Origin: Candidatus Omnitrophota bacterium
Lineage (GTDB): Bacteria; Omnitrophota; Gorgyraeia; Velamenicoccales; JABMQK01
Assembly (NCBI GenBank): GCA_028711115.1
Contig: JAQTSV010000001.1
Span: 198,032 to 262,031 of the forward strand
Direction of reading: 5' to 3'
Length of the DNA: 64,000 nt
Part shown: positions 1-64,000 of the stretch, piece after piece
Position numbering within the stretch: the stretch's first letter is position 1
Layout of the letters: each line of letters opens with the position of its first letter
The notes under the pieces: generated by a model
The model's database searches: none
Told to the model about the DNA's origin: nothing
The model's input: the letters and a program-made list of their open reading frames with translations, nothing else
Program-made: the position numbers and the translations under genes

Positions 1-1767
1 CATTCGGCAAATGCAGAAGTGGTTAATGATTCTTTGATTCTGAGGATTAAAAAAGATGATTTTGATTTTATTTTAAAGAAAATGCCCAAGCTGGCCATAG
101 GCCTTAGTATGACTTTGTCGCAACAAATCAGAACCAGGGATTATTTAAAAGGTGCGGTGAGAAGCAATATCATCTCTGTATACAGCGCAGTAAGCGGCAT
201 AGGCTGCACAATGTATGCGATTAATCTGGCTATAAGCTTAAAAAGAGAAACCGGCAAAAAGGTTATTTTTGTAGAAATCAGCCATAGCGATAAAGAGATG
301 TTTAAGATTTTAAATATTGAGAAAGCAAATGATCCTCTCAATCTAAAATATTCAATATTACAAAAGGATGTGATTAATAAATTTATTATTAAAAACCCAG
401 GTTTAGACATAGATTTCTTAGATATTGTCCATAGTCCGCAAACAGGCGAGACTACGCAGATTAGTTCTGTATTAAGCCTGCTTACGAATGATTATCAGTA
501 TGTCATTGTGGATCTGCCACTGGAGAGAAGCGAGGTTGTATTTAAAGCTTTAACACAGTCCGACGCTGTCCATGTAATTACAGATTATGATGAGCAAAAC
601 CTAAAATCTACAAGAGAACTAATGTCTGATTTATTCAAAAATGTCGAATACCCGCAGGAAAAGATTAAAGTCATTCTGAATGAAAGAAAAGATTCCAAGA
701 AAATTGCGCATGATGAAATAGTACGGATTTTAGACCATGACGTGTTTGCCAATATTCCTGTGTGGTGGGATGCCGCAGATAAGATAAATGAATCTTCGAT
801 AAAAGTAGTCTTGACACAGCCGGATTCCGAATACGCCAGGGCGATAAGGAGAATAGCCAGGCAGATAGGAGGTGTTTTGGTGGGGCTGGCCTTGGGTAGC
901 GGTGCTGCACTGGGGCTTGCCCATATCGGAGTTATAAAAGTTTTGGAAAGAGAGAATATCCATATAGATTTGGTGGCTGGTGTCAGCATCGGTGCTTTGA
1001 TAGCGGCGCTTTGGGCAAGCGGAAAAAGCGGCAAAGAGATAGAAGAGATCATGATGGAATACAACAAAGACAAGACGAAGGTATTTAAATTATTGTTTGA
1101 TTTCTGTTTTTCCAAGGCATCCATAGCCGAAGGCAAGAGGGTGACAAAATTTTTAAAAAGGCATATGGGCGATAAGACATTCTATGATATAAAACTTCCG
1201 CTAAAAGTAGTCGCCTGCAATTTAGACAGGCGGGAGAAGGTTATATTGGATTCGGGAGATTTGGTAGATGCCGTAAGAAGCAGTGTGGCTATACCGGGAA
1301 TCTTTAAGCCCGTGCGCTCAGGCGATAATTTAATTATTGACGGCGGGATTATGGAGCCGGTTCCCGTAGAAACTTTAGCAGAATCAGGCATTAAAAAGAT
1401 TATCGCCGTAAACGTATTGCCGGCTCCTCAGGATATCCAGGAAGGATATAAAAATTACAAGTATTGTCTGGAGAAAGAAAAGCTAGACATGCAAAAACGC
1501 AATTTTATTTTTAAGATTTTCTACCGAATCCGCCTTTGGTTCAGAAGGATTATATTCCATAGTATTTTTGACATAATGGTTAATAGCATCTTAGCAATGG
1601 AATATGCCATGGCCAAAGAAAGTTGCCGTAAAGCGGATGTAGTCATAAATCCTATTGTCCCTGGGACAGACTGGTTTGAGTTCTTTAAGACAGAGGCCTT
1701 GATAAAGAAGGGAGAGCTGGAAGCAGAAAAAGCTCTGCCCCAGATTAGAAATCTTATTAGCCAATAG
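1..1767 (+). CDS. cNMP-binding / degenerate ParA-MinD-like / patatin-like phospholipase fusion protein (5' end off-window)
   Basis: The frame is open from nt 1 (HSANAEVVND...), so the listed GTG at 19 is probably internal. LILRIKKDDFDFILKKMPKL looks like the end of a CRP-type cNMP-binding domain. NIISVYSAVSGIGCTMYAINLA...YVIVDLP looks like a ParA/MinD fold that has lost the Walker-A lysine. GSGAALGLAHIGV, GVSIG and IIDGG are the patatin oxyanion, GxSxG and DGG motifs. Confidence 0.75.
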   Translation, partial: HSANAEVVNDSLILRIKKDDFDFILKKMPKLAIGLSMTLSQQIRTRDYLKGAVRSNIISVYSAVSGIGCTMYAINLAISLKRETGKKVIFVEISHSDKEMFKILNIEKANDPLNLKYSILQKDVINKFIIKNPGLDIDFLDIVHSPQTGETTQISSVLSLLTNDYQYVIVDLPLERSEVVFKALTQSDAVHVITDYDEQNLKSTRELMSDLFKNVEYPQEKIKVILNERKDSKKIAHDEIVRILDHDVFANIPVWWDAADKINESSIKVVLTQPDSEYARAIRRIARQIGGVLVGLALGSGAALGLAHIGVIKVLERENIHIDLVAGVSIGALIAALWASGKSGKEIEEIMMEYNKDKTKVFKLLFDFCFSKASIAEGKRVTKFLKRHMGDKTFYDIKLPLKVVACNLDRREKVILDSGDLVDAVRSSVAIPGIFKPVRSGDNLIIDGGIMEPVPVETLAESGIKKIIAVNVLPAPQDIQEGYKNYKYCLEKEKLDMQKRNFIFKIFYRIRLWFRRIIFHSIFDIMVNSILAMEYAMAKESCRKADVVINPIVPGTDWFEFFKTEALIKKGELEAEKALPQIRNLISQ

Positions 1768-1787
1768 CCCTACCTTTTATTTTAAGG

Positions 1788-2753
1788 ATGCATAACCAAA
1801 GATTAAATTATCTAAAAGTCTGCCTTAATTATAATTGTAATTTTAATTGCCTGTTCTGTTGTTCCCCGTTTAAAGAAAGGTTATTATCCAAAGAAAATAT
1901 CTTAAATATCGACGAGATGTCTAAGTTGATAGACGGGTTTACGCGTTTAGGCATTGAGCATATACGCATTGTAGGCGGAGAGCCATTATTGCGGGAAGAC
2001 ATTTTCGATTTTATTTATATGATTTCTTCTACCAAAAGACTTAAACAGATATCTCTTACGACCAATGGTTTTTATCTGAAAGATAAAGCCCTGGCGTTAA
2101 AAGGAGCAGGGTTAAACAGGCTAAATATTTCTTTAAGTTCATTGGATGAGGAAAAATTCAAGAAGATAACCGGCTTTGACGGTTTGGCTAGGGTAATGGA
2201 AGGAATATGTGCGGCCAAAGAAGCAGAGTTATCGCCCATAAGGATAAATGTCGTTTTATACAAAGGCCTGAATTCAGACGAGATAGAGGATTTCGCTGCA
2301 CTGAGCGTTCTTTATCCTTTGGATGTGCGTTTTATCGAATATTTTCCTAATTCCCAAAGCATAACTAATTTTAGAAGCGTTTATGTACCGGGTTATGTAG
2401 TAAAGAATAATATCGAGTTTGCTTTTGGGTCTTTGATTTCTGATAAAACAGATCCTTGCGAAGGCCCGGCCACTTATTATCGCATTAAAGATGCCCGCGG
2501 CAGAATCGGCTTCATAAATTCTGTAACCGAATTTTTCTGCGTTGATTGTAATACTCTTATGCTTCTTGAAGACGGAAAATTATTTCCCTGCCTGTATTCT
2601 TCCGGTTACATTGATTTAAGGGAGTCGTTGCGCAATTATGAATTTAAATTATTGTTGGATAAGATGCAGGATTGTTTTAAGATTAAACCGCATATCAATA
2701 GAAATATAACGGTAAAAAATTTGGAAGAATACTCGCCATATATTGAATATTAA
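1788..2753 (+). CDS. radical SAM protein, MoaA-like (GTP 3',8-cyclase family-like)
   Basis: CNFNCLFC is a CxxxCxxC cluster motif. IVGGEPLL is present. The C-terminal FCVDCNTLMLLEDGKLFPC resembles the second MoaA cluster. There is no terminal GG and no other Moco genes nearby. Confidence 0.6.
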   Translation: MHNQRLNYLKVCLNYNCNFNCLFCCSPFKERLLSKENILNIDEMSKLIDGFTRLGIEHIRIVGGEPLLREDIFDFIYMISSTKRLKQISLTTNGFYLKDKALALKGAGLNRLNISLSSLDEEKFKKITGFDGLARVMEGICAAKEAELSPIRINVVLYKGLNSDEIEDFAALSVLYPLDVRFIEYFPNSQSITNFRSVYVPGYVVKNNIEFAFGSLISDKTDPCEGPATYYRIKDARGRIGFINSVTEFFCVDCNTLMLLEDGKLFPCLYSSGYIDLRESLRNYEFKLLLDKMQDCFKIKPHINRNITVKNLEEYSPYIEY

Positions 2754-2778
2754 TGGCGATATAAACAAAATATCCATA

Positions 2779-3186
2779 ATGAGAAGATTTAATTTATTCA
2801 GGCGCAGACCAGGGTTTGTTTTATTCTTCAGCCTCATTATTTTTATTGCTGCGTGTTCTCAGCAGGACACAAATGTCTCTGTAAAATCACAAGCCAATGC
2901 GTTTTCCGCATCTATTGTCTTGGCCAAGGATTTTGCGCCGGGCCAATTAGAGGCACATTATTTAAAACATAAAGATGAATTCGGTAATATTACGCAGGAA
3001 GAATATCTGAATAATGCCAGGGCGCTGTTAAATTCTTCGACGGGAAAAAATGTTTTGGGGAAAACAAGAACCAACGGAGATATTTTGCGCTATAGAGTAA
3101 AGAGCGGTGAATTTGCAGTCATGGCCGGGGATGGGCGCATCCGGACTTATTTTAAAACCAATTATAAATATTGGCTGAGGCAATGA
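2779..3186 (+). CDS. hypothetical secreted lipoprotein
   Basis: Start re-chosen at MRRFNLFRRRPGFVLFFSLIIFIAAC, a signal peptide plus lipobox (IAAC). No family recognised. It overlaps the next gene by 16 nt. Confidence 0.4.
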   Translation: MRRFNLFRRRPGFVLFFSLIIFIAACSQQDTNVSVKSQANAFSASIVLAKDFAPGQLEAHYLKHKDEFGNITQEEYLNNARALLNSSTGKNVLGKTRTNGDILRYRVKSGEFAVMAGDGRIRTYFKTNYKYWLRQ

Positions 3187-3434
3187 ACAAACAATATATT
3201 TGTCCTGTTTGCGGATATGAAGGTTTGAAAGATCCGCCCTACAGCGAAACGCGGGAGCCCTCTTATGAGATTTGTCCCTGCTGCGGTTTCGAGTTCGGTT
3301 TCGATACAGAAAATTGTAAGGATAGTTACAGCAAATTTCGCTTAAAATGGATTGAGAATGGCGCCAGTTGGTTTTTACCCGATAAAAAACCCAAAGACTG
3401 GGACCTAAATAAACAGTTAAAAAATATCGGCTGA
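3171..3434 (+). CDS. small cysteine-rich zinc-ribbon protein (CPCC-type)
   Basis: CPVCGYEG ... CPCCGFEFG gives two CxxC pairs, matching my memory of the Cys-rich CPCC domain. Confidence 0.5.
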   Translation: MAEAMNKQYICPVCGYEGLKDPPYSETREPSYEICPCCGFEFGFDTENCKDSYSKFRLKWIENGASWFLPDKKPKDWDLNKQLKNIG

Positions 3435-3444
3435 TTATTTATCG

Positions 3445-4473
3445 ATGAAAAAAGATATAAAGACGCTCACCTTAAAAGAACTCGCGGGGCATTTAGAAGA
3501 GTTAAAGTATCCTAAATATCACGCCCAGCAGATATTTTCTTGGTTGTATCAGAAAGGCGCCGGTGATTTCTCTTCGATGAGCGATCTTTCTTTAAAATTA
3601 CGCAGAGACCTGGAGAAGGTTTTCTATATATCTAATTTTATCCTCAAAGAAAAATTAATCTCAAGAGACGGAACTATAAAGTATCTGTTTGAATTAGAAG
3701 ATAAAAATATTATAGAGTCGGTGTTAATCCCGCACACAGAAAGAAATACCGTCTGTTTATCGACGCAAGTAGGCTGTAAATTTAGCTGTCAATTTTGTGC
3801 CAGCGGAGCCCTGGGATTTGTACGCAATCTGAATCAGGCAGAGATATTAAACCAGATACTTTTTATAAAGAGCGATACAAAAGAAGATATTACCAACATA
3901 GTCTTTATGGGCATCGGCGAACCGCTGGATAACTATGACACTGTATTAAATTCAATTCGCGCAATTAATGCCAAATACGGTTTTAATATCGGTCAGAGGA
4001 AAATTACCGTATCCACTGCGGGAGTGGTAGAAGGGATAAAGAAATTATCCCGGGAAGGCCTGCAGATAGAGTTGTCGGTTTCTTTGCATGGCTCTACCGA
4101 CGGAAAACGTGACAAAATAATGCCTATAAACAAAAAATTTCCTTTGAAAAAACTTATTCCCGCTATAAAAGAGTTTGCAAAATTAACCAAGAGAAAAATC
4201 ACCTTTGAATATATGCTTTTAGGAGGATTTAATACTACGATTGAGGATGCGCGTCAATTGATATCGCTTACCAAAGGTATAAATTGTAAAGTAAACCTGA
4301 TACCTTTTAATGCCACAGGTCAGGGAGATTTTCTTTCTCCTGCAAAATTAGAGATGTTATTCTTCAGGGATCACTTATTAAAAAATAAGACAGATGTTAC
4401 AATAAGGCAACCGCGCGGACAGGATATACAGGCTGCCTGCGGCCAGTTGAGATTACGCCGTATAAACCAATAA
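3445..4473 (+). CDS. rlmN: 23S rRNA/tRNA adenine-C2 methyltransferase RlmN (radical SAM)
   Basis: Carries CKFSCQFCASG, GIGEPL and the C-terminal GQDIQAACGQL. Length of 342 aa is typical. Confidence 0.9.
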   Translation: MKKDIKTLTLKELAGHLEELKYPKYHAQQIFSWLYQKGAGDFSSMSDLSLKLRRDLEKVFYISNFILKEKLISRDGTIKYLFELEDKNIIESVLIPHTERNTVCLSTQVGCKFSCQFCASGALGFVRNLNQAEILNQILFIKSDTKEDITNIVFMGIGEPLDNYDTVLNSIRAINAKYGFNIGQRKITVSTAGVVEGIKKLSREGLQIELSVSLHGSTDGKRDKIMPINKKFPLKKLIPAIKEFAKLTKRKITFEYMLLGGFNTTIEDARQLISLTKGINCKVNLIPFNATGQGDFLSPAKLEMLFFRDHLLKNKTDVTIRQPRGQDIQAACGQLRLRRINQ

Positions 4474-4490
4474 AAATACAAGGAGTGATT

Positions 4491-4889
4491 ATGAGTAAAG
4501 AATTTTCTGCGGAAGTGCGCGTAACATACGCCGATACCGACCAGATGGGAGTTGTCTACTATGCGAATTATTTTGTGTGGCTAGAGATTGCCCGTACGGA
4601 ATTCCTGCGTTTTTTTGGCGTAGATTACCGTAATATTGAAAAAGAAAAGAAATTGGCTCTGCCGGTTATCGAGGCCTATTGTAAATATAAAGCCCCGGCG
4701 AGATACGATGAGATAATCGTGATTAAAACCAAGGTTACGCAGATAAAGAATTCTACCTTAAGGTTCGATTATGATATTTTTAGTAAAGATAGCAATGAGC
4801 TCCTGGCTGTCGCATATACAACACACGTTTTCATTGATAAACAGAGAAGGCCGGTAAGGATTCCGGAAGCTGTAAAAGAAATTCTGTAA
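4491..4889 (+). CDS. acyl-CoA thioesterase, YbgC/4HBT hotdog family
   Basis: VRVTYADTDQMGVVYYANYFVWLEIARTEFLR is the 4HBT signature. ATG at 4491 is preferred because AGGAG lies 5 nt upstream. Confidence 0.8.
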   Translation: MSKEFSAEVRVTYADTDQMGVVYYANYFVWLEIARTEFLRFFGVDYRNIEKEKKLALPVIEAYCKYKAPARYDEIIVIKTKVTQIKNSTLRFDYDIFSKDSNELLAVAYTTHVFIDKQRRPVRIPEAVKEIL

Positions 4890-4949
4890 AAATTAAATTT
4901 ATTTTATATAATTTACTTATGTTATAATAAAAAATAAGGTGTTTTCGAT

Positions 4950-6119
4950 ATGAAATGGAATTTATTTAATAAACAAATGTCTCGTCGGCAATTCTGCAAA
5001 CTCTGCCTGTACAGCGGTGCAACAATGGCGGTTTCGCCTTTGATTATGGATTTATTTAATACCAGCGTTCAGGCGAATGAAAACAATGCGGGCATGGGGT
5101 TTATCAATACTAAAGAAGCAATGTACTATGAAAAGATAGACGAGAAAACCATACAGTGCCATCTCTGCCCCAGGAATTGCGTGCTTTCAGACGGAATGCG
5201 CGGATTTTGCCGGGCCAGAGAACCAAAAGGTGGCAAACACTATTCGCTCGTGTATGGAAACCCCACGGCTGTTCACGTTGACCCTATAGAAAAGAAACCG
5301 TTGTTTCATTTCTTGCCGGCGACTACTGCATTTTCTATCGCCACCGCTGGTTGTAATTTCAGATGCAAGTACTGTCAGAACTGGCAGATTTCTCAATATG
5401 GTCCGGAAGAAACGGTAAATGACTATATGCCGCCCGAGGACGTAGCCAGACAAGCCAAAAGTTACAATTGTCCTACCATTGCTTATACCTATACTGAGCC
5501 GTCTATATTTTATGAATATATGTTAGATACAGCCAAGATTGCCAAAATTCAGGGCATAAGAAATATGTACCATTCAAATGGTTCTCTTAATCCTGAGCCG
5601 GCCGAGGAGCTTTCGCTTTATCTGGACGCTGCTGACATAGACTTAAAGGGTTTTACGCAGGAATTCTATAGCAGCGTTTGTGAGGGATATCTGGAAGCGG
5701 TTTTAAATACCTTGAAGATATTGAAGAAGAACAAGGTTTGGCTTGAGATTACCAATTTGGTAATTCCTACTTTGAATGATGATTTTGGCGAGATAAGAGA
5801 GATGTGCGTCTGGATAAAGGAAAATTTAGGGCCGGATACGCCTGTGCATTTTTCACGATTCGTACCGCAATATAAACTGACCAATCTTTACGCCACTCCC
5901 GTATCCACCATAGAAAAGGCAAGGGAAATTGCCATGGCTGCGGGGTTAAACTTTGTTTATATCGGCAATGTCCCCGGCAACCTTGCCGAATCCACATATT
6001 GCCCCAAATGCAAAAAACCGGTTATCCGACGGGTCGGCTATGCGGTTCTGGAAATTAATCTGGACAGCCAGGGCAGGAGCAAGTGCTGCGGTTATCCCAT
6101 ACCGGGAGTTTGGTCTTAG
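4950..6119 (+). CDS. AmmeMemoRadiSam-type radical SAM enzyme with N-terminal twin-arginine signal
   Basis: Carries CHLCPRNCVLSDGMRGFCRAR, DPIEKKPLFHFLP and GCNFRCKYCQNWQISQ. The N-terminus SRRQFCKLCLYSGATMAVSPL...VQA matches the Tat consensus S-R-R-x-F-L-K. Confidence 0.7.
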   Translation: MKWNLFNKQMSRRQFCKLCLYSGATMAVSPLIMDLFNTSVQANENNAGMGFINTKEAMYYEKIDEKTIQCHLCPRNCVLSDGMRGFCRAREPKGGKHYSLVYGNPTAVHVDPIEKKPLFHFLPATTAFSIATAGCNFRCKYCQNWQISQYGPEETVNDYMPPEDVARQAKSYNCPTIAYTYTEPSIFYEYMLDTAKIAKIQGIRNMYHSNGSLNPEPAEELSLYLDAADIDLKGFTQEFYSSVCEGYLEAVLNTLKILKKNKVWLEITNLVIPTLNDDFGEIREMCVWIKENLGPDTPVHFSRFVPQYKLTNLYATPVSTIEKAREIAMAAGLNFVYIGNVPGNLAESTYCPKCKKPVIRRVGYAVLEINLDSQGRSKCCGYPIPGVWS

Positions 6120-6139
6120 CAATAAAATTAATTGCCTTC

Positions 6140-8392
6140 CTAGTTTTTCAATAAACTAATCAAAATTAAACTGGATAATTTAATTGCTGCTAAGAATATG
6201 CAGGTTTGAGCGAGACCCAACACGGGAATTAGAATTATAGACACAACCAAAGCCCCTAACCATGAGCCCGCAAGGTCAAGCGCATAGAGGATTCCCGCAG
6301 TCTGGGTGGAATTTTTGATCTGATAGAGGCTGTTAGCCAGCGGAAATTCCGCGCCTACCAAAAACCCCGAAATCGCAGAAACGATGAAGAAGACATAGGA
6401 AATATTTGATTTAGACTTTTCCAAATAAATAAATATCGGCACAATAGCCAGAGAAAAAATAATCAGCCCTGATTCAAATAAGATAAAATTATTTTTTTTA
6501 TTTTTTATGTTGGCGATTTTTTTTGTCAAAAGCCAGCCGCCCAGAGTTAAACCCGCCATAAATGCAGTAATCAAAAGCGCAATGTGGTGATAGACGTATC
6601 CGTAGAATGACTGATAGGTGAAGATTATGATTAATTCATATGCCAGGCCAAGAAACCCTGTTGTAAGTATGGCATAGGGTATGCTTAGTCTTTTCAGACG
6701 GGAAGAAAGATAAGATAATAACAAAAATAAAACGCTCAATAAGATGACAGGTAAAAGCAAAATTTTCAGATTAACTTTTTCCACTACTTTAAAAAATCCG
6801 CTCAGATATGGCGAAAATAGCGCATCCCAATAACTAAGGCCGTAAAATAATCCTATGGGTAAAAACGATGTGTTATTTTTTACGCCCGCAGATTTAGCCA
6901 ATGTAGTATAAAACCAATCCTGCCATTGCCTGTCAAGGCGCTCTCGGATATGAAAAGGCGTAAGCAGGCGCGTGGAAATTCCTGTTTTATTCAGCCGCTC
7001 AGTGAATGTCTTAGCATCTATACTGAAATCACTCTGGCAAGCTAGATATAAATTGGCGTCTCCGGGGATAACTTTTACAAATTTAAATGTGCTTTTTAAG
7101 GTATTGAGTATAGAGAGGTTTAACTTTTGCAGTTCGGGGCTCAGGTAACTAAGAGAACCCGGCAAATTGAATATGAGCATACTGTGCGTATCCTCAAAGA
7201 CATTCTGTGCCAAGGCAAAGAATTCTTTGGTATAGAAACGATTTAGCTGAAAAGTAGCGGGGGGAGGCAGGTTTATAAATACGATATCGTAGCGCTGCGT
7301 AGTTGTTTTGATATATTTGACTCCGTCGGTAATTTTTATCGACAACCTTGAGTCATTAAATTCTTTTTCTGTCAAAGCCGTAGAATAACGTCTTACCATT
7401 TTTATTAATAAAGGGTCGAGCTCGGCGTAATCTATGTGCGTTACGGGATATTTGAGAATTTCAGCAATCGGTCCTCCTGCGCCACCGCCGATAACAAGTA
7501 TATTACGGGGATCGGCGTGGCTGAGCATGCCAAAATGTATGAATTCTTCGGTGGAGATTATATCAGGCACAGGGACAGTGATAATGGGAATACCGTCTGA
7601 AAAAAATGTATATTGTTCTTTTTCTTTGGTTACAGATATGTTTCCATAAATAGAGTTTTGGGAATTAATCAGCGTATATCCTTTCCACTGCTTTCTTAAG
7701 GAAAAACTATTGAGGCGGCCGGATAAATTTGATGATGTAGCCGACGCCACAATCCCGATAACCAAGCCAATAAAATAAATCAAAACTTTTTTCAGGAAAA
7801 ACCTCGGTGTTTTCTGCAATAACAATATGGCAGAGAATAGATTAAGCAAACTGATTATAAAAGCAATCTGGAAGGAATTCAATCTGGTTATGAACAGATA
7901 GGTAAATACCGGCCCGGCGATAATAAAACCAATCGCCTCAATTATGTAGACTGAGCCCGCAGATTCCGTCGGCCTTTGCGTATGGTCTTTCCAAATGCGG
8001 CAACCCAGAGGAAACTGCGCGCCAATAAATACATTTAAAGGAATTAATATGAAAAAAGAGGCGGCAAATACCGGTATTATGCCGACCGCTTCTCCTGCGG
8101 TTAATGGCAACAAGTTTCTCAAAATGCGTATCAAATAGATGCAAAAAGGCAGACAAAAGGCAATCAGGCATTGCAATGCACCGTAAGATAACAACGGCAT
8201 TTTATTTTTCTGACTGAACCTGGCGAAAAATCCGCTTCCTATAGCTACCAGTATGGTCCAGTTGCTTAAGATTAAGCCGATAGTGAATTCGTTGCCATAA
8301 AAACAGACAAGGAATTCACGGATTAAAAGAACCTGTGCCACCAAAGATGTAAAACCCATAAGCAGCAGTGCAAATATAAGCCTTTTCTTCAT
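6140..8392 (-). CDS. fused polytopic membrane / spermidine synthase-like protein
   Basis: Many TM segments flank a central domain with ILVIGGGAGGPIAEILKY and YDIVFINLPPP, a class-I SAM/dcSAM fold of the aminopropyltransferase type. Confidence 0.7.
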   Translation of the reverse strand: MKKRLIFALLLMGFTSLVAQVLLIREFLVCFYGNEFTIGLILSNWTILVAIGSGFFARFSQKNKMPLLSYGALQCLIAFCLPFCIYLIRILRNLLPLTAGEAVGIIPVFAASFFILIPLNVFIGAQFPLGCRIWKDHTQRPTESAGSVYIIEAIGFIIAGPVFTYLFITRLNSFQIAFIISLLNLFSAILLLQKTPRFFLKKVLIYFIGLVIGIVASATSSNLSGRLNSFSLRKQWKGYTLINSQNSIYGNISVTKEKEQYTFFSDGIPIITVPVPDIISTEEFIHFGMLSHADPRNILVIGGGAGGPIAEILKYPVTHIDYAELDPLLIKMVRRYSTALTEKEFNDSRLSIKITDGVKYIKTTTQRYDIVFINLPPPATFQLNRFYTKEFFALAQNVFEDTHSMLIFNLPGSLSYLSPELQKLNLSILNTLKSTFKFVKVIPGDANLYLACQSDFSIDAKTFTERLNKTGISTRLLTPFHIRERLDRQWQDWFYTTLAKSAGVKNNTSFLPIGLFYGLSYWDALFSPYLSGFFKVVEKVNLKILLLPVILLSVLFLLLSYLSSRLKRLSIPYAILTTGFLGLAYELIIIFTYQSFYGYVYHHIALLITAFMAGLTLGGWLLTKKIANIKNKKNNFILFESGLIIFSLAIVPIFIYLEKSKSNISYVFFIVSAISGFLVGAEFPLANSLYQIKNSTQTAGILYALDLAGSWLGALVVSIILIPVLGLAQTCIFLAAIKLSSLILISLLKN

Positions 8393-8533
8393 AACGTTTG
8401 TATTATATCACACATTAAGGTATTTTAGAATTTCACTTTAAGTCCATTTGCAATGTTTATATATTTAAAAATTAAGTTTTTTTATTTGTTATATAGAGCT
8501 ATAATTATATAATTAATACTATGCGGAGGACAG

Positions 8534-9832
8534 ATGGTTAAGGTAAAAACAAGGAAAAGAAGGGTTAACGCCGGCAAGAAATCATTTAAGGCCGACAGTG
8601 CTTCTTTACAGAAAAAACTCAAACACTTAAATATTGTTTACGACATCAGTAGAGATGTCAATGTGCTTATAGAGATGGATGAGTGTTATGAGGCCCTGGT
8701 CAAGAAATTATGCAGTGTATTTAACGCCAACATTGCCTCTTTGATGCTTATCGATAAGAAAAAGAATGAGCTCGTAATCGAAGCCGCCTCGGGCCTTAAG
8801 GCAGAGATTATAAAGCAGGCAAGGACTAAACTCGGCCAGGGCATAGCCGGCTGGGTGGCCAAGGAATTAAAACCGCTTCTAGTGAAAAATATCAATGATT
8901 TCCCTCAGTTCAGAAATAAATCCTATAAGTCCGTCACAAAATACACCACGAATTCTCTGCTCAGCGTGCCGTTGGTCATTAAAAATGAATTGGTGGGTGT
9001 GCTCAACATTACCGACAAGCGAGACAAGCAGCGTTTCAGCAAAGACGATTTGAAATTATTGGTTTCCATAGCAGACCATGCTGCGGTTTCGGTGAGAAAT
9101 TCCAAGCAGTATAAAGAATTAATCCGGCTGAATGAAATAAAGAGTAAATTTATTTCCAATCTTGCCCACGAATTGAAATCTCCGCTGGCCACAATAAAAG
9201 AAGGGATAAATCTGGTGCGCGATGGGATTTTAGGGGAAGTTAACGATAGACAGAAACAGTCGCTCTCTGTGTCCATTGAAAATATAGGCCGTTTAGTAAG
9301 GATGATAGACAATCTGTTGGATATTTCCAAGATTGAATCCGGCAATGTCAGGATGAAGAGAGAGCTTATGGATTTAAATCTCCTGTTAAAAAGGGCGGAA
9401 GAATCTTTTGTGCCGCTCGCCAATAAAAATTCTGTTAATTTAAAGTTCGTCTTGCCAAAGGCGCCGATGAATATCTGGGCGGACCACGATAAAATATTCG
9501 AGGTAATGTCCAACCTGTTGAGTAATGCCATTAAATATAATATTTCCGGAGGCAGCGTTATGGTTAGCGTTAGGGACGAAGATGGCGAAATCTTGATTTC
9601 TGTGAAAGATACCGGGCGCGGTATGGTCAGCGAGGAAATTCCCAAGATATTCGAAAGATACGGAGGTCTGGCTTTTTCTAAAGACGGCGATATTGACAGC
9701 ACAGGGCTGGGGCTATCCATATCAAAAGAGATAGTGGAATTGCACAGAGGAAGAATTGAGGTCGAGAGCGAACCGGGCAAAGGCTCAAAATTCAGCGTAT
9801 TCCTTCCCAAAGATTTGAGGTCCAGACGATAA
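8534..9832 (+). CDS. GAF-domain sensor histidine kinase
   Basis: A GAF-like region (ASLMLIDKKKNELVIEAASG...LSVPLV) is followed by the H-box SNLAHELKSPLATI, N-box NLLSNAIKY, G1 DTGRGM and G2 GLGLSI. Confidence 0.85.
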   Translation: MVKVKTRKRRVNAGKKSFKADSASLQKKLKHLNIVYDISRDVNVLIEMDECYEALVKKLCSVFNANIASLMLIDKKKNELVIEAASGLKAEIIKQARTKLGQGIAGWVAKELKPLLVKNINDFPQFRNKSYKSVTKYTTNSLLSVPLVIKNELVGVLNITDKRDKQRFSKDDLKLLVSIADHAAVSVRNSKQYKELIRLNEIKSKFISNLAHELKSPLATIKEGINLVRDGILGEVNDRQKQSLSVSIENIGRLVRMIDNLLDISKIESGNVRMKRELMDLNLLLKRAEESFVPLANKNSVNLKFVLPKAPMNIWADHDKIFEVMSNLLSNAIKYNISGGSVMVSVRDEDGEILISVKDTGRGMVSEEIPKIFERYGGLAFSKDGDIDSTGLGLSISKEIVELHRGRIEVESEPGKGSKFSVFLPKDLRSRR

Positions 9833-10375
9833 ATGGTTAAGATTGCGAGAAAAATTGTATTGATTTTATGCGCGGGGCTGATTATCTTTACAAACGGCCT
9901 TACGCTCTGCCTCTCAAAAGATTTCGATAACACAGGGCTGGATGATTTGGAGAGGTCTATGAAGAATATGGAGATGATGCAAAAACAAGACACCCTGATA
10001 AAAGAAAAAGATTTTCCTAAATATCAGTTTCCTAAACCACCTGAACAGACCTTTAAACAGGATTTAATGCCGCTCGACCAAAAAAAGAAAGATAGGGCTG
10101 CGATTAGAAATGAGCAGAGGTGGCAGGAACTGATGCATACCAAGAGAGTTGATTTGATGCAAAATTTCGAAGGCTGGTTACCCAGGATAGCCAGGGAATA
10201 CCGTTTTCTCATAGAACTTCTTATGATAGCCTTGGCTATAACTTTCTTTGGTCTTATGGCTTATCGACGCAAGATTAAGCAGCAGGAAGATAATAAAGCC
10301 AGAGAGGAAAATAAGGAAGGCACTACAAAAGAAACATATTACCACGGTTATAACAAATACAATAAAGGGTTGTGA
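9833..10375 (+). CDS. hypothetical membrane-anchored protein
   Basis: Has an N-terminal signal/TM and a C-terminal TM (LIELLMIALAITFFGLMAY). The ATG abuts the kinase stop. No family recognised. Confidence 0.3.
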   Translation: MVKIARKIVLILCAGLIIFTNGLTLCLSKDFDNTGLDDLERSMKNMEMMQKQDTLIKEKDFPKYQFPKPPEQTFKQDLMPLDQKKKDRAAIRNEQRWQELMHTKRVDLMQNFEGWLPRIAREYRFLIELLMIALAITFFGLMAYRRKIKQQEDNKAREENKEGTTKETYYHGYNKYNKGL

Positions 10376-10435
10376 TCCGCTGTTTTTAATTCTTCTTAAT
10401 TAACCCGCAATATCAACAATTACCGAAAAATAAAA

Positions 10436-10451
10436 AATGCCGAAGGTGGGA
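10436..10451. repeat. island-distal att repeat (copy of the tRNA-Leu 3' end)
   Basis: aatgccgaaggtggga is identical to 29116-29131, which is the 3' acceptor end of tRNA-Leu on the minus strand. Confidence 0.75.
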
Positions 10452-10765
10452 TTGTAAAAAACTAAATTCCACTCCAATCGTAATTTCCTCTAAATAGCAT
10501 TTCTCGTCGATTAACTTCTGTTCAATTACATTGAGTCACTTTCGATTAGGTAAGCAAAAATGTTAAAATTTCAGACTTTTTGTGCCAAATTTGTGCCAGC
10601 AGAAGTATGTTATTCGCATAGGCAGGGGTTCATGGCTTTATATATATTATTTAATTCCTTACCATTTTGGAATGGCGGAATATAATTAAAATAAAATGTT
10701 ACTCGGATTCTGTTGACTTAAATAACGTATAGGTTATATTATTATTGTAGAAGAAAGGAGCGCAA

Positions 10766-10972
10766 ATGCCTGGTATTCTTAAGCAGTTTGGTAAAAAAGT
10801 TCTTTATTACCGCAAAGGGAAGAAGTTTTCACAGGAAAAACTTGCTAAATTGGCATGTCTTCATCGCACCTACATAAGTCAAATTGAAATTGGCAAAAGG
10901 AACATTGCCCTAAGAAACATTGCTAAACTTGCTAAAGCATTGGGGGTTTCGCCTAAAGATTTACTTAAATGA
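10766..10972 (+). CDS. XRE-family helix-turn-helix regulator
   Basis: FSQEKLAKLACLHRTYISQIEIGKRNIALRNIAKLAKALGVSPKDLL is a classic HTH_3. A TTGACT-N16-TATATT promoter-like sequence lies just upstream. Confidence 0.8.
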   Translation: MPGILKQFGKKVLYYRKGKKFSQEKLAKLACLHRTYISQIEIGKRNIALRNIAKLAKALGVSPKDLLK

Positions 10973-10996
10973 TGTAAGAAAAGCAGGGTATTACAG

Positions 10997-11332
10997 ATGG
11001 AGGTTCATATGATAAAGTGTGTAGACTGTGGTAAGTTAACATTTGAGGTTGAAGGTTCAGATATGTATAAGAACAAAACCGAGGTTTTGTCAGGGTACTG
11101 CCGTAATTGCAATAAAGAGTTTACGGTTGTGAGAATAAAATCAAAAGTATTCAAAGAAGGCCAAAAAGTCAAGTATGAGGTCTACCCAGTTGGAACCGAT
11201 ATAGAAGGTATTATTACTGCAGAGGGTATACGGGCAACTGACCCGAAAATCTTAAAGGAGCTTGATAAACAAGGAATTTCCCACCTTTGTGGATATGATG
11301 AAGCATTAAACGTTAGGAAAACAAGTGATTGA
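10997..11332 (+). CDS. hypothetical zinc-ribbon protein
   Basis: CVDCGK ... CRNCNK forms a four-Cys ribbon. No family recognised. The start could be the internal MIKC. Confidence 0.35.
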   Translation: MEVHMIKCVDCGKLTFEVEGSDMYKNKTEVLSGYCRNCNKEFTVVRIKSKVFKEGQKVKYEVYPVGTDIEGIITAEGIRATDPKILKELDKQGISHLCGYDEALNVRKTSD

Positions 11333-11593
11333 TAATGTCAAAAAAATAAATGGAGAGCACATGGGTGAACAACTGGCTATGCAAAGAGAAGATTTTTAAT
11401 CATGGCCGCACGGGCAGGGATGCATAACTTTGTATATACCGAAAAACCTATATTCGTAGAGTGTAGATTGTGATATAATTATATCTGTGATACTAAGAAA
11501 ATACTTGATTTTTATAAGGGATAGGTATATAAAGATAATGACATTTAAGGTGGTACGTTTGAAGGGGGAACTGCCACGTTAATATAATTAAAA

Positions 11594-11624
11594 CCTTCGC
11601 TCACAAGGCGAGGGATTTTTTATT
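11594..11624 (+). terminator. terminator-like hairpin plus T-run directly upstream of vsr
   Basis: ccttcgc-tcacaag-gcgaggg is followed by attttttattt. It ends 12 nt before the vsr ATG and lies downstream of promoter-like TTGATT-N17-TATAAA (11505-11533). Confidence 0.45.
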
Positions 11625-11635
11625 TATGGGCATCA

Positions 11636-12055
11636 ATGGACAGAATTTCAAAAGAAGCCCGTAGCCGAAATATGGCCGCCATTAAAGGAACAAACACAAT
11701 TCCTGAAATGGCCGTAAGAAGAATGCTTTATTCTTTAGGGTACAGATACAGGCTGCACAAAAAGAATCTTCCTGGTAAGCCTGATATTTTCATAAAGAAT
11801 CGGAATGCTGCAATATTCGTGAATGGCTGTTTTTGGCATCAGCATCCGAATTGCAGATTCGCAACTAAGCCGAAAAGCAACAGAAGATTCTGGATGCAGA
11901 AATTAAAGAAAAACATAAAGCGCGACAGAGAAAATCTTATAAGTCTCAAAGAGCTAGGCTATAAGATCATCTCGATCTGGGAATGTGAAATCGGCAAACA
12001 GTCAATCGGCATGAATCAAAGGCTCGTGAAGAGATTAATAAGATCGTTAGGGTAA
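11636..12055 (+). CDS. vsr: very-short-patch repair endonuclease
   Basis: Carries SRNMAAIKGTNTIPEMAVRR, GKPDIFI and FVNGCFWHQH. Length of 139 aa fits. Confidence 0.9.
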   Translation: MDRISKEARSRNMAAIKGTNTIPEMAVRRMLYSLGYRYRLHKKNLPGKPDIFIKNRNAAIFVNGCFWHQHPNCRFATKPKSNRRFWMQKLKKNIKRDRENLISLKELGYKIISIWECEIGKQSIGMNQRLVKRLIRSLG

Positions 12056-12060
12056 AAGTT

Positions 12061-13155
12061 ATGGAGAAAGCCAATCTTAATGTGGTCGATTTGTTCTGCG
12101 GATGCGGCGGATTGTCGCTTGGGTTTATAGAAGCGGGATATAATGTAATTTTGGGAGTTGACAACGACCCCGCAGCTCTGGAGACATTTAAAGCTAATCA
12201 TAACGGAGCTGAAGCATGGAATACAGATCTTTCTGATAATTCATTTTTAAAAGAAATGTATAGGGCCACAAAGGATAAGAAGATAGATGTAATAATAGCT
12301 GGTCCACCGTGTCAGGGGTTTTCTCTTACCGGACTACGTAATTTTGATGATAAGAGAAATGTTCTTTATCTGGCAGTTATTGCCGCAGTAAAAAAGATAA
12401 AACCGAAAGCTTTTCTTATCGAGAATGTGCCTGGATTGGCAGCTCTTTACGGCGGTCAGGTTAAGGATGAAATTATCAGACGTCTTAAAGATGTGGGGTA
12501 CAATGTGACAATGGATATTCTTTGTGCCGCTGATTACGGCGTGCCGCAGATGCGGAAGCGGGTTTTCTTTGTAGGAATGGAAAAAAGTCTGGGACAGTTT
12601 GAGTTTCCACCAAAAACGCATTTACCGGATAATTATGTTACCTGCGCGGATGCAATCAGTGATCTGCCGAGCAGAGAAGATGAATCGGGAGAGGAAGAGG
12701 ATGATTACGAAAGTCCTCCGCTTACTTCTTATCAGAGAGAACTGCGAAGTAACTGCAGGAAATTGTATAATCATACAGCTACAAACCATACGGAAATTGT
12801 AAAAAATGTTATTAAGCTTGTTCCAGAGGGAGGCGATTACAGAGACCTGCCTAAGGGGGTTGGCGAGCACAGGAAATTCAATGAAGCATGGACCCGTTAT
12901 CACGGCAATAGGCCTTCGCATACAATTGACACCGGCCACCGCAACCACTTTCATTATAAGTACAACAGGGTCCCAACCGTAAGAGAGAATGCTCGCTTAC
13001 AGTCTTTTCCGGATTCTTTTGTTTTCTGCGGAACAAGAACACAACAGAACAGACAAGTTGGTAATGCTGTGCCTCCATTAATGGGATATTATCTTGGCAA
13101 GCAGCTTTTTAGTTATATAAGACAGGAACAGGAATTAGTCTATGGCAAAATATAA
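12061..13155 (+). CDS. DNA (cytosine-5) methyltransferase, M1
   Basis: Motif I DLFCGCGGLSLGF, IV GPPCQGFS, VI ENVPGL, VIII QMRKRVFFVG, IX RENARLQSFPDSF, X GNAVPPLM. Confidence 0.9.
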   Translation: MEKANLNVVDLFCGCGGLSLGFIEAGYNVILGVDNDPAALETFKANHNGAEAWNTDLSDNSFLKEMYRATKDKKIDVIIAGPPCQGFSLTGLRNFDDKRNVLYLAVIAAVKKIKPKAFLIENVPGLAALYGGQVKDEIIRRLKDVGYNVTMDILCAADYGVPQMRKRVFFVGMEKSLGQFEFPPKTHLPDNYVTCADAISDLPSREDESGEEEDDYESPPLTSYQRELRSNCRKLYNHTATNHTEIVKNVIKLVPEGGDYRDLPKGVGEHRKFNEAWTRYHGNRPSHTIDTGHRNHFHYKYNRVPTVRENARLQSFPDSFVFCGTRTQQNRQVGNAVPPLMGYYLGKQLFSYIRQEQELVYGKI

Positions 13156-14377
13156 AATTATAGATCTTTTTGCAGGATGCGGGGGTCTGTGTGATGGGTT
13201 TGAACAGACCGGATTTTTTTATCAGGTTGCCTGTGTGGAATGGGAAAAAGCTCCAAGGGATACACTTGTCAGACGCCTAGAAGACAGATGGGGATATGCA
13301 GATGCACAATATCGCGTAGCCCGCTTTGATATTCAGCGGACAGATGAATTATTCAGGGGCTGGACAAAAGATTCTGTTTATGGTGACGGGGTCGGATTGG
13401 ACAAGCTTGTGGCAAAGAGCGGACATATTGACCTGATTGTAGGTGGTCCTCCATGTCAGGCATATTCCATAGCCGGTAGGATTAGAGATGAAAACGGTAT
13501 GCAGAATGACTACAGGAATTATCTTTTTGAGTGTTATCTGAAGGTCGTTGACAGATACAAGCCAAAAGCATTTGTTTTTGAAAATGTTACAGGCATATTA
13601 AGCGCCCGTCCGCACGGAATCAATATAATTGAAAGAATCAGGCAGACATTCCTTGACCATGGCTATGAACTGATTAATAATATCAGTAATAATGCCATTG
13701 TAGATCTTGTCCATTTTGGAGTTCCGCAGAAAAGATCGCGTGTAATTTTACTTGGCCTAAATCGTTCAAAATTCACTGGAGACAGGCAAAAAGCTTTATC
13801 TGAATTCTACAACGATATTCTGCCCGCTTACCGATCGGACAAAGTATCTACAGTCCGTGATGCGATTGGAAATCTGCCGGCCCTACGTCCGGTGAAAGGC
13901 TCATATAAGGTTAATAATCGTCTCTATTCCCATAAGCCTGACAGCACTGATATTCTGAATCATTATCCACGGTATCATAATTCCAGAGACAGGAAAATAT
14001 TTTATGAACTTGCTGCAGATCTGGATTCGGGTAAAAACCACTATGTATCTGTTGAAGCAATTAAGCAGCTATATGCAGAAAGAACCGGCCGGACCTCAAG
14101 CGTGCATAAGTATTACGTATTACGTCGAAATGAACCTAGCAATACAATTCCGGCCCATTTATACAAGGACGGTCTGCGGCACGTTCACTATGATCCCAAA
14201 CAGGCCAGATCAATTACCGTAAGAGAGGCTGCCCGGCTTCAGACTTTTGATGATGATTTTGAATTCCTGGGCAGCATGGGAGATCAGTATAAAATGATAG
14301 GCAATGCTGTACCGCCGCTGTTTTCAAAAAGATTAGGTTATGCTGTAAAAGATCTGCTTCATAAATATAAACTATAG
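13142..14377 (+). CDS. DNA (cytosine-5) methyltransferase, M2
   Basis: Carries DLFAGCGGLCDGF, GGPPCQAYS, ENVTGI, QKRSRVILLG, REAARLQTFDDDF and GNAVPPLF. It overlaps M1 by 14 nt. Confidence 0.9.
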   Translation: MAKYKIIDLFAGCGGLCDGFEQTGFFYQVACVEWEKAPRDTLVRRLEDRWGYADAQYRVARFDIQRTDELFRGWTKDSVYGDGVGLDKLVAKSGHIDLIVGGPPCQAYSIAGRIRDENGMQNDYRNYLFECYLKVVDRYKPKAFVFENVTGILSARPHGINIIERIRQTFLDHGYELINNISNNAIVDLVHFGVPQKRSRVILLGLNRSKFTGDRQKALSEFYNDILPAYRSDKVSTVRDAIGNLPALRPVKGSYKVNNRLYSHKPDSTDILNHYPRYHNSRDRKIFYELAADLDSGKNHYVSVEAIKQLYAERTGRTSSVHKYYVLRRNEPSNTIPAHLYKDGLRHVHYDPKQARSITVREAARLQTFDDDFEFLGSMGDQYKMIGNAVPPLFSKRLGYAVKDLLHKYKL

Positions 14378-14390
14378 GAAGGGGAACAAT

Positions 14391-15389
14391 ATGACTACAG
14401 AGTATGTTTATATAAGAAAACTTAATGCTCAGGAATTGGGTTTTAGAAAAGGCGAACCTAAAAAAGCCGGCCGCTATATTTATGTTTCGAAAGAATATCT
14501 GTCGTTTTTTCCTCCGCTGAGTACGGTTATCAGAAATGACCATGTGATAATTGATCTTATTCCTCCCGCCCTGAACCATGTTGTATTAACAAGCTTTGTG
14601 TATCACAATGATAAAATTATTGATAATAAACCTAATGGCAGGGACGAATTCAGGATATATCTTAATGAGGCAACTGATCCAGGAAGAAACTATTTTCAGC
14701 CTGAGGATATTATTGTTATTCACCGGTTTGAAACAGAAAACGGTAAAGTGGCATACAGGATGTATTGTTTTCCGGCGGCAAGAAAAGGTACAGAATACGG
14801 TCTTCTGGAAAAACTGCTTGAAGATAAAGGAATTCATGAATCTCATGCCCTGTTGCCTATATCCGCCATCCCATTTCTGAAGATCAGTCGGAATATCGAT
14901 GGTTCAATCGTGGTTGTTCCTGAGGAAGTGAAAGAAGCTGTACTTGAAGAAGAAGTCAGCCTCATTTCTGAAGAAGAAATGAAGAAGGAATTTGAATTTA
15001 CAAGCCTTATCCGGGAATCCGCTTTTAGAGACCTGCTTTTATATTTCTATGATTTCAGATGCGCGGTCACAGGTACAATAATAAGATACGATAGTCTTAA
15101 TAACCTGGAAGCCGCTCATATTATACCTGATGAATTACGGGGTCCGGCACATCCTAAAAACGGATTGCCTTTAAGTCGAGATATGCACTGGGCTTTTGAT
15201 AAAGGTTTTTTTACGCTTAATGACACATATGAGATTGTTGTTCATGAGAAAGTAATAAATAATGAGGTTTTATCTAAGATTCATGGCAAGAAGATCATTT
15301 TACCGGAAGATTCCAGAGCCAGGCCTAGCAGTTTTTCGTTAAACTGGCATAAAGATAATGTATTTGGTGTATTTATCAAATCGATTTAA
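14391..15389 (+). CDS. putative restriction endonuclease with C-terminal HNH nuclease domain
   Basis: CAVTG...LEAAHIIPDELRGPAHPKNGLPLSRDMHWAFDKGFF is an HNH (HNH_2-like) motif. The gene starts 14 nt after M2 in the same operon. Confidence 0.7.
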   Translation: MTTEYVYIRKLNAQELGFRKGEPKKAGRYIYVSKEYLSFFPPLSTVIRNDHVIIDLIPPALNHVVLTSFVYHNDKIIDNKPNGRDEFRIYLNEATDPGRNYFQPEDIIVIHRFETENGKVAYRMYCFPAARKGTEYGLLEKLLEDKGIHESHALLPISAIPFLKISRNIDGSIVVVPEEVKEAVLEEEVSLISEEEMKKEFEFTSLIRESAFRDLLLYFYDFRCAVTGTIIRYDSLNNLEAAHIIPDELRGPAHPKNGLPLSRDMHWAFDKGFFTLNDTYEIVVHEKVINNEVLSKIHGKKIILPEDSRARPSSFSLNWHKDNVFGVFIKSI

Positions 15390-15452
15390 TGAGAGTTCGC
15401 TTGTAAAAATTTAAAATTCTAGATGGTTACGATCTAAAAGGAGTCTAATAAT

Positions 15453-16694
15453 ATGAGTACGGAAAGCCCAAGACACGATCCCAGAGAAATAATTCGTGGT
15501 TTTCAGAATTTACTTTCTTCGCCTGCAAAGTCTGTTGGTTTCTTTGCCGGAGCAGGAACATCAATGTCGGTAAAGGACCCAACATCAAAAAAAGCAATTA
15601 TTCCCGGTATTAACGAATTGACCGATACCGTGGAGAGCCAACTATCGACTGGAAAGTTTAAAGAGTGCTATAAGCTTATAAAACAAGAACTCAACAGTAG
15701 TAAACAACCTTCTCAGATTGAATATATACTTTCAAATATACGCCTTAAGGCTCAGGTTGTTGGTCCAGAAACTTTATGTGGTTTGAATCAGCAAGGCTTT
15801 ATAGACTTGGAGACAGAAATTACTGCAAAAATAGAGAATCTGGTTTCTCCTGAGATTCCACAAGATATAATTCACCAAAAATTTGCAAAATGGATACGCA
15901 ATGCTAATAGAAGAAAGGCAATAGAAATATTTACAACAAACTATGATTACTTGTTTGAAGTCGGTTTTGAAAGAGAGAAAGTTCCATATTTTGATGGGTT
16001 CGTTGGGAGTCATAGCCCATTTTTTTACCCTACAGCGGTGTCGGAAAATGATTTACCAATTGATTGGGTGCGCTTATGGAAGGTCCATGGATCTCTCGGA
16101 TGGCGATTTGATAAAAAACAAAAACGAATAATTCGTGAAAAAGTTAAAGGAAGTTTAATGGTTTTTCCGTCTTTGCTAAAATATGACGACTCTAGGAAAC
16201 AGCCATATGTGAGCTTTATAGATCGGTTGGCCAATTTTTTACGAGAGGACGATAGTTTCTTAATAATTTGTGGTTATGGATTTGGCGATCAACACCTTAA
16301 CGATACCATTATTCATGCATTGTCTAGAACGTCTAGATCTGCAGTTTACGCATTTCTTCATGATGATGCTACCGAAGATGATCCCGCAGTTAAATTAGCC
16401 AAATACGAATCCCGTTTGACATTAATGGCAAAAAACTCAGCAGTAATAGGTGGCGTGTACGGATTATGGAAATTGAATAGAGAGCCTTCAGTATCAGATA
16501 GTATTCAGATTAGTTCTTATTTTGACGAAGACGCTATTCCAGCAAATCCGGTTACGCCCGCCAAGGGGAATGATAAAAAAATAACTATTGATGAAATCCA
16601 TTGGGAAGGTAAAGGTATCTTAAAATTGGGGGATTTTTCGAAACTTGTGGATTTTTTAAATCTGATGCTCCCCAAAGCAATGCTTGAGGAATAA
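15453..16694 (+). CDS. SIR2-like (SIR2_2 family) protein, defence-type
   Basis: Carries FFAGAGTSMS, IFTTNYDYLFE, WKVHGSLGW and ICGYGFGDQHLN. AAGGAG RBS is present. HerA follows 2 nt downstream. Confidence 0.8.
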   Translation: MSTESPRHDPREIIRGFQNLLSSPAKSVGFFAGAGTSMSVKDPTSKKAIIPGINELTDTVESQLSTGKFKECYKLIKQELNSSKQPSQIEYILSNIRLKAQVVGPETLCGLNQQGFIDLETEITAKIENLVSPEIPQDIIHQKFAKWIRNANRRKAIEIFTTNYDYLFEVGFEREKVPYFDGFVGSHSPFFYPTAVSENDLPIDWVRLWKVHGSLGWRFDKKQKRIIREKVKGSLMVFPSLLKYDDSRKQPYVSFIDRLANFLREDDSFLIICGYGFGDQHLNDTIIHALSRTSRSAVYAFLHDDATEDDPAVKLAKYESRLTLMAKNSAVIGGVYGLWKLNREPSVSDSIQISSYFDEDAIPANPVTPAKGNDKKITIDEIHWEGKGILKLGDFSKLVDFLNLMLPKAMLEE

Positions 16695-16696
16695 AA

Positions 16697-18502
16697 ATGC
16701 TCCGTAATGATACAATTATAGGCTCAGTAGAAAGCGTTTTAGGAAATCGTATATCAATTTTGATTGATACCGATCGTCTTCCGTCTAATGTTCCAGTTAT
16801 TGATGGGCGTGTATATCGTGTCGGGCAAATAGGATCATTCTTAAGAGTTCCGGTTGGTTATATCGATCTCTATGGAGTAGTTACTCAGGCAGGGGCAGAT
16901 GCGATACCTGAAAAGCTACGAGATACAGATGATCCAGACAAGCTTAAAAAACAAGCCAGAAATTGGCTGACAATGGTTTTAGTTGGAGAAAGAATTGGCG
17001 ATCATTTTGAGCGTGGTGTAAGTCAATCGCCGGTTGCTGGGGATCAAGTTCATCTCGTTACGATCGATGATTTAAAGATTATTTACGGAAACATGGATGA
17101 TAAAACCTCTATATCGATCGGCCAGATTAGTGCATCTGAGAGCTTATCCGCAAGACTAGATATAGATAAACTAGTAACGAGGCATGTTGCGCTTCTTGGT
17201 TCCACGGGAAGTGGAAAATCCAATGCTGTAACGGTGTTTCTTTGTGAAATAGCTAAAGGTAAATTCCCATCGGCACGCATACTATTAATAGATCCTCATG
17301 GAGAGTATGGTACGGCTTTAGGGAGGTATGCCAGAGTATTTAAGATTAACGCTGATGTGCAGAACGGCGAATACCCGTTATTTATTCCTTATTGGGCGTT
17401 ACCTTTTGGGGAGTTATTAAAAACATTCGTAGGCGTACTTACAGATCCTCAGGAAGAGTATGTAAGAGAAAAGATTTTTTCAAAAAAATTAGAGGCCAGT
17501 AAACTTTTATCCTCTCCTCCTGAAGAAGCGGCGCTGAGCGCAGACAGTCCCATACCTTTTAGCCTAAAAGAACTGTGGTATCAATTAGATCGTTTTGAAC
17601 GTCTTACTATTAATAGAGGAGCAAACGGAGTTATTACCGAAGCATTGATAAAAGAAGGTGATTCTGATTCTCTGGTTAGCGCACAATTTGAACCTCATTC
17701 AACCACAAACACGAATCCTTATTTAAATAACCAAGCCAAAGGAATTCTACGTTACCTTAACAATATTAGAAATCGGCTAGTTGATCAGCGATTTAATTTT
17801 TTCTTTCATTCGGGTGAATGGGAGCCTGCAAAGGATGGAAAGATAAAGAAAGATTTAGATGCCCTTTTAATAGATTGGTTAGCTCACGATAGACCTATTA
17901 CCGTATTGGATTTATCAGGAGTACCTCCTGAAATTACTGCAATTGTATCAGGCGCTGTTATTCGTATTGCCTATGATGCATTGTTTTGGGCACAAGATTT
18001 GCCAATTGGCGGTAGAAAGCAACCGTTGCTAATGGTATTAGAAGAGGCTCATATGTATTTACAAGCTGGGGAAGAATCCGTCGCTTCTACTTCTGTGAGA
18101 AGCATTGCAAAAGAGGGCCGAAAATATGGCCTAGGGTTAATGCTAGTAACTCAAAGACCATCCGAACTTGATCCCACAGTTCTTAGTCAATGCGGAACCA
18201 CAATCGCATTACGCATGACTAACGGACAAGATAGAGGGCATGTCTCATCCGCGGTTCAGGACGACCTATCAGACATGTTAGCTCTCATACCAAGTTTGCG
18301 AACTGGAGAAGCTTTAATCTTTGGGGAAGCCGTAAAGATTCCATCGCGCGTAAGAATCGACGCTGCTACAAAAGCACCAAGAAGCGAGGATCCCAAAGTC
18401 TCGATGGCATGGGCACAGACTCCGCCATCAGCCGACTATTATAAACAGGCAATCGATCTTTGGCGCAATGGTAGATTTAGCATTGAAAAGAAGGAGAAAT
18501 AA
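16697..18502 (+). CDS. HerA-like (DUF87) ATPase
   Basis: Has an N-terminal HAS-barrel-like region, Walker A LLGSTGSGKSNAV, Walker B LLMVLEEAH, and RKYGLGLMLVTQRPSEL. Confidence 0.85.
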   Translation: MLRNDTIIGSVESVLGNRISILIDTDRLPSNVPVIDGRVYRVGQIGSFLRVPVGYIDLYGVVTQAGADAIPEKLRDTDDPDKLKKQARNWLTMVLVGERIGDHFERGVSQSPVAGDQVHLVTIDDLKIIYGNMDDKTSISIGQISASESLSARLDIDKLVTRHVALLGSTGSGKSNAVTVFLCEIAKGKFPSARILLIDPHGEYGTALGRYARVFKINADVQNGEYPLFIPYWALPFGELLKTFVGVLTDPQEEYVREKIFSKKLEASKLLSSPPEEAALSADSPIPFSLKELWYQLDRFERLTINRGANGVITEALIKEGDSDSLVSAQFEPHSTTNTNPYLNNQAKGILRYLNNIRNRLVDQRFNFFFHSGEWEPAKDGKIKKDLDALLIDWLAHDRPITVLDLSGVPPEITAIVSGAVIRIAYDALFWAQDLPIGGRKQPLLMVLEEAHMYLQAGEESVASTSVRSIAKEGRKYGLGLMLVTQRPSELDPTVLSQCGTTIALRMTNGQDRGHVSSAVQDDLSDMLALIPSLRTGEALIFGEAVKIPSRVRIDAATKAPRSEDPKVSMAWAQTPPSADYYKQAIDLWRNGRFSIEKKEK

Positions 18503-18507
18503 TAATT

Positions 18508-18720
18508 ATGGATATGAAGCCAGTGGCCTCCTCCAATATTCAGGCGGTCGGATATGATGAATCCACAGAAACCATGCGGGTGCAATTTAATAATAGTTCA
18601 GTATACGAGTATCATAATATACCTTTAATTGTATATAATGATTTTATGCAAGCAAGTTCATTAGGGGCTTATTTAAATAGAAATATTCGAAATAACTATT
18701 CATACGAAAAGATAGCATGA
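18508..18720 (+). CDS. KTSC domain protein
   Basis: PVASSNIQAVGYDESTETMRVQFNNSSVYEYHNIPLIVYNDFMQASSLGAYLNRNIRNNY matches my memory of the KTSC domain pattern. It starts 5 nt after herA. Confidence 0.7.
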   Translation: MDMKPVASSNIQAVGYDESTETMRVQFNNSSVYEYHNIPLIVYNDFMQASSLGAYLNRNIRNNYSYEKIA

Positions 18721-18735
18721 TTTCTTAGGTATACG

Positions 18736-19512
18736 ATGAGCCAATACTATAACGGAAAGAGAACGCGTAATTTGTTCGATCCTAAAAGCGCTATACCATT
18801 CAAATTAAGTCGTACAAAAATAGATCTTTTTTTATCATGCCCAAGATGTTTTTATCTTGATAGACGGTTAGGTGTTGGACAGCCTCCGGGATTTCCATTT
18901 AGTCTTAATTCGGCTGTAGACACTCTTCTAAAAAAAGAATTTGACGTTTATCGAAAAAACCAAATAGCACACCCTTTAATGAAAGTTTTTGGCATTGACG
19001 CTATTCCGTTTCAACATGAAAATCTCGAAGAATGGCGTGACGCTTTACGGAAAGGAATTTCATATTTTCACAAACCGACAAACTTTACCGTTACCGGTGC
19101 AATAGATGATGTGTGGATGACTCCAGAAGGTGAATTACTGATAGTCGATTATAAAAGTACATCCAAAAAAGAAGAAGTTAATTTAGATGCCGAATGGCAG
19201 ATAACCTATAAAAAACAAATGGAGCTTTATCAGTGGCTTTTTCGTCGGAATGAGTTTAGGGTTTCGGAAACAGGATATTTTGTTTATTGTAATGGTCTGT
19301 CAGATAAAGAAACTTTTGCAAATAAACTCGAATTTGATATAAAAATAATTCCGTATAAGGGTAATGATGCATGGGTTGAGTCAACTTTGATAGATGCTAG
19401 AAAATGTTTAGATGCTGATACGATTCCGAGGGCAAGTCCAGATTGCGATTTTTGCCGATATTGTAAGTTGGTGAAAGAAGTCGAATTGGATAAGGTTGTC
19501 AAGCAGTGCTAA
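18736..19512 (+). CDS. PD-(D/E)xK nuclease, Cas4/RecB-like with Cys cluster
   Basis: Carries GAIDDVW...LLIVDYKST (D...D/ExK) and QMELYQWLF (QxxxY). N-terminal CPRC plus C-terminal CDFCRYC cysteines suggest an Fe-S cluster. Confidence 0.7.
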   Translation: MSQYYNGKRTRNLFDPKSAIPFKLSRTKIDLFLSCPRCFYLDRRLGVGQPPGFPFSLNSAVDTLLKKEFDVYRKNQIAHPLMKVFGIDAIPFQHENLEEWRDALRKGISYFHKPTNFTVTGAIDDVWMTPEGELLIVDYKSTSKKEEVNLDAEWQITYKKQMELYQWLFRRNEFRVSETGYFVYCNGLSDKETFANKLEFDIKIIPYKGNDAWVESTLIDARKCLDADTIPRASPDCDFCRYCKLVKEVELDKVVKQC

Positions 19513-19562
19513 AAAGACAAATATATTTTACGTCTATAAAGTAACGATGTTTTGTGTGCAGA

Positions 19563-19757
19563 TTAAAATTTCAGTAATTCAGCAGGTTTTACCTTCAACG
19601 CTTTAGCAAGTCTTACAATGGTAGTTAATCGTACATCGGGAGGATTTTTACTTTCAATTCTTTGAAGATATTTATAGCTAGTTCCAATAAGTTCTGCTAG
19701 TTGTTCCTGCGTAATACCTCGTTTTCTGCGAAGTTCTTTAATTTTCTTGCCTAACAT
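19563..19757 (-). CDS. XRE-family HTH regulator
   Basis: MLGKKIKELRRKRGITQEQLAELIGTSYKYLQRIESKNP...LAKALKVKPAELL. The upstream 43 codons of the listed ORF are Cys/His-rich junk that overlaps the operators. The start could also be 19778. Confidence 0.7.
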   Translation of the reverse strand: MLGKKIKELRRKRGITQEQLAELIGTSYKYLQRIESKNPPDVRLTTIVRLAKALKVKPAELLKF

Positions 19758-19778
19758 TATTCTAGTAAAAGTATCCAT

Positions 19779-19838
19779 ACACCCTATTATTGCATGGTGT
19801 ATTAATTCTTGACACCCCCAGATATGATGGTGTATACT
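19779..19838. promoter_or_regulatory. two ACACC-N12-GGTGT inverted repeats overlapping a TTGACA-N18-TATACT promoter
   Basis: IR1 is 19779-19800 (acaccctattattgcatggtgt). IR2 is 19812-19833 (acacccccagatatgatggtgt). TTGACA lies at 19809-19814 and TATACT at 19833-19838, facing the HNH gene. Confidence 0.55.
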
Positions 19839-19867
19839 TTGCTTAAAATTTAAAGTGGGAAGATGAG

Positions 19868-20182
19868 ATGAGCAAAGTAATTCCACCTAAATTAAAATTA
19901 AAGATTTTGGCGCGTGATAATTACTTGTGTCGGTATTGTGGTAAGGATGGTTTTGAGTCATTTGAAAGCTGGTGTTATATAGATGTAGACCATTTTGATC
20001 CAACCCTACCAGATACAGAAATCAATAATGAGAATAATCTAGCCACTGCCTGTAGATTTTGTAATTCTCAAAAAGGAGATAAGGGATTCAGAACTATTCA
20101 AGAGGCAAGAGCATTTCTTGTACAACGAAGAATAGAGAAATTTAAAGAATTTCAAATGAGGAAGAAAGAAATAAGAGGTTAA
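19868..20182 (+). CDS. small HNH endonuclease
   Basis: CRYCGK ... DVDHFDP ... NLATACRFCNSQKGD is the HNH zinc-finger pattern. Confidence 0.75.
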   Translation: MSKVIPPKLKLKILARDNYLCRYCGKDGFESFESWCYIDVDHFDPTLPDTEINNENNLATACRFCNSQKGDKGFRTIQEARAFLVQRRIEKFKEFQMRKKEIRG

Positions 20183-20372
20183 CCACATTTTTTCGCCTTC
20201 GCCCAAAAACCTTCCAACCCACAAGTAGAAAGCCTTTTATTTTTTGTTAGAAAGCCTCTAGGAACAAATATTAATTTTTTTTTGGGGAAAGGGTTGGGCG
20301 GATGAGCAATTGTTGTTCCTAAACAATGCTAGAGGGCTTTTCCCAAAGAATGTGATTTTTATTTGAAAGGAG

Positions 20373-20711
20373 ATGAAAATGCAATTTAAGACAATCGAAG
20401 GAGAAGCAATAGTAAAAGAAGGAAAGGCGAATAAAACAAATTTCTTTATCTCTCAAGGCGGAGACCTCTATCTGACTAACAAAAGACTGGTTTTTATAGG
20501 CCATGGTGTTAATATCGCAACCAGTACCTTGGCAGTGAGTTTGAGCGAAGTTTTAATAATCAGAAAGGCTTTCACTTGGACTATTCTTGCTTTGCTTCTT
20601 CCTATTCCAAATGCATTTAAGATAACCTTGAATAACGGTAAAGTATATAAATTTACTGTTTTCAAAAGAGAGGATTGGATTTCCGTCATAGAAAATGCCG
20701 TATCTAGGTAA
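20373..20711 (+). CDS. hypothetical PH/GRAM-like domain protein
   Basis: GGDLYLTNKRLVFIG ... FKITLNNGKVYKFTVFKREDWISVI resembles bacterial PH/GRAM-like domains. AAGGAG RBS is present. Confidence 0.4.
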   Translation: MKMQFKTIEGEAIVKEGKANKTNFFISQGGDLYLTNKRLVFIGHGVNIATSTLAVSLSEVLIIRKAFTWTILALLLPIPNAFKITLNNGKVYKFTVFKREDWISVIENAVSR

Positions 20712-21026
20712 AAGAGAAAAACGATAGTTATTTTTATTGATAATAGCATAGGAAGTGAAACGTAAAATTCAACCTATCAACCGCCCCCCGATTCTTAGAA
20801 GCCTTTATTCTTTGTGAAAACACCCTTCCTTGGTGTTAAAAAGAATTTTCCGGAAAAAACTCCTTTTTTGTCTGAGAAAACCCCAAATAAAGCCTGTCAG
20901 AGCCTTTTTTTCTTCGCCATTTTAGATACGGTTTTTTAATTTTCTTTTTTTATAAAAGTAGAAGAAAATTAAAGGTGACAAGGGAAGACAGAGAAAGATA
21001 AAGACGCAAAGAAATAGGGAGGTGTT

Positions 21027-21779
21027 ATGCGTAAAATACCAGTATTATTAGTTGTTCTATGTTTCGCTGGGATCGGATTTCTTTATGCCGCCCCAGTAGA
21101 TGTGCCTACAAAAATTCAAGGGTTGGAAGGGAATATTCTTAAAAATAAAGAATCAGGTATTGGATTATCGATAGTTGAGGAAGCAGACTTTTTAAGTGAA
21201 AGAAAGTTGGATATAACGGACAGCGAAGACATTGCAGAGGTAAAAGGTCAATTTTATACTACCAAGATAATTTTAACAGTTATTGATAAATTTGATTTTT
21301 ATGGGATTTTTGGAAAAGCAGAGAATTTAGAATACGAAGATAATATTAAACCGAAAGATAAACTTACATGGGGTGTAGGATTGAGTGCGCCAATTTATGA
21401 ATGGAAGAATCACGGTATCAAGCTTTTTGCCGATGGGAAATACAGAACAGTAAACAATATTGATTATACTAGTAATTATGAATTACCCATTCCTCATCAT
21501 CATGGGATTAATCATACATTGCCAAAATTTCTGGTGGATTGGCAAGAATGGCAAGTTGCCTTAGGATTAGCCAAGCATTTTGGACATTTTATGCCCTATC
21601 TTGGTGTCAAGTATTCTGATTTCAGGGAATCCAGCGAAGTATCCTCAAGTTATAGCGACAGTATAGTTGGAATATTTGTGGGTTGTGCCGTAACTCCGAT
21701 GAAGGCATTTTCTATTGACCTACAAGGTCGCTTTATTGATGAAAGAGCACTTACAATAAAAGCTACTTATAAATTTTAA
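21027..21779 (+). CDS. putative outer-membrane beta-barrel protein
   Basis: Has a signal peptide (LVVLCFAGIGFLYA|AP), alternating beta-strand pattern, and C-terminal ...IKATYKF with a terminal Phe. Confidence 0.5.
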   Translation: MRKIPVLLVVLCFAGIGFLYAAPVDVPTKIQGLEGNILKNKESGIGLSIVEEADFLSERKLDITDSEDIAEVKGQFYTTKIILTVIDKFDFYGIFGKAENLEYEDNIKPKDKLTWGVGLSAPIYEWKNHGIKLFADGKYRTVNNIDYTSNYELPIPHHHGINHTLPKFLVDWQEWQVALGLAKHFGHFMPYLGVKYSDFRESSEVSSSYSDSIVGIFVGCAVTPMKAFSIDLQGRFIDERALTIKATYKF

Positions 21780-21966
21780 TACAACTATGATTGGTATGGA
21801 GAATAAATCACTGTTAGGATCAGGAAAAGATAGTGAAAGTATGGGTTTTATATACTTGATGGTATAGGGAAACACTTCTGCTTGAGAACACAGAGATATC
21901 ATTAGTGATGCGTATCAGACATAAAGAAAAATAAACCAATAGTATAGGGAAAATAAAAGTGATTAT

Positions 21967-22500
21967 ATGAAGATAGCTATTTATGCGCGGGTAAGTAAGA
22001 ATGATACGAGTCAAGATCCCCAGAATCAACTTAATCCTCTGCGGGATTTTGCTAAGGCTATTGGTGGTGAGGTAGTATCAGAATATGTTGATTTAGCCTC
22101 TGGAGGCAAAAGTGATAGAGAAAGCTTCTTAATGATGCTGAGTGATGCAGATAAAAGGAAATTCGATCTGTTGCTTATTTGGGCTCTAGATAGATTGTCA
22201 AGAGAAGGTATCAGTAATACACTAGGTTATATGGAGAGACTCAAGAAGAATGGCATTGCTATAAAGTCTTTGCAGGAGTCTTGGTTGGATACGAGGGATG
22301 ACGGTATAGGACAGTTGCTCATAGCGGTATTCTCTTGGGTGGCGCAGCAGGAAAGGAAGAGAATTGTCGAAAGGACAAAGGCGGGACTTGAGCGAGCCAA
22401 GCGAGAAGGCAAAACACTTGGTAGACCAACAGGGAAAAGGGATGGTAGACCGCGATCACGGGCAGGCTATTTTTTACGCCACAAAAAATCCTCCCCCTAA
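21967..22500 (+). CDS. small serine recombinase (resolvase/invertase catalytic domain; no recognisable HTH)
   Basis: Carries MKIAIYARVSKNDTSQDPQNQL, LLIWALDRLSREG and ERTKAGLERAKREGKTLGRP. The tail after GRP is Arg/Lys-rich with no HTH pattern. Confidence 0.75.
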   Translation: MKIAIYARVSKNDTSQDPQNQLNPLRDFAKAIGGEVVSEYVDLASGGKSDRESFLMMLSDADKRKFDLLLIWALDRLSREGISNTLGYMERLKKNGIAIKSLQESWLDTRDDGIGQLLIAVFSWVAQQERKRIVERTKAGLERAKREGKTLGRPTGKRDGRPRSRAGYFLRHKKSSP

Positions 22501-22571
22501 GAATAGACTGTTATTTGAGCTCACGAATAGACCGTCAAAAAATCGCTCGATTATTTGTTTAGTAAAGTCCT

Positions 22572-22733
22572 ATGAAATACAAAGATTGGCTGAGGCTTAT
22601 TAGGAAACATCCGCATAAGGATTTAGATGGTAAATACCTTGCCTACGACGATGGTAAACCAATTGGCGAGATAGTCTTTAAGGAAGGCGTTGTAATTTCC
22701 CGAAAGAAATTAAAGAGGGGAGAAGTAATTTAA
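22572..22733 (+). CDS. hypothetical small ORF (53 aa, hand-translated)
   Basis: MKYKDWLRLIRKHPHKDLDGKYLAYDDGKPIGEIVFKEGVVISRKKLKRGEVI. Below the ORF-track cutoff. No family recognised. Confidence 0.2.
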   Translation: MKYKDWLRLIRKHPHKDLDGKYLAYDDGKPIGEIVFKEGVVISRKKLKRGEVI

Positions 22734-22758
22734 TAGAATATAGAAAGGAAGGTGGCAG

Positions 22759-23508
22759 ATGGAAGGCGGAAGAATGTTGCGTAACTCACAGATTATTGTT
22801 TTAGGTATTTGTATTGCAGCAGCAACGATTGTTTCAAGCATTATTTTATCTCAAGGATTTTTAAAAGTTACGAAGTTCGTTAAAGAACAGATTATAGTTA
22901 CAGGTTCGGCTCAGAAGAACATCAGAAGCGATTACATTGTCTGGAGAGGGATTTTTTCGATTAGACAGGCAGATTTAAAGAGCGCGTATCAGAAGCTTGG
23001 TGAAGATCTGGTAAAAGTCAAAAAATATCTTATTGATAAAAGGGTTGATGAAAAAGAAATAATAGTTTCTCAGATCGTTACAAATAAGATTTACAAGAAG
23101 AATGAAAAGGGGAACGATACAAACGAAATCCAATGGTATGCGTTGAGCCAGACAGTTGAATTGTGTTCGAATGACGTGGACAAGGTAGATAAAATATCCA
23201 GAGAATCCACAGAATTAATAAACGATAATGTGGAATTTGAGTCGCAGGCACCGGAATATTTCTATACCAAACTTGATGAGTTAAAGATAGAGATGCTTGC
23301 TAAGGCCAGCGAGAATGCAAAACAGAGAGCAGAGAGTATGGTTAAGGCCACTGGCAATAAAATAGGTTTTATGAGATCAGCCCGGATGGGCGTGTTCCAG
23401 ATTACGCCAATTAATTCAACCGAGGTTAGTGATTGGGGAGTTAACGATACCACTTCTATTGAAAAGAAAGTAACTGCGGTAGTAAGTGCTAGTTTTGCTA
23501 TTGAATAG
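22759..23508 (+). CDS. SIMPL (DUF541)-like membrane-anchored protein
   Basis: Has an N-terminal TM. IIVTGSAQKNIRSDYIVW..., AKASENAKQRAESMVKATGNKIG and the overall pattern resemble YggE/SIMPL proteins. Confidence 0.5.
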   Translation: MEGGRMLRNSQIIVLGICIAAATIVSSIILSQGFLKVTKFVKEQIIVTGSAQKNIRSDYIVWRGIFSIRQADLKSAYQKLGEDLVKVKKYLIDKRVDEKEIIVSQIVTNKIYKKNEKGNDTNEIQWYALSQTVELCSNDVDKVDKISRESTELINDNVEFESQAPEYFYTKLDELKIEMLAKASENAKQRAESMVKATGNKIGFMRSARMGVFQITPINSTEVSDWGVNDTTSIEKKVTAVVSASFAIE

Positions 23509-23525
23509 TATATAGGTAAGGCAAA

Positions 23526-23939
23526 ATGGGATACGATAGAAAGTTATTAGAATCTTGGATAAGTATGGAGGATTGGGGTGATCATGTCGTTAAGAACGGC
23601 GGACTAGCTTCGAAAGAGGGATTTGATTTTCTCAGCAAAGAATATTTCTTAGAAGTAAAAAGAAAAATAGGCTATTGTAATAAATTATTAAAGAGCCACG
23701 AGGACGCATTTTTGAATTTTGTTATTGCGACGCTCTATGATAAATATGATCTTGATAAATCACCCGCTTATCTTTACAAGCGGTCAGTAAAATATTATTG
23801 CCTGAGAGCACTTGAGATTGATCCTGATTTCACTCCCGCGAAAGAGCTATTGCAGAAAGTAGAGACATGGTTAAACTTTATCGGTGGTGACAAAAACCAA
23901 CATTATATATCAGGAATAGACTTTTTTTCCGGGGATTAA
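23526..23939 (+). CDS. hypothetical protein
   Basis: ORF only. A weak TPR-like stretch (CLRALEIDPDFTPAKELLQK). Confidence 0.3.
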   Translation: MGYDRKLLESWISMEDWGDHVVKNGGLASKEGFDFLSKEYFLEVKRKIGYCNKLLKSHEDAFLNFVIATLYDKYDLDKSPAYLYKRSVKYYCLRALEIDPDFTPAKELLQKVETWLNFIGGDKNQHYISGIDFFSGD

Positions 23940-24014
23940 AAAAGACAAAATAAAGATTGACAAAGTGTATACCTTCGTGGTATCCTTTTATTAAATCAAA
24001 TTTGAGAGGAAATT

Positions 24015-24533
24015 ATGGTATTGACTAAAGCAGCAAAAATAAGAAACGATGAGGGGCTTCTCCTAAACGAATTCTCCCGAAAACTCAGGGAGCGAGGAAT
24101 TGATGTCACCCCTAGGCAGTTGCGGCACTGGGATGCCTCTGGTCTTCTAAAACCATTTATTGATGAATCGAAATATAGGCGTTATAGCTATGATGATATA
24201 GATCAGGCCATATTCATTTTTGTCCTTAATAAGGTGTTAAAATTTAAGTTGCCAAGGATAAGAAACATTTTGAACTGCATGAAACCGGAACAGAAGCTAC
24301 AGGAAATGCTTAACAAAAACCCTGTATCCTTGATGTCCAAGTACAGAAATGCCAAGGGAGAAGAAGGATGGTATTTAAAGAGAGAAATGAGAGATGATAT
24401 AAAGGATATCCAAAATTCTCTCAAGAACTTTAAAGAGAGTATGGAAAAGTTCGAGACAATGCTTGAAGATGCGATAATACATTTCTATAAAGTAATATAC
24501 GAATACCAGCGCAAACTTAATAAAGAGAAGTAG
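24015..24533 (+). CDS. MerR-like HTH regulator
   Basis: VTPRQLRHWDASGLLKP...YRRYSYDDIDQAIFI fits the MerR N-terminal pattern. TTGACA lies at about 23957 upstream. Confidence 0.55.
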   Translation: MVLTKAAKIRNDEGLLLNEFSRKLRERGIDVTPRQLRHWDASGLLKPFIDESKYRRYSYDDIDQAIFIFVLNKVLKFKLPRIRNILNCMKPEQKLQEMLNKNPVSLMSKYRNAKGEEGWYLKREMRDDIKDIQNSLKNFKESMEKFETMLEDAIIHFYKVIYEYQRKLNKEK

Positions 24534-24596
24534 GATTTTTTTTAGGTAAACATTAACACTATGGTAACCTTAATGTAATAGTGTAAGGAGAATGAA

Positions 24597-27269
24597 ATGC
24601 AATATATAGGTAAGGATCAAAAGAATATGGAACTTATTAAAAATCTGTTTGGCGCAAGATTTGATGCCTTTGTAAAACAAATCCAGTTAAATGGTATATC
24701 TTCTTACATTAAAATCGGTAGACCGCTTACTGACACCGATATACAAGATCATCTTTTAGGAAAACATACTTACGGGGTATATGTTGTTTCTAAAGAGAGC
24801 AAGTGTAAATTCTCAGGGTTTGACATTGACATACCCAAAAATATCAATATCGATGAAGAAGCGTGGAAAGAGGTAAAAAACAAAGCTTTAGATCTATTAA
24901 TCACCCTTATGGAAATAGGAGTAAGGCGTGAGCAAATTTTGATAGAACATTCCGGGAGGAGAGGATTCCATATTTGGGTTTTATTTGAAGAAGCTATCCC
25001 AAGCTGGCAAGCCTACTCATTTGCCAAATCGATTTTAGCTAAATCAGGGGTAGCTTGTGAGTTTTTCCCCAAGCAATACCTTATTGGGGATGATGGCTAT
25101 GGTAGCGCAATCAAGCTCCCTTTAGGCATCCACCTGGCTACTGGTCAAAGGAGTCATTTTGTGGATGAAGAATTTAATTCTTTTCAGGATCAATTTGAAT
25201 ATCTGCGTAAGGTGGAACGCATACCAATAAGTTTTATTCAGGACATTCTATTAAAGAACGGCATTCCTTTAGAATCTGAGACAAATGCATTAGAAGTATC
25301 AGAAGACATGGATTTTGATTGGGCAAAGAAGGGTGGTTCATTGGAAGCATTGATTAATAATTGTCGAGCCTTGCAGGAGATTATTGAGAGGGCGATAGAG
25401 ACGGGACATCTTATACACGATGAGAGATTATTTTTAGTTAATATTCTGACCCTATTTGGAGAAGAAGGCGAAAGAAGGATACATGAAATTATTAGTCATT
25501 GTAGTGACTATGACTTCAGCCGGACTCAGAATGAAATCAATTATAGGAAGGACAGAAAATATAAGCCTATGACTTGTCAGTGGCCAAAAGATAGAGGGTT
25601 ATGTAGTTATAGCTGCAATCTTGAGCCAAAGAGTGGGCAGAATGCATCCCCTATTCAACTTTGTTTCAAAACGCATATACGGGATGGGGTGTTTGAGATT
25701 ATGGCAGATAACCAGAATTGCCTTACGTTAAAATCAGTAGATGGTCTAACCTTTAAGCTGTCAGATTTTGAGTCTAATAAATACGGAGTATGGACAAGAA
25801 TTGAGTTATCAGGTAAGGATGGTCGTATTTATACTGATAGATTTATGATTTCGTCAAGCAAGAGCAGAAAACAATTTATAAAGAGGTGTCTTGAGTTCGA
25901 GGGTAAGGAAGAACTTAGCTCTATAGCTATGGAAATGTGCCTCATGTCTATCGAGCAAATCTTAAGAGATAAAATTGCTGAAGAGAATAAACATTCCAAA
26001 CTTAAAAAACCTAAATATGAGATGACTCCAAAAGAAATAGAGGAAGCAATGGTCTTTGCAACTGATCCCGATCTTATTAATAATATCAAGCGGGATCTGG
26101 CACAGCTAGGTCATGTTGGAGAGGATTCAAATAAGTTTCTTCTTTATATAGCTTGCACATCCCGAAAAAGTAAGAAGCCACTTGCCTGTGTTATAAAAGG
26201 ACAGAGTAGTTCTGGTAAAAATGCTTTGGTTCTTACTGTTCTTGATCTTATGCCTGAAGAAGAAAAGAAAGTTATTTCACGGCTTACTCCTAATGCTCTT
26301 TTTTATCTAGCCCAGGATGGACTACCACATTCAATTCTTTGCATCGCAGAAAAAGTTGGCTCTGAGCAGGCAGACTATTCCGTGCGCTCCATGATCAGCG
26401 AAGGGAATTTAGTCAGCTTGACCGTCGTCAAAAATGAACAAACAGGACAGTTTGAGACACAGGAAATAGTGGTTGCTGGTCCCATCGTTTATATTGAGAC
26501 TACAACACAGCTTACTATAAACGATGAGAATGCCACAAGGCTCATAAGTATTTATCTTGATGATTCGGAAATGCAGACATCACGTATCCACGCAGCGCAA
26601 AGACAGGCAAAAACCCTGGATGGTTTAGCAGAAGAAGAGAATATGAGCAAGATTAAACGAAAGCATCAAAACTTTCAGCGACTGCTAAAGGTAGTGAACG
26701 TAGTGATCCCCTATGCCAATCATTTAATCTTTCCCACAGGCTCAATTCGCACACGCAGAGATAACGAGAAGTTTCTTACCTTGATTATAGCGGTTGCGCT
26801 TCTTCGGCAGTTTCAGAAAGAGACCAAGAATAAAAATAATATAACTTACATAGAAGCAGATCTTAAAGATTACCAGCTTGCGTATGAACTAAGTCAGACC
26901 GTGTTGAATCAAACTCTTGATGAGGTCAGCGTAAAAAGCCGAGAGCTCATGGAAATAATTAATAATATGGTTTCAGAATGGCATGGAGACAGCGGGAAAG
27001 GACTCGAGTTACATAACAAAGAATCGGGGCGTATTCTAACCAATATTATCTTTACGAGAGCCGATGTGCGAGACCGTATAAAAAATTGGAGTGATTCTTT
27101 GCTACACGCTTGTATGCGGGAACTTGGCTATCACGATCTATTACGGGTGATTCAGGGTGGTCAAGGGAAGACGTATAAGTATACGCTTCTTAATTGCAAT
27201 CAGAGCGTTAATCAGGTGGCAAATAAATTACTTACGCCAGAGGAATTGAAGGCAAAGATAGATTTGTAA
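24597..27269 (+). CDS. primase-polymerase (AEP/PrimPol) fused to P-loop helicase-like domain
   Basis: GFDIDIPK and HSGRRGFHIWVLF are the AEP catalytic motifs. IKGQSSSGKNALV (Walker A) and ILCIAEKV (Walker B-like) lie in the C-terminal half. Confidence 0.75.
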   Translation: MQYIGKDQKNMELIKNLFGARFDAFVKQIQLNGISSYIKIGRPLTDTDIQDHLLGKHTYGVYVVSKESKCKFSGFDIDIPKNINIDEEAWKEVKNKALDLLITLMEIGVRREQILIEHSGRRGFHIWVLFEEAIPSWQAYSFAKSILAKSGVACEFFPKQYLIGDDGYGSAIKLPLGIHLATGQRSHFVDEEFNSFQDQFEYLRKVERIPISFIQDILLKNGIPLESETNALEVSEDMDFDWAKKGGSLEALINNCRALQEIIERAIETGHLIHDERLFLVNILTLFGEEGERRIHEIISHCSDYDFSRTQNEINYRKDRKYKPMTCQWPKDRGLCSYSCNLEPKSGQNASPIQLCFKTHIRDGVFEIMADNQNCLTLKSVDGLTFKLSDFESNKYGVWTRIELSGKDGRIYTDRFMISSSKSRKQFIKRCLEFEGKEELSSIAMEMCLMSIEQILRDKIAEENKHSKLKKPKYEMTPKEIEEAMVFATDPDLINNIKRDLAQLGHVGEDSNKFLLYIACTSRKSKKPLACVIKGQSSSGKNALVLTVLDLMPEEEKKVISRLTPNALFYLAQDGLPHSILCIAEKVGSEQADYSVRSMISEGNLVSLTVVKNEQTGQFETQEIVVAGPIVYIETTTQLTINDENATRLISIYLDDSEMQTSRIHAAQRQAKTLDGLAEEENMSKIKRKHQNFQRLLKVVNVVIPYANHLIFPTGSIRTRRDNEKFLTLIIAVALLRQFQKETKNKNNITYIEADLKDYQLAYELSQTVLNQTLDEVSVKSRELMEIINNMVSEWHGDSGKGLELHNKESGRILTNIIFTRADVRDRIKNWSDSLLHACMRELGYHDLLRVIQGGQGKTYKYTLLNCNQSVNQVANKLLTPEELKAKIDL

Positions 27270-27521
27270 ACTTTACCATAACTTCGTTTAAAAAAGTTAA
27301 CTCCTCTGTTTACAAAGAGATACAAACGATTTTACTAACTTTTTTAGTTTTTCCGGGGGTAATTGGCGTGAATATGTATAAAGACAAGGGAGCATAAATG
27401 TATATATATTCATTATCTACACTGAAAAAGGTAAAAAGTTTTAATTTTAGTTTAAGTTTGAATTCAAAAACTTTTTTAAAAAAGCTATGAAAAAGTTGAA
27501 AAAGAAAGGAGATGATATTTA

Positions 27522-27680
27522 ATGTACAGTCCAAAAATTAAAGAGGATTTGATAGGTAAGATGTTTCAGATTAAACAAAAGACTGGCAAGCCCATGACTC
27601 GACAAGTCAACGAAGCGATAAGAATGTATGTATCTAGGTTTGAGCAGAATGAAAGTAAGGAGGCAACCAGTGACAGATAA
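27522..27680 (+). CDS. small ribbon-helix-helix-like protein (52 aa, hand-translated)
   Basis: MYSPKIKEDLIGKMFQIKQKTGKPMTRQVNEAIRMYVSRFEQNE. AGGAG RBS is present. Below the ORF-track cutoff. Confidence 0.4.
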   Translation: MYSPKIKEDLIGKMFQIKQKTGKPMTRQVNEAIRMYVSRFEQNESKEATSDR

Positions 27681-27849
27681 TTACGATAATGTTTGTAGTT
27701 GCTGTGGAGATCAAGAAATTGATCCAGCTTATCACATCTGTGAGAAGTGTAGACGAAAGATACGAGATTTAGGCAGTAAAGAACGTAATGAAGACGAGAA
27801 TTCAAACATAAACGAAAAGGTTAAGGTGGAAAATGGAAATGTATCTTGA
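27670..27849 (+). CDS. small zinc-ribbon protein
   Basis: GTG start with AAGGAGG 7 nt upstream. Carries CSCC ... CEKC. This is the in-frame C-terminal part of the listed ORF 27628-27849. Confidence 0.3.
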   Translation: MTDNYDNVCSCCGDQEIDPAYHICEKCRRKIRDLGSKERNEDENSNINEKVKVENGNVS

Positions 27850-28003
27850 TAAAAAGGAATTAGCTAAGGTTTTGAATATTCCAATCACGTCTATCGATTA
27901 TTACAGAAGGGAAAAAGGCATGCCAAGCATAAAAATAGGCAAGCATAACAGATATGTTTTGAGTGACATTAGAAATTGGTTGGAGAAAACTAAACAAAAC
28001 TAA
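27833..28003 (+). CDS. xis: excisionase-type HTH protein (56 aa, hand-translated)
   Basis: MEMYLDKKELAKVLNIPITSIDYYRREKGMPSIKIGKHNRYVLSDIRNWLEK has the HTH_17/AlpA-like pattern. Its stop overlaps the integrase ATG (TAATG). Confidence 0.65.
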   Translation: MEMYLDKKELAKVLNIPITSIDYYRREKGMPSIKIGKHNRYVLSDIRNWLEKTKQN

Positions 28004-29082
28004 TGGCTAGAGTTGTTTCAAGAGGAGATAGTTGGCGTATCTGGTGGTATGTTGGGAAAGATAGGAAGTTTGCTTCTATTTCAAAAACTATTTTCCCGAA
28101 GAAGAAAGACGCCGAGAACGAAGCCCACAGGAGAGAATTTGGAGGAGTATTGACTAAAGATACCACCTTCAGAGATTTTGCCTTACAAGTTTTAGAGGGC
28201 AAGAGACCATCTGATAGGACAAGAGAGGTCTTTCTGGAGACTGTAAATCATTTTGACATTTTCATGAGGGGACGCTCCATCCAATTTATGAGGTATTATT
28301 CCGAGGCCTTGATTAATGAATACAAGAACGAAGCAAAGAACAGGGATAGGTCAAGCTCTTCCATCAATAGGGATATTACCTACTTAAAAGAAATCGGAAA
28401 GTATGCTTTTAGCAAACAACTCATTTCTAATTTTAATGAAAAAGAAATAAAAGAATTCCCTTTTATAAAAAAGAATTGGATTTTACCAACAAGGGAAGAA
28501 AGAGAAAGAATCCTTAAGTGGTTTAAGACGAACGAACCTTATTTCTATGCTTGGATGTATTTCATAATCACAAGGGGTTGGCGGCGAGACGAATTCAGAA
28601 CAATGTTAGTTAAAGATTTCAGTTTTGAAAATGAAGTACTATATATACAAAAAGCCAAAACAGAACCAAGAGCTGCGAAGCTTACACAAGAGGATTGCCG
28701 AGTCCTTAATGAGCATATTATTTTACTAAAGAAAATGAAGAAGTATAATCTGGATGGCTTGATGTATCCTCCACTCATAAAGGGAAATTTTATCGGGAGC
28801 GAAACATTAAACAATCGTCTTAAGAAGGCATGCAGGGATTTAGGGATAACTAAAAATATTACACCCCATCTTTTCAGACATTGGGTTGTCACGAATATAT
28901 TAGATAATACCGCTAATGTGGAAGTGGTAAAGGCTATAACAGGGCATAAAGACAGTCAAACAATCTTTAAGTATTATGCCCACGCTACGCCTGAGAATGT
29001 TGCTAAGGGGTTGGAAATAACAAGAGTTGATACAGGATTTTTGTCGAAAACTGTGCCAAAAACTGTGCCAAGAAAGGAGTAA
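28003..29082 (+). CDS. int: tyrosine integrase
   Basis: Carries ITRGWRRDEF (Arg I), HLFRHW (HxxR) and ITGHKDSQTIFKYYAH (His...Tyr). It ends 36 nt from the tRNA-Leu 3' end. Confidence 0.85.
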   Translation: MARVVSRGDSWRIWWYVGKDRKFASISKTIFPKKKDAENEAHRREFGGVLTKDTTFRDFALQVLEGKRPSDRTREVFLETVNHFDIFMRGRSIQFMRYYSEALINEYKNEAKNRDRSSSSINRDITYLKEIGKYAFSKQLISNFNEKEIKEFPFIKKNWILPTREERERILKWFKTNEPYFYAWMYFIITRGWRRDEFRTMLVKDFSFENEVLYIQKAKTEPRAAKLTQEDCRVLNEHIILLKKMKKYNLDGLMYPPLIKGNFIGSETLNNRLKKACRDLGITKNITPHLFRHWVVTNILDNTANVEVVKAITGHKDSQTIFKYYAHATPENVAKGLEITRVDTGFLSKTVPKTVPRKE

Positions 29083-29117
29083 AATCGTGTTTTGTCGACG
29101 AGCAGATAAAAATTTAA

Positions 29118-29200
29118 TGCCGAAGGTGGGAGTCGAACCCACATGTCCGTAAAGACACCGGTTTTTGAGACCGGCGTGTCTGCCATTCCACCACTTCGGC
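29118..29200 (-). tRNA. tRNA-Leu (anticodon CAA), no encoded CCA
   Basis: Hand-folded. Acceptor GCCGAAG/CTTCGGC, anticodon arm CCGGT-CTCAAAA-ACCGG, long variable arm, T arm GTGGG-TTCGACT-CCCAC. Confidence 0.85.
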
Positions 29201-29294
29201 AAAAATTAAACTTTTTTATAATCTTTACTAAAGAACTAGACCGGTTTTTCCCTCGCGTGTCCGCTCGGGACTTCGCTCGCTAAAGCTCGCTTCG

Positions 29295-29332
29295 TGAGAC
29301 CGGCGTGTCTGCCATTCCACCACTTCGGCAAA
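29295..29332 (-). repeat. 38-bp duplicate of the tRNA-Leu 5' half (pseudo-tRNA fragment)
   Basis: tgagaccggcgtgtctgccattccaccacttcggcaaa is identical to 29166-29203. That span is tRNA nt 1 to the anticodon loop, plus 3 flanking nt. Confidence 0.75.
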
Positions 29333-29349
29333 TCCTATAAAATTCCTAT

Positions 29350-29757
29350 CTATACAATTCCCTTATGTTTTAAGAAGAGGGATTTTACATTTCTTAAGTT
29401 AAGATACCACAATAAGAGGCAATGGTAAATAATGGAAACAAAATTTTTGTAATTGGAAGGTATGATTGTTTCCAGTGCGCCGTTTAATTCTATAATTTTT
29501 GAGAAAATAAGAATTTTACTTAATATGACTAACCAGGCTAAAAACATGAGCAATTCATAGGCCTGTCTGTTGAAACGTAAAAGACCAATACCCAAAAAGA
29601 AAGAAAGTGTAGAAGTGACATAGACAAAAATCAAGATATTCAGGGGTTTGGTATTAAAATTCAAAGCAATACTGAAAGAAAGGGTTGTAAATGTAATAAG
29701 CCCGATAGCGATTTCTACGGTAGATAATAATAAAATGCCTTTAGGTATTTTATTCAT
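29350..29757 (-). CDS. hypothetical polytopic membrane protein
   Basis: About four predicted TM helices. No family recognised. Confidence 0.35.
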   Translation of the reverse strand: MNKIPKGILLLSTVEIAIGLITFTTLSFSIALNFNTKPLNILIFVYVTSTLSFFLGIGLLRFNRQAYELLMFLAWLVILSKILIFSKIIELNGALETIIPSNYKNFVSIIYHCLLLWYLNLRNVKSLFLKHKGIV

Positions 29758-29815
29758 AATTTCGCTACTCGCCAGAACTTTCTATGAATGGCGCCGAAAC
29801 ATATTGTTTCGTATT

Positions 29816-29847
29816 CACCAGAACTTTCATTAATGAAAGTTCTGGTG
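29816..29847 (-). other. perfect 32-bp palindrome overlapping the tRNA-Ala 3' ACCA end
   Basis: caccagaactttcatt/aatgaaagttctggtg. No U-run follows on the tRNA strand. A related cgccagaactttc lies at about 29770. Confidence 0.5.
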
Positions 29848-29918
29848 GAGCTGATGGGGATCGAACCCACGGCCTCTTGACTGCCAGTCAAGCGCTCTCC
29901 CAGCTGAGCTACAGCCCC
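29843..29918 (-). tRNA. tRNA-Ala (anticodon GGC), CCA encoded
   Basis: GGGGCTGTAGCTCAGCTGGGAGAGCGCTTGACTGGCAGTCAAGAGGCCGTGGGTTCGATCCCCATCAGCTCCACCA. The G3:U70 identity pair is present. Confidence 0.9.
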
Positions 29919-29987
29919 GAATTAAAATAAGGCGTAAAGTAAAAAGTTTAATGTTCAAAGTTTTTTACGTAAGTATTGCGCCTATCA

Positions 29988-30026
29988 TCATATTATACGA
30001 GGGGAATAATGTCAAGGTTGACTTTA
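29988..30026 (-). promoter_or_regulatory. promoter with AAAGTCAACCTTGACA motif upstream of tRNA-Ala
   Basis: On the minus strand: aaagtcaaccTTGACA-N17-TATGAT, about 70 nt upstream of the tRNA 5' end. Confidence 0.5.
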
Positions 30027-30199
30027 AGCTGGTTCGGGTTACCTGACAACAAATTCATTCATCACGGAATGATTTAAGTTTATGATTTTATTAATCACCA
30101 ACTGTTTTTATTAAGGAAAATTTTCGAGGCAGGCAGGATGGCTGCGAGGATTTTAAAAAACTTTATACAACCTTATAGCTTGATATTATTTTTTTACTT

Positions 30200-30613
30200 T
30201 TAAAGCAGATACTCGTAGCCGCTAGATATACTGAAAGTGCCATTTTCATAGATATAAATTATATATGTTCCTATTCCGGCTGGTTTATCAAGAGTTGTCC
30301 TGACAGCTCGCCCAATACGCTCAACTCCGGTAGTGTAAGTAGGAGTACAAGTAAAATATTTTTTTTCTGGAACACCAGGTATAATTATATCTATGGTGTT
30401 TGCACTAGTTGAGTAACGTAAATATTGTGCATAATATCTAATCTGTGACTGGCGTATTGCAGAGAGCATATTTTTTGCCTCTGTCACCCTTGATTTCTCG
30501 ATAACTTTAATATATGTTGGCCAGGCAAGTGATACCAAAATTCCAATCACCACAATAACTATGATTAATTCCATCAGCGTGAAACCTTTTTTGGGAAATC
30601 TTTTTTCTTCCAT
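30200..30613 (-). CDS. type IV pilin-like protein (prepilin N-terminal methylation domain)
   Basis: KKGFTLMELIIVIVVIGILVSLAWP is a class III signal with G|FTLxE. Confidence 0.75.
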   Translation of the reverse strand: MEEKRFPKKGFTLMELIIVIVVIGILVSLAWPTYIKVIEKSRVTEAKNMLSAIRQSQIRYYAQYLRYSTSANTIDIIIPGVPEKKYFTCTPTYTTGVERIGRAVRTTLDKPAGIGTYIIYIYENGTFSISSGYEYLL

Positions 30614-30673
30614 TTGATTTTTTGGTTATATATTTTGCTACGGATTATTTTTTTTCACAGTACTTAATATATT

Positions 30674-30711
30674 ATTATATATAATCTATATTTTATGTCA
30701 AGTTTGACTTT
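30674..30711 (-). promoter_or_regulatory. near-consensus sigma70-type promoter of pilin gene 1
   Basis: On the minus strand: aaagtcaaacTTGACA-N16-TATAAT. Confidence 0.6.
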
Positions 30712-30891
30712 CAATTAGTTTGGATTTTCTGATAAAATACAAATTATTCGCCATATAAGGATTTGACTTTGCGATATTATTCCAGGCGGTTAGCATAAGC
30801 TTATTTATTTTTTTATAGAAGAAAGTTTCTGCGCAAAAGACAACTGTGAGGTTTTTGACTCTCGCACGATATTATAGTTTTTAAAAAATTC

Positions 30892-31284
30892 TTACAATAG
30901 ATAATCAAGGCTGGAATCATTTATGCTGAAATTGCCGTTTTCGTCAATATAAACTATATATGTTACGGGGATTACTCTTTCAGTTGTTGTTCTCGTGGCT
31001 CGTCCAACGCGACTAGATGTGGCGCCTACAGTGAGATATGTAAAATATCTTTGTAATATGGGCCTAAGAATATCAAGGCTATTTATATTGGTTGCGTAAG
31101 TGTAATATGCTGCGTAGTATCTAATTTGTGAATGTCGTATTGCAGAGAGCATATTTTTTGCCTCTGTTACCCTTGATTTCTCGACAACTATAGTATATTT
31201 TGGCCAGACAAAGGATATCAGGATCCCAATTACCACAATTACTATTATTAACTCCAGCAGCGTAAAGCCTTTTCTTTGCAACAT
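30892..31284 (-). CDS. type IV pilin-like protein, tandem paralog
   Basis: Carries RKGFTLLELIIVIVVIGILISFVWP. It shares EKSRVTEAKNMLSAIRxSQIRYYA with the neighbouring pilin. Confidence 0.75.
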   Translation of the reverse strand: MLQRKGFTLLELIIVIVVIGILISFVWPKYTIVVEKSRVTEAKNMLSAIRHSQIRYYAAYYTYATNINSLDILRPILQRYFTYLTVGATSSRVGRATRTTTERVIPVTYIVYIDENGNFSINDSSLDYLL

Positions 31285-31357
31285 TTCTTTTTTTATTTGA
31301 TTATTTGAGTTCTATATTTTTGATTATGGATTGCTTTTATTCTTTTTAATACTTATT

Positions 31358-31395
31358 ATTATATACAATGCATATTTTATGTCAAGGTTGACTTT
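31358..31395 (-). promoter_or_regulatory. near-consensus sigma70-type promoter of pilin gene 2
   Basis: On the minus strand: aaagtcaaccTTGACA-N16-TATAAT. Confidence 0.6.
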
Positions 31396-31421
31396 CGATT
31401 TCAGTATGTTAAAATATTCCA

Positions 31422-32264
31422 ATGTATATCGGTGTGCACGTTTCTATCGCCGGAAATATTGCTGAGGCCTTGGACAGGGCAAAGGCCTTAAGATGTAACG
31501 CCATGCAGATTTTTAGCCGCAATCCGCGGCAGTGGCGCCAGCTGGAATTATCCAGCCAGGACATAGAAGAATTTAAACAAAGGCGCAAAAAATATAAGAT
31601 AGAAAAAGTGGTAGTGCATATACCTTATCTTATTAATCTGGCGTCGCCTTATAAAACGCTTTACAGAAATTCCATAAAGGCATATATAGAGGATTTAAAG
31701 GAAGCCGATAATATCGGAGCTGAATTCCTGGTGACACACATGGGCAGCCACGCCGATACCTCCGAATTGGCCGGCATAGACAGATTTGCCTCTGCCTTAA
31801 ATACGATTTTCGATAAGACCAAAGGCATAAAGACAAAACTCCTGCTTGAAAATACTTCAGGCTCCGGCTCTTGGCTGGGATACAAATTTATTCATCACAG
31901 AATGATCTATAACAGAGTCAAACAGTCTGAGCGTCTGGGGATATGTCTGGATACGGCCCATGCCTTTACCGCTGGTTATGATTTAAAGTCAGAAATAGGC
32001 CTGAATTCCATGTTAAGTGAAATAGATGAATTAGTGGGCGTAAATCAGATAGAGGTTATTCATTTCAATGATTCCAAGAAAGATTTTTCCTCCCATCTGG
32101 ATCAGCATGAGAATATCGGAAAAGGAAAAATCGGGTTTTTGGCATTGCAGAGAATCATAAAGCACCCCAAATTAAAAAACTCGGTTTTTATATTGGAGAC
32201 GCCGAAGGTTGAAAAAGATGACGATAAGATGAATTTATCCATAGTAAAGAAAATGGCCAAATAA
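31422..32264 (+). CDS. nfo: endonuclease IV
   Basis: [50 protein letters not shown] and LLENTSG show the AP endonuclease 2 pattern. Confidence 0.9.
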
Positions 32265-34702
32265 TGAAATACAACTTTAAAAAAATAGAAAAGAAGTGGC
32301 AGGATTTTTGGCAAAAATATAAAGTCTTTCAGGCTGATTTTAACCCTTCCCGGAAGAAATATTATTGCCTTGAGATGTTTCCGTATCCGTCGGGAAGAAT
32401 ACATATGGGCCATGTGCGCAATTATACCATCGGCGATGTAATCGCTAGATATAAATGTATGTGCGGATTTAATGTGCTGCATCCTATGGGTTTTGACGCC
32501 TTTGGCCAGCCCGCTGAGAATGCAGCCATAAAAAATAAGACACATCCGGGAATCTGGACAAATAAGTGCATCGAGTGGATGAAAAAAGAACTGATGCGCA
32601 TGGGATTTTCTTATGATTGGCAGCGAGAAATCTCCACCTGCAAAGATGATTACTATAAATGGAATCAGTGGATTTTCCTGAAGATGTTTGAAAAAGGCCT
32701 GGCTTATAAAAAGGCATCGAGTGTTAACTGGTGCCCCAGCTGCGAGACGACACTTGCCAATGAAGAGGTGGTGCAAGGCGGCTGCTGGAGATGCAATACT
32801 GCTGTTGTCCAGAAGGAATTAGAACAGTGGTTTTTAAAAATTACACAATATAGCGAGGAATTATTGGTGGATCTTAAAGAATTGACACAGTGGCCGCCCA
32901 GAGTTATCGCAATGCAGGAGAATTGGATTGGCAGGAGTTATGGTGTGGAAATTTATTTCCGGCTGGAGCCAAACGGCAAAATTATCTCTGTATTTACAAC
33001 GAGGGTCGATACTATTTTCGGAGCGACTTATATAGTGCTTGCGCCGGAACATCCTTTAGTGAAGGAGATAATTAAAAATAAACCGCAGGAAAAACAGGTT
33101 TTGGCTTTTATCGAGAAGGTGTCAAAAGAAACCAAGGTTGTCAGGACATCCGAAGATGTCAAAAAAGAGGGAATGTTTACCGGTGCATATGCAATTAATC
33201 CCGTAAATCAAGAAAAAATTCCTATCTGGGTGGCGGATTATGTGTTGATGGAATACGGCACAGGCGCGATTATGGCTGTGCCCACGCATGACCAGAGAGA
33301 TTTTTTATTTGCCAAAGAGCATAATCTGGCGATGAGGATTGTTATACAGAATAAAGAAAGCAGCTTAGAACTTTCTAAAATGGATCAGGCCTATGAAGGC
33401 GACGGCATTCAGGTAAATTCCGGGCAGTTCGACGGTATTTCCAATACAGAGGCAAAGGAAAAGATCGCCGCGTGGATGGAAGAAAAGCAAATCGGCAGAA
33501 AAGTAACTCACTGGCGGCTCAGGGACTGGCTGATTTCCCGTCAGAAATACTGGGGAACGCCCATACCCATTATTTATTGTGATAAATGCGGTATATTGGC
33601 TATGCCTTATGATGAGTTGCCGGTAAAATTACCTAAGAAGGCAGAATTTACCGGAGAAGGCGGCAGCCCGCTTTCCAAAGTAAAAAGTTTCGTCCAGGTA
33701 AAATGTCATAAATGCAAAGGCCGTGCGCGTCGGGATACAGACACCATGGCTACATTCATTGATTCCTCCTGGTATTTCTTAAGATTTTGCAGCCCCAAAT
33801 TTAAAGATGCGCCTTTTGATAAACAGGAAGTTAAATACTGGATGCCGGTAGACCAGTATATCGGCGGTATAGAACACGCAATACTGCATCTTTTATATTC
33901 CAGGTTTTTTACAAAATTTTTGCGCGACTTAGGGATGTTGAGTTTTAATGAGCCTTTTCAGAAACTGCTCACCCAGGGAATGGTTTTAAAAGAAGGCGAG
34001 GTAATGTCTAAATCAAAAGGCAACATCGTTGATCCCGACGAGATTATAAAAAAATACGGCGCTGATACTTTGAGGCTGTTTATTTTATTTGCGGCTCCGC
34101 CGGAGGCGGAATTGGACTGGAACGAGCGCGGCATGGAAGGCGCCTGGAGATTTTTAACTCGCGTCTGGAGGATGGTTATAGAAGTAAAAAACTGCAAAAA
34201 TACGACTTCTGCCGGAATGGACAGCCTGACAAAGAAAATGCACCAGACAATCAAGAAAGTCTCTAGTGATATGGAAGGCGGTTTTAAGTTTAATACCGCC
34301 ATAAGCAGCATTATGGAATTAGTTAATGAAATTTATCAGGCCAAAGAAAGAAATCTTGGCGCCAAAGAAATCAAGGAGGCAATTGAGACCACGGTTAAAT
34401 TATTAGCTGCTTTTACTCCGCATATCTCGGAAGAGATGTGGCTAGTGTTAGGCCATAAGGATTCCATATTCAAATCCGGCTGGCCCAGCTATAATGAGGA
34501 ATTCGCAAAGGAAAAGACCATTGATTTAGTTATCCAGGTAAACAGCAGGAACCGTTCGCGCATTGAAATCCCCGTCGGTATTTCAGAAGAAGAAATCCAC
34601 AAACTCGTTTTAAATGACGAAAGAACGAAACAGTGGATAAAGGATTCACCCGTCAAGAAATTCATCATCGTCCCCAATAAATTAGTAAACATATTAATTT
34701 AA
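32264..34702 (+). CDS. leuS: leucyl-tRNA synthetase
   Basis: Carries [15 protein letters not shown] (HIGH) and VMSKSKGN (KMSKS). Length of 812 aa fits. Confidence 0.95.
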
Positions 34703-35052
34703 TGTTTGATTTAACATCGCAAGAAAAAAAGACGATTATCTTTGTCTTAAGCTTATGCATCTTGGGTATAGGCCTGGATTTCTTCAGAAAAAAGGCAGAC
34801 AGGATCGATTTAGTTAATTACAAGGCCTTAGAGGAACAATTAATAAAAAAGTCAGATATTAATAAAGCAGGTTTCTCGGAGCTGGCGAATATTCCCGGCG
34901 TAGGAGAAAGGCTGGCTTATTCTATAATAGATTATCGTAAGGCCAAAGGCGGCTTTAAGAATATTGAGGAACTGAAAGAAATAAAAGGCATAAAAGATAA
35001 GAAATTAGAACAGTTAAAAAAGTATCTGACGCTTGAAAATAACTCCCAGTAA
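34702..35052 (+). CDS. comEA: ComEA-like helix-hairpin-helix DNA-binding protein
   Basis: An N-terminal TM is followed by INKAGFSELANIPGVGERLAYSIIDYRKAKGGFKNIEELKEIKGI. Confidence 0.8.
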   Translation: MFDLTSQEKKTIIFVLSLCILGIGLDFFRKKADRIDLVNYKALEEQLIKKSDINKAGFSELANIPGVGERLAYSIIDYRKAKGGFKNIEELKEIKGIKDKKLEQLKKYLTLENNSQ

Positions 35053-36547
35053 AAAATCAATCCATATCCCCTTCCTAAGTCTCTCGGCGGTAAGTTTTAT
35101 CCTCGGCATACTCTTTGCCTATTATATCAAGTTAGATTTTATTATTTTGTATGTGGCAACTTTATTTTCGTTGGGCATTCTGTTTTACTTGTATAAAAAA
35201 CAAAGAGGAAATAACTGTTTGATTATTTTAATATTATTTCTTATCGGAATACTGCATCAAACCAATTTCGCTACTTTATATCCAGACGATATTTATTATT
35301 TAAGCAAACTTAAATTAAATAAAGTAAAAGTAGGAGGGTTGCAGATAAGCCCCATGCAACAAGGGCCTTTTAACAGGTCTTTTGTATTTCTTGCGCAGAA
35401 TATCCGGGTAAACAATTTATCCAGTAAAGTCAATGGCAAGGTTTATGTGCGTTTTAATAAGAAGATTAATTTAAATTACGGAGACCGCCTGGTAATAGAA
35501 GGCAAATTGCTGGCTTTAAAAGAAGGAGGATATTTTAATAATGCGCTGATTCGCCGGGGCATAAGAAGTACTCTGATTGTAGGCAGATACGATTGGATTG
35601 ACAAAGAAGCCATGGGTGGTTTCAGTATTAAAAAAGCGGCTTTTCAGATAAAAGAAAAATTAAAACAACAGTTTAATAATCTTTCTTCTCCGGCAAAAGA
35701 TTTCTACATCGCTTTTATTCTGGGAGACAGGGAAGGCCTGTCCAAAGATATCTATTCCGTATTTAGATATACGGGCACAGTGCATATTCTGGCTATCAGC
35801 GGCCTGCACATAGGTATAGTTATATTTATACTAATTGTATTTTTAAAAGTTTTGAGGTTAAAATTAAAGGCACGATTCATAATCACGGCATTATTTTTGT
35901 TATTTTACAGCTTTATCACGGGGCTCAGGTCGTCGGTGGTAAGGGCTGTGATTATGGGCGTTACTTTTCTTTTGAGTTTTATCGTAAAGAGGGAGTACTA
36001 TATTTATAACTCTTTGGCCTTGGCAGCGATGATTATTCTGGGGATATGGCCTTGGCAGATTTTTGATGTGGGGTTCCAGCTTTCTTTCATAAGCGTGCTC
36101 AGTATCGTTTTTATCAGCCCAAAGATTTTAGCGATCTTGCCCAAAGTAAAAAACAGAATAGTGTCTTTCATAAAGGCATCTTTTGTAGTTTCCTTAAGCG
36201 CTTGTTTGGGCACGGCTCCGTTAGTGGCATATTACTTTGGCATGGTAAGTTTTATTTCGGTGGTAGCAAATATATTCATTGTGTCTTTGATGCCTTTTAT
36301 TCTTGCCGGAGGATTTGTGTATTTGTTGGCGAGCTTTATGTTCCCCGGTCTTACAAAATGGCTTGCCTTAAGCCTTGAATTTATGATTAGCGTATTAATA
36401 TTCCTGGCGATTTATTTTAAGAATATACCTTTTGCTTATTTTTATATTGACAAACCCGCAATCGGGATATTATTAGTATATTATATAATCATTTTGACAA
36501 TCTTTAACAGCCAGAATCTATGGGCATTTTTCAGGAAAAGACCGTAA
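35033..36547 (+). CDS. comEC: ComEC/Rec2 DNA internalisation channel (no beta-lactamase domain)
   Basis: Polytopic, with GTVHILAISGLHIGIV and the competence-domain pattern. TTG start, so the start is uncertain. Confidence 0.8.
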   Translation: MKITPSKKSIHIPFLSLSAVSFILGILFAYYIKLDFIILYVATLFSLGILFYLYKKQRGNNCLIILILFLIGILHQTNFATLYPDDIYYLSKLKLNKVKVGGLQISPMQQGPFNRSFVFLAQNIRVNNLSSKVNGKVYVRFNKKINLNYGDRLVIEGKLLALKEGGYFNNALIRRGIRSTLIVGRYDWIDKEAMGGFSIKKAAFQIKEKLKQQFNNLSSPAKDFYIAFILGDREGLSKDIYSVFRYTGTVHILAISGLHIGIVIFILIVFLKVLRLKLKARFIITALFLLFYSFITGLRSSVVRAVIMGVTFLLSFIVKREYYIYNSLALAAMIILGIWPWQIFDVGFQLSFISVLSIVFISPKILAILPKVKNRIVSFIKASFVVSLSACLGTAPLVAYYFGMVSFISVVANIFIVSLMPFILAGGFVYLLASFMFPGLTKWLALSLEFMISVLIFLAIYFKNIPFAYFYIDKPAIGILLVYYIIILTIFNSQNLWAFFRKRP

Positions 36548-36666
36548 AATTTTTTTAAAGCTTGTAAAAATATACAAATTAAGATAAGATTAGAAATAAT
36601 CAACAAGAAACATTATAAGACAAAAGAAGCAAATCTTAGAGGGGAGAGGGGAGATTTTGGAGGCAA

Positions 36667-37149
36667 ATGAAAAAAACTCAATTGTTCACAGTATGGCTCC
36701 TGCCATTAATTGTAATAGGAGGGATCTTCAATCCTCTGCTGGGTTATCTGGTTGTGGCGATGATGGCATTTTTTCTGTCACTATCTTTATTAAAAGGACG
36801 GTACTGGTGTTGGAATTTATGCCCCCGTGGCGCTTTTTTAGATATTGTTTTATCTAGATTTACTTTGAACAAATTTGTACCCGGTATTTTTACAAAACAG
36901 TGGTTTCGCTGGTTGATATTTACTTTATTTATGGGCTTTTTCGTTTTTCGCATTCTGCATGCAGGCGGTAACCTTTGGGCTCTGGGTGCTGTGTTCGTGA
37001 GCATGTGTATAGTGACGACAATTATTGCAATCATTATAGGTGTTGTTACAAAACACAGAGGCTGGTGCGTGATATGCCCGATGGGAACTCTGCAAGAAAA
37101 GATATATCAGATAGGTAAATCTAAAAAAGATATATTTTCTAACCAGTAA
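36667..37149 (+). CDS. membrane protein with CxxCP Fe-S-like motifs (NapH/MauN-like)
   Basis: Four TM helices, plus RYWCWNLCPRGAF and GWCVICPMGTL. Confidence 0.4.
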   Translation: MKKTQLFTVWLLPLIVIGGIFNPLLGYLVVAMMAFFLSLSLLKGRYWCWNLCPRGAFLDIVLSRFTLNKFVPGIFTKQWFRWLIFTLFMGFFVFRILHAGGNLWALGAVFVSMCIVTTIIAIIIGVVTKHRGWCVICPMGTLQEKIYQIGKSKKDIFSNQ

Positions 37150-37164
37150 CTGTTTTAATTCAAA

Positions 37165-37650
37165 ATGTATAATTATAAAAAGAAAGAAAGGCGAAAATAC
37201 GAACGCTACGATACCGAGGCAAAAATTTATTTCCGGGTCGTCTATGATATTAAAACAAAGATTGAATTTCAGGTTATAGATAAAAGTGGAAAAGGAGAAT
37301 TATTCTCAGAGAAATACCCCGCCATTAGCAGGAATGTAGGCGTGGAAGGAATATCTTTCATCTCGGATCAGCAGCTTAACAAAGGAGACTTTCTTTATTT
37401 AGAAGTTTATCTGCCCGACGATAAAAAGCCGATACATATGGAAGGCCAGGTCAGATGGTCTCAGCAGGCTTCCTTAAAAGCAAAGAAGAAGAATAAGTTT
37501 GATACAGGAGTGAAATTAATAACCGTGGAAGGACAATCTGTGCTGGGTTCAGTTTATTATGATGAAGCCAATAAAGTTGTCTGGAGTGTTGTCTTGGATT
37601 CTGTCTTCGGGAATTTTAGGAAACTTACCCAAAAGAAAAACACGCCTTAA
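37165..37650 (+). CDS. PilZ domain protein (c-di-GMP receptor-like)
   Basis: RRKYER is the RRxxxR motif. NVGVEGISF is a D/NxSxxG variant with S replaced by G. Confidence 0.6.
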   Translation: MYNYKKKERRKYERYDTEAKIYFRVVYDIKTKIEFQVIDKSGKGELFSEKYPAISRNVGVEGISFISDQQLNKGDFLYLEVYLPDDKKPIHMEGQVRWSQQASLKAKKKNKFDTGVKLITVEGQSVLGSVYYDEANKVVWSVVLDSVFGNFRKLTQKKNTP

Positions 37651-37739
37651 TCAGAATAAGGCAGATAGTTTTTCTATCCAACCCCAAAGGCCTTATTTTA
37701 AATGATATTTATTAGAATGGCTGGCCGAGAATAATTATT

Positions 37740-38951
37740 ATGTCTGAAGAGAAAAGATATCAAACACACATAGAACATGGATTAAGTTTATTATTGCTGG
37801 CCGGTTGTTTTTTAATTATCGTCATTTTCTTTTTTAGTCAACTTTTCGAATCCTCCCGCAAACATTTCTGGGGTGATGAAACTTATGCTTTGAACTACTG
37901 CGTTAGAAATCATAGTTATATTAATATTTTATTAAACGGAGCGCAGCCGCAAGGCAGCCCCGCGCCTCTCGACTACCTGGCTTGCAAGGCGTTGGATCAG
38001 ATAAAAGAAAAAGTATCATATTTTGGCTTGGAGCCGGAAGTTTATTTTCGTTTGTTCGCCAATTTAATTACAGCGCTTAGCGTATTAGTGGTTATGGTTA
38101 TTTTCAGAAGAGAAATAATAGTCAGCAAAGAGGATGCGCCTGTGAAAACAGCTCAGTTGTTATTGCTTTTATTTGTGCCGATAGCTTTTTTATTTAATCG
38201 GCAAGTTTACTACTATGCCGCAGAGATGAGGCCTTATGCTTTATGGAATTCTATCTTTTTTATTGTATTGGCGGTTACCCTATCAGACAAAAAGAACAGC
38301 TGGTTATTGTTTACCATGCTGGTTCTTCTCGCATTTTCGGCAACGGCAGCAGTTTTTCAGATTAGTTCATTAGCCCTGGCTTATTTCATAATAAATTTGT
38401 TACAACAGCAAGATTTTAAAAAAATATTTATAAATGCCGTAAAATTATTCGCGTTGCCATTTCTTATTGTTTTATATTACTGTTTTCATGTAGGGAAAAT
38501 GGGTTTCGTTTCTTCTTTGGATGGTTCATGGAGTGATTTTTTTACCTTATGGAAACACCAATCAATAATACCTATTATTATGGTTGTTGCAATTGCAATG
38601 TGTTTTGCCAAGAAAGAAAACATAAAATACGCTATAGCGCCGTTATCTTTTCTTATCCTTTTTATGTTAGGGCCGTTAATATTCTGGGTTACCTGGTTTA
38701 AAAAGTTCTTTTTCTGTGATCGGCAATTTATATATTATGCACTAACCAAGCCGATTTTTGTTTTAACAGCCATAAAATGCATGCCCGCCTATGCAAGAAA
38801 TATAAAATCAAAAAATATTGCCATAATGATTCTTATCATTTTTTGCATTATCGGCGCTGCTTTGACGCTTAGACCAAAAATCATTATGAAATTCAAAAGG
38901 GCAATATCCAATGTCGTGAGTATAAATTTACAACAATATACAAATAACTGA
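37740..38951 (+). CDS. polytopic membrane protein, possibly GT-C-type glycosyltransferase
   Basis: About 10 TM helices. An early-loop GDETYAL motif is reminiscent of GT-C/ArnT-like enzymes. Weak call. Confidence 0.3.
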   Translation: MSEEKRYQTHIEHGLSLLLLAGCFLIIVIFFFSQLFESSRKHFWGDETYALNYCVRNHSYINILLNGAQPQGSPAPLDYLACKALDQIKEKVSYFGLEPEVYFRLFANLITALSVLVVMVIFRREIIVSKEDAPVKTAQLLLLLFVPIAFLFNRQVYYYAAEMRPYALWNSIFFIVLAVTLSDKKNSWLLFTMLVLLAFSATAAVFQISSLALAYFIINLLQQQDFKKIFINAVKLFALPFLIVLYYCFHVGKMGFVSSLDGSWSDFFTLWKHQSIIPIIMVVAIAMCFAKKENIKYAIAPLSFLILFMLGPLIFWVTWFKKFFFCDRQFIYYALTKPIFVLTAIKCMPAYARNIKSKNIAIMILIIFCIIGAALTLRPKIIMKFKRAISNVVSINLQQYTNN

Positions 38952-39125
38952 CACAGAGATTTCCACTAAGAAAAACCCTTATAAAAACTAATTTTGCTCC
39001 ATAAAAATCAAGGGAACAAAAATAATGGTAGTGTATAAGTTGAGTTAATGATGTTAAGGTGAACGATTTAATGCAAGCTGGGTGTTTCATTGACAAAATA
39101 AAGACGGTATGATAGGATTGTCGAT

Positions 39126-40070
39126 ATGCGCAGAACCATAATAATTACTTTTATAATATTCTTTTGTGCAGTCAATGCAAGCTATGCCTTTTGGCTTTGG
39201 AATCCTAAAACTAAGGAGTTTACCAACCCCCAATGGACAGTCAAGGATAGCCCAAAGGCGCAATTACAGTTTGCAAAAGAAGTGCTCAATACGGGAAATT
39301 ATAAGAATGCACTGGTTGAATTCAGGAATTTGCTGAGGCATTATCCTGAGAGCCAGGAAGCTTCGGATGCACAATTTTATGTAGGCGAATGCCTGGAAAA
39401 GATGGATAAGCCATATGATGCCTATTTAGCTTATCAGAAGGTCATTGATAAATACGCCTTTAACACCAAGATGGACGAGGTCTTGCAGCGGGAATTTAAT
39501 ATCGCCAATACATTAGCCGATGCAAAAGTTAAAATCTTAGGTCTGGATTTTCCGCAGTACTATTACGCCATTACAATATATAGAAAAATTATCGAGAATT
39601 CCCCCTATAGTAAACTCGCTCCCCTGAGTCAGTATAAGATCGGACTTGTCTTGAAAACCTCCGGAGATTTTGCAGGGGCGAAGAAAGAATTTGAGAAGGT
39701 AATTTCTACTTATCCTGATAGCGAATGGGTAGAGGCATCTAAATTTCAGCTGGCTAAAAGCGCCTCTCTGGTTTCTTTAGATGCGGATTATGATCAGGAG
39801 GCGACCAAAGAAGCAAAGGACAGATACGAAGAGTTTGTATCCACGCATCCAGAGGCAGAACTCTCCAAAGAAGCCAAAGAAGAGATAGTCTCTCTTACCG
39901 ATAAGGAAGCAGAAAAAGATTTTAATGTAGGGCAGTACTACGAGAAGCAGAAAACCTACACCAGCGCCGGAATATATTACGAAGACGTTATCAGTAAATA
40001 TCCCAAGAGTGTTTGGGCGCAGCGGTCTTTAGAGAGGATTCAGGTTTTAAAGAAAGAAGGAAAGCTATGA
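39126..40070 (+). CDS. TPR-repeat outer-membrane assembly factor, BamD/YfiO-like
   Basis: Signal peptide, repeated TPR-like units (YPESQEASDAQFYVGEC, YPDSEWVEASKFQLAKS, YPKSVWAQRSLERI), and position directly upstream of lptE. Confidence 0.55.
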   Translation: MRRTIIITFIIFFCAVNASYAFWLWNPKTKEFTNPQWTVKDSPKAQLQFAKEVLNTGNYKNALVEFRNLLRHYPESQEASDAQFYVGECLEKMDKPYDAYLAYQKVIDKYAFNTKMDEVLQREFNIANTLADAKVKILGLDFPQYYYAITIYRKIIENSPYSKLAPLSQYKIGLVLKTSGDFAGAKKEFEKVISTYPDSEWVEASKFQLAKSASLVSLDADYDQEATKEAKDRYEEFVSTHPEAELSKEAKEEIVSLTDKEAEKDFNVGQYYEKQKTYTSAGIYYEDVISKYPKSVWAQRSLERIQVLKKEGKL

Positions 40071-40606
40071 AGAAATTAATTATTCTTGGTTTTGTATTGT
40101 TGTTTCTCGGTTTTTACGGTTGCGGTTACACTACCAGGGCTTATGTGGGTCCTTACAAGACTATTTATATAGCACCTTTTAAAAACAGCATAAACATAGC
40201 ATCCGAAAAAGCCACATACTCAAATTATCTGACATACTATCCTCTCCTGGAATCAGCCATTACTCAGGCAGTCGTAGACAGGTTTATTTTAGATGGCAGC
40301 CTGAAGGTTGTGAAAGAAAGTGATGCCGACGTCGTGCTTAAAGGAGAGCTTATATCTTATGACAGGAATCCTTTGAGATACGCCGCTAACAATGAAGATG
40401 CGACAGAATATCGCATAACCCTGACCGTTAATATGGGTTTTTACAGGGGTAAAGACGGAACGGAGATTTCCAAAAAGAACGGGTTCTCCGGTGATACCAG
40501 TTATTTTATCACTGGCTCACAGGCCAAATCTGAAAAGGCCGCATTAGATGATGCCATAAAAGATCTGGCTCGTCGGATTGTGGAGGATTTTGTTGAAGTA
40601 TGGTAG
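40067..40606 (+). CDS. lptE: LPS-assembly lipoprotein LptE-like
   Basis: Start re-chosen at MKKLIILGFVLLFLGFYGCGYTT, giving a lipobox and an ATGA overlap with the upstream stop. It sits upstream of holA, as in E. coli leuS-lptE-holA. Confidence 0.55.
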   Translation: MKKLIILGFVLLFLGFYGCGYTTRAYVGPYKTIYIAPFKNSINIASEKATYSNYLTYYPLLESAITQAVVDRFILDGSLKVVKESDADVVLKGELISYDRNPLRYAANNEDATEYRITLTVNMGFYRGKDGTEISKKNGFSGDTSYFITGSQAKSEKAALDDAIKDLARRIVEDFVEVW

Positions 40607-41262
40607 AGTTTTGCTATCTATTTTTAGGGGAAGAAGAGTCAGTCAAAAAAGAAAAAATAGAGGCAATAAAAGAGAGGTATTTAGACAAAGAACTTAAGGA
40701 CATAGATTTTGAAGTTGTGTATGCGGACAACAAAGAATTAAGCCCGCCCAGATTTAATGAGATTTTAAGTTATCTTCCTTCAAACCCGTCCAAAAAAAGA
40801 ATAATCCTCATAAAAAATATAGAATCTCTGAAACAGGAAAACAGGGATGTCCTGATGAAATATCTGGGCAATCCCGCAAACTCTATTGTGTTATTACTTG
40901 ATTCCGGAAAACTAACCATAGAGGATCCATTCGTTAAAATACTTGAGCCTTTTGTAAAGAAGCTCAATTTTAAAAGAGAAAGAAAGCCCAGCGTATTTGA
41001 TTTAACGGAGGCAATAGTCGCCCGCAAGACAGCCTCGGCTTTGAGTATTTTAAAGACGCTTCTGAATAATCGGGAGAATCCGGAGAGTATTTTAGGTGCT
41101 TTATTCTGGCAGTGGGAGAAGATGAAAGACCGGATAAATCTTGAAAATTTCAGGCAGGGCCTGAAATTATTGCTGGAGACAGATATAAGGATTAAAACCG
41201 GAAAGCTTAAAGAAGAGCTTGCTTTGGAACTGGTGGTTATCCGTTTATCTTATTTAGTTTAA
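40600..41262 (+). CDS. holA: DNA polymerase III delta subunit-like (short)
   Basis: YLFLGEEESVKKEKIEAIKERYL fits the delta N-terminal pattern, and the gene has lptE-holA-rpsT synteny. At 220 aa it is shorter than typical. Confidence 0.5.
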   Translation: MVEFCYLFLGEEESVKKEKIEAIKERYLDKELKDIDFEVVYADNKELSPPRFNEILSYLPSNPSKKRIILIKNIESLKQENRDVLMKYLGNPANSIVLLLDSGKLTIEDPFVKILEPFVKKLNFKRERKPSVFDLTEAIVARKTASALSILKTLLNNRENPESILGALFWQWEKMKDRINLENFRQGLKLLLETDIRIKTGKLKEELALELVVIRLSYLV

Positions 41263-41503
41263 TGCTAAGACGAGACTTTTTACGACTGGCTGTATTTTTA
41301 GATAGCAGACCCTTGGAAACGGCTTTATCCAATTTGGAAATAGCTTCCTTGAGGGCTTTTTTAACCTCTTCAATATTTTTGGCGGCTAATAGACTCTGAA
41401 GTTTCTTTAGAGATTTTTTTAAATCCTCTTTGATTCGGATGTTTCTTAGCCGTCTTTTTTTATCGACACGCAGTCGTTTTGCAGCACATTTTCTCTGTGG
41501 CAT
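41237..41503 (-). CDS. rpsT: 30S ribosomal protein S20
   Basis: Carries AKRLRVDKKRRLRNIRIKEDLKKSLKKL and LLSKNTASRKKSRL. 88 aa. Confidence 0.9.
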   Translation of the reverse strand: MPQRKCAAKRLRVDKKRRLRNIRIKEDLKKSLKKLQSLLAAKNIEEVKKALKEAISKLDKAVSKGLLSKNTASRKKSRLSIKLNKING

Positions 41504-41572
41504 GATATTTTCCTTTCTTTATCAGGTTAATTTTTATATCATAGAAGGAAAGAGTTGTCAATTCTTTAATTT

Positions 41573-43138
41573 ATGTCTAAAAAATCACTAGTCAAATCAG
41601 CGTCAATTATCAGCGGGGCGACACTTTTGTCGCGCGTCTTGGGTTTTGTCAGAGACGTGGTAATGGCCAGGACATTCGGCACAGGCTGGATTGCACAGGC
41701 GTTCTTCGTCGCCTTCAGAATTCCTAACATGTTTAGGGAATTGGCTGCCGAAGGCGCAAGCAATGCCGCCTTTGTCCCTGTATTTTCCGAGTATCTGGCT
41801 ACAAAAGAACGCAGGGAATTCTGGAAACTGATAAATACCGTATTTGTCGCTTTTGTAATTATAGTAAGTTCTATTGTAGTTATAGGCATGGTGCTTTCGC
41901 CGCTTTTGGTACGTTTGATTGCCCCGGGCTTTATCCAGATGCCGGAGAAACTCAACCTTACCATTTCCATCAATAGGCCTCTGTTCGGCTATTTGATGTT
42001 GGTCTGTATTGCTACTTTTATTATGGGGGTGCTCTACACATTTAAATCATTTTTTGCCCCGTCATTTTCCCCTGTGATTTTTAATGTAGTTCTGATTGTA
42101 AGCATAATTTTTGCGGATAATTCAGTAAGCGGCATATGGAAGGTGGTGGCGGGAGTCCTTGTCGCCGGGATTTTTCAGATTGTGATTCAGTTACCGGCGA
42201 TATTTAAGCAGGGTTTTAAGATTAGGCCTTTTGAGTTTCAGAAAGATATCTTTGGTCATCCAGGAGTAAGGCTAATTGGCCGTCTGCTTGTGCCGCGTAT
42301 TATAGGCACAGCGGTCTATCAATTAAATATTTTAGTCGATACAATATTTGCCTCTTTGAGTTTTCTCGTCGGGCCAGGGGCGATAGCCGCGATATATTAT
42401 TCTTCACGGCTGATTCAGTTTCCTTTGGGTGTTTTCGGACATTCTATCTCCAATGCCTCGCTGCCCACATTATCAGAATTCGCCGCAAGAAAAGAGCTGG
42501 ATAAATTTGCGGAGACAGTCGAGTTCAGCCTGACCAACATTTTATTTATTATGATACCCGCAAGTTTGGGTTTGATTATTCTGTCTCATCCCATAATAAA
42601 ACTTATGTTTGAGAGAGGTCAGTTCAATTCTTATTCGACGATGATTACGTCGGTTGCGCTGGCATTTTATGCGGTAGGCCTGTTTGCTTATGGGGCGAAT
42701 AAATTTCTTGCTTTGTGTTTTAATGCCTTGCAGGATACGATTACGCCCGTGAAAGTTTCAGGCCTAGCACTTCTTATAAACATAGTCCTTAATGCATTGT
42801 TTGTGGTTGTGTTAAAGACAAAGATTGCGGGCCTGGCCTTTGCCAGTTCAATATCAGCAATTATAGCTACCCTTGTTTTATATAATTTTTTGCACAGGCG
42901 TATACAAAAAATAAATTCCCAGTGGATTATGGTGCAGACCATAAAGATGCTATTGGCCAGTATTTTTATGTCTTTGGTAATCTTTTTTGTCTGGCAGAAG
43001 TTGGAACAGTCTTGTAATCCTATTGTGGGTTTGGCTATAACAGTGTGCCTGAGCGTCATAGTTTATATCTTTGCCACTTTTTATTTAAAGGTTTACCAGG
43101 CTACAAATCTCTTCAAATGGATATTAAGGAAAGCATAA
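41573..43138 (+). CDS. murJ: lipid II flippase MurJ
   Basis: Carries SASIISGATLLSRVLGFVRDVVMARTFG. Protein is 14-TM-like and 521 aa. Confidence 0.9.
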   Translation: MSKKSLVKSASIISGATLLSRVLGFVRDVVMARTFGTGWIAQAFFVAFRIPNMFRELAAEGASNAAFVPVFSEYLATKERREFWKLINTVFVAFVIIVSSIVVIGMVLSPLLVRLIAPGFIQMPEKLNLTISINRPLFGYLMLVCIATFIMGVLYTFKSFFAPSFSPVIFNVVLIVSIIFADNSVSGIWKVVAGVLVAGIFQIVIQLPAIFKQGFKIRPFEFQKDIFGHPGVRLIGRLLVPRIIGTAVYQLNILVDTIFASLSFLVGPGAIAAIYYSSRLIQFPLGVFGHSISNASLPTLSEFAARKELDKFAETVEFSLTNILFIMIPASLGLIILSHPIIKLMFERGQFNSYSTMITSVALAFYAVGLFAYGANKFLALCFNALQDTITPVKVSGLALLINIVLNALFVVVLKTKIAGLAFASSISAIIATLVLYNFLHRRIQKINSQWIMVQTIKMLLASIFMSLVIFFVWQKLEQSCNPIVGLAITVCLSVIVYIFATFYLKVYQATNLFKWILRKA

Positions 43139-44331
43139 AATCTCTTCCCCAGGGTCCCGGCGTATATTTGATGAAGGATAAACAGGGCCGGGTAATCTAC
43201 GTAGGCAAGGCCGCAAATATAAAGAAACGAGTGCTTAGTTATTTTTCCAGGCCCCAGCCCAGCTATAAAAACGAAGTTTTACTCAGGCAACTTTACGATA
43301 TTTCTACAATTACTACGGCGTCTGAGCATGAGGCATTTTTATTAGAATCAAGGCTGATTAAACAGCTGAGGCCTCATTACAATATAAGCCTAAAAGACGA
43401 CAAGAGTTTTCCTTTTATAAAAATCACAAGACAGGATTATCCCGGGATTTTTATAGGAAGGAAAAAACCTAACGAAGATGTGGAGTATTTCGGTCCTTAC
43501 ACCAACGCTAAATTGTTGCGTCTGGCATTAAAATCCATAAGAAAGGTATTCAAGTTTTGCAATTGCTATAAATTCCCCAAGAAAGAATGCCTTAATTTTC
43601 ATCTGGGTTTATGTTCTGCGCCCTGCACCGGCAGGATATCCCGGAGAGATTACATAAAAAACATTCAGGATTTTAAACACTTTCTTAAAAGAGGCAGCCT
43701 GAGTCTTACCGGTATTTTAGAAAAACGAATGCAGCATTACGCCAGATTAAAGAAATTCGAAGAGGCGCTAAAGCTGAGGGAAAAAATAAAGGCTCTGGGA
43801 CTGCTTTCTGAACAAAGTAGTTCTGGGGATTGGGATGCGATAGGTTTGGATAGACCGCCTTATCGCATAGAGGCATTCGATGTCTCCAATATTCTTGGCA
43901 ATGAGGCTGTGGGTTCGATGGTTACCTTTATCGGCGGCAAACCCTGCAAAAATGATTACCGCAGGTTCAGGATAAAGATAGTAAAGAATATAGATGATTA
44001 CAAGATGCTTGGCGAGATTTTACACAGGCGTTATAACAGAGTCATAGAAGAAAGCCTGGATAAACCGGATTTAATTGTTATCGATGGCGGCAGAGGGCAT
44101 TTAAATGTAGCGTCAGGCGAGCTAAGATATTTAGGCCTAGACATACCAATTATTGCAATTGCTAAAGACCAAGAATTGATTTATACTGTAACAAGAGAAT
44201 TGCCATTGAAATTAGACAGACACAGCGGAGTTCTTCAGTTAATCCAGCAACTGCGTGATGAGGCGCATAGATTTGCCATAAATTATCATAAATTGCTGAG
44301 AAAAAAGAAGGTTTTTCAAAGAGATGGCTAA
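43117..44331 (+). CDS. uvrC: excinuclease ABC subunit C, short form lacking the C-terminal (HhH)2
   Basis: Start re-chosen at MDIKESIKSLPQGPGVYLMKDKQGRVIYVGKAANIKKR (GIY-YIG). Also has the UVR motif LKKFEEALKLREKIKAL and the endonuclease domain IEAFDVSN. It ends about 200 aa short of typical UvrC. Confidence 0.8.
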   Translation: MDIKESIKSLPQGPGVYLMKDKQGRVIYVGKAANIKKRVLSYFSRPQPSYKNEVLLRQLYDISTITTASEHEAFLLESRLIKQLRPHYNISLKDDKSFPFIKITRQDYPGIFIGRKKPNEDVEYFGPYTNAKLLRLALKSIRKVFKFCNCYKFPKKECLNFHLGLCSAPCTGRISRRDYIKNIQDFKHFLKRGSLSLTGILEKRMQHYARLKKFEEALKLREKIKALGLLSEQSSSGDWDAIGLDRPPYRIEAFDVSNILGNEAVGSMVTFIGGKPCKNDYRRFRIKIVKNIDDYKMLGEILHRRYNRVIEESLDKPDLIVIDGGRGHLNVASGELRYLGLDIPIIAIAKDQELIYTVTRELPLKLDRHSGVLQLIQQLRDEAHRFAINYHKLLRKKKVFQRDG

Positions 44332-44629
44332 GAATTACATGTTTTCTTCTGTTCGTTTCAGCGATTTTCAGAAAAAAGTTTATAGAGCTGTCTTAAGTAT
44401 TCCTTTGGGTCAGGTGCGTAGTTATAGCTGGATAGCAAAAAAGGCCGGTAGGCCCAAGGCTACAAGGGCCGTAGGCACAGCGCTTAAAAATAATCCCTTT
44501 ACGATTTTAATTCCCTGCCACCGCGTTATAAAAACCGACGGATCCTTAGGAGGATACAGCGGCGGTTTAAGGAAGAAGAGAGAATTGCTGGATTTGGAAA
44601 AGAAAATAATATCATCGGTTAAAATTTAG
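44324..44629 (+). CDS. ogt: methylated-DNA-protein-cysteine methyltransferase domain protein
   Basis: IPCHRVI active-site motif and GQVRSYSWIAKKAGRPKATRAVG. Only the C-terminal domain is present, at 101 aa. Confidence 0.8.
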   Translation: MAKNYMFSSVRFSDFQKKVYRAVLSIPLGQVRSYSWIAKKAGRPKATRAVGTALKNNPFTILIPCHRVIKTDGSLGGYSGGLRKKRELLDLEKKIISSVKI

Positions 44630-44651
44630 AAGGATAATTTAAGGAGGAATA

Positions 44652-45728
44652 ATGGATACAAAAGATATTCTAAAATTAATGGTGGACAGAGATGCTTCGG
44701 ATTTATTCATAAAATTGGACAGACCGATAAGTATGCGTATTTATGGCAAGGTCACCACAATCGAAGATTTTGAGCCGCTGAATCTAAAGGAGATTAATAA
44801 AATCATCGACACTATATGCGATGAGAGAAACAAAGAAATTTTTAAAAATAATATGGATGTGGATTTTAGTTTTGACCAGGACGGATTAGGCCGTTTCAGG
44901 GTAAGTTTATTTTTGCAGCGCGGCGTCCCTTCCATAGTTATGCGCCGCATAAAAAAACAGGTGGGCAATTTTTCGGATTTAAATCTACCCAGCGATGTGC
45001 TCAGCAAGTTGACACAGGAGGTGCGGGGTATAGTTTTATTAACCGGTCCTGCAGGGAACGGAAAATCCACTACCATAGCCAGTATGATTGAATATATGAA
45101 TGAGAATCATCACCGCCATATAATCACAGTGGAAGACCCCATTGAATTTATTTTTCAGGATAAAAAGAGCGTGATTAATCAAAGAGAGCTGGGTTTGGAT
45201 GTCAGGTCTTATCCTATAGCCTTAAGGCAGATTACGCTGCAGAGCCCGGACGTGATATTCATCGGTACGATAAGAGATTTACCGACGATGTCAGCGGCGC
45301 TTATCGCAGCGGAAATGGGAATTCTGGTCTTGAGTACAATCCATACCAATAATAGCGCCCAGACCGTGGAAAGAATAGTAAATTTCTTCCCGCCGTATCA
45401 ACATAACGAAATAAGGATGCAGCTTTCCTTTTTATTAAAAGGCGTGGTTTCTTTAAGGTTATTGCCGCGGCTTGATAATAACGGCAGAATTCCCGCCTGT
45501 GAAGTGATGACCCTTACGCCTACGATCAGCCGTCTGATTCGCGACAATAATCTGCGCGATATTCCCAAATATCTGGAAGAAGGCGATATGTTCGGCATGC
45601 AGAGTTTTAAACAGAGTCTTTGCCGGTTAGTGCAGGAAAAGAAAGTAAGCAGGGAAGATGCCCTGACATTTTCCGACAGCAGAGAAGAATTGGAATTGGA
45701 ATTAAAAGGTATAAAGCGCTTGGTATAA
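44652..45728 (+). CDS. pilT: type IV pilus retraction ATPase PilT
   Basis: Carries LLTGPAGNGKSTT, ITVEDPIEF and STIHTNNSAQTVERI. 358 aa. Confidence 0.85.
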   Translation: MDTKDILKLMVDRDASDLFIKLDRPISMRIYGKVTTIEDFEPLNLKEINKIIDTICDERNKEIFKNNMDVDFSFDQDGLGRFRVSLFLQRGVPSIVMRRIKKQVGNFSDLNLPSDVLSKLTQEVRGIVLLTGPAGNGKSTTIASMIEYMNENHHRHIITVEDPIEFIFQDKKSVINQRELGLDVRSYPIALRQITLQSPDVIFIGTIRDLPTMSAALIAAEMGILVLSTIHTNNSAQTVERIVNFFPPYQHNEIRMQLSFLLKGVVSLRLLPRLDNNGRIPACEVMTLTPTISRLIRDNNLRDIPKYLEEGDMFGMQSFKQSLCRLVQEKKVSREDALTFSDSREELELELKGIKRLV

Positions 45729-45731
45729 AAA

Positions 45732-46841
45732 ATGCAGGAAGAACTCAGAGACAAACTGACAGAAATTGAGAAAAGACTCCGGCAGCTGAGTATTTATCTT
45801 GATATCCCCGTAAAACAAGACAAGATAAGGCAGCTGGAAACCATTATGTCTAATCCCGGCTTTTGGCAGGACCAGCAGACATCAAAAAAAGTCCTCAGGG
45901 AATTAAAAAGCTTAAAGTCAATCGTGGAATTATGGAGTGGTTATAACAAGAAGATTAGCGAAATGAAAGAATTGCTTGAGCTTATCAAAGACGAAGAAGA
46001 ATTACTTAGGAATATGTCCGATGAATTAAATAAATTGTCAGTCAATATCGCAGAACTGGAATTCCAGACACTATTGAGTGGCGAATTTGACCATAACGAC
46101 GCGATACTGAGTATAAATTCCGGAGCCGGAGGCACAGAATCTTGCGACTGGGCGAGCATGCTGCTTCGAATGTATACGCGCTGGGCGGAGAAGCACGGTT
46201 ACGAAGTAAAAGAAATGGATATTCTCGCCGGAGAAGAGGCCGGGATAAAAAATGTCACCATTTCTATTAAAGGGGCTTGCGCTTACGGTTATTTAAAGGC
46301 AGAGAGCGGTGTGCACAGATTAGTGCGCATTTCTCCTTTTGATGCCAATAAGAGAAGGCACACGTCTTTTGCCTCCGTGGATGTTATTGCGCAGATCCAG
46401 GACGATGTAAATATTTTAATAAGGCCGGAAGAAATCCGGGTTGATACTTATCGCGCCTCGGGAAAAGGCGGCCAGCACGTTAATATGACAGATTCGGCAG
46501 TAAGGGTAACGCATATCGAGACGGGAATTGTGGTGCAGTGCCAAAATGAGCGTTCCCAGTATCAAAATAAAGAAGTCTGCATGAATGTTCTCAAGGCAAA
46601 ATTATACGAACTAAGAAGAAGAGAGCAAGAAGCAAAAGTTTCCAAAGAGTACGCCCAGAAACAGAAGATAGAATGGGGTTCTCAGATTCGTTCTTATGTT
46701 ATGCATCCCTATAATATGGTAAAGGACCACCGCACAGAATACGAGACAGGCAATGTGCAGGCAGTGATGGACGGCGATATTGACGACTTTATCCACGCCT
46801 ATTTAAAAATGAAGACACTAGAAAAGGCAAAAAATGGTTAA
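45732..46841 (+). CDS. prfB: peptide chain release factor 2 (uninterrupted, no +1 frameshift site)
   Basis: Carries RISPFD (SPF) and GKGGQHVN (GGQ). The N-terminal LSIYLDIPV is encoded as CTT GAT, not CTT TGA C. Confidence 0.9.
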
Positions 46842-49680
46842 TTTTATAATAAAGAAAATTTTAGGTACCCAGAACGAACGCGAGCTGAATAAATTATCCA
46901 AGAAGGTTCAGGAGATAAATGCGCTTGAGCCTAAAATATCCCAGCTTTCCGACGTCCAGCTGCGTCAGAAGACGATAGAATTTAAGGAAAAGGTTTCTAA
47001 ATTTCTGGATTCGGAAAAATTCTCGGAAATAGAAGATATAAATCAGCGAAAGAAAATTTTACAGTCGGCGCTGGCTGAGGTTTTAGCCGAGGCGTTTGCC
47101 GTGGTGCGCGAGGCAGGCAAACGCACCGTGGGTATGCGCCACTTTGACGTGCAGTTAATCGGCGGCATGGCGCTTCACGAAGGAAAAATTGCCGAGATGG
47201 CTACCGGCGAAGGAAAGACTCTGGTGGCAACTCTGGCTGCTTATTTAAATGCTCTTAGCGGTAAAGGTGTACACATAGTTACGGTTAATGATTATTTGGC
47301 AAAACGTGACAGAGAATGGATGGGCCCGATTTATGAATTTTTAGGTATATCCGTGGGGGTTATTCAGAATGATATGCCGCCGCATCTGCGCAAACAGGAA
47401 TATAGCTGCGATATAGTCTACGGCACGAACAATGAATTCGGTTTCGATTATTTAAGAGACAATATGGTCATCTCCAAAGAAGAGATGGTGCAGAGGGAGC
47501 TTAATTTTGCCATTGTCGACGAAGTGGATTCAATTCTTATAGATGAGGCGCGCACGCCTTTAATCATTTCCGGGCCGGCGGAAGAATCGACCGATAAATA
47601 TTATATCATCAACCGCTTAGTGCCAAAATTAAAAAGAAGAAAGATTCTGGAAAAAGACGAAATAGAGGCAAAATATAAAGGAGAGGATCTTTCCAAAGGT
47701 TTTGATGCCATTGTCGATGAAAAGAACCATACGGTAAGTCTTACCGAAGAAGGCGTGGCTAAGTGCGAATCGCTTCTAGGCATAAGCAACCTCTACGATG
47801 ATATTTCTACGGAATGGGTGCATCATATTATCCAGGCAATAAGAGCGCACGATCTTTACGAGAAAGATGTGGACTATGTCGTAAAAGAAGGAAAAGTCCT
47901 TATCGTTGACGAATTCACCGGAAGATTAATGCCGGGGCGCCGCTGGTCCGACGGGCTGCACCAGGCAGTGGAGTCAAAAGAGAACATAAAGATTGAGAGA
48001 GAAAACCAGACATTAGCCACTATTACGCTGCAGAATTATTTTCGTATGTACAATAAACTCTCCGGAATGACCGGCACAGCATTCACCGAGGCAAATGAAT
48101 TCAAGGCAATATACGGTTTGGATGTTTTAGTCATTCCCACCAACAAGCATCTAATCAGGACAAATCATCCCGATGCGATTTATAAAAGCGAAGAAGAGAA
48201 ATTTGACGCGGTGGCAAATGAAATCGTCGAGCTTTTCAATAAGGGAAGGCCGGTGCTCGTAGGCACCATATCTATCGAGAAATCTGAACGCCTCAGCAGT
48301 ATGTTAAAGAAGAGAGGAATTCCGCACAATGTTTTAAACGCAAAGTACCACGAAATGGAAGCCCACATTGTGGCTCAGGCCGGAAGGTATAAGGCCGTAA
48401 CTATTGCCACAAACATGGCCGGCCGAGGCACAGATATTTTATTGGGCGGCAACCCGGAATTTATGGCAAGGAATATAGTTAAGGCCAAGGGATTGGACCT
48501 GGATTCTCCTGAAGGAAAAACAGAATTGGAAAAAGAATTGAAGACATTAAAGGCGCAGACGCAAAAGGAACACAATCAGGTTGTGGAATTAGACGGATTG
48601 CATGTAATCGGCACGGAGAGGCACGAGGCCCGCCGCATCGATAATCAGCTGCGCGGCCGTTCAGGCAGGCAGGGCGACCCCGGCTCGTCGAGGTTCTACA
48701 TTTCCTTGGGAGACGATTTGATGCGGCTGTTTGGCTCAGACAGGCTTATAGGCATTATGGATAAATTAGGTATGGAAAAAGGCCAGGTTATAGAACATCC
48801 CTGGATTTCCAGGTCTATAGAAATGGCGCAGAAAAGAGTTGAGGCATATAATTTTGAGATAAGAAAACAGCTTTTAGAATACGATAATGTAATGAATACG
48901 CAAAGGGAGATAATCTATTCCCAGCGGCGGATGGTTTTGGAAAATTCTGATGTCCGGGAAGACATAATGGATATGGTAAACGATGTCTTCGACCAGAATA
49001 TCGAGTTATTTATCCAGAAGAATCTTAATCCGGACAACTGGGATTTGGTGGGTTTGGAGAATTGGCTGCGCGCCGAATATGGCTCAAAAGTAAAAATCGA
49101 CCCAGACAAAATTAGCAATATGGATTACCAACAGGCAAGAGAATATCTGTCAGGCGAAGTTATGCGTATTTATCAGGACAAAGAAAATAAGATTGGCCCT
49201 GAACAGATGCGCCATCTGGAGAGGATGATTACGCTGCAGATTGTGGATACGCGCTGGAAAGAACATCTCTATGCCATGGATTCTTTGAAAGAAGGCATCG
49301 GCCTGCGCGCATATGGGCAAAAAGATCCGCTGATAGAATATAAAAATGAAGGATATATATTATTCCAGCAGCTCGTGGAGAGTATTAAAAAAGAAGTGGT
49401 TGAATTTTTGTTTAGAATTCAGGCTGTTGAGGAAAAAGGATTCAAGTCGGTATTTAAATCTCTGCCCGTGGAACTTGTGCACCAGGAATTTTCAGGGCTT
49501 TCAAAAGCAAAAAACGCTCCTTTAGAAAGACAACCTTTAGATCGTCCGGATTCTGCTACGCAGACAGAGGCCAAGAGAGATAATACTTCCACCGTCAAAA
49601 GAGATCAGCCCAAGGTAGGCAGAAATGATCCCTGTCCTTGCGGCAGCGGGAAAAAATATAAAAAATGCTGTGGTAAATAA
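46834..49680 (+). CDS. secA: preprotein translocase ATPase SecA
   Basis: Carries [30 protein letters not shown] and the C-terminal [14 protein letters not shown]. Confidence 0.95.
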
Positions 49681-49694
49681 ATAAGATCATCCGT

Positions 49695-51227
49695 ATGCCT
49701 GTGCGATTAACCAGCCTAAAAACGCTACTTTATTGTCTGTTAAGCCCAATCCTTCTGTGGCTTGCTTTCCCTGAATTAAATCTGGAATATTTTGCCTGGT
49801 TTAGTTTTGTGCCTTTGTTATTCATTATTAGAAATAAGAGCGGAACAAAGGCTTTCTGGCTTTCCTATTTTAGCGGTTTTATATTTTTCATATTGACGCT
49901 TTACTGGCTGGTCCATGTTACTTTGATAGGATTAATTATTCTCTGCCTGTATCTCGCTTTTTATTTTGCTTTTTTTGGTTATTTTTTCGTGTGTTTCCGG
50001 AAGAAATTTTCTCGATTAAACATTTTCCTGGTTTTATTTCTGTCCTCGCTGTGGGTTATTTTGGAATATATCCGCAGCCAGGTTCTTACGGGTTTTCCCT
50101 GGGCGCTGTTAGGCTACAGCCAATACCTTAATATCTACATTATCCAATTGGTCGATATAACCGGAGGCCTTGGTTTGTCTTTTCTGGTTATGTTTGTAAA
50201 TTTATGCGTATTGGAGATAATAGAGTTATTGTCGCAGAGAAAATTTAAATTAGCGGCGAAGATTATCTCAAACGTATTACTGATATTTTTGCTGATTTAT
50301 GGTTATGGTTTCTATTCGTTAAACAAGTATTCTAAGCAGGAGAAAACAACTCTTGGTGTTTCTTTAATCCAGGGAAATATTCCCCAGGAAAATAAATGGC
50401 AGAGCAATTTTAAAACCAGTATAAAAGAAGTTTATTTTGATTTAAGCTTCAGGGCGCTGAAAGAAAATCCGGATATAATTATTTGGCCGGAGACAGCGTA
50501 TCCGGATTATATTGTTTCTTCAGATAAACAGACACTGGGTTTGCTTAGTAAAATTGTCAGAGATACAAAATGCCCTCTTTTATTCGGAGCCATATACCAA
50601 AAACAGGATAATTATTTTAATAGCGCAGTTTTAATAACCGATGATTCCACGCCCGTCGAGGTTTATAACAAAATCCATTTAGTGCCATTTGGCGAATACC
50701 TGCCTTTGAGAAAATATATTCTTTCTTTGGAAAATTTTGTTCCCATTGCAGATTTTAATGCCGGCAGCGAATTTGTAATTTTTAAGGTAAAAAATAAACA
50801 AAATAAAAACTTTTACTTTGGCGTATTGATTTGTTTCGAGGATACTATAGCGGAATTGTCCAGAATTTTTAGATTGAGAGGCGCGGATTTCCTTGTAAAT
50901 ATTACTAATGACGCCTGGTTTAAAAAATCTTCCAGCCCTTACCAGCATCTGCAGGCCTCTGTATTCAGGGCTGTAGAGAATAGAATCTGTGTTCTGCGCG
51001 CGGCTAATACGGGAGTAAGCTGTGCAATCGATAAGTGCGGCAGAATAATCAAACGGGTAAAAGACATCCAGGGCAGGGATATTTTCGTAAGAGGATTTAT
51101 AAAAACAGAAGTTACAAAACAGGGTATTCTGAGTTTCTATAGTTTATTTGGCGATATATTTGTTTCGGTATGCATTTTATATACGCTTTTATTTGTCATA
51201 TACTACATTAAGAAAAAGTTTGCCTAA
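49695..51227 (+). CDS. lnt: apolipoprotein N-acyltransferase
   Basis: N-terminal TM bundle plus a CN-hydrolase domain (IIIWPETAYP, VLICFED). Confidence 0.85.
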   Translation: MPVRLTSLKTLLYCLLSPILLWLAFPELNLEYFAWFSFVPLLFIIRNKSGTKAFWLSYFSGFIFFILTLYWLVHVTLIGLIILCLYLAFYFAFFGYFFVCFRKKFSRLNIFLVLFLSSLWVILEYIRSQVLTGFPWALLGYSQYLNIYIIQLVDITGGLGLSFLVMFVNLCVLEIIELLSQRKFKLAAKIISNVLLIFLLIYGYGFYSLNKYSKQEKTTLGVSLIQGNIPQENKWQSNFKTSIKEVYFDLSFRALKENPDIIIWPETAYPDYIVSSDKQTLGLLSKIVRDTKCPLLFGAIYQKQDNYFNSAVLITDDSTPVEVYNKIHLVPFGEYLPLRKYILSLENFVPIADFNAGSEFVIFKVKNKQNKNFYFGVLICFEDTIAELSRIFRLRGADFLVNITNDAWFKKSSSPYQHLQASVFRAVENRICVLRAANTGVSCAIDKCGRIIKRVKDIQGRDIFVRGFIKTEVTKQGILSFYSLFGDIFVSVCILYTLLFVIYYIKKKFA

Positions 51228-51263
51228 TTTAATAACGCATTTATATAAATCAAAAATTGTGAT

Positions 51264-51902
51264 ATGATAAATTTTATGTGCCGTATCCATAAAAAGGAAA
51301 AAAGAGATTTTTTGAAAGGATTTACGCTTGTGGAGATATTGATTGCTGTCTCCATATTGTTGATAGTCACGGGCATGGTCTCGACTATTTTTATAAGCAC
51401 ATTGAATTACTGGAAGAGGGGCTATGCGCTCAGCCGTCGGCAACAGTCTGCCAGATTAGTCTTTAGCCGTATGACGGAAAATATTTCCAGCCTGTTTCTT
51501 TCCTCGTCCAGAAACATTTATTGTTTTGGTTCGAAAGATAAATTTTATTTTATGTCTGCTTCAGTAAAAGGCACAGAAGGAGATTTGGCAGAAATGGGTT
51601 ATGAGTTCAACCAAGCTGATGGCAAATTATTCTTTTATTATCAGGAAAAATCAGATTATGATTTTAGTACATACGATTATAAGGATATAATAGCGGTAGA
51701 TATCCTGGAATTAAATTTTAGTTATTTGGATAGTAGCGGTAATTGGCTGGATAGCTGGGACAGCCGCGTCGGCGGACAAGAACAGGGTTTATCCCCACAG
51801 GCGATCAAGGTTTATTTCAGCGTAGAAAATCCGGATTTTCCCGACAAAAAAGAGGCTTTTGAGACAGTAGTGGAGCTGCCCATAAGGACGAAGTACCGTT
51901 AA
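51264..51902 (+). CDS. pseudopilin with prepilin N-terminal methylation domain (GspJ/PulJ-like)
   Basis: KGFTLVEILIAVSILLIVTGMV. 212 aa. Confidence 0.6.
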   Translation: MINFMCRIHKKEKRDFLKGFTLVEILIAVSILLIVTGMVSTIFISTLNYWKRGYALSRRQQSARLVFSRMTENISSLFLSSSRNIYCFGSKDKFYFMSASVKGTEGDLAEMGYEFNQADGKLFFYYQEKSDYDFSTYDYKDIIAVDILELNFSYLDSSGNWLDSWDSRVGGQEQGLSPQAIKVYFSVENPDFPDKKEAFETVVELPIRTKYR

Positions 51903-51941
51903 GCGCTACATAAATAAGCTGAAAATAAAAAAGGAGAAATT

Positions 51942-53000
51942 ATGGCTAATTTTTCTTTAGTAAAAAGAGTATCCATGAAACAATTGCTGCATTTTACACG
52001 GCAGCTGTCTATTCTTATTTCCGCAGGTACTCCTTTGATAAAAGCCTTAAATACTATCTATGAACAGATGCCGGAAGGTTATTTTAAGGAAATAATATTC
52101 GGAATTATTAAGAATGTGGAAGAAGGAAGTCCTTTATCGACGGCGTTAAGCGAAAATCCCGATATTTTTTCTAATTTATTTGTGAACATGGTTAAGGCCG
52201 GTGAGGTAGGAGGCTTATTGCCAGCGGTTTTAAAAAGGATGGATCATTTCCTGAATCATACATATAGATTACACCAGAGGATTAAATTAGCCACGATGTA
52301 TCCGGCTTTTGTCTTGATAATCGCCATAGTCATTTTAACAGTTTTGACTGCCTTTGTGGTTCCGAGTTTTGCTAAAATTTTTAATGATTTAGGCGGACAA
52401 CTTCCGCCCACAACCAGGGTGTTAATAAGTATAAGCACAGCCTTTAACCACTTCTGGTATTTAATACCGCTTTTAATTTTCCTTTTCGTTATTTTATTTA
52501 AAATAGCTGTGCGTAAGCCAGCGACAAAAAGTTTTCTGGATAATTTAAAACTAAAGTTACCGGTTATAGGCACCCTTACATTAAATCTTGAGATTGCGCG
52601 CTTCAGCCGGCTTTTAGGAACGCTGCTTGTATCGGGAGTTCCTATACTCAATGCCTTAAAACTCACAGGTGATGCCAGCGAGAATTCTTTATTTTCTGAT
52701 GCCATAGAGGCCGTGCTTAAAAATATAGAAAAAGGATCCAATATTTACAGTTCTATGGAAGAGCATGATATATTTCCTAAAATATTAACCAGAATGGTCA
52801 ATGTAGGCGAAGAGTCAGGCCAGCTCGATAAAATTCTTTTGCAGATAGCCGACGAATACGAGGAAGAGGCAGAAGACACGCTTACAAGTCTCACCGCGCT
52901 TTTAGAGCCACTGCTGATTGTGACTATGGGTATTATTGTAGGTTTTGTCGTGATTGCTTTATTCTTCCCCATATTTACGATGGGCAGTTTAGTAAAATAG
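51942..53000 (+). CDS. type II secretion system F / PilC family platform protein
   Basis: Two repeats of the T2SF pattern (LHFTRQLSILISAGTPLIKAL; ARFSRLLGTLLVSGVPILNAL) plus three TM helices. Confidence 0.85.
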   Translation: MANFSLVKRVSMKQLLHFTRQLSILISAGTPLIKALNTIYEQMPEGYFKEIIFGIIKNVEEGSPLSTALSENPDIFSNLFVNMVKAGEVGGLLPAVLKRMDHFLNHTYRLHQRIKLATMYPAFVLIIAIVILTVLTAFVVPSFAKIFNDLGGQLPPTTRVLISISTAFNHFWYLIPLLIFLFVILFKIAVRKPATKSFLDNLKLKLPVIGTLTLNLEIARFSRLLGTLLVSGVPILNALKLTGDASENSLFSDAIEAVLKNIEKGSNIYSSMEEHDIFPKILTRMVNVGEESGQLDKILLQIADEYEEEAEDTLTSLTALLEPLLIVTMGIIVGFVVIALFFPIFTMGSLVK

Positions 53001-53096
53001 TTTTGTTTATTAAGATTGAAAATTCACTTAACTTATTTTACCATGAGGGTTTCATATTCTGATAAAGTAGTCATTTAGTGCAAGGAAATAGTATCT

Positions 53097-53456
53097 ATGA
53101 GAAAAAGCAATCTTAAGGGTTTTACGCTGCTGGAAGTTTTAATCGCCTTGTTAATTTTAGGCATAGGAATGTCTTTTATCTTCAGTATCTTTCCTTTGGG
53201 AATCCGTATGTCCAAAGAAGTGCAGATTTTAAGCAGCATTTCTTTCTTCGCCCAGAAAAAGATTGAAGAATTGAAGACGATGAATGAAACTCCCGGCAAT
53301 TCCAGCGGCCAGGAGAATAATTTTAATTGGACAGTCCAAATTGAAGACTATACCACAGAAAATAATATTTTGTTAAAGAAATTACAGCTAGATACAGAAT
53401 GGTCAGAAGGCGCAAGGATGAGAAAGAAATCTTTCGTCACCTATTTTAAACATTAA
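53097..53456 (+). CDS. pseudopilin (GspI-like)
   Basis: KGFTLLEVLIALLILGIGMSFIF. 119 aa. Confidence 0.65.
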   Translation: MRKSNLKGFTLLEVLIALLILGIGMSFIFSIFPLGIRMSKEVQILSSISFFAQKKIEELKTMNETPGNSSGQENNFNWTVQIEDYTTENNILLKKLQLDTEWSEGARMRKKSFVTYFKH

Positions 53457-53459
53457 GAC

Positions 53460-56400
53460 ATGAAGATACGCAATAGAAAAAACGGTCAGGCCATTATTTT
53501 GGTCTTATCTATTTTAGGAATTGTTTCTTTGATAGGTTTTAGTTTTTTATCTATGAGCCAAATGGAGCTGAAAGGTGCCACTTCTTATCTTGCCAGGCTC
53601 CAGACCAAATATCTGGCTGAAGCTGGGATAAATTATGCCAAAGAAGTGCTTACTTTTGATAAGGAGGCGAATAATGTAGATTCTTATGATGAGCTTTGGA
53701 ACATAACATTTGCCGGAACGGATGTTGATTTAAGCGGTGATGGCTCTCCTGATTCAAAGTGGTTTTATGTTAAGGACAGCCAAGGGAACGATATCGGCAG
53801 ATACGCTATCTTGGTTAGAGACGAAGCAGGCAAGGTTAATGTAAATGGCGATGAAGCTGTCTTAAGTAAGTTTTTTAGCAGCAGCGGATTCGGCGGTGAA
53901 ACTACAGTCAGAAAGATTATTGACTATCGTTATGGCGAAGACAAGAAACCAGGCGCAGCAAACACCGACGACAACGGCAATAACTCTAGTCTTGAGAGAG
54001 ATCTTTTGGATAATGATGGCGATGGGTCAGTTGATGAAAACAATGAAGGCATTGATGAATCAGAGGAATTTAATGTAGAAAATCCCAAAGGCGACGATCG
54101 CCCGTTTGTGGTAATAGATGAATTAAAGAAACTTAAGTTTTTATCCAGTGAAGACTTTAAGAACACAGAGAAATTTTTAACGGTTTCTTCAAAAGATCAA
54201 GAAAAAAATACTGAAGGCGGTATGCGCCAGAATATAAATTATATGAAGGCAGAAGATATTTTAAAAATAATGCTGGAAAGAGGCGTTAGTGAACCATGGC
54301 AGAAGTCTGTGAATATCGTGGATAGTCTGGATATAAATTTTGCGCGTGCCACAATCTATAAACATTACAATCTGTTGCAGACCAGGCCGGGTCAGGTTAT
54401 AGGCAGTTGGGCATGGAATAATAGTTATTATCAATGCGATATACCCGGTAGCCAGGGTAGTTGGTCGTGGAATAATTTGAAATTTCCCGACGGAGAATAC
54501 TACTGCTATATCTATGGTTTGGAAGATGAACCCATAGGTGATGTAGAAATCCAGGGAATAGTTCAGCAGCATATGCACAGCGGAGACGCCTTTATTAAAA
54601 GTGAAGGCAGAAAAGTTACAATACAGGGTGGCAGTTTCAGCTTATCCATACAGAACAACGAAGAATTCGGCAAGATGTGTTATTTTGCGCGCATCGAATT
54701 AATACCAGAGGATATCAACAGCGGCTCTGCACTTTTATCGAAAGAAATACACGGTGTAGAGCCGATACGTATAAATGAATTAATGGTTGCGCCCAAAATA
54801 GCAAGGACCACCACTTCTTCTAATGTGCCCGGCGGTGCATGGGTGTGGCACGGGTCATTATTTATAAACTCCGATTCGGAATCAGGCACGGTAGGCGAAG
54901 GCACCTGGGTTTTTGTAAATATTCCCAACGGCTATTACTATTTACGGTTATTTGGTCAGGAAGGTAAATTTATTGGCGATGTGGAAGTCAACGGAAGAAC
55001 ACAAGTATCCATGCGAGACGGAGATTATTTTACAGAGACAAAAAGTGTCCAGGTAACTTCCAATCAGCTCGTTATAAGAATTCAGAATAATCTTAAAGAT
55101 AAGACATGTTATTTCAAGAGTATTGTTTTATCCCAACAACCAGATACAGAATATGTGGAACTGGTGAATATTAGTAAAAATACGGTCGATCTTAGCGGTT
55201 GGTCATTGGAAACCACAGGTCAAGAGGCAGCAGCGGCTTTTATCCCGCAAGGCACGACCATAGCCCCTTACGACTATTTAGTTTTATGTGTGGACAAAGA
55301 CGATCGCGCCGACGGCATAGATTCTAACAATATTTCTTTTCTTAACGCATGGGAAGTACAGAAATCTGTGCAATTGGATTTCTTTAAAGTTTTGGATAAG
55401 GATTTTGATTTTTTAAAAGACGTGCCTGTCCAGGGCGAGAATTATGTTATGTTAAAAGATGTCAAAGGTTCCATAGTAGATAAAGCAGAATATTTGAGTT
55501 CACAGGTGGTAGATTATTCTTCGCTGGAACGGGGCGATCCCACCGAGCAGAGTGATAGTAATGATGATTCAGAATTTGATAGGTGGTTTTTAACCAGTGA
55601 TTTAAGCGGAGGCACGCCCGGTCGGGTAAATAATAATGCAAGTTATATTATAGATGGATTTCATAACCACAACATTAATGAAGTTTGGGTAAGAAATTCT
55701 CCTGCTTTAAATATTTCTGATTTGGCATATGCGCCCAAAGGTTATACCTGGAAGAGATTTGAATTTCTGGAGGGAAAAGAATTGGAATTAAAATTATCGG
55801 ATCTTAGCCTGTTAGTCGATTCTCTGACGGTAACCGGACTTTTTCTTTCTCCGCAGGAACACAGAGTGTCTGGCTGGTCACAGACCTATGGCGAAAAAGA
55901 AGGTTTCTACAGCAATACTTTTGGGGAAGAAGGCATCTGGCGCTGGCAGAATTTAGAAAATGGCGAATACTTTTTGACGATCAGTGGTGAGTTCGAAGAA
56001 GCTGTAACGGTAAGTTATAAAAAAGCAGACGGTTCGTGGCAGATGCTGGCTCAGGGTATTATTCCTAACGAAGAAGGATTGGTTTATTGCGGCATAATCG
56101 GCATCGGAGAAAATAGTTTAGACGGTACAGCAGATAATACTCTAGAGATTCAATTGGCAAATGCTTCCCAGACGAACACGGCACATTTTTATTATTTAAG
56201 ACTGGATCCGCTGCAGTATATCATAGGCCGGATTAATATAAATACCGCACCACAGCAAGTTTTATTGTCATTGCCAAGTATTGATGAGCAGGCAGCATCG
56301 GTTATAATAAATAATAGGCCATTCGGCAATAAGGATTTGCTCGGCAGAGGAATCGGAGATTTATTTCTTACAGATATATTTGGTAGCTCTGCAGACAAAA

Positions 56401-56537
56401 TTGACAAATTAGGTTCTCTCTCTAATTACATTACTGTGCACTCTAATATTTTTGAGATAATTGCCAGGGCACAAGTTTTGGAACAGGAGAGAGTTGTCGC
56501 CAGTCAGGATATCAAGACAATCATCGAAAGAGAATAG
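53460..56537 (+). CDS. giant GspK/PilX-like minor pseudopilin with inserted lamin-tail domain, acidic Ca-binding-like stretch and three repeated modules
   Basis: The N-terminus NGQAIILVLSILGIVSLIGFSFL...YLAEAGINYAKEVL and the C-terminus ININTAPQQVLLSLPSIDEQAASVIINNRPF follow the GspK pattern. IRINELMVAP ... EYVELVNISKNTVDLSGWSL follow the LTD pattern. DDNGNNSSLERDLLDNDGDGSVDENNEGIDE is Asp-rich. Confidence 0.65.
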   Translation: MKIRNRKNGQAIILVLSILGIVSLIGFSFLSMSQMELKGATSYLARLQTKYLAEAGINYAKEVLTFDKEANNVDSYDELWNITFAGTDVDLSGDGSPDSKWFYVKDSQGNDIGRYAILVRDEAGKVNVNGDEAVLSKFFSSSGFGGETTVRKIIDYRYGEDKKPGAANTDDNGNNSSLERDLLDNDGDGSVDENNEGIDESEEFNVENPKGDDRPFVVIDELKKLKFLSSEDFKNTEKFLTVSSKDQEKNTEGGMRQNINYMKAEDILKIMLERGVSEPWQKSVNIVDSLDINFARATIYKHYNLLQTRPGQVIGSWAWNNSYYQCDIPGSQGSWSWNNLKFPDGEYYCYIYGLEDEPIGDVEIQGIVQQHMHSGDAFIKSEGRKVTIQGGSFSLSIQNNEEFGKMCYFARIELIPEDINSGSALLSKEIHGVEPIRINELMVAPKIARTTTSSNVPGGAWVWHGSLFINSDSESGTVGEGTWVFVNIPNGYYYLRLFGQEGKFIGDVEVNGRTQVSMRDGDYFTETKSVQVTSNQLVIRIQNNLKDKTCYFKSIVLSQQPDTEYVELVNISKNTVDLSGWSLETTGQEAAAAFIPQGTTIAPYDYLVLCVDKDDRADGIDSNNISFLNAWEVQKSVQLDFFKVLDKDFDFLKDVPVQGENYVMLKDVKGSIVDKAEYLSSQVVDYSSLERGDPTEQSDSNDDSEFDRWFLTSDLSGGTPGRVNNNASYIIDGFHNHNINEVWVRNSPALNISDLAYAPKGYTWKRFEFLEGKELELKLSDLSLLVDSLTVTGLFLSPQEHRVSGWSQTYGEKEGFYSNTFGEEGIWRWQNLENGEYFLTISGEFEEAVTVSYKKADGSWQMLAQGIIPNEEGLVYCGIIGIGENSLDGTADNTLEIQLANASQTNTAHFYYLRLDPLQYIIGRININTAPQQVLLSLPSIDEQAASVIINNRPFGNKDLLGRGIGDLFLTDIFGSSADKIDKLGSLSNYITVHSNIFEIIARAQVLEQERVVASQDIKTIIERE

Positions 56538-56747
56538 AACCTTCCCAGCTTTATCTAATCCGGAACATAAACTTCAACGCCAACCAATTGTTTAATTAAA
56601 TTTTTCTAGAATTATTCCAAAAACTCTGTACAAAAGGTTTATTTTGAAACAAAAATAACACTGTTTTTATGCTTTTAATCAGAACCAAAACTCTTTATAT
56701 ACCAAATATTTAGGTGAAATATACCGGTGGTTATTACATTATAAAAT

Positions 56748-56833
56748 ACTTACTTAGTTTTACCTAATTAGTTCATACCTTATTCATCTATATTATAAGG
56801 AACTTACTCAAATTTACCTAAGTACTTCATAGG
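56748..56833. promoter_or_regulatory. two imperfect 32-bp direct repeats in the 490-bp AT-rich spacer, followed by a promoter-like TTGACA-N17-TAAAAT (56874-56902)
   Basis: acttacttagttttacctaattagttcatacc (56748-56779) and acttactcaaatttacctaagtacttcatagg (56802-56833) are identical at 25 of 32 positions. The offset is 54 bp. Confidence 0.35.
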
Positions 56834-57028
56834 TGCTTAGGTGTTTTCAGGAAGTCTATTGTATAGATTTTTATTGACAAATATATACAAATACTATAAA
56901 ATTATATCAAATTTAGTTAAAGCTCATTTATTCTCAGGTTAATTCAATTTCTTCAATTTAATTAGGTTAATAGGATTCACTTAAATACCAATAATAATAT
57001 ATAAGTAATAAATGGTTGGAGGTGCAAA

Positions 57029-57220
57029 ATGATGGAAATGACAAACGAATATTTCTCTGCTAATGAAGCAGCACAGGCCTTGGGTATTTCCAAACAGACA
57101 CTGTTGAGGTATGAGAAGAAAAAGATTTTTCCTAAAGCCAAAAGGAGCCCCATCAATAAGCGGAGGGAATATACAGCCAGTGACATTGAGCTGTTTAGAA
57201 AAATTATGGGAAGAAGATAA
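57029..57220 (+). CDS. small MerR/excisionase-type HTH protein
   Basis: YFSANEAAQALGISKQTLLRYEKKKIFPKAKRSPINKRREYTASDIELF. Confidence 0.6.
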   Translation: MMEMTNEYFSANEAAQALGISKQTLLRYEKKKIFPKAKRSPINKRREYTASDIELFRKIMGRR

Positions 57221-57240
57221 GGGTAAAAGGAGCACTTTCT

Positions 57241-58857
57241 GTGCAAATCAATAATATAGTCGGACTAGATATAGGCGCAAAAAACATAAGGTTTGTAAAC
57301 CTCGCTTTAAGAGGTAGAGAGGTCGAACTCTTAAAGTTTGAAATTATAGAATTACCAGCCACCACCAACCAGTATGAAATCATAGATTTATTAAAACTCA
57401 TGTTCAGGAACCATCAATTAAAAACTGGCACACCTATTTGTTTGTCCGTATCAGCGGAGGAATCGTTCTTTAAAATAATTTCCGTTAAATTAAGAGGGAC
57501 AAAAAAATTCAAAGATATCGTTAAGGATGAATTAAGAAAGAATGTCGTCTTTTCTTTGGAGGATTGTCTTTGGGATTATTCTATACTCCGGAATAAACCC
57601 AAGGAGATGGTCAACGACGTTTTGTTGGTGGCATCAAGAAAAGAAACGGTTTTGGATAAAATAAAATTAATTGAGCAGGCCAATGGCTCGGTGTATCTGA
57701 TAAATCTGGATATTTTAGCCACATATAATTGTTTGAAATTCAATACAGCCCTTGCCAGCGGCAAGCTCTATGCGCTTTTAGATATTTTTTCGCAAAAGAC
57801 ACAGGTATTTATTTTTGACGATAAAGGAAGCTTCTGGATGAAGACTATACCTTTCGGTGGGAATAAATTCACAGAAGCCGTAGCTAAAAACATGAGTCTT
57901 TCTGTGAAAGAAGCCCAGGAATACATAAAGAGCATGTTACTTCAGGACAACTCAGCCTTAAAAAATGATGACATGGCCGGTCCTATCATGAAAGAAATTG
58001 CCGCAGAGGTGGACAAAACTTTCAATTACTACTATTTTCAGAGGACTGAGTCCGCAGCCAAAGAAACCCGCGCCTCTAAAATTGACGAGATATTCCTTAG
58101 CGGTGGCGGTTCGCTTTATCTGGGGCTGGATAAATTTTTGATGGATACATTAAAGATTCCTACCCGCTACCTTTATCCTTTGAATAAGATTTCGATAAAG
58201 AGCAAGGCAATTCTATCCAAAAAGAATATTTTAAATACTCAATCACCAGAACTTGCCACGGCGGTTGGCCTGGCCTTATGCGGCTTTAATATTTCTGAGA
58301 TAAAGATTAATCTGGCCAAGTCAACCAAGATAAGCGTCTTCAAAAAGATGAAGGTAATTCATATATATAATTTTCTTATCGCTTTGTGCGTGATCCTGTT
58401 GGTATTTTTGTTAACACAAAAAGTTGCCTTTGACAGAGAAAGCAAAGCCATAAACTCAAAATTAAAAGAAATGACGTTTATTTCCAAAGAGCAGATACCG
58501 CAGATAAACGACCTTACAGAAAAATACAAAATCATAGATTCCCGCATAGGTATTTTTAGGAATACCGTTAACAACAGAAATATAATCAGCCGTATTCTAT
58601 ATAAAATATCCGAAGTGATCTCTGATGATGTCTGGGTAACGAATTTTATGTTTAGTTTAGATTATCAAAGTAACGCAGGGGAATTAACCATCACGGGCAA
58701 CTCTAAAGACTACGCCGGAATAAATAAATTAATTTCCGGGCTGAAAGATACAGGTTACTTTAAATCCATAAAGCCGGTTTCCTCCAAGGTCAAGATCGAT
58801 GATGTGACAAAGCAGGAAATGGTTAATTTTATTATCAGGCTGGACATAGGAAAATAA
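57241..58857 (+). CDS. PilM-PilN fusion (actin-like pilus assembly ATPase fold plus TM/PilN-like C-terminus)
   Basis: VGLDIGAKNIRFV and LSGGGSLYLGLDKFL fit PilM. A TM (IYNFLIALCVILLVFLL) is followed by a periplasmic domain. GTG start with AGGAG 8 nt upstream. Confidence 0.7.
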   Translation: MQINNIVGLDIGAKNIRFVNLALRGREVELLKFEIIELPATTNQYEIIDLLKLMFRNHQLKTGTPICLSVSAEESFFKIISVKLRGTKKFKDIVKDELRKNVVFSLEDCLWDYSILRNKPKEMVNDVLLVASRKETVLDKIKLIEQANGSVYLINLDILATYNCLKFNTALASGKLYALLDIFSQKTQVFIFDDKGSFWMKTIPFGGNKFTEAVAKNMSLSVKEAQEYIKSMLLQDNSALKNDDMAGPIMKEIAAEVDKTFNYYYFQRTESAAKETRASKIDEIFLSGGGSLYLGLDKFLMDTLKIPTRYLYPLNKISIKSKAILSKKNILNTQSPELATAVGLALCGFNISEIKINLAKSTKISVFKKMKVIHIYNFLIALCVILLVFLLTQKVAFDRESKAINSKLKEMTFISKEQIPQINDLTEKYKIIDSRIGIFRNTVNNRNIISRILYKISEVISDDVWVTNFMFSLDYQSNAGELTITGNSKDYAGINKLISGLKDTGYFKSIKPVSSKVKIDDVTKQEMVNFIIRLDIGK

Positions 58858-58860
58858 TAA

Positions 58861-59940
58861 ATGCGTAAATATATTTTGATAATTTTAGTTTGTCTGGTAA
58901 TTATAGGTATTATTTTACGTATCCAGGGCAGAAGAACCATTGTTAATTTGAATAACGATTTTAAAAAACAGGAAGAACTGATCCGCAAATACCAAAATGA
59001 TACGGGTATAATCCCCGGCAGTGTGGCTATGGTAAAACTGAAAGAATCTATTTCTTCAAACGAAAAAGATTTCAGAAAAGTGCTGAGCCTGTTTGATACC
59101 GTGAAAAAAGATTTGCCCGCAGATGTCTCAGATAAAGGTATATATTTCTTTGAATCACTGCATACTTGTTTAAAAGAGCTGGAGAGGGAGGCCACAGCCA
59201 AAAAAATGATTTTGCCTCCGGTAGATTTTTCTGTAGACGTACCCCGGGAAGAAGATATTCCATATCTTTTAAAACAGATTGAAATGATACAAGACATTAT
59301 GGGAATAATATTGGATGCGGGAAAATGCGAAATAACCACCATACGCCCCAATCCCATTGACAAGACAAAAAAATTCCTTGATTTTGACAAGCTGGGTATC
59401 CAGATAATACTGAATATCGATTCCGATTCTTTAGCTAAGGTATTGTCAGATATGAACAGCCATGTGCCGCTTTATCTTATTGAGGAATTTTCTGCAAGTG
59501 TCATAGAGCAGAATAAACTAAAGGTCAGCCTCGTCGTCTCCAGGATCCTTACCGGCATATCAGTTGCAGATATAGGCGAATTTAAAAGTAAAGATAGTTT
59601 TGATTTAGATAGTCTTTACCCATTGGATTTGGATTTTAAATCATTCTCCAAGAGAAATCCGTTTTTTAGGAAACAACAGGAAGTTGCAAAAGACGCGGCT
59701 CTTGGTGGCTCTGCCGCAAAAGGAGCCAAAACTACTCCACAATTTACATATAAAGGCAATATGTTTATGGATAAAAAAACGATAGCAATCATAGAGGATA
59801 ATTGGCAGGGCAAGGCTTGTTTTGCCGCAGAAGGCGATGTTTGTTCAGGATATAAAGTTACAAAGATAGAAGGTAAAAGAGTTATTTTATCCAAAGATAA
59901 CCAGGAACTTATTTTACTAAAGGGAGCGAATAATGAATAG
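58861..59940 (+). CDS. PilO/PilP-like bitopic pilus alignment protein
   Basis: Has an N-terminal TM and a coiled-coil-like region. The C-terminal IAIIEDNWQGKACFAAEGDVCSGYKVTKIEGKRVILSK resembles PilP/GspC-type beta domains. Call based on position and pattern only. Confidence 0.4.
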   Translation: MRKYILIILVCLVIIGIILRIQGRRTIVNLNNDFKKQEELIRKYQNDTGIIPGSVAMVKLKESISSNEKDFRKVLSLFDTVKKDLPADVSDKGIYFFESLHTCLKELEREATAKKMILPPVDFSVDVPREEDIPYLLKQIEMIQDIMGIILDAGKCEITTIRPNPIDKTKKFLDFDKLGIQIILNIDSDSLAKVLSDMNSHVPLYLIEEFSASVIEQNKLKVSLVVSRILTGISVADIGEFKSKDSFDLDSLYPLDLDFKSFSKRNPFFRKQQEVAKDAALGGSAAKGAKTTPQFTYKGNMFMDKKTIAIIEDNWQGKACFAAEGDVCSGYKVTKIEGKRVILSKDNQELILLKGANNE

Positions 59941-62407
59941 AAAAATATCGATGGTAATGGTTATGGCAATTTTCGCTATTTTATTTTATTCAATTTATTT
60001 TACGAGTTATGCCTCGAGTGCAACCGGAACCAAGAGCGTGCTCAAGACAGCCATAGTTAATATGCATTGTGAGAGAGGCGTAAGACTATATAAGACAGGT
60101 AATTACGATAAGGCGATTGAGGAATTCATACGGGCGCTGGAGCTTGATCCTGGCAACGCAGGAGCCAAGAAATACCTTACGGCGTCAGTCAAGCAGAAAA
60201 ACAAAAAGATGATTGATCAGTTATATAAAGACGCAAGTATCTTTTTTCAAAAGAATGAATACGGTAAGGCCATAGAGGCCTATAAAAAGGTTTTGGAAAT
60301 TAAACCCAACGACAGTTACTCAATGTATAAAATAGAATCCTTAAACGCCGTTATCGAAAAAGAGGATAAGCTTAAGCAAAATGATCAGTATAAAGAATCG
60401 CAGCGCGCAAAAGAATTAGAAAAAGTAGCCAAGGAAAAGGCAGAAAAGGAACGCCTATTAAAACAGCAGGCAGAACAGATTGCTTCGGAGGTGGCGCGCA
60501 AAGAAAAAGCCAATCAGAAGGCAGAAATGCGCCAGATAAAAGAAAAGCAGATAAAAGAAATAGAGCAGATGATCAACGAGAAAATAGATGAAGGAAGCCA
60601 GGAAGAAGAGGCACCGGCTGAGGGTGCAGTTTCAGAAGGAAAATCTGTTTCTGCGCCAAAGGCCGGTCCAGCAGCTGCATCAGAATCTTCTCTGTCCAAG
60701 GAAGGAAGGGAGAGGTCGTATAAAATAAAATTGCTTTTTGAATTGGGCAAAAAGTATTATAATATGAGCCAGTACCGCAGAGCCATTGAAGCATTTCAGC
60801 AGGCGGTTGATTTGGAGGCCGGTTCTCCACTTATTTATACCGCGCAGGCAAAAGAATACATAGATAAGTCCAAAGATAAAATACGAGGTCAGATACGCCA
60901 GGATAAGGTCAGAGAGATAGAAGATATCGAGAACGAAATGATAAATAGAGTTATCGAGGCAGCGAAACTCCCCACCGAACCCATCTCCAGCACAATCACA
61001 AGAGATGTTATTGAGCCTACCATAGAAACTGTAGATATCCGCAAGAAAATGGTTTTACCTGTGGATATGGATTTTCAGGATGTTGATGTGGTTTATGTTT
61101 TGGATTATTTATCAGAAACCACCGGCGCAAATATTGTAATGTCCAGCGCCGTCACCAAAGGTAAACATACAGTAAGCGTAAAAATTAAAGACATGCCATT
61201 AGAAGAGGCCCTGAAGTATGTTTTAAAGAGTTCGGGCCTTACTTACCGTATTGATAAAAATGTGGTTTGGATAGCTACTCCCGAAGAGATGACTAATGAG
61301 CAGATGGAGACAAAAGTCTTTACGCTCAAAAAAGGCAAAGGCGCGTTTACCGAATTTAAATCAGCCACGACTGGCAGCGTAGGTTTGGGTTCCGCGGCAG
61401 ATGTGGATAAGGTAACCACAATTAAAGATATAATAGAAAAGGCCCTGACTTGGCCGTCGGGCGCAAAGATTGTGCTCGACGAAAGACTGGGTGCGCTGAT
61501 TGTTACCAATACGCCATATAATTTAGAGCTTGTGGAAAAAATCCTGGAGAAGATTGATGTTGAACCTATACAGGTTTTAATCGAGGCCCGTTTCTTAGAG
61601 ATAAGTGTCACCGACTTAAATGAATTAGGTATAGACTGGCAGATTAATTCTGCTCTTCCCATCGATAAAGCGCGCGGGGAAATGGTGCATGGTATAGCTG
61701 CAAATTCAGGAGTGAATTTTACCGATACTACCAGGCAGACAGAGGGTTTTAATTTTACTTATCAGGGTCTTTTGACAAAACCCCAATTCCAAGTTGTGCT
61801 GCATACTTTAGAAGAGTCGAAAAAAGTAAAAACGCTCTCTGCGCCACGCATCACTACTTTAGATAATCAGATGGCCACGATGAAAGTTGTTGACGAATGG
61901 ATATACCCCACGCGTTACGAGTTTCAGATTGTGCAGTTTGACTTAAACGGCGACGGAGATTTTGGCGACGCCAATGAAACATTATACAAAAATGTGCCTT
62001 CGGATTTTGTAAAGAGAGATGTGGGGATTTTATTGCGTGTAACTCCCAGCGTAGGGATGGATGATAATACCATTACGCTTACGCTCATCCCCGAGGTAAG
62101 CGATGGCACAGCAGGTTATTTTTCTTATACAGGAGATGTTAGCTTGCCGTTATTTACTTCCCGTAACCTCTCTACGTCCGTGGTGGTAAATAACGGTGAT
62201 ACCGTGGTTTTAGGGGGACTGATTAAAGAAACGCAGACAAAAGTCAGAACCAAAGTCCCTATTTTAGGAGACCTGCCGTGGGTGGGCGCAATTTTCAGAA
62301 AAGACACAGACAGTATTATGAGAAAAAATCTTTTAATATTTGTCACAGCCACGATTCTTTCCAGTAAAGGAGAAGGGGTTGCTTTAAATAAGACAGCGCC
62401 CAAATAA
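59933..62407 (+). CDS. secretin (PilQ/GspD family) with N-terminal TPR and Lys/Glu-rich coiled region
   Basis: Carries SAPRITTLDNQMATMKV, GDTVVLGGLI and VPILGDLPWVGAIFRKDT. N-terminal TPR units (YDKAIEEFIRALELDP, YGKAIEAYKKVLEIKP) are present. Confidence 0.85.
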   Translation: MNRKISMVMVMAIFAILFYSIYFTSYASSATGTKSVLKTAIVNMHCERGVRLYKTGNYDKAIEEFIRALELDPGNAGAKKYLTASVKQKNKKMIDQLYKDASIFFQKNEYGKAIEAYKKVLEIKPNDSYSMYKIESLNAVIEKEDKLKQNDQYKESQRAKELEKVAKEKAEKERLLKQQAEQIASEVARKEKANQKAEMRQIKEKQIKEIEQMINEKIDEGSQEEEAPAEGAVSEGKSVSAPKAGPAAASESSLSKEGRERSYKIKLLFELGKKYYNMSQYRRAIEAFQQAVDLEAGSPLIYTAQAKEYIDKSKDKIRGQIRQDKVREIEDIENEMINRVIEAAKLPTEPISSTITRDVIEPTIETVDIRKKMVLPVDMDFQDVDVVYVLDYLSETTGANIVMSSAVTKGKHTVSVKIKDMPLEEALKYVLKSSGLTYRIDKNVVWIATPEEMTNEQMETKVFTLKKGKGAFTEFKSATTGSVGLGSAADVDKVTTIKDIIEKALTWPSGAKIVLDERLGALIVTNTPYNLELVEKILEKIDVEPIQVLIEARFLEISVTDLNELGIDWQINSALPIDKARGEMVHGIAANSGVNFTDTTRQTEGFNFTYQGLLTKPQFQVVLHTLEESKKVKTLSAPRITTLDNQMATMKVVDEWIYPTRYEFQIVQFDLNGDGDFGDANETLYKNVPSDFVKRDVGILLRVTPSVGMDDNTITLTLIPEVSDGTAGYFSYTGDVSLPLFTSRNLSTSVVVNNGDTVVLGGLIKETQTKVRTKVPILGDLPWVGAIFRKDTDSIMRKNLLIFVTATILSSKGEGVALNKTAPK

Positions 62408-62596
62408 TTCGGGTATGAATATAATATGCCAAGTAAAATGTTGACTAAAATTACTGAAAAAATAATTCGTTTCAAGCAAAAATCGGAATTATTGTCTATT
62501 TATAATTTTTTATCGAAATTTACTTTGCTTTTAATTATTAATAATAAAAATTTAATAAATAGAATATTAACAAAAGAAGAAATATGGAGGTGTAAG

Positions 62597-64000
62597 ATGG
62601 TTAAGATTAATAATTATAAGAGAATAAGTTTCGTCATTTTCCTTATTTTGTTGTCGCTATTAATCAGCAATATATCTTTTGCAGCAATACCACGTTATTT
62701 ATCTATGCAGGCGAAAGTAAGCTTAAAGGACGGAACGCTCTTGAGCGGCAGCAAGTCCGTTACTTTCAGAATATATGATGCAGCCACAGGAGGAACGGCT
62801 TTATGGTCAGAGACGCAGACAGTTACATTTTCTAACGGCATACTCGACGCTGTCTTAGGCCTTACCACGGCTTTTCCTGCCACCATGACATTCAACACAG
62901 ATTATTGGCTGTCCATCGAAGTGGAATCCGATGGCGAAATGTCTCCACGCACACGCCTTACAGGTTCTCCTTTTGCATTTAATGCCGACCAGATTGATAA
63001 TTTGGATTCAACGCAATTAGTGCGTAATGATGCTGCCAATACACTCTCGGGAAATTTAACAGCCAATGCCAATGTAACCATTGGTGATGCAAGCTCGGAT
63101 ACATTCACTATTAATTCAGGTGTAATAAGTTTGGTAAATGCAGCCACGCTGGATTTGGTTAATTCTTCAGCCACTGCATTGAATATAGAATCAGGACTGC
63201 TTAATTTTGATACACAGAATTCCCGTATTGGTATCGGAACAACCGCGCCGGGATTCAAGTTAGATGTAGCAGGAACTTTGTCCGCAGACTCTGTTAATGT
63301 AAACGGCGCTTATACTCTGCCCACCACCGACGGAACCGCAGACTATGTCTTGAAAACTGACGGCGCAGGAACTGTTTCTTGGCAGGAAGAGTCAGGAGGC
63401 GCAGGTACTGGCGTTACTTCAATTACGGCAGGCGGAGGTTTAACAGGCAGCGACACAACCGGCGATGTAACTTTGGATGTGGGCGCAGGCACAGGCATAA
63501 CTGTCAATACTGATAATGTGGCAGTTAACACCGCGGTGGTTGCCACAACTGACAATACTCTTTCTATGTCCAACAAAACTCTTACTGAACCCAAGTTCAC
63601 GGGAAACGTTTTGTTACCCGGCTCAGGCATTTGGAATTCATCAGGCAATGTTGGTATCGGCACCACTAATCCTTCAGCAAAATTAGAAGTAGCAGGTGCT
63701 ATCAATGTAAACAGCGCATATACTCTGCCCACCACCGACGGAACCGCAAACTATGTTTTGAAAACCGACGGCGCAGGAACTGTTTCTTGGGCTGCAGATG
63801 CAAGCGGCACGGGAACAGTCACCTCGGTAGGTTTATCAGCTCCAACAGAATTTACAGTTTCCGGTTCGCCGGTAACTACCTCCGGAACTTTAACATTTAC
63901 CAAAAACACTCAGACAGCCAATTATGTTTATGCAGGTCCAGCTTCAGGCGCAGCAGCCCAGCCCACATTCAGGGCCCTTGTAGACGACGATATTATAAAT
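62597..64000 (+). CDS. tail-fibre-like repeat surface protein (3' end off-window; absent from ORF track because no stop is reached)
   Basis: GGAGG RBS and ATG at 62597. Signal peptide ...ISNISFA|A. The frame stays open for 468 codons to nt 64000. The repeated motifs GIGTTxPxxKL(D/E)VAG and AYTLPTTDGTA(D/N)YVLKTDGAGTVSW recur. Composition is rich in T, G, A and S. Confidence 0.6.
   Translation, partial: MVKINNYKRISFVIFLILLSLLISNISFAAIPRYLSMQAKVSLKDGTLLSGSKSVTFRIYDAATGGTALWSETQTVTFSNGILDAVLGLTTAFPATMTFNTDYWLSIEVESDGEMSPRTRLTGSPFAFNADQIDNLDSTQLVRNDAANTLSGNLTANANVTIGDASSDTFTINSGVISLVNAATLDLVNSSATALNIESGLLNFDTQNSRIGIGTTAPGFKLDVAGTLSADSVNVNGAYTLPTTDGTADYVLKTDGAGTVSWQEESGGAGTGVTSITAGGGLTGSDTTGDVTLDVGAGTGITVNTDNVAVNTAVVATTDNTLSMSNKTLTEPKFTGNVLLPGSGIWNSSGNVGIGTTNPSAKLEVAGAINVNSAYTLPTTDGTANYVLKTDGAGTVSWAADASGTGTVTSVGLSAPTEFTVSGSPVTTSGTLTFTKNTQTANYVYAGPASGAAAQPTFRALVDDDIIN

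What the first reader, a model, noticed from the sequence alone, without database searches (positions are those of the whole stretch)
10436..29200. An integrative island of about 18.7 kb in tRNA-Leu(CAA), with defence cargo and its own replication module
- **Boundary repeat.** The 16-mer aatgccgaaggtggga occurs at 10436-10451 and again at 29116-29131, where it forms the 3' acceptor end of a hand-foldable tRNA-Leu(CAA).
- **Mobility genes at the tRNA end.** A tyrosine integrase ends 36 nt from the tRNA, and an excisionase-type HTH gene overlaps its start (TAATG).
- **Content between the repeats.** All genes here are accessory: two XRE regulators, vsr plus two Dcm plus an HNH restriction enzyme, SIR2-HerA-KTSC-nuclease, a second HNH, an outer-membrane protein, a serine recombinase, SIMPL, MerR and PrimPol-helicase.
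- **Flanks.** The flanking genes are ordinary (a histidine kinase on one side, tRNAs and pilins on the other).
- **Chance.** A chance 16-mer match at exactly these positions in 64 kb is very unlikely.
Basis: partly seen in the sequence, partly recalled or inferred. Interest (0 to 1): 0.65.

Follow-up and report, generated by a model that had tools for sequence, protein, structure and literature searches.

The report
Integrative defence island in tRNA-Leu
An 18.7-kb mobile island carrying anti-phage genes and a plasmid-type replication gene is inserted at the end of a leucine tRNA gene in an uncultured Omnitrophota bacterium; this is an ordinary kind of element, seen here in a little-studied phylum.

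Summary
The 16-mer occurs only at 10436-10451 and 29116-29131. The second copy is the last 14 nt of a tRNA-Leu(CAA) gene plus 2 nt. An HTH_17 excisionase-like gene and a tyrosine integrase end about 35 nt from that tRNA.

The interpretation also holds.
- **Empty site.** A related Omnitrophota genome (L005) has the same tRNA-Leu next to the same core genes with no island. Its tRNA-downstream sequence matches the window's left repeat plus flank.
- **Same target.** Integrase relatives of 89, 68, 50 and 42% identity all sit about 35 nt from a tRNA-Leu 3' end, each with different cargo. One (L022) has both ends, with a 15-nt repeat.
- **Binding sites.** Doublet repeats inside both island ends co-vary between elements (TGTGCCA here, TGTGTCA in L022), which suggests integrase arm sites.
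- **Mosaic build.** There is a conserved XRE/resolvase/xis/int module and a separately acquired PrimPol replication module. The distal cargo holds a Vsr/Dcm/Dcm/HNH restriction system and SIR2-HerA.

No phage or conjugation genes were found. No same-species empty site or circular junction was found, so current mobility is unproven. The helicase label is not verified.

Verdict: a new member of a known kind, with modest interest. A partial second tRNA-Leu copy beside the intact gene remains unexplained.

The parts
10436..10451 (-). Left boundary core copy. This is the displaced native 3' end of tRNA-Leu (14 nt plus 2 nt).
   Evidence: Exact repeat. With its outer flank it matches the L005 tRNA end plus downstream sequence over 22 nt.
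10497..10517 (+). Conserved box GCAtTTCTCGTCGaTTAACTT inside the left end. It contains CTCGTCGA, inverted relative to the right-end TCGACGAG box. It is a putative recombination-protein binding site.
   Evidence: It is the longest conserved block between the left ends of the window island and L022, whose integrases are only 42% identical.
10581..10598 (+). Left arm doublet, TGTGCCA twice with 11-nt spacing. Putative arm-type integrase sites.
   Evidence: Four of the 10 TGTGCCA copies in the window form two doublets inside the island ends. L022 has TGTGTCA doublets at the equivalent places in both of its ends.
10766..11332 (+). XRE-type regulator (68 aa) and a 111-aa hypothetical, followed by a terminator-like hairpin at 11594-11624.
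   Evidence: HTH_3 at 3.5e-16. Terminator scan.
11636..15389 (+). Cargo 1, a type II m5C restriction-modification cluster: Vsr (11636-12055), Dcm (12061-13155), Dcm (13142-14377) and an HNH_2 endonuclease (14391-15389).
   Evidence: Pfam. PADLOC Vsr at 2.7e-27, MTase_II at 3e-118 and 2e-128, HNH restriction enzyme at 5e-17.
15453..19512 (+). Cargo 2: SIR2 (15453-16694) and HerA (16697-18502), plus tightly packed KTSC (18508-18720) and a Cas4-like PD-(D/E)XK nuclease (18736-19512).
   Evidence: PADLOC SIR2 at 3.9e-117 and HerA at 2.5e-152. Pfam KTSC at 1.7e-23 and PDDEXK_1 at 2.6e-15.
19563..19778 (-). XRE-type repressor candidate (71 aa from the ATG at 19778; the ORF is open up to 19886). It is conserved across the island family.
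   Evidence: HTH_3 at 2.5e-14. It is 76% identical to L017 and 54% to L020. It was called as 71 aa in the deposited annotation.
19779..19838 (+). Divergent control region. It holds a rightward promoter-like site, TTGACA-18-TATACT, overlapped by two ACACC...GGTGT palindromes that are putative operators.
   Evidence: Best sigma-70-like match in the island, 11 of 12. The layout is conserved in L017 and L020.
19868..21779 (+). Small HNH protein (19868-20182), a 112-aa hypothetical (20373-20711), and a 250-aa protein with a weak partial Chlam_OMP match (21027-21779).
   Evidence: Pfam. No PHROG or NCBIfam matches.
21967..22500 (+). Small serine recombinase (resolvase). The catalytic YARVS motif is present. 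It has no C-terminal HTH and ends in a conserved basic tail.
   Evidence: PF00239 at 2.6e-35. Translation. Family alignment.
22572..27849 (+). Replication module: orf53, SIMPL (22759-23508), hyp137, MerR (24015-24533), an 890-aa PrimPol/P-loop protein (24597-27269), an AT-rich non-coding stretch (27270-27521) and orf52/orf59.
   Evidence: orf53, hyp137, PrimPol, orf52 and orf59 are 45-83% identical to L014, which carries a different integrase. The N-terminus matches CRISPR-associated PrimPol structures (7nqf, 1.3e-29). The C-terminal half matches primases of 127 plasmids.
27833..28003 (+). Excisionase-like HTH_17 protein (56 aa). Its stop overlaps the integrase start.
   Evidence: PF12728 at 1.6e-7. 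77% identical to L017.
28003..29082 (+). Tyrosine integrase (359 aa).
   Evidence: PF00589 at 2.6e-18. The translation shows the recombinase motifs ...TRGWRRDEF......HLFRHW... and ...GHKD...YYAH. Relatives of 89-42% identity all lie next to a tRNA-Leu.
29052..29070 (+). Right arm doublet, TGTGCCA twice with 12-nt spacing, inside the last codons of the integrase gene.
   Evidence: Present in all five elements. The DNA motif is conserved while the encoded peptide is not.
29094..29102 (+). GTCGACGAG box 13 nt from the core.
   Evidence: GACG is invariant across the five aligned right ends (GACGAG in four, GACGAC in L022).
29116..29131 (-). Right boundary core copy, within the intact tRNA.
29118..29200 (-). 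Intact tRNA-Leu(CAA), the integration target.
   Evidence: ARAGORN. Rfam RF00005 at 59.9 bits.
29241..29331 (-). Partial second tRNA-Leu copy (positions 1-44). It has a 45-nt GC-rich insert in the anticodon loop and lies 39 nt upstream of the intact gene. Its relation to the island is unknown.
   Evidence: Repeat D2. Sequence. A 38-nt exact repeat. Absent in all relatives.

Best explanation
The segment 10452-29115 is an integrative, plasmid-like genomic island of a Candidatus Omnitrophota genome.

**Insertion.** It entered by site-specific recombination between a 16-bp core on the circular element and the 3' end of tRNA-Leu(CAA), catalysed by its own tyrosine integrase. The island supplies a replacement tRNA 3' end, so the gene stays intact. 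The original 3' end is left as the distal repeat at 10436-10451.

**Inferred steps.**
- The integrase binds the co-varying doublet repeats in both arms. Together with the HTH_17 protein it reverses the reaction to excise a circle.
- An XRE repressor, transcribed divergently, sits on palindromic operators over a rightward promoter. That promoter drives the resolvase, replication, xis and int genes.
- The excised circle is copied by the PrimPol/P-loop protein. The small resolvase resolves multimers.
- The element has no transfer genes of its own and would depend on a helper or on host DNA uptake.

**Layout.** The island is bimodular and mosaic. A conserved recombination and control core lies next to the tRNA. 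A replication module shared with an element that has a different integrase is inserted between resolvase and xis. The distal cargo platform holds a type II m5C restriction-modification system with Vsr, and a SIR2-HerA abortive-infection system.
For: **Shown.**
- Exact 16-bp repeat, one copy being the tRNA 3' end.
- Integrase and HTH_17 genes lie at the tRNA end.
- L005 has the same tRNA and flanking genes without the island, and its native downstream sequence equals the window's left repeat plus flank over 22 nt.
- L003 also lacks the island.
- Integrase relatives of 89, 68, 50 and 42% identity each end about 35 nt from a tRNA-Leu 3' end, with other cargo.
- L022 is a 7-kb island bounded by a 15-nt repeat of the same tRNA segment.
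- Arm doublets occur in both ends and co-vary between the window and L022.
- Conserved boxes flank the core.
- The promoter and operator layout is conserved in three elements.
- Module identities are discordant. Integrase is 89% but resolvase 37% to L017; integrase is 50% but resolvase 75% to L021. The PrimPol module is shared with L014.
- Defence models match strongly.
- The PrimPol N-terminus matches solved CRISPR-associated PrimPols. The C-terminal half matches primases on 127 plasmids and 0 phages.
- The tetranucleotide signature is distinct across the whole island.
Against: - No empty site from the same species exists in the data. The left-flank protein has no relatives, and the predicted attB junction was not found in JGI metagenomes.
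- No circular junction or coverage data were available, so excision and replication are not shown.
- GC content is almost the same as the host (37.9 against 39.3%).
- Two housekeeping regions are also tetranucleotide outliers.
- The order of the flanking genes differs between the window and L005, so the junction is comparable only over about 22 nt.
- The helicase function is unverified.
- The genome is a metagenome assembly.
- The partial tRNA copy next to the target is not explained by this model.
Confidence: 0.85

Rival explanations
1. A phage satellite of the P4 or PICI type. It would be an integrated element that excises and replicates when a helper phage infects, and is packaged in the helper's capsids. 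The defence genes would sit in its cargo hotspot.
For: - The layout resembles satellites: integrase, xis, a divergent XRE switch, a primase-type replicase and defence cargo.
- From my own knowledge, P4 also targets a tRNA-Leu(CAA) gene (leuX).
- Several small ORFs have no assignable function.
Against: - No capsid-remodelling, small-terminase, packaging or other phage-category PHROG hit.
- No relatives of the integrase or PrimPol in IMG/VR.
- The replicase C-terminal half matches plasmid proteins, not phage proteins.
Confidence: 0.08
2. A formerly mobile island that is now fixed and inactive. The genes would be retained for defence, with no excision or replication any more.
For: - All six contigs carrying the flank protein show the island in place.
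- GC equals the host.
- No attP or attB junction was found.
Against: - The 16-bp repeats are perfect.
- Integrase, xis, resolvase and PrimPol ORFs are intact.
- Arm sites are intact and match the family pattern.
- The tetranucleotide signature is still distinct.
Confidence: 0.05
3. An integrative mobilizable or conjugative element of the actinomycete AICE type. The HerA/FtsK-like ATPase would be the DNA translocase for transfer rather than a defence protein.
For: - The set of int, xis, a replication protein and an FtsK/HerA-family ATPase recalls AICEs (my own knowledge).
- HerA gives weak FtsK_SpoIIIE and TrwB hits.
Against: - HerA matches the SIR2-associated HerA model at 2.5e-152 over its full length. 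It lies 2 nt after a SIR2 gene that matches at 3.9e-117.
- No relaxase or type IV secretion domains were seen in any island protein.
- Related islands lack this ATPase.
Confidence: 0.02

Closest known systems
Pipolins (piPolB-encoding integrative defence islands; Mateo-Caceres and Redrejo-Rodriguez 2024, PMC11551731)
   Same: [quoted passage not shown]
- They encode their own DNA-synthesis enzyme, a tyrosine recombinase and an excisionase.
- They are bimodular, with a conserved core near the integration site and a distal platform of exchangeable defence genes.
   Different: - There is no primer-independent PolB here. The replication enzyme is an AEP PrimPol fused to a P-loop domain.
- The host phylum is Omnitrophota.
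- A small resolvase without an HTH is part of the conserved core.
Satellite phage P4 and P4-like defence-hotspot satellites
   Same: - Tyrosine integrase targeting a tRNA-Leu(CAA) gene.
- A large primase/NTPase replicase.
- Variable anti-phage cargo (my own knowledge).
   Different: - No sid, psu, delta or cos-related functions were detected.
- The primase is AEP-type rather than Toprim-type.
- No relatives in viral contig collections.
Archaeal integrative plasmids with prim-pol replicases (pRN/pSSVi type; the pT26-2 family came up in the search)
   Same: - A small circular replicon built around a roughly 900-aa PrimPol plus NTPase protein.
- A tyrosine integrase that inserts into a tRNA gene (my own knowledge; the pT26-2 paper was listed but not read).
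   Different: - This is a bacterial host.
- The integrase gene is not split by integration.
- No detectable sequence relation beyond the AEP fold.
- Large defence cargo.
Plasmid primases with a CHC2 zinc finger or Toprim N-terminus and the same C-terminal domain (for example on Enterobacter, Pseudomonas and Leptospira plasmids)
   Same: The C-terminal roughly 500 aa are 32-36% identical, with E around 1e-65. The L017 island uses exactly this DnaG-zinc-ribbon version.
   Different: In the window protein the N-terminal primase domain is replaced by an AEP PrimPol related to CRISPR-associated PrimPols.

Membership tests
tRNA-targeting tyrosine-integrase genomic island | Tyrosine recombinase with catalytic motifs, encoded at one end | tested here: met
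   PF00589 at 2.6e-18. The R, HxxR, H and Y motifs are visible in the translation. The gene ends about 35 nt from the tRNA.
tRNA-targeting tyrosine-integrase genomic island | Direct repeats at both ends, one being the 3' part of an intact tRNA gene | tested here: met
   Exact 16-bp repeat. tRNA-Leu(CAA) called by ARAGORN and Rfam.
tRNA-targeting tyrosine-integrase genomic island | Absent from the same site in related genomes | tested here: met
   L005 and L003 have the tRNA and flanking genes without the island. These are other species; no same-species comparison exists.
tRNA-targeting tyrosine-integrase genomic island | Excision to a circular form (attP junction) | not testable with these tools
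   There is no access to reads. The one junction scan run, for the predicted empty-site (attB) sequence in JGI metagenome contigs, found nothing; the attP junction itself was not searched.
Pipolin | Primer-independent family B DNA polymerase (piPolB) | tested here: not met
   No island protein has a PolB domain. The replication protein is an AEP PrimPol.
Phage satellite (P4-like or PICI) | Capsid-redirecting or packaging genes (sid/psu/delta, terS, cpm/ppi) or other phage-derived genes | tested here: not met
   PHROGs gave only primase hits and unknown-function families. Small ORFs without matches leave room for undetected functions.
Integrative conjugative or mobilizable element | Relaxase, coupling protein or type IV secretion genes | tested here: not met
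   No such Pfam domains above threshold. The only FtsK/TrwB-like hits are secondary hits of the SIR2-associated HerA.
SIR2-HerA anti-phage system | Adjacent SIR2-domain and HerA ATPase genes that match the system's models | tested here: met
   PADLOC SIR2 PDLC04093 at 3.9e-117 and HerA PDLC04105 at 2.5e-152. The genes are 2 nt apart.
SIR2-HerA anti-phage system | Phage-triggered NAD+ depletion and protection from phage | not testable with these tools
   This needs an experiment.
Type II restriction-modification with Vsr | m5C methyltransferase(s), a cognate endonuclease and a Vsr mismatch endonuclease in one cluster | tested here: met
   Pfam and PADLOC hits for all four genes. Specificity and activity were not tested.

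The most novel reading that the evidence does not exclude
The conserved trio of resolvase, HTH_17 protein and tyrosine integrase may be a real two-recombinase machine rather than an integrase plus a housekeeping resolvase. In this family the small serine recombinase has lost its C-terminal HTH and keeps only a conserved basic tail. It might use the adjacent HTH_17 'excisionase' as its DNA-binding partner, in a split arrangement reminiscent of IS607. It could take part in excision, in cargo exchange at the distal platform, or in producing the odd partial tRNA copy. Other readings that are also not excluded are an Omnitrophota phage-satellite family and a second, unknown element class that targets the tRNA anticodon loop.
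Probability: 0.07. Interest if true: 0.6.

Novelty: new member of a known kind. Interest (0 to 1): 0.3.

Why it matters
Omnitrophota are abundant, uncultured, very small bacteria, and their mobile elements are barely described. The library search for Omnitrophota with integrase and genomic island returned six papers, and none of the titles or abstracts listed concerns such an element.

This locus, together with its relatives, defines a family of tRNA-Leu-specific integrative elements in the phylum:
- The att site can be read directly: a core, conserved boxes and co-varying arm doublets.
- There is a repressor-controlled switch.
- Replication and defence modules are swappable.

That gives a concrete candidate for a site-specific integration tool and a view of how defence systems move in this phylum. 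It does not change how such elements are thought to work.

Tried and rejected
1. **Same-species empty site.**
   - The predicted attB junction (34 nt) had no exact match in JGI metagenome contigs.
   - The 180-aa left-flank protein has no relative other than itself among 5.8 billion proteins.
   - All contigs carrying it also carry the island.
2. **Related elements in public collections.**
   - IMG/VR scans with PrimPol and integrase found nothing.
   - A metagenome scan with the integrase found nothing.
   - Relatives came only through the protein search and contig look-ups.
3. **Left ends of L017 and L020.** They lie outside the 10 kb fetched, so only L022 gave both ends.
4. **The helicase claim.**
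   - No PDB sequence match for the C-terminal half and no Pfam match.
   - The AlphaFold model from 5 sequences was too poor to use (mean pLDDT 43), so no fold search was run.
5. **Origin of the insert and spacer in the partial tRNA copy.** No similarity was found elsewhere in the window or in any fetched locus. Simple tandem duplication was rejected because the two upstream flanks are not alike.
6. **Contig ends of independent Logan assemblies as evidence of alternative junctions.**
   - L011 ends exactly where a k=31 graph would branch at the 38-nt tRNA-half repeat, which supports that repeat being real.
   - L012 ends at window 29142, which does not fit the branch predicted for an empty site (29145), so nothing was concluded.
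7. **Composition as a stand-alone test.** GC is uninformative. Housekeeping regions (RF2/SecA at 44-49 kb) are tetranucleotide outliers too.
8. **Tandem double island.** Rejected. There is no third core copy with up to 2 mismatches, and related islands also place cargo between the distal end and the XRE(-) gene.

Full report
**1. Observation.**

The 16-mer AATGCCGAAGGTGGGA is present at 10436-10451 and 29116-29131 and nowhere else in the window, even with two mismatches. ARAGORN and Rfam both call a tRNA-Leu(CAA) on the minus strand at about 29118-29200.

Read on the tRNA strand, the repeat is TCCCACCTTCGGCA plus TT. That is the 3' strand of the T stem, the 3' strand of the acceptor stem and the discriminator, followed by two downstream bases.

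A 359-aa tyrosine recombinase at 28003-29082 stops about 35 nt from the tRNA end. A 56-aa HTH_17 protein at 27833-28003 overlaps its start.

Corrections:
- The gene next to the left repeat is a 180-aa hypothetical, with the GAF histidine kinase one gene further out.
- The outer-membrane label rests on a partial Chlam_OMP hit.
- The helicase label is not verified.

Exact 16-mers repeated somewhere in 64 kb are not rare in themselves (9 seen, 0.77 expected in shuffles). The weight lies in the position on a tRNA end beside an integrase.

**2. Source and comparators.**

The window is from the Candidatus Omnitrophota assembly GCA_028714715.1, on a 1.55-Mb contig. A scan of one genome per species with the left-flank spermidine-synthase-like protein returned seven loci.

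- **L005** is another Omnitrophota MAG, with flank proteins about 67% identical. Its order is LeuRS, AP endonuclease, tRNA-Ala, tRNA-Leu(CAA), then 156 nt, histidine kinase, the hyp180-like gene and the spermidine-synthase-like gene. Nothing is inserted.
- Its tRNA end and downstream bases, TCCCACCTTCGGCATTTTTTAT, are identical over 22 nt to the reverse complement of window 10430-10451. The junction on the integrase side shares only the 16 nt. So the left copy is the displaced native tRNA end with its native downstream T-run. This is what integration at the tRNA 3' end predicts.
- **L003** is a single-cell genome. It also lacks the island and carries a radical-SAM/SPASM/PqqD cluster there instead.

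The comparison is between species, and the order of kinase and hyp180 differs. No same-species relative exists in the databases.

**3. The integrase family always sits at tRNA-Leu.**

The protein search found 34 relatives. Those with usable contigs are listed below.

| Protein | Identity to window integrase | Loci | Anticodon of adjacent tRNA-Leu |
|---|---|---|---|
| P0008 | 89% | L017-L019 | CAA |
| P0009 | 68% | L020 | CAA |
| P0016 | 50% | L021 | CAA |
| P0038 | 42% | L022, L023 | CAG |

- In every case with DNA in hand, the gene ends about 35 nt from the 3' end of a tRNA-Leu in the same orientation.
- Several lie beside the same AP-endonuclease/LeuRS neighbourhood.
- L022 contains both ends. 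GTGCGGAAGGAGGGA occurs at 4105 and 11118, the same tRNA segment as here, bounding a 7-kb island.
- Cargo differs in each: an nSTAND3 protein, radical SAM and MauJ in L017; HNH and PD-(D/E)XK proteins in L020; TPR and unknown proteins in L022.

**4. Anatomy of the att region.**

- **Arm doublets.** Inside both ends of the window island there is a doublet of TGTGCCA, at 10581/10592 and 29052/29064. These four account for 4 of the 10 copies in the window. L022 has TGTGTCA doublets at the equivalent distances in both of its ends, 4 of its 5 copies.
- **DNA signal, not peptide.** The right doublet lies in the last codons of the integrase gene in all five elements. The DNA motif is kept while the peptide is not: KTVPKTVPRKE here, against AVSNNVSNKG, FMQIPMQKRG and LMPKVMPKKG. 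Co-variation of left and right doublets, and conservation at the DNA level, point to arm-type binding sites. This is an inference.
- **Boxes near the core.** A GACGAG-type box lies 13-20 nt from the core in all right ends (GACG invariant; L022 reads GACGAC). A 20-nt block containing the inverted CTCGTCGA is the only long conserved stretch between the left ends of the window and L022.

**5. Control region.**

The XRE gene on the minus strand (71 aa from 19778) is conserved in the family. In the 90-nt gap before the rightward genes lies the best promoter-like match of the island, TTGACA-18-TATACT. It is overlapped by two ACACC...GGTGT palindromes.

The same arrangement is found in L017 and L020. 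All genes from 19868 to the integrase are co-oriented. A repressor-controlled rightward operon is the likely logic, but this is inferred.

**6. Mosaic structure.**

XRE(-), a small resolvase, a small HTH protein and the integrase recur in every relative, usually adjacent. In the window, 5.3 kb are inserted between resolvase and xis: orf53, SIMPL, hyp137, MerR, PrimPol, orf52 and orf59. Five of these are 45-83% identical to L014, a 9-kb contig with MerR, PrimPol, HTH_17 and an unrelated integrase.

Module histories disagree:

| Module | L017 | L021 |
|---|---|---|
| Integrase identity | 89% | 50% |
| Resolvase identity | 37% | 75% |

L017 carries a DnaG-zinc-ribbon version of the replicase with the same C-terminal domain.

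The PrimPol protein is rare, with four close homologues.
- Its N-terminus matches CRISPR-associated PrimPol structures and passes the NCBIfam cut-off for that family.
- Its C-terminal half is 32-36% identical to primases on 127 plasmids and to none on phages.
- It has a conserved Walker A-type motif, but no helicase family or structure match was obtained.

**7. Cargo.**

- The Vsr, two Dcm and HNH_2 genes form a type II m5C restriction-modification cluster.
- SIR2 and HerA match the defence-system models at 3.9e-117 and 2.5e-152. The system's mechanism is described in PMC11514289, PMC11472057 and PMC13434337.
- KTSC and a Cas4-like nuclease follow with 5- and 15-nt gaps. Their role is unknown, and the literature search linked KTSC and HerA only in broad surveys.
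- PHROGs found no structural or packaging genes. No relaxase or secretion domains were seen.

**8. Composition.**

GC is 37.9% in the island against 39.3% outside. The tetranucleotide profile of every island block correlates less with the host profile (0.88-0.91) than most host blocks do (0.945-0.97, leave-one-out).

Two host regions are also outliers. One of them is RF2/SecA. Composition therefore supports the case but does not prove it.

**9. Comparison with known systems.**

- **Pipolins** are the closest in logic. They sit at a tRNA 3' end, are bounded by direct repeats, have their own DNA-synthesis enzyme, keep a core next to the att site and carry distal defence cargo. The defining piPolB is absent here.
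- **P4-like satellites** share the tRNA-Leu(CAA) target and a primase/NTPase replicase (my own knowledge), but no satellite-specific genes were found.
- **Archaeal prim-pol integrative plasmids** are a functional analogue.

The element is best filed as a new member of the general class of tRNA-integrating, plasmid-like defence islands. It represents a family apparently specific to Omnitrophota.

**10. What remains open.**

Excision, replication, transfer route and defence activity are untested.

The partial tRNA-Leu copy at 29241-29331 is not explained by the integration model:
- It has a 38-nt exact identity to the intact gene, a 45-nt insert after anticodon base C34, and then a 39-nt spacer.
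- It sits where L003 has its only tRNA-Leu.
- It is unique to this genome.
- An independent assembly breaks exactly where this repeat would make a k=31 graph branch, so it is probably real.

Noticed in passing
window 29241-29331 (minus strand), with spacer 29201-29240: A second, partial tRNA-Leu copy covers positions 1 to about 44. Of this, 38 nt are identical to the intact gene. A 45-nt GC-rich insert follows anticodon base C34, then AAAAACCGGT, then a 39-nt AT-rich spacer before the intact tRNA. It occupies the position of the single tRNA-Leu in L003 and is absent from all relatives. Its origin is unknown.
   Followed up: partly
window 21967-22500; L017 6459-7007; L020 9208-9783; L021 601-1197; L022 9281-9811: The small serine recombinase conserved next to xis and int in this island family lacks the usual C-terminal HTH. 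It ends in a conserved basic tail (LGRPxGxxDxxxRxxxGYxLRY). Its relationships disagree with those of the integrase.
   Followed up: partly
window 29950-31400: Two type IV pilin-like genes (30200-30613 and 30892-31284) share 32-nt and 16-17-nt exact repeats. They lie between tRNA-Ala and the AP endonuclease. L003 and L005 have no genes there, so this is a second lineage-specific insertion beside the tRNA pair. It falls in the lowest-GC stretch of the window.
   Followed up: partly
L003 2062-9357: In the single-cell genome AM-311-N09, the space downstream of the same tRNA-Leu holds a cluster of three radical-SAM/SPASM proteins, PqqD, a nucleotidyltransferase and an HPr-kinase-like protein. It looks like a RiPP cluster and has no integrase.
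   Followed up: no
window 18508-19512: KTSC (70 aa) and a Cas4-like PD-(D/E)XK nuclease are packed directly behind SIR2-HerA with gaps of 5 and 15 nt. They may be a four-gene variant of the system or a separate pair. PADLOC has no model for the KTSC protein.
   Followed up: partly
L022 13840-21032: About 3 kb beyond the tRNA-Leu island of L022 there is a tmRNA gene. It is followed by a D12 methyltransferase, ParB_N, other genes and a second integrase, which looks like another integrated element at ssrA.
   Followed up: no
window 44000-49700 and 60000-64000: These regions are tetranucleotide outliers outside the island. The first encodes a T2SSE ATPase, a peptide-chain release factor and SecA, with GC up to 0.45. 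The second includes the secretin gene and, at 63311-63790, 24-30-nt exact repeats spaced 408 nt apart.
   Followed up: partly
window 11585: Two independent Logan contigs from SRR22315509 both end at window position 11585. This is inside the island, just before a terminator-like hairpin and the Vsr gene. The cause (coverage or strain variation) is unknown.
   Followed up: no

Follow-up and report, generated by a model that had tools for sequence, protein, structure and literature searches.

The question raised by this locus is whether the two genes that follow its SIR2-HerA pair, one for a small KTSC protein and one for a Cas4-like nuclease, extend the defence system or merely lie next to it. 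In relatives of the system, HerA hexamers and SIR2 rings assemble into a supercomplex, which upon infection depletes NAD+ and has ATPase, helicase and nuclease activity as well. An earlier note, made from the DNA alone, had proposed that the downstream genes are a novel two-gene addition to this core. We have examined the four genes in the window, the whole 64,000-nt stretch of a Candidatus Omnitrophota genome that was analysed, and among homologous loci.

The operon and the island that carries it

The features that the argument needs are the following.

15453..16694, plus strand: predicted SIR2-family NADase effector, 413 aa, of the Paenibacillus SIR2-HerA type (Pfam, PADLOC, PDB match, motifs)
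16697..18502, plus strand: HerA ATPase/translocase, 601 aa, without the terminal KTSC domain (Pfam, PADLOC, PDB match, Walker motifs)
18508..18720, plus strand: KTSC protein, 70 aa, the C-terminal (arm-tip) domain of HerA encoded on its own (PF13619, 8wiv_A alignment, AF2 superposition)
18736..19512, plus strand: accessory RecB/Cas4-like PD-(D/E)xK nuclease, 258 aa, with a predicted CxxC...CxxC metal cluster; lineage-specific exchangeable cassette (PF12705, AF2/Foldseek, invariant residues)
10436..29131, no strand: genomic island of about 18.7 kb at tRNA-Leu(CAA), with the operon as cargo (direct repeats, integrase)
11636..15389, plus strand: R-M module of Vsr, two Dcm methylases and an HNH endonuclease (Pfam Vsr, DNA_methylase twice, HNH_2; NCBIfam PT-DNA restriction-like match)
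21967-22500: resolvase, in the island
24597-27269: AEP primase, in the island
28003-29082: tyrosine integrase, in the island

The island is bounded by a 16-nt direct repeat, AATGCCGAAGGTGGGA, at 10436-10451 and 29116-29131, and its right copy is the 3' end of the tRNA-Leu gene (29117-29201, minus strand). The R-M module is variable upstream cargo and stands outside the SIR2-HerA system; in homologous operons the R-M genes at the upstream position are unrelated to it, and the nucleotide homology of the window locus to two of its relatives, L001 and L088, does not extend upstream of the SIR2 start.

The four genes are all on the plus strand and are spaced by 2, 5 and 15 nt, and ORF and profile searches bore out the orientation, gaps and domain calls of the earlier note. 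Shine-Dalgarno-like sequences precede the SIR2 and KTSC genes, and together with the spacing and the conserved synteny they suggest that the operon is co-transcribed; promoter and terminator scans of the operon gave scores no better than shuffled sequence.

The SIR2 protein matches SIR2_2 (Pfam PF13289, E = 4.6e-18) and the PADLOC SIR2 model PDLC04093 (3.9e-117), and the HerA protein matches DUF87/HerA (Pfam PF01935, 3.2e-36), HerA_C (Pfam) and the PADLOC HerA model PDLC04105 (2.5e-152), both PADLOC matches being full length. Against solved structures, SIR2 matches the Paenibacillus SIR2 (PDB 8w9l, E = 2e-59), and residues 4-593 of HerA are collinear with 10-604 of the 696-aa Paenibacillus HerA (8wiv_A, E = 4.5e-151). 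The SIR2 motifs that had been claimed are in place, with GAGTS at 33, TTNYD at 161 and HGS at 212, and TTNYD (161-165) and H212 coincide with the catalytic N163/D165/H212 of the Paenibacillus protein, residues cited in PMC11472057. HerA has both of its Walker motifs intact, GSTGSGKS at 168 being A and VLEEAH at 447 being B. The defence core is thus upheld by PADLOC, by the 8wiv and 8w9l matches and by the intact catalytic motifs, and by sequence we assign the pair to the experimentally validated type of Paenibacillus sp. 453MF (the system of Gao et al. 2020; cryo-EM structures 8wiv, 8wld and 8w9l; PMC11472057), with which it shares the lineage of both proteins, the catalytic residues and the KTSC module that ends HerA. 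Both NCBIfam equivalog cutoffs were missed (SIR2_antiphage 60.6 bits vs 500, HerA_antiphage_2 243 vs 850), these models being of other subtypes. [quoted passage not shown]

A domain of HerA as a separate gene

The third gene is HerA's own C-terminal KTSC domain made as a separate polypeptide, and this is the normal arrangement of the lineage. The protein reaches 82.5 bits for PF13619 (Pfam, E = 1.7e-23), whose cutoff is 25, and over residues 5-69 it matches 632-696 of 8wiv_A (phmmer, E = 3e-11), collinear with the HerA match (10-604) on the same chain. Its AF2 model (pLDDT 95.4) superimposes on the HerA chains of 8wld, 8wof and 8wiv with TM 0.82-0.89 and rmsd 1.2-2.4 Å, and with TM 0.93 on the solo KTSC structures 7x8c and 4rgi. 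PMC11472057 does not name the C-terminal domain of the Paenibacillus HerA as KTSC, and phmmer gave no KTSC match in the 8j4u-type E. coli HerA chains. In Paenibacillus sp. 453MF the domain is fused to HerA, whereas it is a separate gene here and after HerA in 23 of 23 distinct homologous metagenomic and plasmid loci, down to 38% HerA identity, including all ten of the annotated plasmids. All the homologous loci examined have KTSC beside SIR2-HerA whether or not they have the nuclease, which is absent from 17 distinct loci where KTSC follows HerA. As the validated Paenibacillus system has KTSC as the last domain of HerA itself, KTSC is not the novel addition that it had been taken for.

These data also bear on the idea that KTSC and the nuclease are an independent two-gene system riding in the SIR2-HerA operon. 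In its favour are the 15-nt spacing and a single KTSC-PDDEXK_3 fusion among the KTSC representatives (P0344), which is weak and below cutoff (E = 1.4e-4). Besides belonging to HerA in the solved system and following it in the 17 loci just mentioned, KTSC diverges along with SIR2 and HerA; between the window locus and L088 the identities are 88, 93 and 91% for SIR2, HerA and KTSC, as against 68% for the nuclease. KTSC is also found in none of the about 77 loci in which nuclease homologues occur solo, without HerA. The two genes therefore do not behave as a pair, as the earlier note had treated them, and such a system seems to us hardly credible.

An exchangeable nuclease in a variable slot

The fourth protein matches PDDEXK_1 (Pfam PF12705, E = 2.6e-15, 57.5 bits vs a cutoff of 22), and only weakly the Cas4 models of PADLOC (5e-7 to 4e-5). 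We classify it as a member of the RecB/Cas4-like PD-(D/E)xK superfamily, predicted to bear a metal cluster, and as a putative DNA-end nuclease. The expected motifs were located (CPRC at 35, DDVW at 124, DYK at 138, QMELY at 161 and CDFCRYC at 237), and D124, D125, D138, Y139, K140, Q161, Y165, C35, C38, C237 and C240 are invariant among 45 sequences of the family. The five cysteines reported before have to be corrected to eight, of which only C35, C38, C237 and C240 are family-invariant, in a 2+2 layout, while C243 is variable. The AF2 model (pLDDT 86.8) was matched by Foldseek to RecE, the AdnAB nuclease domain, Cas4, EXO5 and AddB with probability 1.0 yet TM of only 0.34-0.44, and any polarity and substrate are inferred from these distant folds. 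An identity as CRISPR-associated Cas4 was rejected; for TIGR00372 (NCBIfam) the protein scores 26.9 bits where 65 are required, and its cysteines are arranged 2+2 vs the 1+3 Fe-S ligands of Cas4. By their domains, the profiled island ORFs from 10.7 to 29 kb are R-M, SIR2-HerA, regulator, recombinase or primase, with no cas genes among them.

The nuclease belongs to the same very large, conserved and mostly chromosomal family as the solo-Cas4/PF12705 nucleases of CPR bacteria (Patescibacteria; PMC5704561), and is 60-74% identical to Patescibacteria copies. Those copies stand solo among housekeeping genes, whereas the ones treated here have been taken up into a defence operon that a mobile island carries.

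How tightly the nuclease is bound to the operon depends on the lineage. Where HerA is at least 84% identical, it fills the slot after KTSC in six of eight loci, and where HerA identity is 65% or less, in none of the 14 assessable loci. The four-gene order is found in six distinct loci with unrelated flanks (the window locus, L001, L002, L088, L090 and L111), always in the same slot and on the same strand; the gap to KTSC is 14-21 nt in the five measured loci, the range covering those whose nuclease start is defined, and 15 nt in L111. The KTSC-nuclease junction is also present in the fragment L010. The proposal that the downstream genes are linked to SIR2-HerA, and not accidental neighbours, is in this way supported. 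The window locus and L001 are homologous at the nucleotide level from the SIR2 start codon to the nuclease stop, and such a four-gene block with sharp edges we count as support for the linkage of the nuclease to the operon. Co-occurrence, which had been suggested as a check on accidental adjacency, gives a divided answer; most SIR2-HerA loci lack the nuclease and most of its homologues are elsewhere, but within the close clade the two are linked consistently and repeatedly. The nuclease is a real extension of the operon, within one narrow bacterial lineage.

The slot itself is variable. In the close loci L105 and L107 other genes fill it, in L107 a DUF2779 protein with Cas4-style motifs, 9 nt 3' of KTSC. 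L008 has a TM0106 RecB-like nuclease gene overlapping the SIR2 start, and in L095 such a gene is found close to that start; the other accessory genes that adjoin the trio are SLATT or unknown genes. Among the solo copies the linked nucleases are spread over at least three lineages, and monophyly of all the linked ones was obtained in 0 of 300 bootstraps. The linked copy of L090 groups with the solo copy of L012 at 100% bootstrap, and is 90% identical to the solo copy of L013, with homology confined to the ORF. The nuclease thus behaves as a single-gene cassette in a variable accessory slot, where at least one replacement has taken place. It is under purifying selection similar to that on the core genes (dN/dS 0.067-0.069, about the same as the other three).

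A different reading is that the nuclease is an autonomous single-gene module, be it a selfish cassette or a nuclease that serves repair or defence by itself, which tends to land 3' of defence operons and is co-transcribed by accident without any coupling. In its favour, the L013 copy adjoins an MmeI enzyme, the neighbours of near relatives are defence or toxin-antitoxin genes of other, unrelated kinds, no conserved partner could be found for the solo copies, most SIR2-HerA-KTSC loci do without the nuclease, and solo Cas4-family genes are common in small-genome bacteria (PMC5704561). Against it, position, strand and the 14-21 nt gap are constant in the six distinct loci amid unrelated flanks, the nuclease is inherited with the other three genes as a single sharp-ended block, the slot has been entered by at least three independent lineages of nuclease, two further types of Cas4/RecB-like nuclease adjoin the trio in other loci, and the purifying selection on the nuclease is the same as that on the core. 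We regard this explanation as possible, though rather unlikely.

A possible role beside SIR2-HerA

The reading that we prefer, and consider probable with some reserve, is that of a Paenibacillus-type SIR2-HerA abortive-infection system on a tRNA-Leu island, in which KTSC is a part of HerA and the nuclease cassette works with the complex. Free KTSC would presumably dock on HerA and there form the end of the "arm" by which neighbouring subunits are braced. The nuclease would be co-expressed and act with the complex on the ends of phage DNA, where it would most likely resect them to 3'-tailed or forked DNA. The complex of Paenibacillus has a preference for forked DNA and 3' overhangs (PMC11472057), and in type III systems it is DNA ends that drive the ATPase and lift an ATP checkpoint from the NADase (PMC13434337). 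It is conceivable that the resected DNA would here drive the ATPase that licenses the NADase, as in the related systems, and the nuclease may also serve as a second, DNA-degrading effector.

A functional coupling of this kind is plausible. Several observations speak against it. The validated Paenibacillus system functions with two genes, its tested construct being without the Cas4-like nuclease gene; all 14 of the more distant loci lack the nuclease, and in L105 and L107 its slot is filled by other genes; and the nuclease family is overwhelmingly solo and clearly able to function without HerA, so that the gene could be mere island cargo.

Other systems offer partial likenesses. In pAgo-ACE1 (APACE1; PDB 9iac and 9iab; PMC12094033) a Cas4-family accessory nuclease likewise stands beside a defence system able to work without it, and boosts that system. 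The partner there is an Argonaute and not HerA, and the fold match to ACE1 is weak (ranks 20-28, TM 0.23-0.35); an ACE1-like function for our nuclease would be only an analogy. The nuclease could also be a safeguard or regulator that, for instance, removes host DNA ends or nicked intermediates which would trip the HerA ATPase and the NADase, and so makes a toxic system that travels on a mobile island less prone to autoimmunity. The licensing of the NADase by DNA ends in a related subtype, the variability of the slot and the dispensability of the nuclease in most lineages fit such a modulatory, not core, role. But SLATT, found among the other occupants of the slot, is a typical effector domain, and ACE1, the closest Cas4-family accessory precedent, enhances interference instead of dampening it, and we think a safeguard improbable.

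The proposed arrangement also resembles the archaeal HerA-NurA end-resection machine, in which a HerA translocase likewise has as its partner a nuclease acting on DNA ends. NurA binds the N-terminal face of HerA and has a fold unrelated to the PD-(D/E)xK nuclease found here, and domain profiling revealed no NurA domain in the four proteins or their neighbours.

A published parallel is offered by the HerA+KTSC+endoDNase variants mentioned as an unpublished observation by Iyer, Burroughs, Anantharaman and Aravind (2022, PMC9503650), which also have a HerA-like ATPase, a KTSC gene and a DNase. In these the endoDNase is said to replace the sirtuin, and the two are reported to be mutually exclusive in HerA systems, which the authors use as an argument. 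This speaks against our preferred reading, since such nucleases would then usually take the place of SIR2 and not work beside it; here, as in L008, L095 and L107, SIR2 and a nuclease occur together. The novelty claimed for the downstream genes does not hold for KTSC, and it holds for the nuclease only in part, since these variants had already been mentioned. The SIR2-HerA core is known, and what appears to be partly new is its variant with the added nuclease.

The operon and the island that carries it

The locus is a SIR2-HerA system of the Paenibacillus type with two useful points: a KTSC gene as its third gene, and a swappable, Cas4-like nuclease gene behind it. The four open reading frames lie where the earlier note had placed them, all on the forward strand and with gaps of 2, 5 and 15 nt. 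Its domain calls for all four proteins were upheld by profile searches with Pfam and PADLOC, and the motifs that it quoted were all found in the sequences. Its interpretation stood in part: the identity of the SIR2-HerA system and the nuclease as an extension of it were correct, whereas the KTSC gene is not an add-on.

Genes of the operon, with profile matches
15453-16694, +, SIR2; Pfam SIR2_2 4.6e-18; PADLOC SIR2 PDLC04093 3.9e-117
16697-18502, +, HerA; Pfam DUF87/HerA 3.2e-36; PADLOC HerA PDLC04105 2.5e-152
18508-18720, +, KTSC; Pfam PF13619 1.7e-23; no PADLOC match
18736-19512, +, nuclease; Pfam PDDEXK_1 2.6e-15; weak PADLOC Cas4 matches, about 5e-7

The public annotation of a protein identical to the nuclease (representative P0001) gives 246 aa, which leaves 18736-18771 as an extra N-terminal stretch. 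We prefer the upstream ATG at 18736 (258 aa), because the N-terminus MSxYYNxKRTRN is conserved across the family. Shine-Dalgarno-like sequences precede SIR2 and KTSC and a weaker one precedes the nuclease, and scans for promoters and terminators gave scores that at best equalled those of shuffled controls. Purifying selection is strong on each of the four (dN/dS 0.03-0.07, with dS saturated).

The operon is cargo of an island that measures about 18.7 kb and has a 16-nt direct repeat at its two ends (10436-10451 and 29116-29131); at the second of these, the repeat forms the 3' end of tRNA-Leu(CAA) (29117-29201, reverse strand). A 45-nt copy of the 5' half of this tRNA, 93% identical, is found 129 nt beyond the gene (29288-29332), and may have been left behind by an earlier integration or be a fragment of a tRNA. 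MerR regulator, SIMPL and OMP-like genes are also present inside the island.

Other features of the island
11636-15389, Vsr/Dcm/Dcm/HNH restriction-modification module, directly upstream of SIR2
21967-22500, resolvase
24597-27269, AEP-TOTE-type primase
28003-29082, tyrosine integrase, adjoining tRNA-Leu

The two C5-cytosine methylase genes of the restriction-modification module overlap at their ends, and its 332-aa HNH_2 endonuclease is similar to phosphorothioate-DNA-binding restriction enzymes (NF045808, 4.9e-23, below the cutoff). Unrelated restriction-modification genes are found upstream of homologous operons. The region 19563-20182 holds an XRE-type HTH gene (reverse strand) and a 104-aa HNH gene (forward strand) with divergent starts and a 19-nt overlap; its best promoter-like site is 19809-19838, with 11 of 12 matches. 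An XRE-type HTH gene is also kept downstream of the operon in the Omnitrophica locus L002.

KTSC as a separately encoded part of HerA

The KTSC protein, which the earlier note took for a novel add-on, matches the C-terminal domain of HerA itself. Compared with PDB sequences, the window HerA matches the 696-aa HerA of Paenibacillus sp. 453MF (8wiv) with E = 4.5e-151, its residues 4-593 aligning to residues 10-604, and the 70-aa KTSC protein has its match further along that chain, at residues 632-696 (E = 3e-11). The structures agree with this: as modelled by AlphaFold (pLDDT 95.4), the KTSC protein fits the HerA chains of 8wld, 8wof and 8wiv with TM 0.82-0.89 and an rmsd of 1.2-2.4 Å over 69 residues, and crystal structures of stand-alone KTSC proteins (7x8c and 4rgi) with TM 0.93. 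The Paenibacillus system is the SIR2-HerA system that was originally validated, cryo-EM structures came later, and residues 576-696 of its HerA have been described as a "C-terminal arm domain" serving as a brace for the adjacent subunit (PMC11472057); the name KTSC is absent from that paper.

Among the 120 HerA homologues that matched best (54-100% identity), lengths are about 590-617 aa, a few truncated entries aside, and none has a KTSC domain inside the chain. In all 23 distinct loci examined, with HerA identities from 100% to 38%, the gene right after HerA is a KTSC gene of its own. Ten annotated plasmids are included, from Rhizobium, E. coli, Sulfitobacter, Bradyrhizobium, Sphingomonas, Paracoccus, Pseudoalteromonas, Citrobacter, Aeromonas and Paraburkholderia; E. 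coli, Klebsiella-group and rhizobial plasmids are among the 23 loci. KTSC has diverged together with SIR2 and HerA. The split form is the rule in this lineage, and KTSC is a part of HerA that is encoded separately, an overlooked third subunit gene. Only a two-gene description was found in the experimental SIR2-HerA literature consulted, and our literature search found no experimental paper on KTSC function. The Paenibacillus-type system has been mis-described as two genes, and this matters to those who test it, as "SIR2 + HerA" constructs made from loci with a split KTSC would miss part of the HerA arm.

The fourth gene as a swappable cassette

That the nuclease extends SIR2-HerA, as the earlier note proposed, was borne out. 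It follows KTSC in six of the eight loci with HerA at least 84% identical (the window operon, L001, L002, L088, L090 and L111), where the flanking genes are unrelated; the gap between the two genes is 14-21 nt in the five loci measured and 15 nt in L111. The two exceptions have a 300-aa gene (L105) or a 496-aa DUF2779 gene (L107) instead. None of the 14 assessable loci with HerA at most 65% identical has the nuclease after KTSC, and the junction is also present in the fragment locus L010. A scan of the genome collection with HerA alone gave two loci, not enough for statistics, and the set was enlarged by protein look-ups and tblastn against plasmids. L091 was considered as a case of the same HerA without the nuclease and was rejected, as it is identical to L090 and just truncated. 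The four-gene blocks of L111 (a Syntrophaceae MAG) and L002 (Omnitrophica UBA6210) are 94, 97, 96 and 89% identical with different upstream genes, and such likeness between MAGs assigned to different phyla points to horizontal transfer in the recent past or else to an error in binning. Two genes past the nuclease of L090 there is a 352-aa open reading frame (9828-10886) with a weak SIR2_2 match (E = 1.2e-3), perhaps another sirtuin-like gene of that locus that has diverged.

The window operon and L001 are 75-87% identical in nucleotide sequence from the SIR2 start to the nuclease stop, and here the four genes move as a single block. Against L088 the identities are 88, 93 and 91% for SIR2, HerA and KTSC and 68% for the nuclease; the nucleotide identity is about 90% right up to the KTSC/nuclease junction and 60-75% from that point on, and dN is 0.24 for the nuclease versus 0.035-0.067 for the other three. 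In a bootstrapped neighbour-joining tree (26 sequences, 300 replicates) the nucleases of the window, L001, L002 and L010 cluster with 100% support, and so do the linked nuclease of L090 and the solo copy of L012, which are 90% identical, while monophyly of all linked nucleases was recovered in none of the 300 replicates. The homology between L090 and the solo locus L013 is limited to the nuclease reading frame. A rule that copies with at least 80% identity are linked and those with at most 74% solo was overturned by the linked copies of L088 and L090, at 67-70%. The nuclease is a mobile, swappable cassette in an accessory slot of one clade.

The family is very large (more than 8000 clusters at E <1e-100), and the window nuclease is 60-74% identical to copies from Patescibacteria, an unusually high conservation. 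Its solo members are typical of CPR bacteria, and their extreme conservation extends over Patescibacteria and related groups. In 79 metagenomic loci fetched with the nuclease, KTSC, HerA or SIR2 were nearby only in this operon type; about 77 copies were solo (among them L006, 8001-8756, and some 70 other loci, L011-L087), and those of Patescibacteria sit among housekeeping genes. The solo copies have no conserved partner, the largest neighbour cluster being present in 9 of 72 loci and all clusters being housekeeping genes. The nearest solo relatives are found in variable regions, where their neighbours are MmeI, BrnT, HigBA-like, type I S and DUF3800 genes. The phage collection gave no match and the plasmid collection one, so phages and plasmids are not its typical carriers. 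In the main rival explanation the nuclease would be an autonomous cassette, uncoupled from the SIR2-HerA system next to which it was found. We consider this rather unlikely; the wide solo distribution would fit it, and the recurrent place behind KTSC would fit a coupling to the trio of SIR2, HerA and KTSC.

No PDB sequence matched the nuclease. Its AF2 model (pLDDT 86.8) matched RecE, the AdnAB nuclease domain, Cas4 (4r5q and 4ic1), EXO5 and AddB with probability 1.0 but with TM of just 0.34-0.44. Invariant residues of the family include D124, D125, D138-Y-K140 and Q161...Y165, along with four cysteines in a 2+2 pattern (C35, C38, C237 and C240). The Cas4 equivalog cutoff was missed (26.9 versus 65 bits) and no cas genes are nearby. 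Together, fold, residues, the low Cas4 score and the neighbours thus predict a RecB/Cas4-like DNA-end nuclease that is not Cas4 proper. Solo Cas4-family genes have already been noted in CPR bacteria (PMC5704561), and capture into a defence operon gives this large solo family a defence context.

The accessory slot and a proposed mechanism

Other genes beside the trio
L008 (Binatia), TM0106-family RecB-like nuclease (TIGR03491, 1e-63), overlapping the SIR2 start
L095 (Rhizobium plasmid), 1-1577, TM0106 nuclease and SF1 helicase, 1.2 kb upstream
L107, 6268-7758, DUF2779 protein with Cas4-style motifs on direct reading, 9 nt after KTSC
L101, 5256-5810, SLATT-domain gene, 10 nt after KTSC
L100, 6102-7139, 345-aa gene with no family match, 2 nt after KTSC
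L105, 6261-7163, 300-aa gene with no family match, after KTSC

The cases of L008, L095, L107, L101 and L100 suggest that the trio has a variable accessory slot, into which end-processing nucleases have been recruited repeatedly. BLASTP and hhalign could not demonstrate homology of the DUF2779 protein to TM0106 or to the 250-aa family (E = 0.39 and 0.43); the likeness is a reading of motifs, and the protein had no match among PDB sequences. The TM0106-family nucleases by the trio (L008 4258-5757 and 9978-13361; L095 1-1577) combine PD-(D/E)xK and RNase H-like domains, each with a large helicase gene nearby. Three unrelated loci have SbcC/SbcD-like nuclease-ATPase pairs beside the trio, each time on the opposite strand (L092 319-4576, L097 1-1509 and L099 6198-9842), which may be a recurrent association with DNA-end machinery or plain clustering in defence islands.

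HerA and KTSC have been mentioned with endoDNases "in lieu of the sirtuin", and mutual exclusivity was argued (Iyer et al. 2022, PMC9503650). The loci with both SIR2 and a nuclease contradict a strict exclusivity. Related SIR2-HerA supercomplexes combine NAD+ depletion with the activities of an ATPase, a helicase and a nuclease. That of Paenibacillus has a preference for forked DNA and for 3' overhangs (PMC11472057), and an E. coli subtype has an ATPase that is driven by DNA ends and by its action lifts an ATP checkpoint from the NADase (PMC13434337). The Cas4-family nuclease ACE1 boosts Argonaute immunity (PMC12094033) and is a precedent for such a nuclease aiding a defence system, although the partner there is an Argonaute.

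We propose that the nuclease is functionally coupled to the trio. It would be co-expressed with it and process phage DNA ends, and the processed ends would let HerA load and license the NADase, or else the nuclease would degrade DNA as a second effector. A wider hypothesis, which we put forward with considerable doubt, is that the accessory slot of KTSC-type SIR2-HerA has independently recruited at least three kinds of DNA-end nuclease: the 250-aa CxxC...CxxC family (with no fewer than three captures or replacements), DUF2779 and TM0106 RecB-like proteins, with other effectors such as SLATT also in the slot. These nucleases would turn phage ends into 3'-tailed or forked DNA, on which HerA is loaded and ATP burnt, and with ends converted in this way NAD+ depletion would be conditional on DNA-end resection. 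If true, this would overturn the proposal that sirtuin and DNase exclude each other in HerA systems. Closely related operons that have the nuclease, a swapped allele or another gene are a natural experiment, by which it can be tested whether a DNA-end nuclease feeds the recently proposed end-sensing and ATP-checkpoint logic of SIR2-HerA.

Follow-up and report, generated by a model that had tools for sequence, protein, structure and literature searches.

What might a 1025-residue protein with the two ends of a GspK-type minor pseudopilin carry between them, and what could it be used for? The window, that is, the whole stretch of 64,000 nucleotides analysed from a Candidatus Omnitrophota bacterium, contains one such gene:

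53460..56537, plus strand: giant GspK/PilK-family minor (pseudo)pilin gene (open reading frame list and translation; ATG start; 1025 aa)

The sequence-only reading had reported the 1025-residue open reading frame at exactly these positions, and it is present there with its ATG start. Profile searches, the AF2 model, and Foldseek comparisons identified the product as a GspK/PilK-family scaffold with a nested beta-sandwich insert. The domain anatomy, homologies, conservation, and gene context described here are what the analysis shows.

The unusual length for a GspK was the sole reason to suspect a chimeric assembly, or an open reading frame that had been mis-called or fused; we found no other support for such an artefact. 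The identical 1025-residue sequence occurs in three MAGs in GenBank, where it is labelled GspK (MDD5005094.1, MDD5351758.1, and MDD5550969.1), and one copy of the gene sits on a 1.57-Mb contig. About 70 full-length, collinear homologues with 28–64% identity were found in independently assembled Omnitrophota genomes, three of them from single cells, and bigger collinear relatives of 2,200–2,600 residues exist in other candidate phyla. The GC content along the gene stays between 0.38 and 0.43 with no break in composition, and the single-chain AF2 model (pLDDT 87.9, pTM 0.83 for the whole protein) is confident over all junctions. These observations rule out a chimera or a mis-called frame, the probability of which we regard as negligible.

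The protein can be divided into the following segments:

53460..53849, plus strand (aa 1–130): leader, alpha1 helix, first two pilin beta-strands, and a DxDxDG-like motif (NF037980, DSSP)
53850..54347, plus strand (aa 131–296): first alpha-domain half (SAM-like/HhH1), which holds the Asp-rich loop (helices 132–161 and 219–290)
54348..54719, plus strand (aa 297–420): module M1, an 11-strand jelly roll (hhalign against M2, probability 100%; AF2; Foldseek)
54720..54824, plus strand (aa 421–455): displaced first strand(s) of the lamin-tail domain (LTD), VEPIRINELMVAP (in-silico splice, conservation, model strands)
54825..55139, plus strand (aa 456–560): module M2, inserted in the first LTD loop (Smith-Waterman z 27 against M1; hhalign)
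55140..55529, plus strand (aa 561–690): LTD main body, PDTEYVELVN... (Pfam PF00932; Foldseek)
55530..55835, plus strand (aa 691–792): linker, mostly coil, with no family assigned (DSSP helices 752–757 and 772–788)
55836..56213, plus strand (aa 793–918): module M3, a divergent third jelly-roll copy (hhalign against M1 and M2 over the full module length)
56214..56537, plus strand (aa 919–1025): second alpha-domain half (GRININTAP HhH2/SAM-like) and two C-terminal pilin strands (Pfam, PDB profiles, DSSP)

The relation of the termini to GspK, which had been proposed from the sequence, was upheld by the profile searches. A prepilin-like leader, MKIRNRKNG/QAIIL (the slash marks the cut), ends in Gly and is followed by the hydrophobic alpha1 helix; the mature N-terminus after the cut reads QAIILVLSILGIV. 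DSSP analysis of the AF2 model places the alpha1 helix at aa 4–70 and two pilin strands at aa 101–105 and 111–121. The NCBIfam T2SS_GspK profile NF037980 matches aa 8–89 to profile positions 2–85 with an E-value of 2e-15, and all ten cores from which the insert had been deleted (10/10) match it as well, with a best E-value of 6e-31. The score of the 1025-residue protein is 57 bits in its native form and 61 bits without the insert, below the curated equivalog cut-off of 130; the protein is related to proteobacterial GspK by homology without being its equivalog. Position +5 is Leu, as in the family consensus G/xALIL, unlike in both neighbouring pseudopilins, which carry Glu+5 (G/FTLxE); the absence of Glu+5 is a hallmark of PilK/GspK (PMC13533445). 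Pfam N_methyl gave no score on the 1025-residue protein.

In the first alpha-domain half, positions 230–258 of the family profile align with the second ComEA HhH; PF21687 has no match there in the 1025-residue protein, and two relatives (P0057 and P0096) match it weakly. In the C-terminal ININTAP region, T2SSK (PF03934) matches aa 925–955 with an E-value of 1e-4 and 23.0 bits, just below its cut-off of 24.2, and HHH_3 matches too, so that the two profiles together span aa 924–957. For the C-terminal half, a profile search of the PDB retrieved the HhH motifs of EEPD1 and ComEA as well as GspK (5vtm_X), with HhH2 being nearer to ComEA and EEPD1 (E-values of 6.6e-8 and 2e-4) than to the solved GspK (0.025). 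Two further strands are predicted at aa 997–1008 and 1011–1023 by DSSP of the AF2 model with pLDDT of about 90, and according to this model the C-terminal strand completing the pilin sheet is supplied in cis, as in the T2SS type. Foldseek matched XcpK from the model of the XcpGHIJK pseudopilus (9a1f_T) over 293 aligned columns (prob 1.0, TMt 0.46). The scaffold is a GspK-type core of ~400 residues, comprising a helix without Glu5, a four-stranded sheet, and what appears to be an HhH/SAM-like alpha-domain in two halves. About 700 extra residues had been suggested between the termini. The large insert is confirmed, but it comprises ~620 residues (aa ~297–918) and lies between the two halves of the alpha-domain; it consists of M1, the LTD with M2 in its first loop, the linker, and M3.

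Structure prediction followed by Foldseek recovered both jelly-roll modules of the CBM6/35/36 type and lamin tails in the insert. The three modules, each of ~110–125 residues with a jelly-roll fold according to AF2 and Foldseek, are paralogous, as had been claimed. M1 and M2 are related with a Smith-Waterman z of 27 and an hhalign probability of 100% (E 1.6e-39), and M3 matches M1 with 98.2% (E 4e-14) and M2 with 98.1% (E 9e-14), while a control block of aa 690–800 matched none of the modules. The modules keep the same positions across the full-length collinear homologues, with M2 placed identically in each of the 42 scanned with the module HMMs, and the conserved residues follow the order W/W/W/YY/GDV/QNN/CYF. 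The stand-alone AF2 model of M1 (pLDDT 90.8) resembles CBM36, CBM6, CBM35, CBM86, Cry domain III, and APC10 with TM of about 0.45–0.55 and a best E-value of 4e-3; with the full model, the comparison with CBM6 (2cdo/2cdp) gave TMt of 0.63–0.70, r.m.s.d. of 3.0–3.9 Å, and prob 1.0. No Pfam family matches M1, and a Pfam scan of 22 module sequences down to E ≤ 5 found no match to a CBM family. The likeness to CBMs is therefore at the level of the fold, from which sugar binding does not follow. A search of 1.84 billion representatives with the module profile retrieved only 99 proteins, and the 35 strong matches (E ≤ 1e-10) came nearly all from the giant GspK-type pilin family.

The proposal that the lamin-tail domain is split by one of these modules was likewise substantiated. 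Pfam LTD (PF00932) scores 43.2 bits against a gathering score of 34.3, covering aa 560–678 and only positions 19–107 of the profile. Deletion of M2 in silico (aa 447–558) raised the LTD score by 10 bits, from 45.4 to 55.7, and extended the coverage to profile positions 7–107, which identifies IRINELMVAP as the displaced first LTD strand. The complete Ig-like sandwich including this strand was obtained only from the spliced sequence. The first-strand region contains modelled strands at aa 426–431, 436–442, and 446–450, and [IV]RINE[IVL]M[VI]xP shows, together with one other peptide, the highest conservation in the family. Foldseek matched the tails of lamin B1/A (3jt0 and 3gef) with prob 1.0 and TMt of 0.55–0.59. 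The interruption after the first strand has been kept across phyla, and in a Hydrogenedentota relative it measures ~270 residues; another relative (P0063) has an unsplit LTD covering profile positions 10–104.

The Asp-rich stretch noticed at aa 167–200 is present within a loop of ~50 residues (aa 163–215) in the first alpha-domain half, and contains a DxDxDG-type motif, DNDGDG, at aa 184–189. Within the family, no block is better conserved than this stretch (mean pairwise identity of 57%); its DxDxDG-type motif is kept in 39 of 40 homologues, and a second, DxDxDG-like motif at aa 90–95 in 35 of 40. The AF2 confidence in the loop is low (pLDDT 53–58). The loop resembles Ca-binding loops, and its motif suggests that it could bind Ca2+. 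Conservation is equally high in the insert (0.39–0.50) and in the pilin core (0.49–0.50), which argues for a function of the insert and for a conserved ligand.

Which machine this protein could belong to might be judged from the surrounding genes:

34702..35052, strand not given: comEA
35033..36547, strand not given: comEC
44652..45728, plus strand: PilT-type retraction ATPase (TIGR01420 pilT_fam, 385 bits against a cut-off of 319)
51264..51902, plus strand: 212-aa pseudopilin (G/FTLVE, Glu+5), candidate GspJ/PilW type (N_methyl)
51942..53000, plus strand: GspF/PilC platform protein (Pfam T2SSF, E 1e-61)
53097..53456, plus strand: 119-aa pseudopilin (G/FTLLE, Glu+5), candidate GspI/PilV type (N_methyl)
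57241..58857, plus strand: PilM-PilN fusion, opening the downstream operon 57241..62407 (Pfam)
58861..59940, plus strand: 359-aa PilO/GspC-like protein of the downstream operon (Pfam)
59933..62407, plus strand: TPR-STN-secretin of the downstream operon (Pfam)

The 119-residue pseudopilin weakly matches PilV, GspI, XpsI, ComGE, and ComGF, and in 33 related loci its gene directly precedes the large one. The 212-residue pseudopilin matches Verru_Chthon cassette C and ComGF, and its orthologue in one related locus (L001) shows a weak T2SSJ match. About 20 more distant loci have the order gspF, 119-aa, 212-aa, and K, which is the I-J-K order, and in the lineage with 38–40% identity no minor-pilin genes were found beside the large gene. 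Downstream of the large gene, related loci contain pilMN in 31 cases, the 359-aa gene in 30, and the secretin in only 7. The locus has no PilY1 gene, and two T4-type pilin genes are located at 30.2–31.3 kb of the window.

From this combination, we consider it reasonably likely that the 1025-residue protein is the apical minor pilin, at the GspK/PilK position, of a retractile type IV pilus and exhibits an array of Ca-dependent, lectin-like adhesin domains. The missing Glu+5, the C-terminal strands in cis, and the adjacent GspI-like and GspJ-like genes all point to the tip location, and the gene context makes an I-J-K tip trimer with the 119-aa and 212-aa partners a candidate assembly. On this reading, the ~620-residue acidic beta-sandwich array was inserted between the two alpha-domain halves during evolution. 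The protein could then assemble with the GspI-like (119 aa) and GspJ-like (212 aa) proteins into a priming tip complex, which the pilus fibre would push out through the secretin. The array, stabilised by Ca2+ at the DxDxDG loops, would be displayed as a lectin-like adhesin that recognises a conserved target, a glycan or a polymer of the surface, on matrix or on the cells of a host or prey, and PilT-driven retraction might draw the tiny cell onto its target; we infer both the nature of the ligand and this use of retraction. The array is probably a sticky tip by which the ultra-small Omnitrophota attach to polymers or to other cells. Both modular pilins and PilK homologues with inserts serve as tip adhesins (PMC8179133, PMC13533445), and T4aP, which are near-universal in Omnitrophota, have been proposed as their means of attaching to hosts (PMC10066038).

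The same scaffold might instead cap a periplasmic T2SS endopilus, with the array recognising exoprotein cargo or gating or plugging the secretin. The GspK-type alpha-domain with a cis C-terminal strand is a T2SS feature (PMC13533445), the NCBI name of the protein is GspK, a gspF-like platform gene lies between the pseudopilin genes, and a bulky tip of ~110 kDa might fail to pass the secretin. However, T4P display tip proteins of the size of PilY1 (PMC13533445), the window encodes a PilT-family ATPase above the curated cut-off and separate T4-type pilins, and Omnitrophota reportedly encode T4a pili, which V. archaeovorus is reported to express (PMC10066038). The alignment complex around the gene is of the PilM-PilN type, with no GspL, GspM, or clear GspC seen there, and GspH was not detected. 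We regard the endopilus as an unlikely alternative.

It had also been suggested that the protein is a pilus-tip adhesin for DNA or prey. The structural part of this proposal stands, but its DNA half is weakened. An array of LTD and HhH at the tip of a competence pilus would capture extracellular DNA, which PilT retraction would deliver to ComEA and ComEC. Both genes are within the window, HhH2 is closer to the HhH motifs of ComEA/EEPD1 than to those of solved GspK, extracellular nucleases such as ExeM contain LTDs (PMC6085458), and DNA binding has been proposed for Thermus ComZ, an insert-bearing minor pilin (PMC8179133, PMC13533445). Against this, the protein is strongly acidic, with a net charge of −61 in total, −14 in the LTD, −12 in M3, and −13 in the Asp-rich loop, and only HhH2 is near neutral, which makes DNA binding less likely. 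All insert domains are acidic by net charge per domain (−1 to −14 in the 1025-residue protein, family means −4.1 to −12.7), and every family member is strongly acidic (−40 to −101). The modules have a carbohydrate-binding-type fold, and another pilin in the window matches the ComP_DUS family. comEA and comEC are 17 kb away, behind housekeeping genes, with MurJ, UvrC, pilT, prfB, secA, and lnt in between, and are not co-conserved in related loci. ExeM, the only bacterial LTD protein tested, degrades extracellular DNA without its LTD, and a DNA-binding role of the LTD has not been established (PMC6085458). Hence, a DNA receptor seems improbable to us, and an adhesin for prey or cell surfaces is a plausible and better supported reading.

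Compared with GspK/XcpX of the T2SS and PilK/PilX of T4aP, the apical pilins of the GspI-J-K tip complex (3CI0, 5VTM, and the model 9a1f), the protein has in common the helix without Glu5, a pilin sheet that appears to be interrupted by an HhH/SAM-like alpha-domain, the cis C-terminal strand, and I-like and J-like neighbours, along with sequence and fold matches. It differs in being three times longer, in bearing a ~620-residue beta-sandwich array inside the alpha-domain and an extra ~50-residue Asp-rich DxDxDG loop, and in its equivalog score below the cut-off. Unlike for GspK of the T2SS, the machine around it is of the PilT/PilMN type and not of the GspE/L/M type. Thermus ComZ, Caulobacter CpaL/TadG, and the PilK homologue of the V. 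cholerae competence pilus are insert-bearing PilK homologues replacing PilY1 (PMC13533445), and here too, a single polypeptide would combine a priming minor pilin with a large tip-displayed domain where a PilY1 gene is absent. In those homologues, the insert separates the pilin sheet from the donor C-terminal strand and adopts a different fold (in ComZ, a beta-solenoid), whereas the 1025-residue protein carries its insert within the GspK alpha-domain, built from CBM-like jelly rolls and an LTD.

The concept of a ligand-binding module on a pilin is shared with modular pilins such as S. sanguinis PilB (vWA) and PilC (ConA-like lectin) (PMC8179133), and the LTD and the CBM-like domains make the protein a pilin with non-T4P-specific domains in the sense of Raynaud et al. 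2021. Dataset S1 of PMC8179133 lists the pilin and LTD architecture IPR012902-IPR001322 in six proteins, plus one longer variant, and none of the architectures listed there has been characterised. In those modular pilins, the modules are appended C-terminally and the N-methyl motif scores, whereas the modules described here are nested in GspK. With bacterial LTDs (PF00932; ExeM/NucH nucleases and CotH-type secreted proteins), the protein shares the Ig-like fold and the extracellular context, and LTDs co-occur with oligosaccharide-binding-type domains according to Mans et al. 2004, as cited in PMC6085458; unlike them, its LTD is split after the first strand by a ~110-residue module and sits on a pilin scaffold. 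M1, M2, and M3 share the galactose-binding-like jelly-roll fold and the Ca-rich, acidic extracellular setting of CBM6/CBM35/CBM36, unlike which they belong to no such sequence family. The Verru_Chthon cassettes A and C (TIGR02600 and TIGR02599; Verrucomicrobia, Chthoniobacter) offer, within the PVC group, pilin-headed proteins of ~1300 residues that are paired with a small pseudopilin; weak N-terminal matches link them to the 1025-aa protein as well as to the 212-aa one, although the match is limited to the first ~55–60 residues at 26–31 bits against a cut-off of 332. Modular or insert-bearing tip pilins are already known; what differs here is the nested array of CBM-like and lamin-tail domains inside the GspK alpha-domain.

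The reading frame of the 1025-aa protein at 53460..56537 (+) extends over 1025 codons without interruption in the ORF list and its translation, with a GC content of 0.38–0.43 that is continuous with the flanks. The NCBIfam T2SS_GspK model matched aa 8–89 (E 2e-15), and in Pfam both HHH_3 and PF03934 (T2SSK, slightly under threshold) matched aa 924–957, confirming the GspK-like N- and C-terminal ends proposed in the sequence-only reading. Insert-deleted cores still matched T2SS_GspK in 10 of 10 cases tested (best E 6e-31). The window protein without its insert reached 61 bits against the 130-bit equivalog cut-off of this model, a score that makes it a homologue of GspK and not an equivalog. Its predicted mature N-terminus is G|QAIIL, with Leu at +5, and those of the neighbouring 119-aa and 212-aa pseudopilins are G|FTLxE. 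PilK/GspK homologues "invariably lack Glu at +5", which marks the apical subunit; the C-terminal strand is supplied in cis by GspK and in trans by PilY1 in T4aP, and large insertions are frequent in PilK homologues of systems without a tip adhesin (PMC13533445). The Asp-rich stretch noticed earlier is present and contains a DxDxDG-type motif at aa 184–189, conserved in 39 of 40 homologues; a second such motif lies at aa 90–95 (35 of 40). Self-BLASTP of the protein returned the identity match alone, and a PDB sequence search with aa 121–297 and the 119-aa and 212-aa proteins as queries returned the N-terminal pilin helix at most, or nothing.

The AF2 single-chain model, computed with the family alignment, was confident (pLDDT 87.9, pTM 0.83) and gave the following segments.

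Segments of the 1025-aa protein in the AF2 model
aa 4–70: long helix
aa 101–105 and 111–121: two pilin strands
aa 132–290: helical region, broken by the low-confidence Asp loop (aa 170–200)
aa 298–416: beta module M1
aa 426–450: first strands of the lamin-tail domain (LTD)
aa 462–558: beta module M2
aa 565–677: body of the LTD
aa ~690–790: linker
aa 794–916: beta module M3
aa 932–988: helical HhH region
aa 997–1008 and 1011–1023: two long C-terminal strands

A Foldseek search of the PDB with the full model identified XcpK in the XcpGHIJK pseudopilus model (9a1f_T; 293 columns, 16% identity, prob 1.0), CBM6 domains (2cdo/2cdp; TMt 0.63–0.70, r.m.s.d. ~3.2 Å) and the lamin B1/A tails (TMt 0.55–0.59), and the BFVD viral fold search returned only non-specific multi-beta-sandwich tail/receptor-binding proteins (TM ~0.1). 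In a PDB profile search, the first HhH of ComEA aligned to the C-terminal ININTA region and the second to family-profile positions 230–258, which places the array between the two halves, both HhH/SAM-like, of the GspK alpha-domain. The large insert between the GspK-like ends therefore stands, but it comprises ~620 residues, fewer than the 700 supposed, and lies inside the alpha-domain. This architecture amounts to four nested levels of insertion: the pilin sheet, the alpha-domain, the beta-array and a module inside the LTD.

The LTD at aa 560–678 scored above the Pfam gathering score and covered profile positions 19–107 only. When aa 447–558 were deleted in silico, the LTD score rose from 45.4 to 55.7 bits and the coverage extended from 17–107 to 7–107. 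In ordinary LTDs the peptides [IV]RINE[IVL]M[VI]xP and [QE]PD[AGT]EY[IV]EL adjoin; in this family they are the two most conserved stretches and stand ~120 residues apart. The LTD is unsplit in the distant relative P0063 (profile 10–104) and split likewise in a 2585-aa Hydrogenedentota relative, where the insert is ~270 aa. Taken together, the deletion test, the conserved peptides and these two relatives show that the LTD had been correctly read as split and that the arrangement is ancient.

The three modules were also correctly recognized as paralogues. M1 (315–416) and M2 (459–560) aligned with a Smith-Waterman score 27 SD above shuffles, and M3 as a single sequence aligned less well (z = 5.6–7). 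When sub-blocks cut from the 40-sequence family alignment were compared with hhalign, all pairs matched over the whole module length (M1–M2, prob 100%, E 1.6e-39; M1–M3, 98.2%, E 4e-14; M2–M3, 98.1%, E 9e-14), and a control block (aa 690–800) matched none of the three. In each of the 42 full-length homologues scanned, the module HMMs located M1, M2 and M3 at corresponding positions. M1 modelled alone (pLDDT 90.8) resembled CBM36, CBM6, CBM35, CBM86, Cry-toxin domain III and APC10 in Foldseek (TM 0.45–0.55, best E 4e-3), so that in the predicted structure it is a galactose-binding-like jelly roll at the level of the fold, not of family membership. Assignment of the modules to CBM6 was rejected at the sequence level, and 22 module sequences, scanned against Pfam at E ≤ 5, gave no family and a few scattered weak beta-sandwich matches. 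The M1+M2 profile found only 99 matches among 1.84 billion representative proteins; the 35 at E ≤ 1e-10 were nearly all in the same ~820–1110-aa protein family, and the remainder matched, over part of the profile, CarboxypepD_reg-type repeats of giant proteins. In 2–5-kaa proteins such as P0082 (3747 aa), P0085 and P0093, profile positions ~16–95 aligned with CarboxypepD_reg/transthyretin-like repeats, which hints at a remote link of the central strands to this class.

The protein search recovered ~46 full-length relatives (29–66% identity), all with the LTD, and the scan of one genome per species found ~70 collinear full-length homologues in Omnitrophota MAGs and three single-cell genomes; some of the TPA MAGs concerned bear automatic "Planctomycetia" labels. 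An assembly chimera was considered and rejected: an identical protein, named GspK, occurs in three GenBank MAG records, GC is even across the gene, and independent occurrences of the homologues in MAGs and single-cell genomes refute it. A second set of relatives from Omnitrophota and Ratteibacteria (P0047–P0065, 676–1419 aa) share only the GspK-like ends and carry different inserts without M modules, some with weak or unsplit LTD matches; the GspK scaffold thus appears, from these comparisons, to carry variable inserts generally in both groups. Two giant relatives, one of 2585 aa in a Hydrogenedentota-labelled MAG (L072 2206..9963) and one of at least 2179 aa in a Nitrospirales-labelled MAG (L077 3..6542), are collinear in layout, with the GspK N-terminus, many DNDGDG loops, IRINEIMVRP, a module, the EPDHEWVELVN LTD, an M3-like module, the RLNINT HhH and C-terminal strands; their LTD is interrupted by ~270 aa.

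The surrounding genes encode a PilT-family ATPase whose score exceeds its cut-off, GspF/PilC, a PilM-PilN fusion (538 aa, 57241..58857 (+)), a 359-aa PilO/GspC-like protein and a secretin with N-terminal TPR repeats and an STN domain (59933..62407 (+)), whose TPR part may correspond to a fused pilotin-like TPR. The order pilT-prfB-secA-lnt-J-F-I-K-HTH-pilMN-...-secretin is kept at the locus of a 59%-identical homologue (L001); the housekeeping genes prfB, secA and lnt separate pilT from the pseudopilin genes (44652..51227 (+)). The 119-aa protein had weak PilV/GspI/ComGE matches and the 212-aa protein weak ComGF and Verru_Chthon-C matches, with a weak T2SSJ match in an orthologue. The GspJ-like gene is upstream of gspF in the window lineage (51264..53456), and about 20 more distant loci have the order gspF, 119-aa-like, 212-aa-like, K (I-J-K order), the GspJ-like gene of L039–L059 lying between the GspI-like and GspK-like genes. 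In the 38–40%-identity lineage, no minor-pilin genes were found upstream of the GspK-like gene, where a phosphoglycerate-mutase-like gene and a membrane-protein gene are located instead, and an extra 603-aa membrane-anchored Big_13/Ig-like protein (L018 9329..11140) is encoded between the GspK-like gene and the HTH-pilMN operon, with an equivalent gap in L008–L038.

Directly upstream of pilMN, a 63-aa MerR/excisionase-type HTH ORF (57029..57220 (+)) follows a 490-bp AT-rich gap (GC ~26–31%) with a near-consensus TTGACA-17-TAAAAT promoter-like site (56874..56902); an Rfam scan of 56400–57300 gave nothing credible. At 26 related loci pilMN is likewise preceded by a small homologous HTH gene, which makes the product a conserved candidate for regulating the pilus assembly operon. 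Elsewhere in the window, two tandem T4-type pilin genes (G|FTLxELI; 30203..30613 (-) and 30895..31284 (-)) probably encode major pilins, one above the Pfam ComP_DUS gathering threshold (31.4 bits) and the other weakly matching Pilin_GH. They adjoin a phage-type integrase (28003..29082) and an AEP-TOTE primase-domain protein (24597..27269), suggesting a mobile or defence island. The genes comEA (116 aa, HHH_3) and comEC (504 aa) overlap directly downstream of leuS (34702..36547 (+)), and a PilZ-domain protein (37165..37650 (+)) lies ~600 bp past comEC.

The sequence-only reading had envisaged a DNA- or prey-binding adhesin at the pilus tip, and the two parts of this proposal fared differently. 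A DNA receptor became less probable, since every insert domain is acidic (LTD -14, M3 -12), as is the protein as a whole (-61; -40 to -101 across the family), with only HhH2 near neutral; the fold of the modules is of CBM type, comEA/comEC are 17 kb away, and bacterial LTDs have no demonstrated role in binding DNA (PMC6085458). For the same reasons, the likelier reading is that a retractile pilus carries the protein at its tip as a lectin-like, Ca-dependent adhesin; this agrees with the attachment to host cells by T4a pili that has been proposed for Omnitrophota (PMC10066038). Conservation is 0.39–0.50 in the insert and 0.49–0.50 in the pilin core, an evenness more in keeping with a conserved ligand than with a surface shaped by an arms race. 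Conservation peaks in the Asp loop (0.57); together with the low AF2 confidence there, this is consistent with a loop that binds a metal and that AF2, lacking the ion, cannot place. Alternatively, the protein may have a periplasmic T2SS-type role.

We consider it possible, though rather doubtful, that the giant GspK-type proteins form an uncharacterised cross-phylum "all-in-one" pilus-tip class (~1,000 aa in Omnitrophota, 2,200–2,600 aa in the Hydrogenedentota- and Nitrospirales-labelled MAGs), with the nested LTD[jelly-roll] as a host/prey-recognition device of ultra-small episymbiotic/predatory bacteria; if so, the protein would decide the attachment target of Omnitrophota and replace PilY1. 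Omnitrophota, a group of abundant, uncultured bacteria of ultra-small size, are believed to live on other cells, and the most consistent of their "symbiosis" traits is the possession of type IV pili. We know of no proposal for what their pilus grips with, and the 1025-aa protein, conserved and at the inferred tip position, is a concrete candidate. Its ~620-aa ectodomain, well folded in the prediction, offers an experimental handle for glycans, host cells and DNA. For bacterial LTDs, whose function has to our knowledge not been established, a location at the end of a retractile fibre would provide a defined topological context. In annotation, the bare "GspK" label hides two thirds of such proteins.

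It is established that ligand-binding modules can be grafted onto pilins and PilK homologues (PMC8179133, PMC13533445, PMC12075869), and a pilin-LTD architecture was already listed, uncharacterised, in the 2021 survey of modular pilins (PMC8179133). Our literature search found no description of a GspK with a nested LTD[jelly-roll] array in its alpha-domain. What appears to be new here is a GspK family whose alpha-domain hosts such an array with a lineage-restricted module, a family that is conserved across Omnitrophota and has an expanded form in other candidate phyla. It shares the idea of the modular pilins and extends it to GspK itself.
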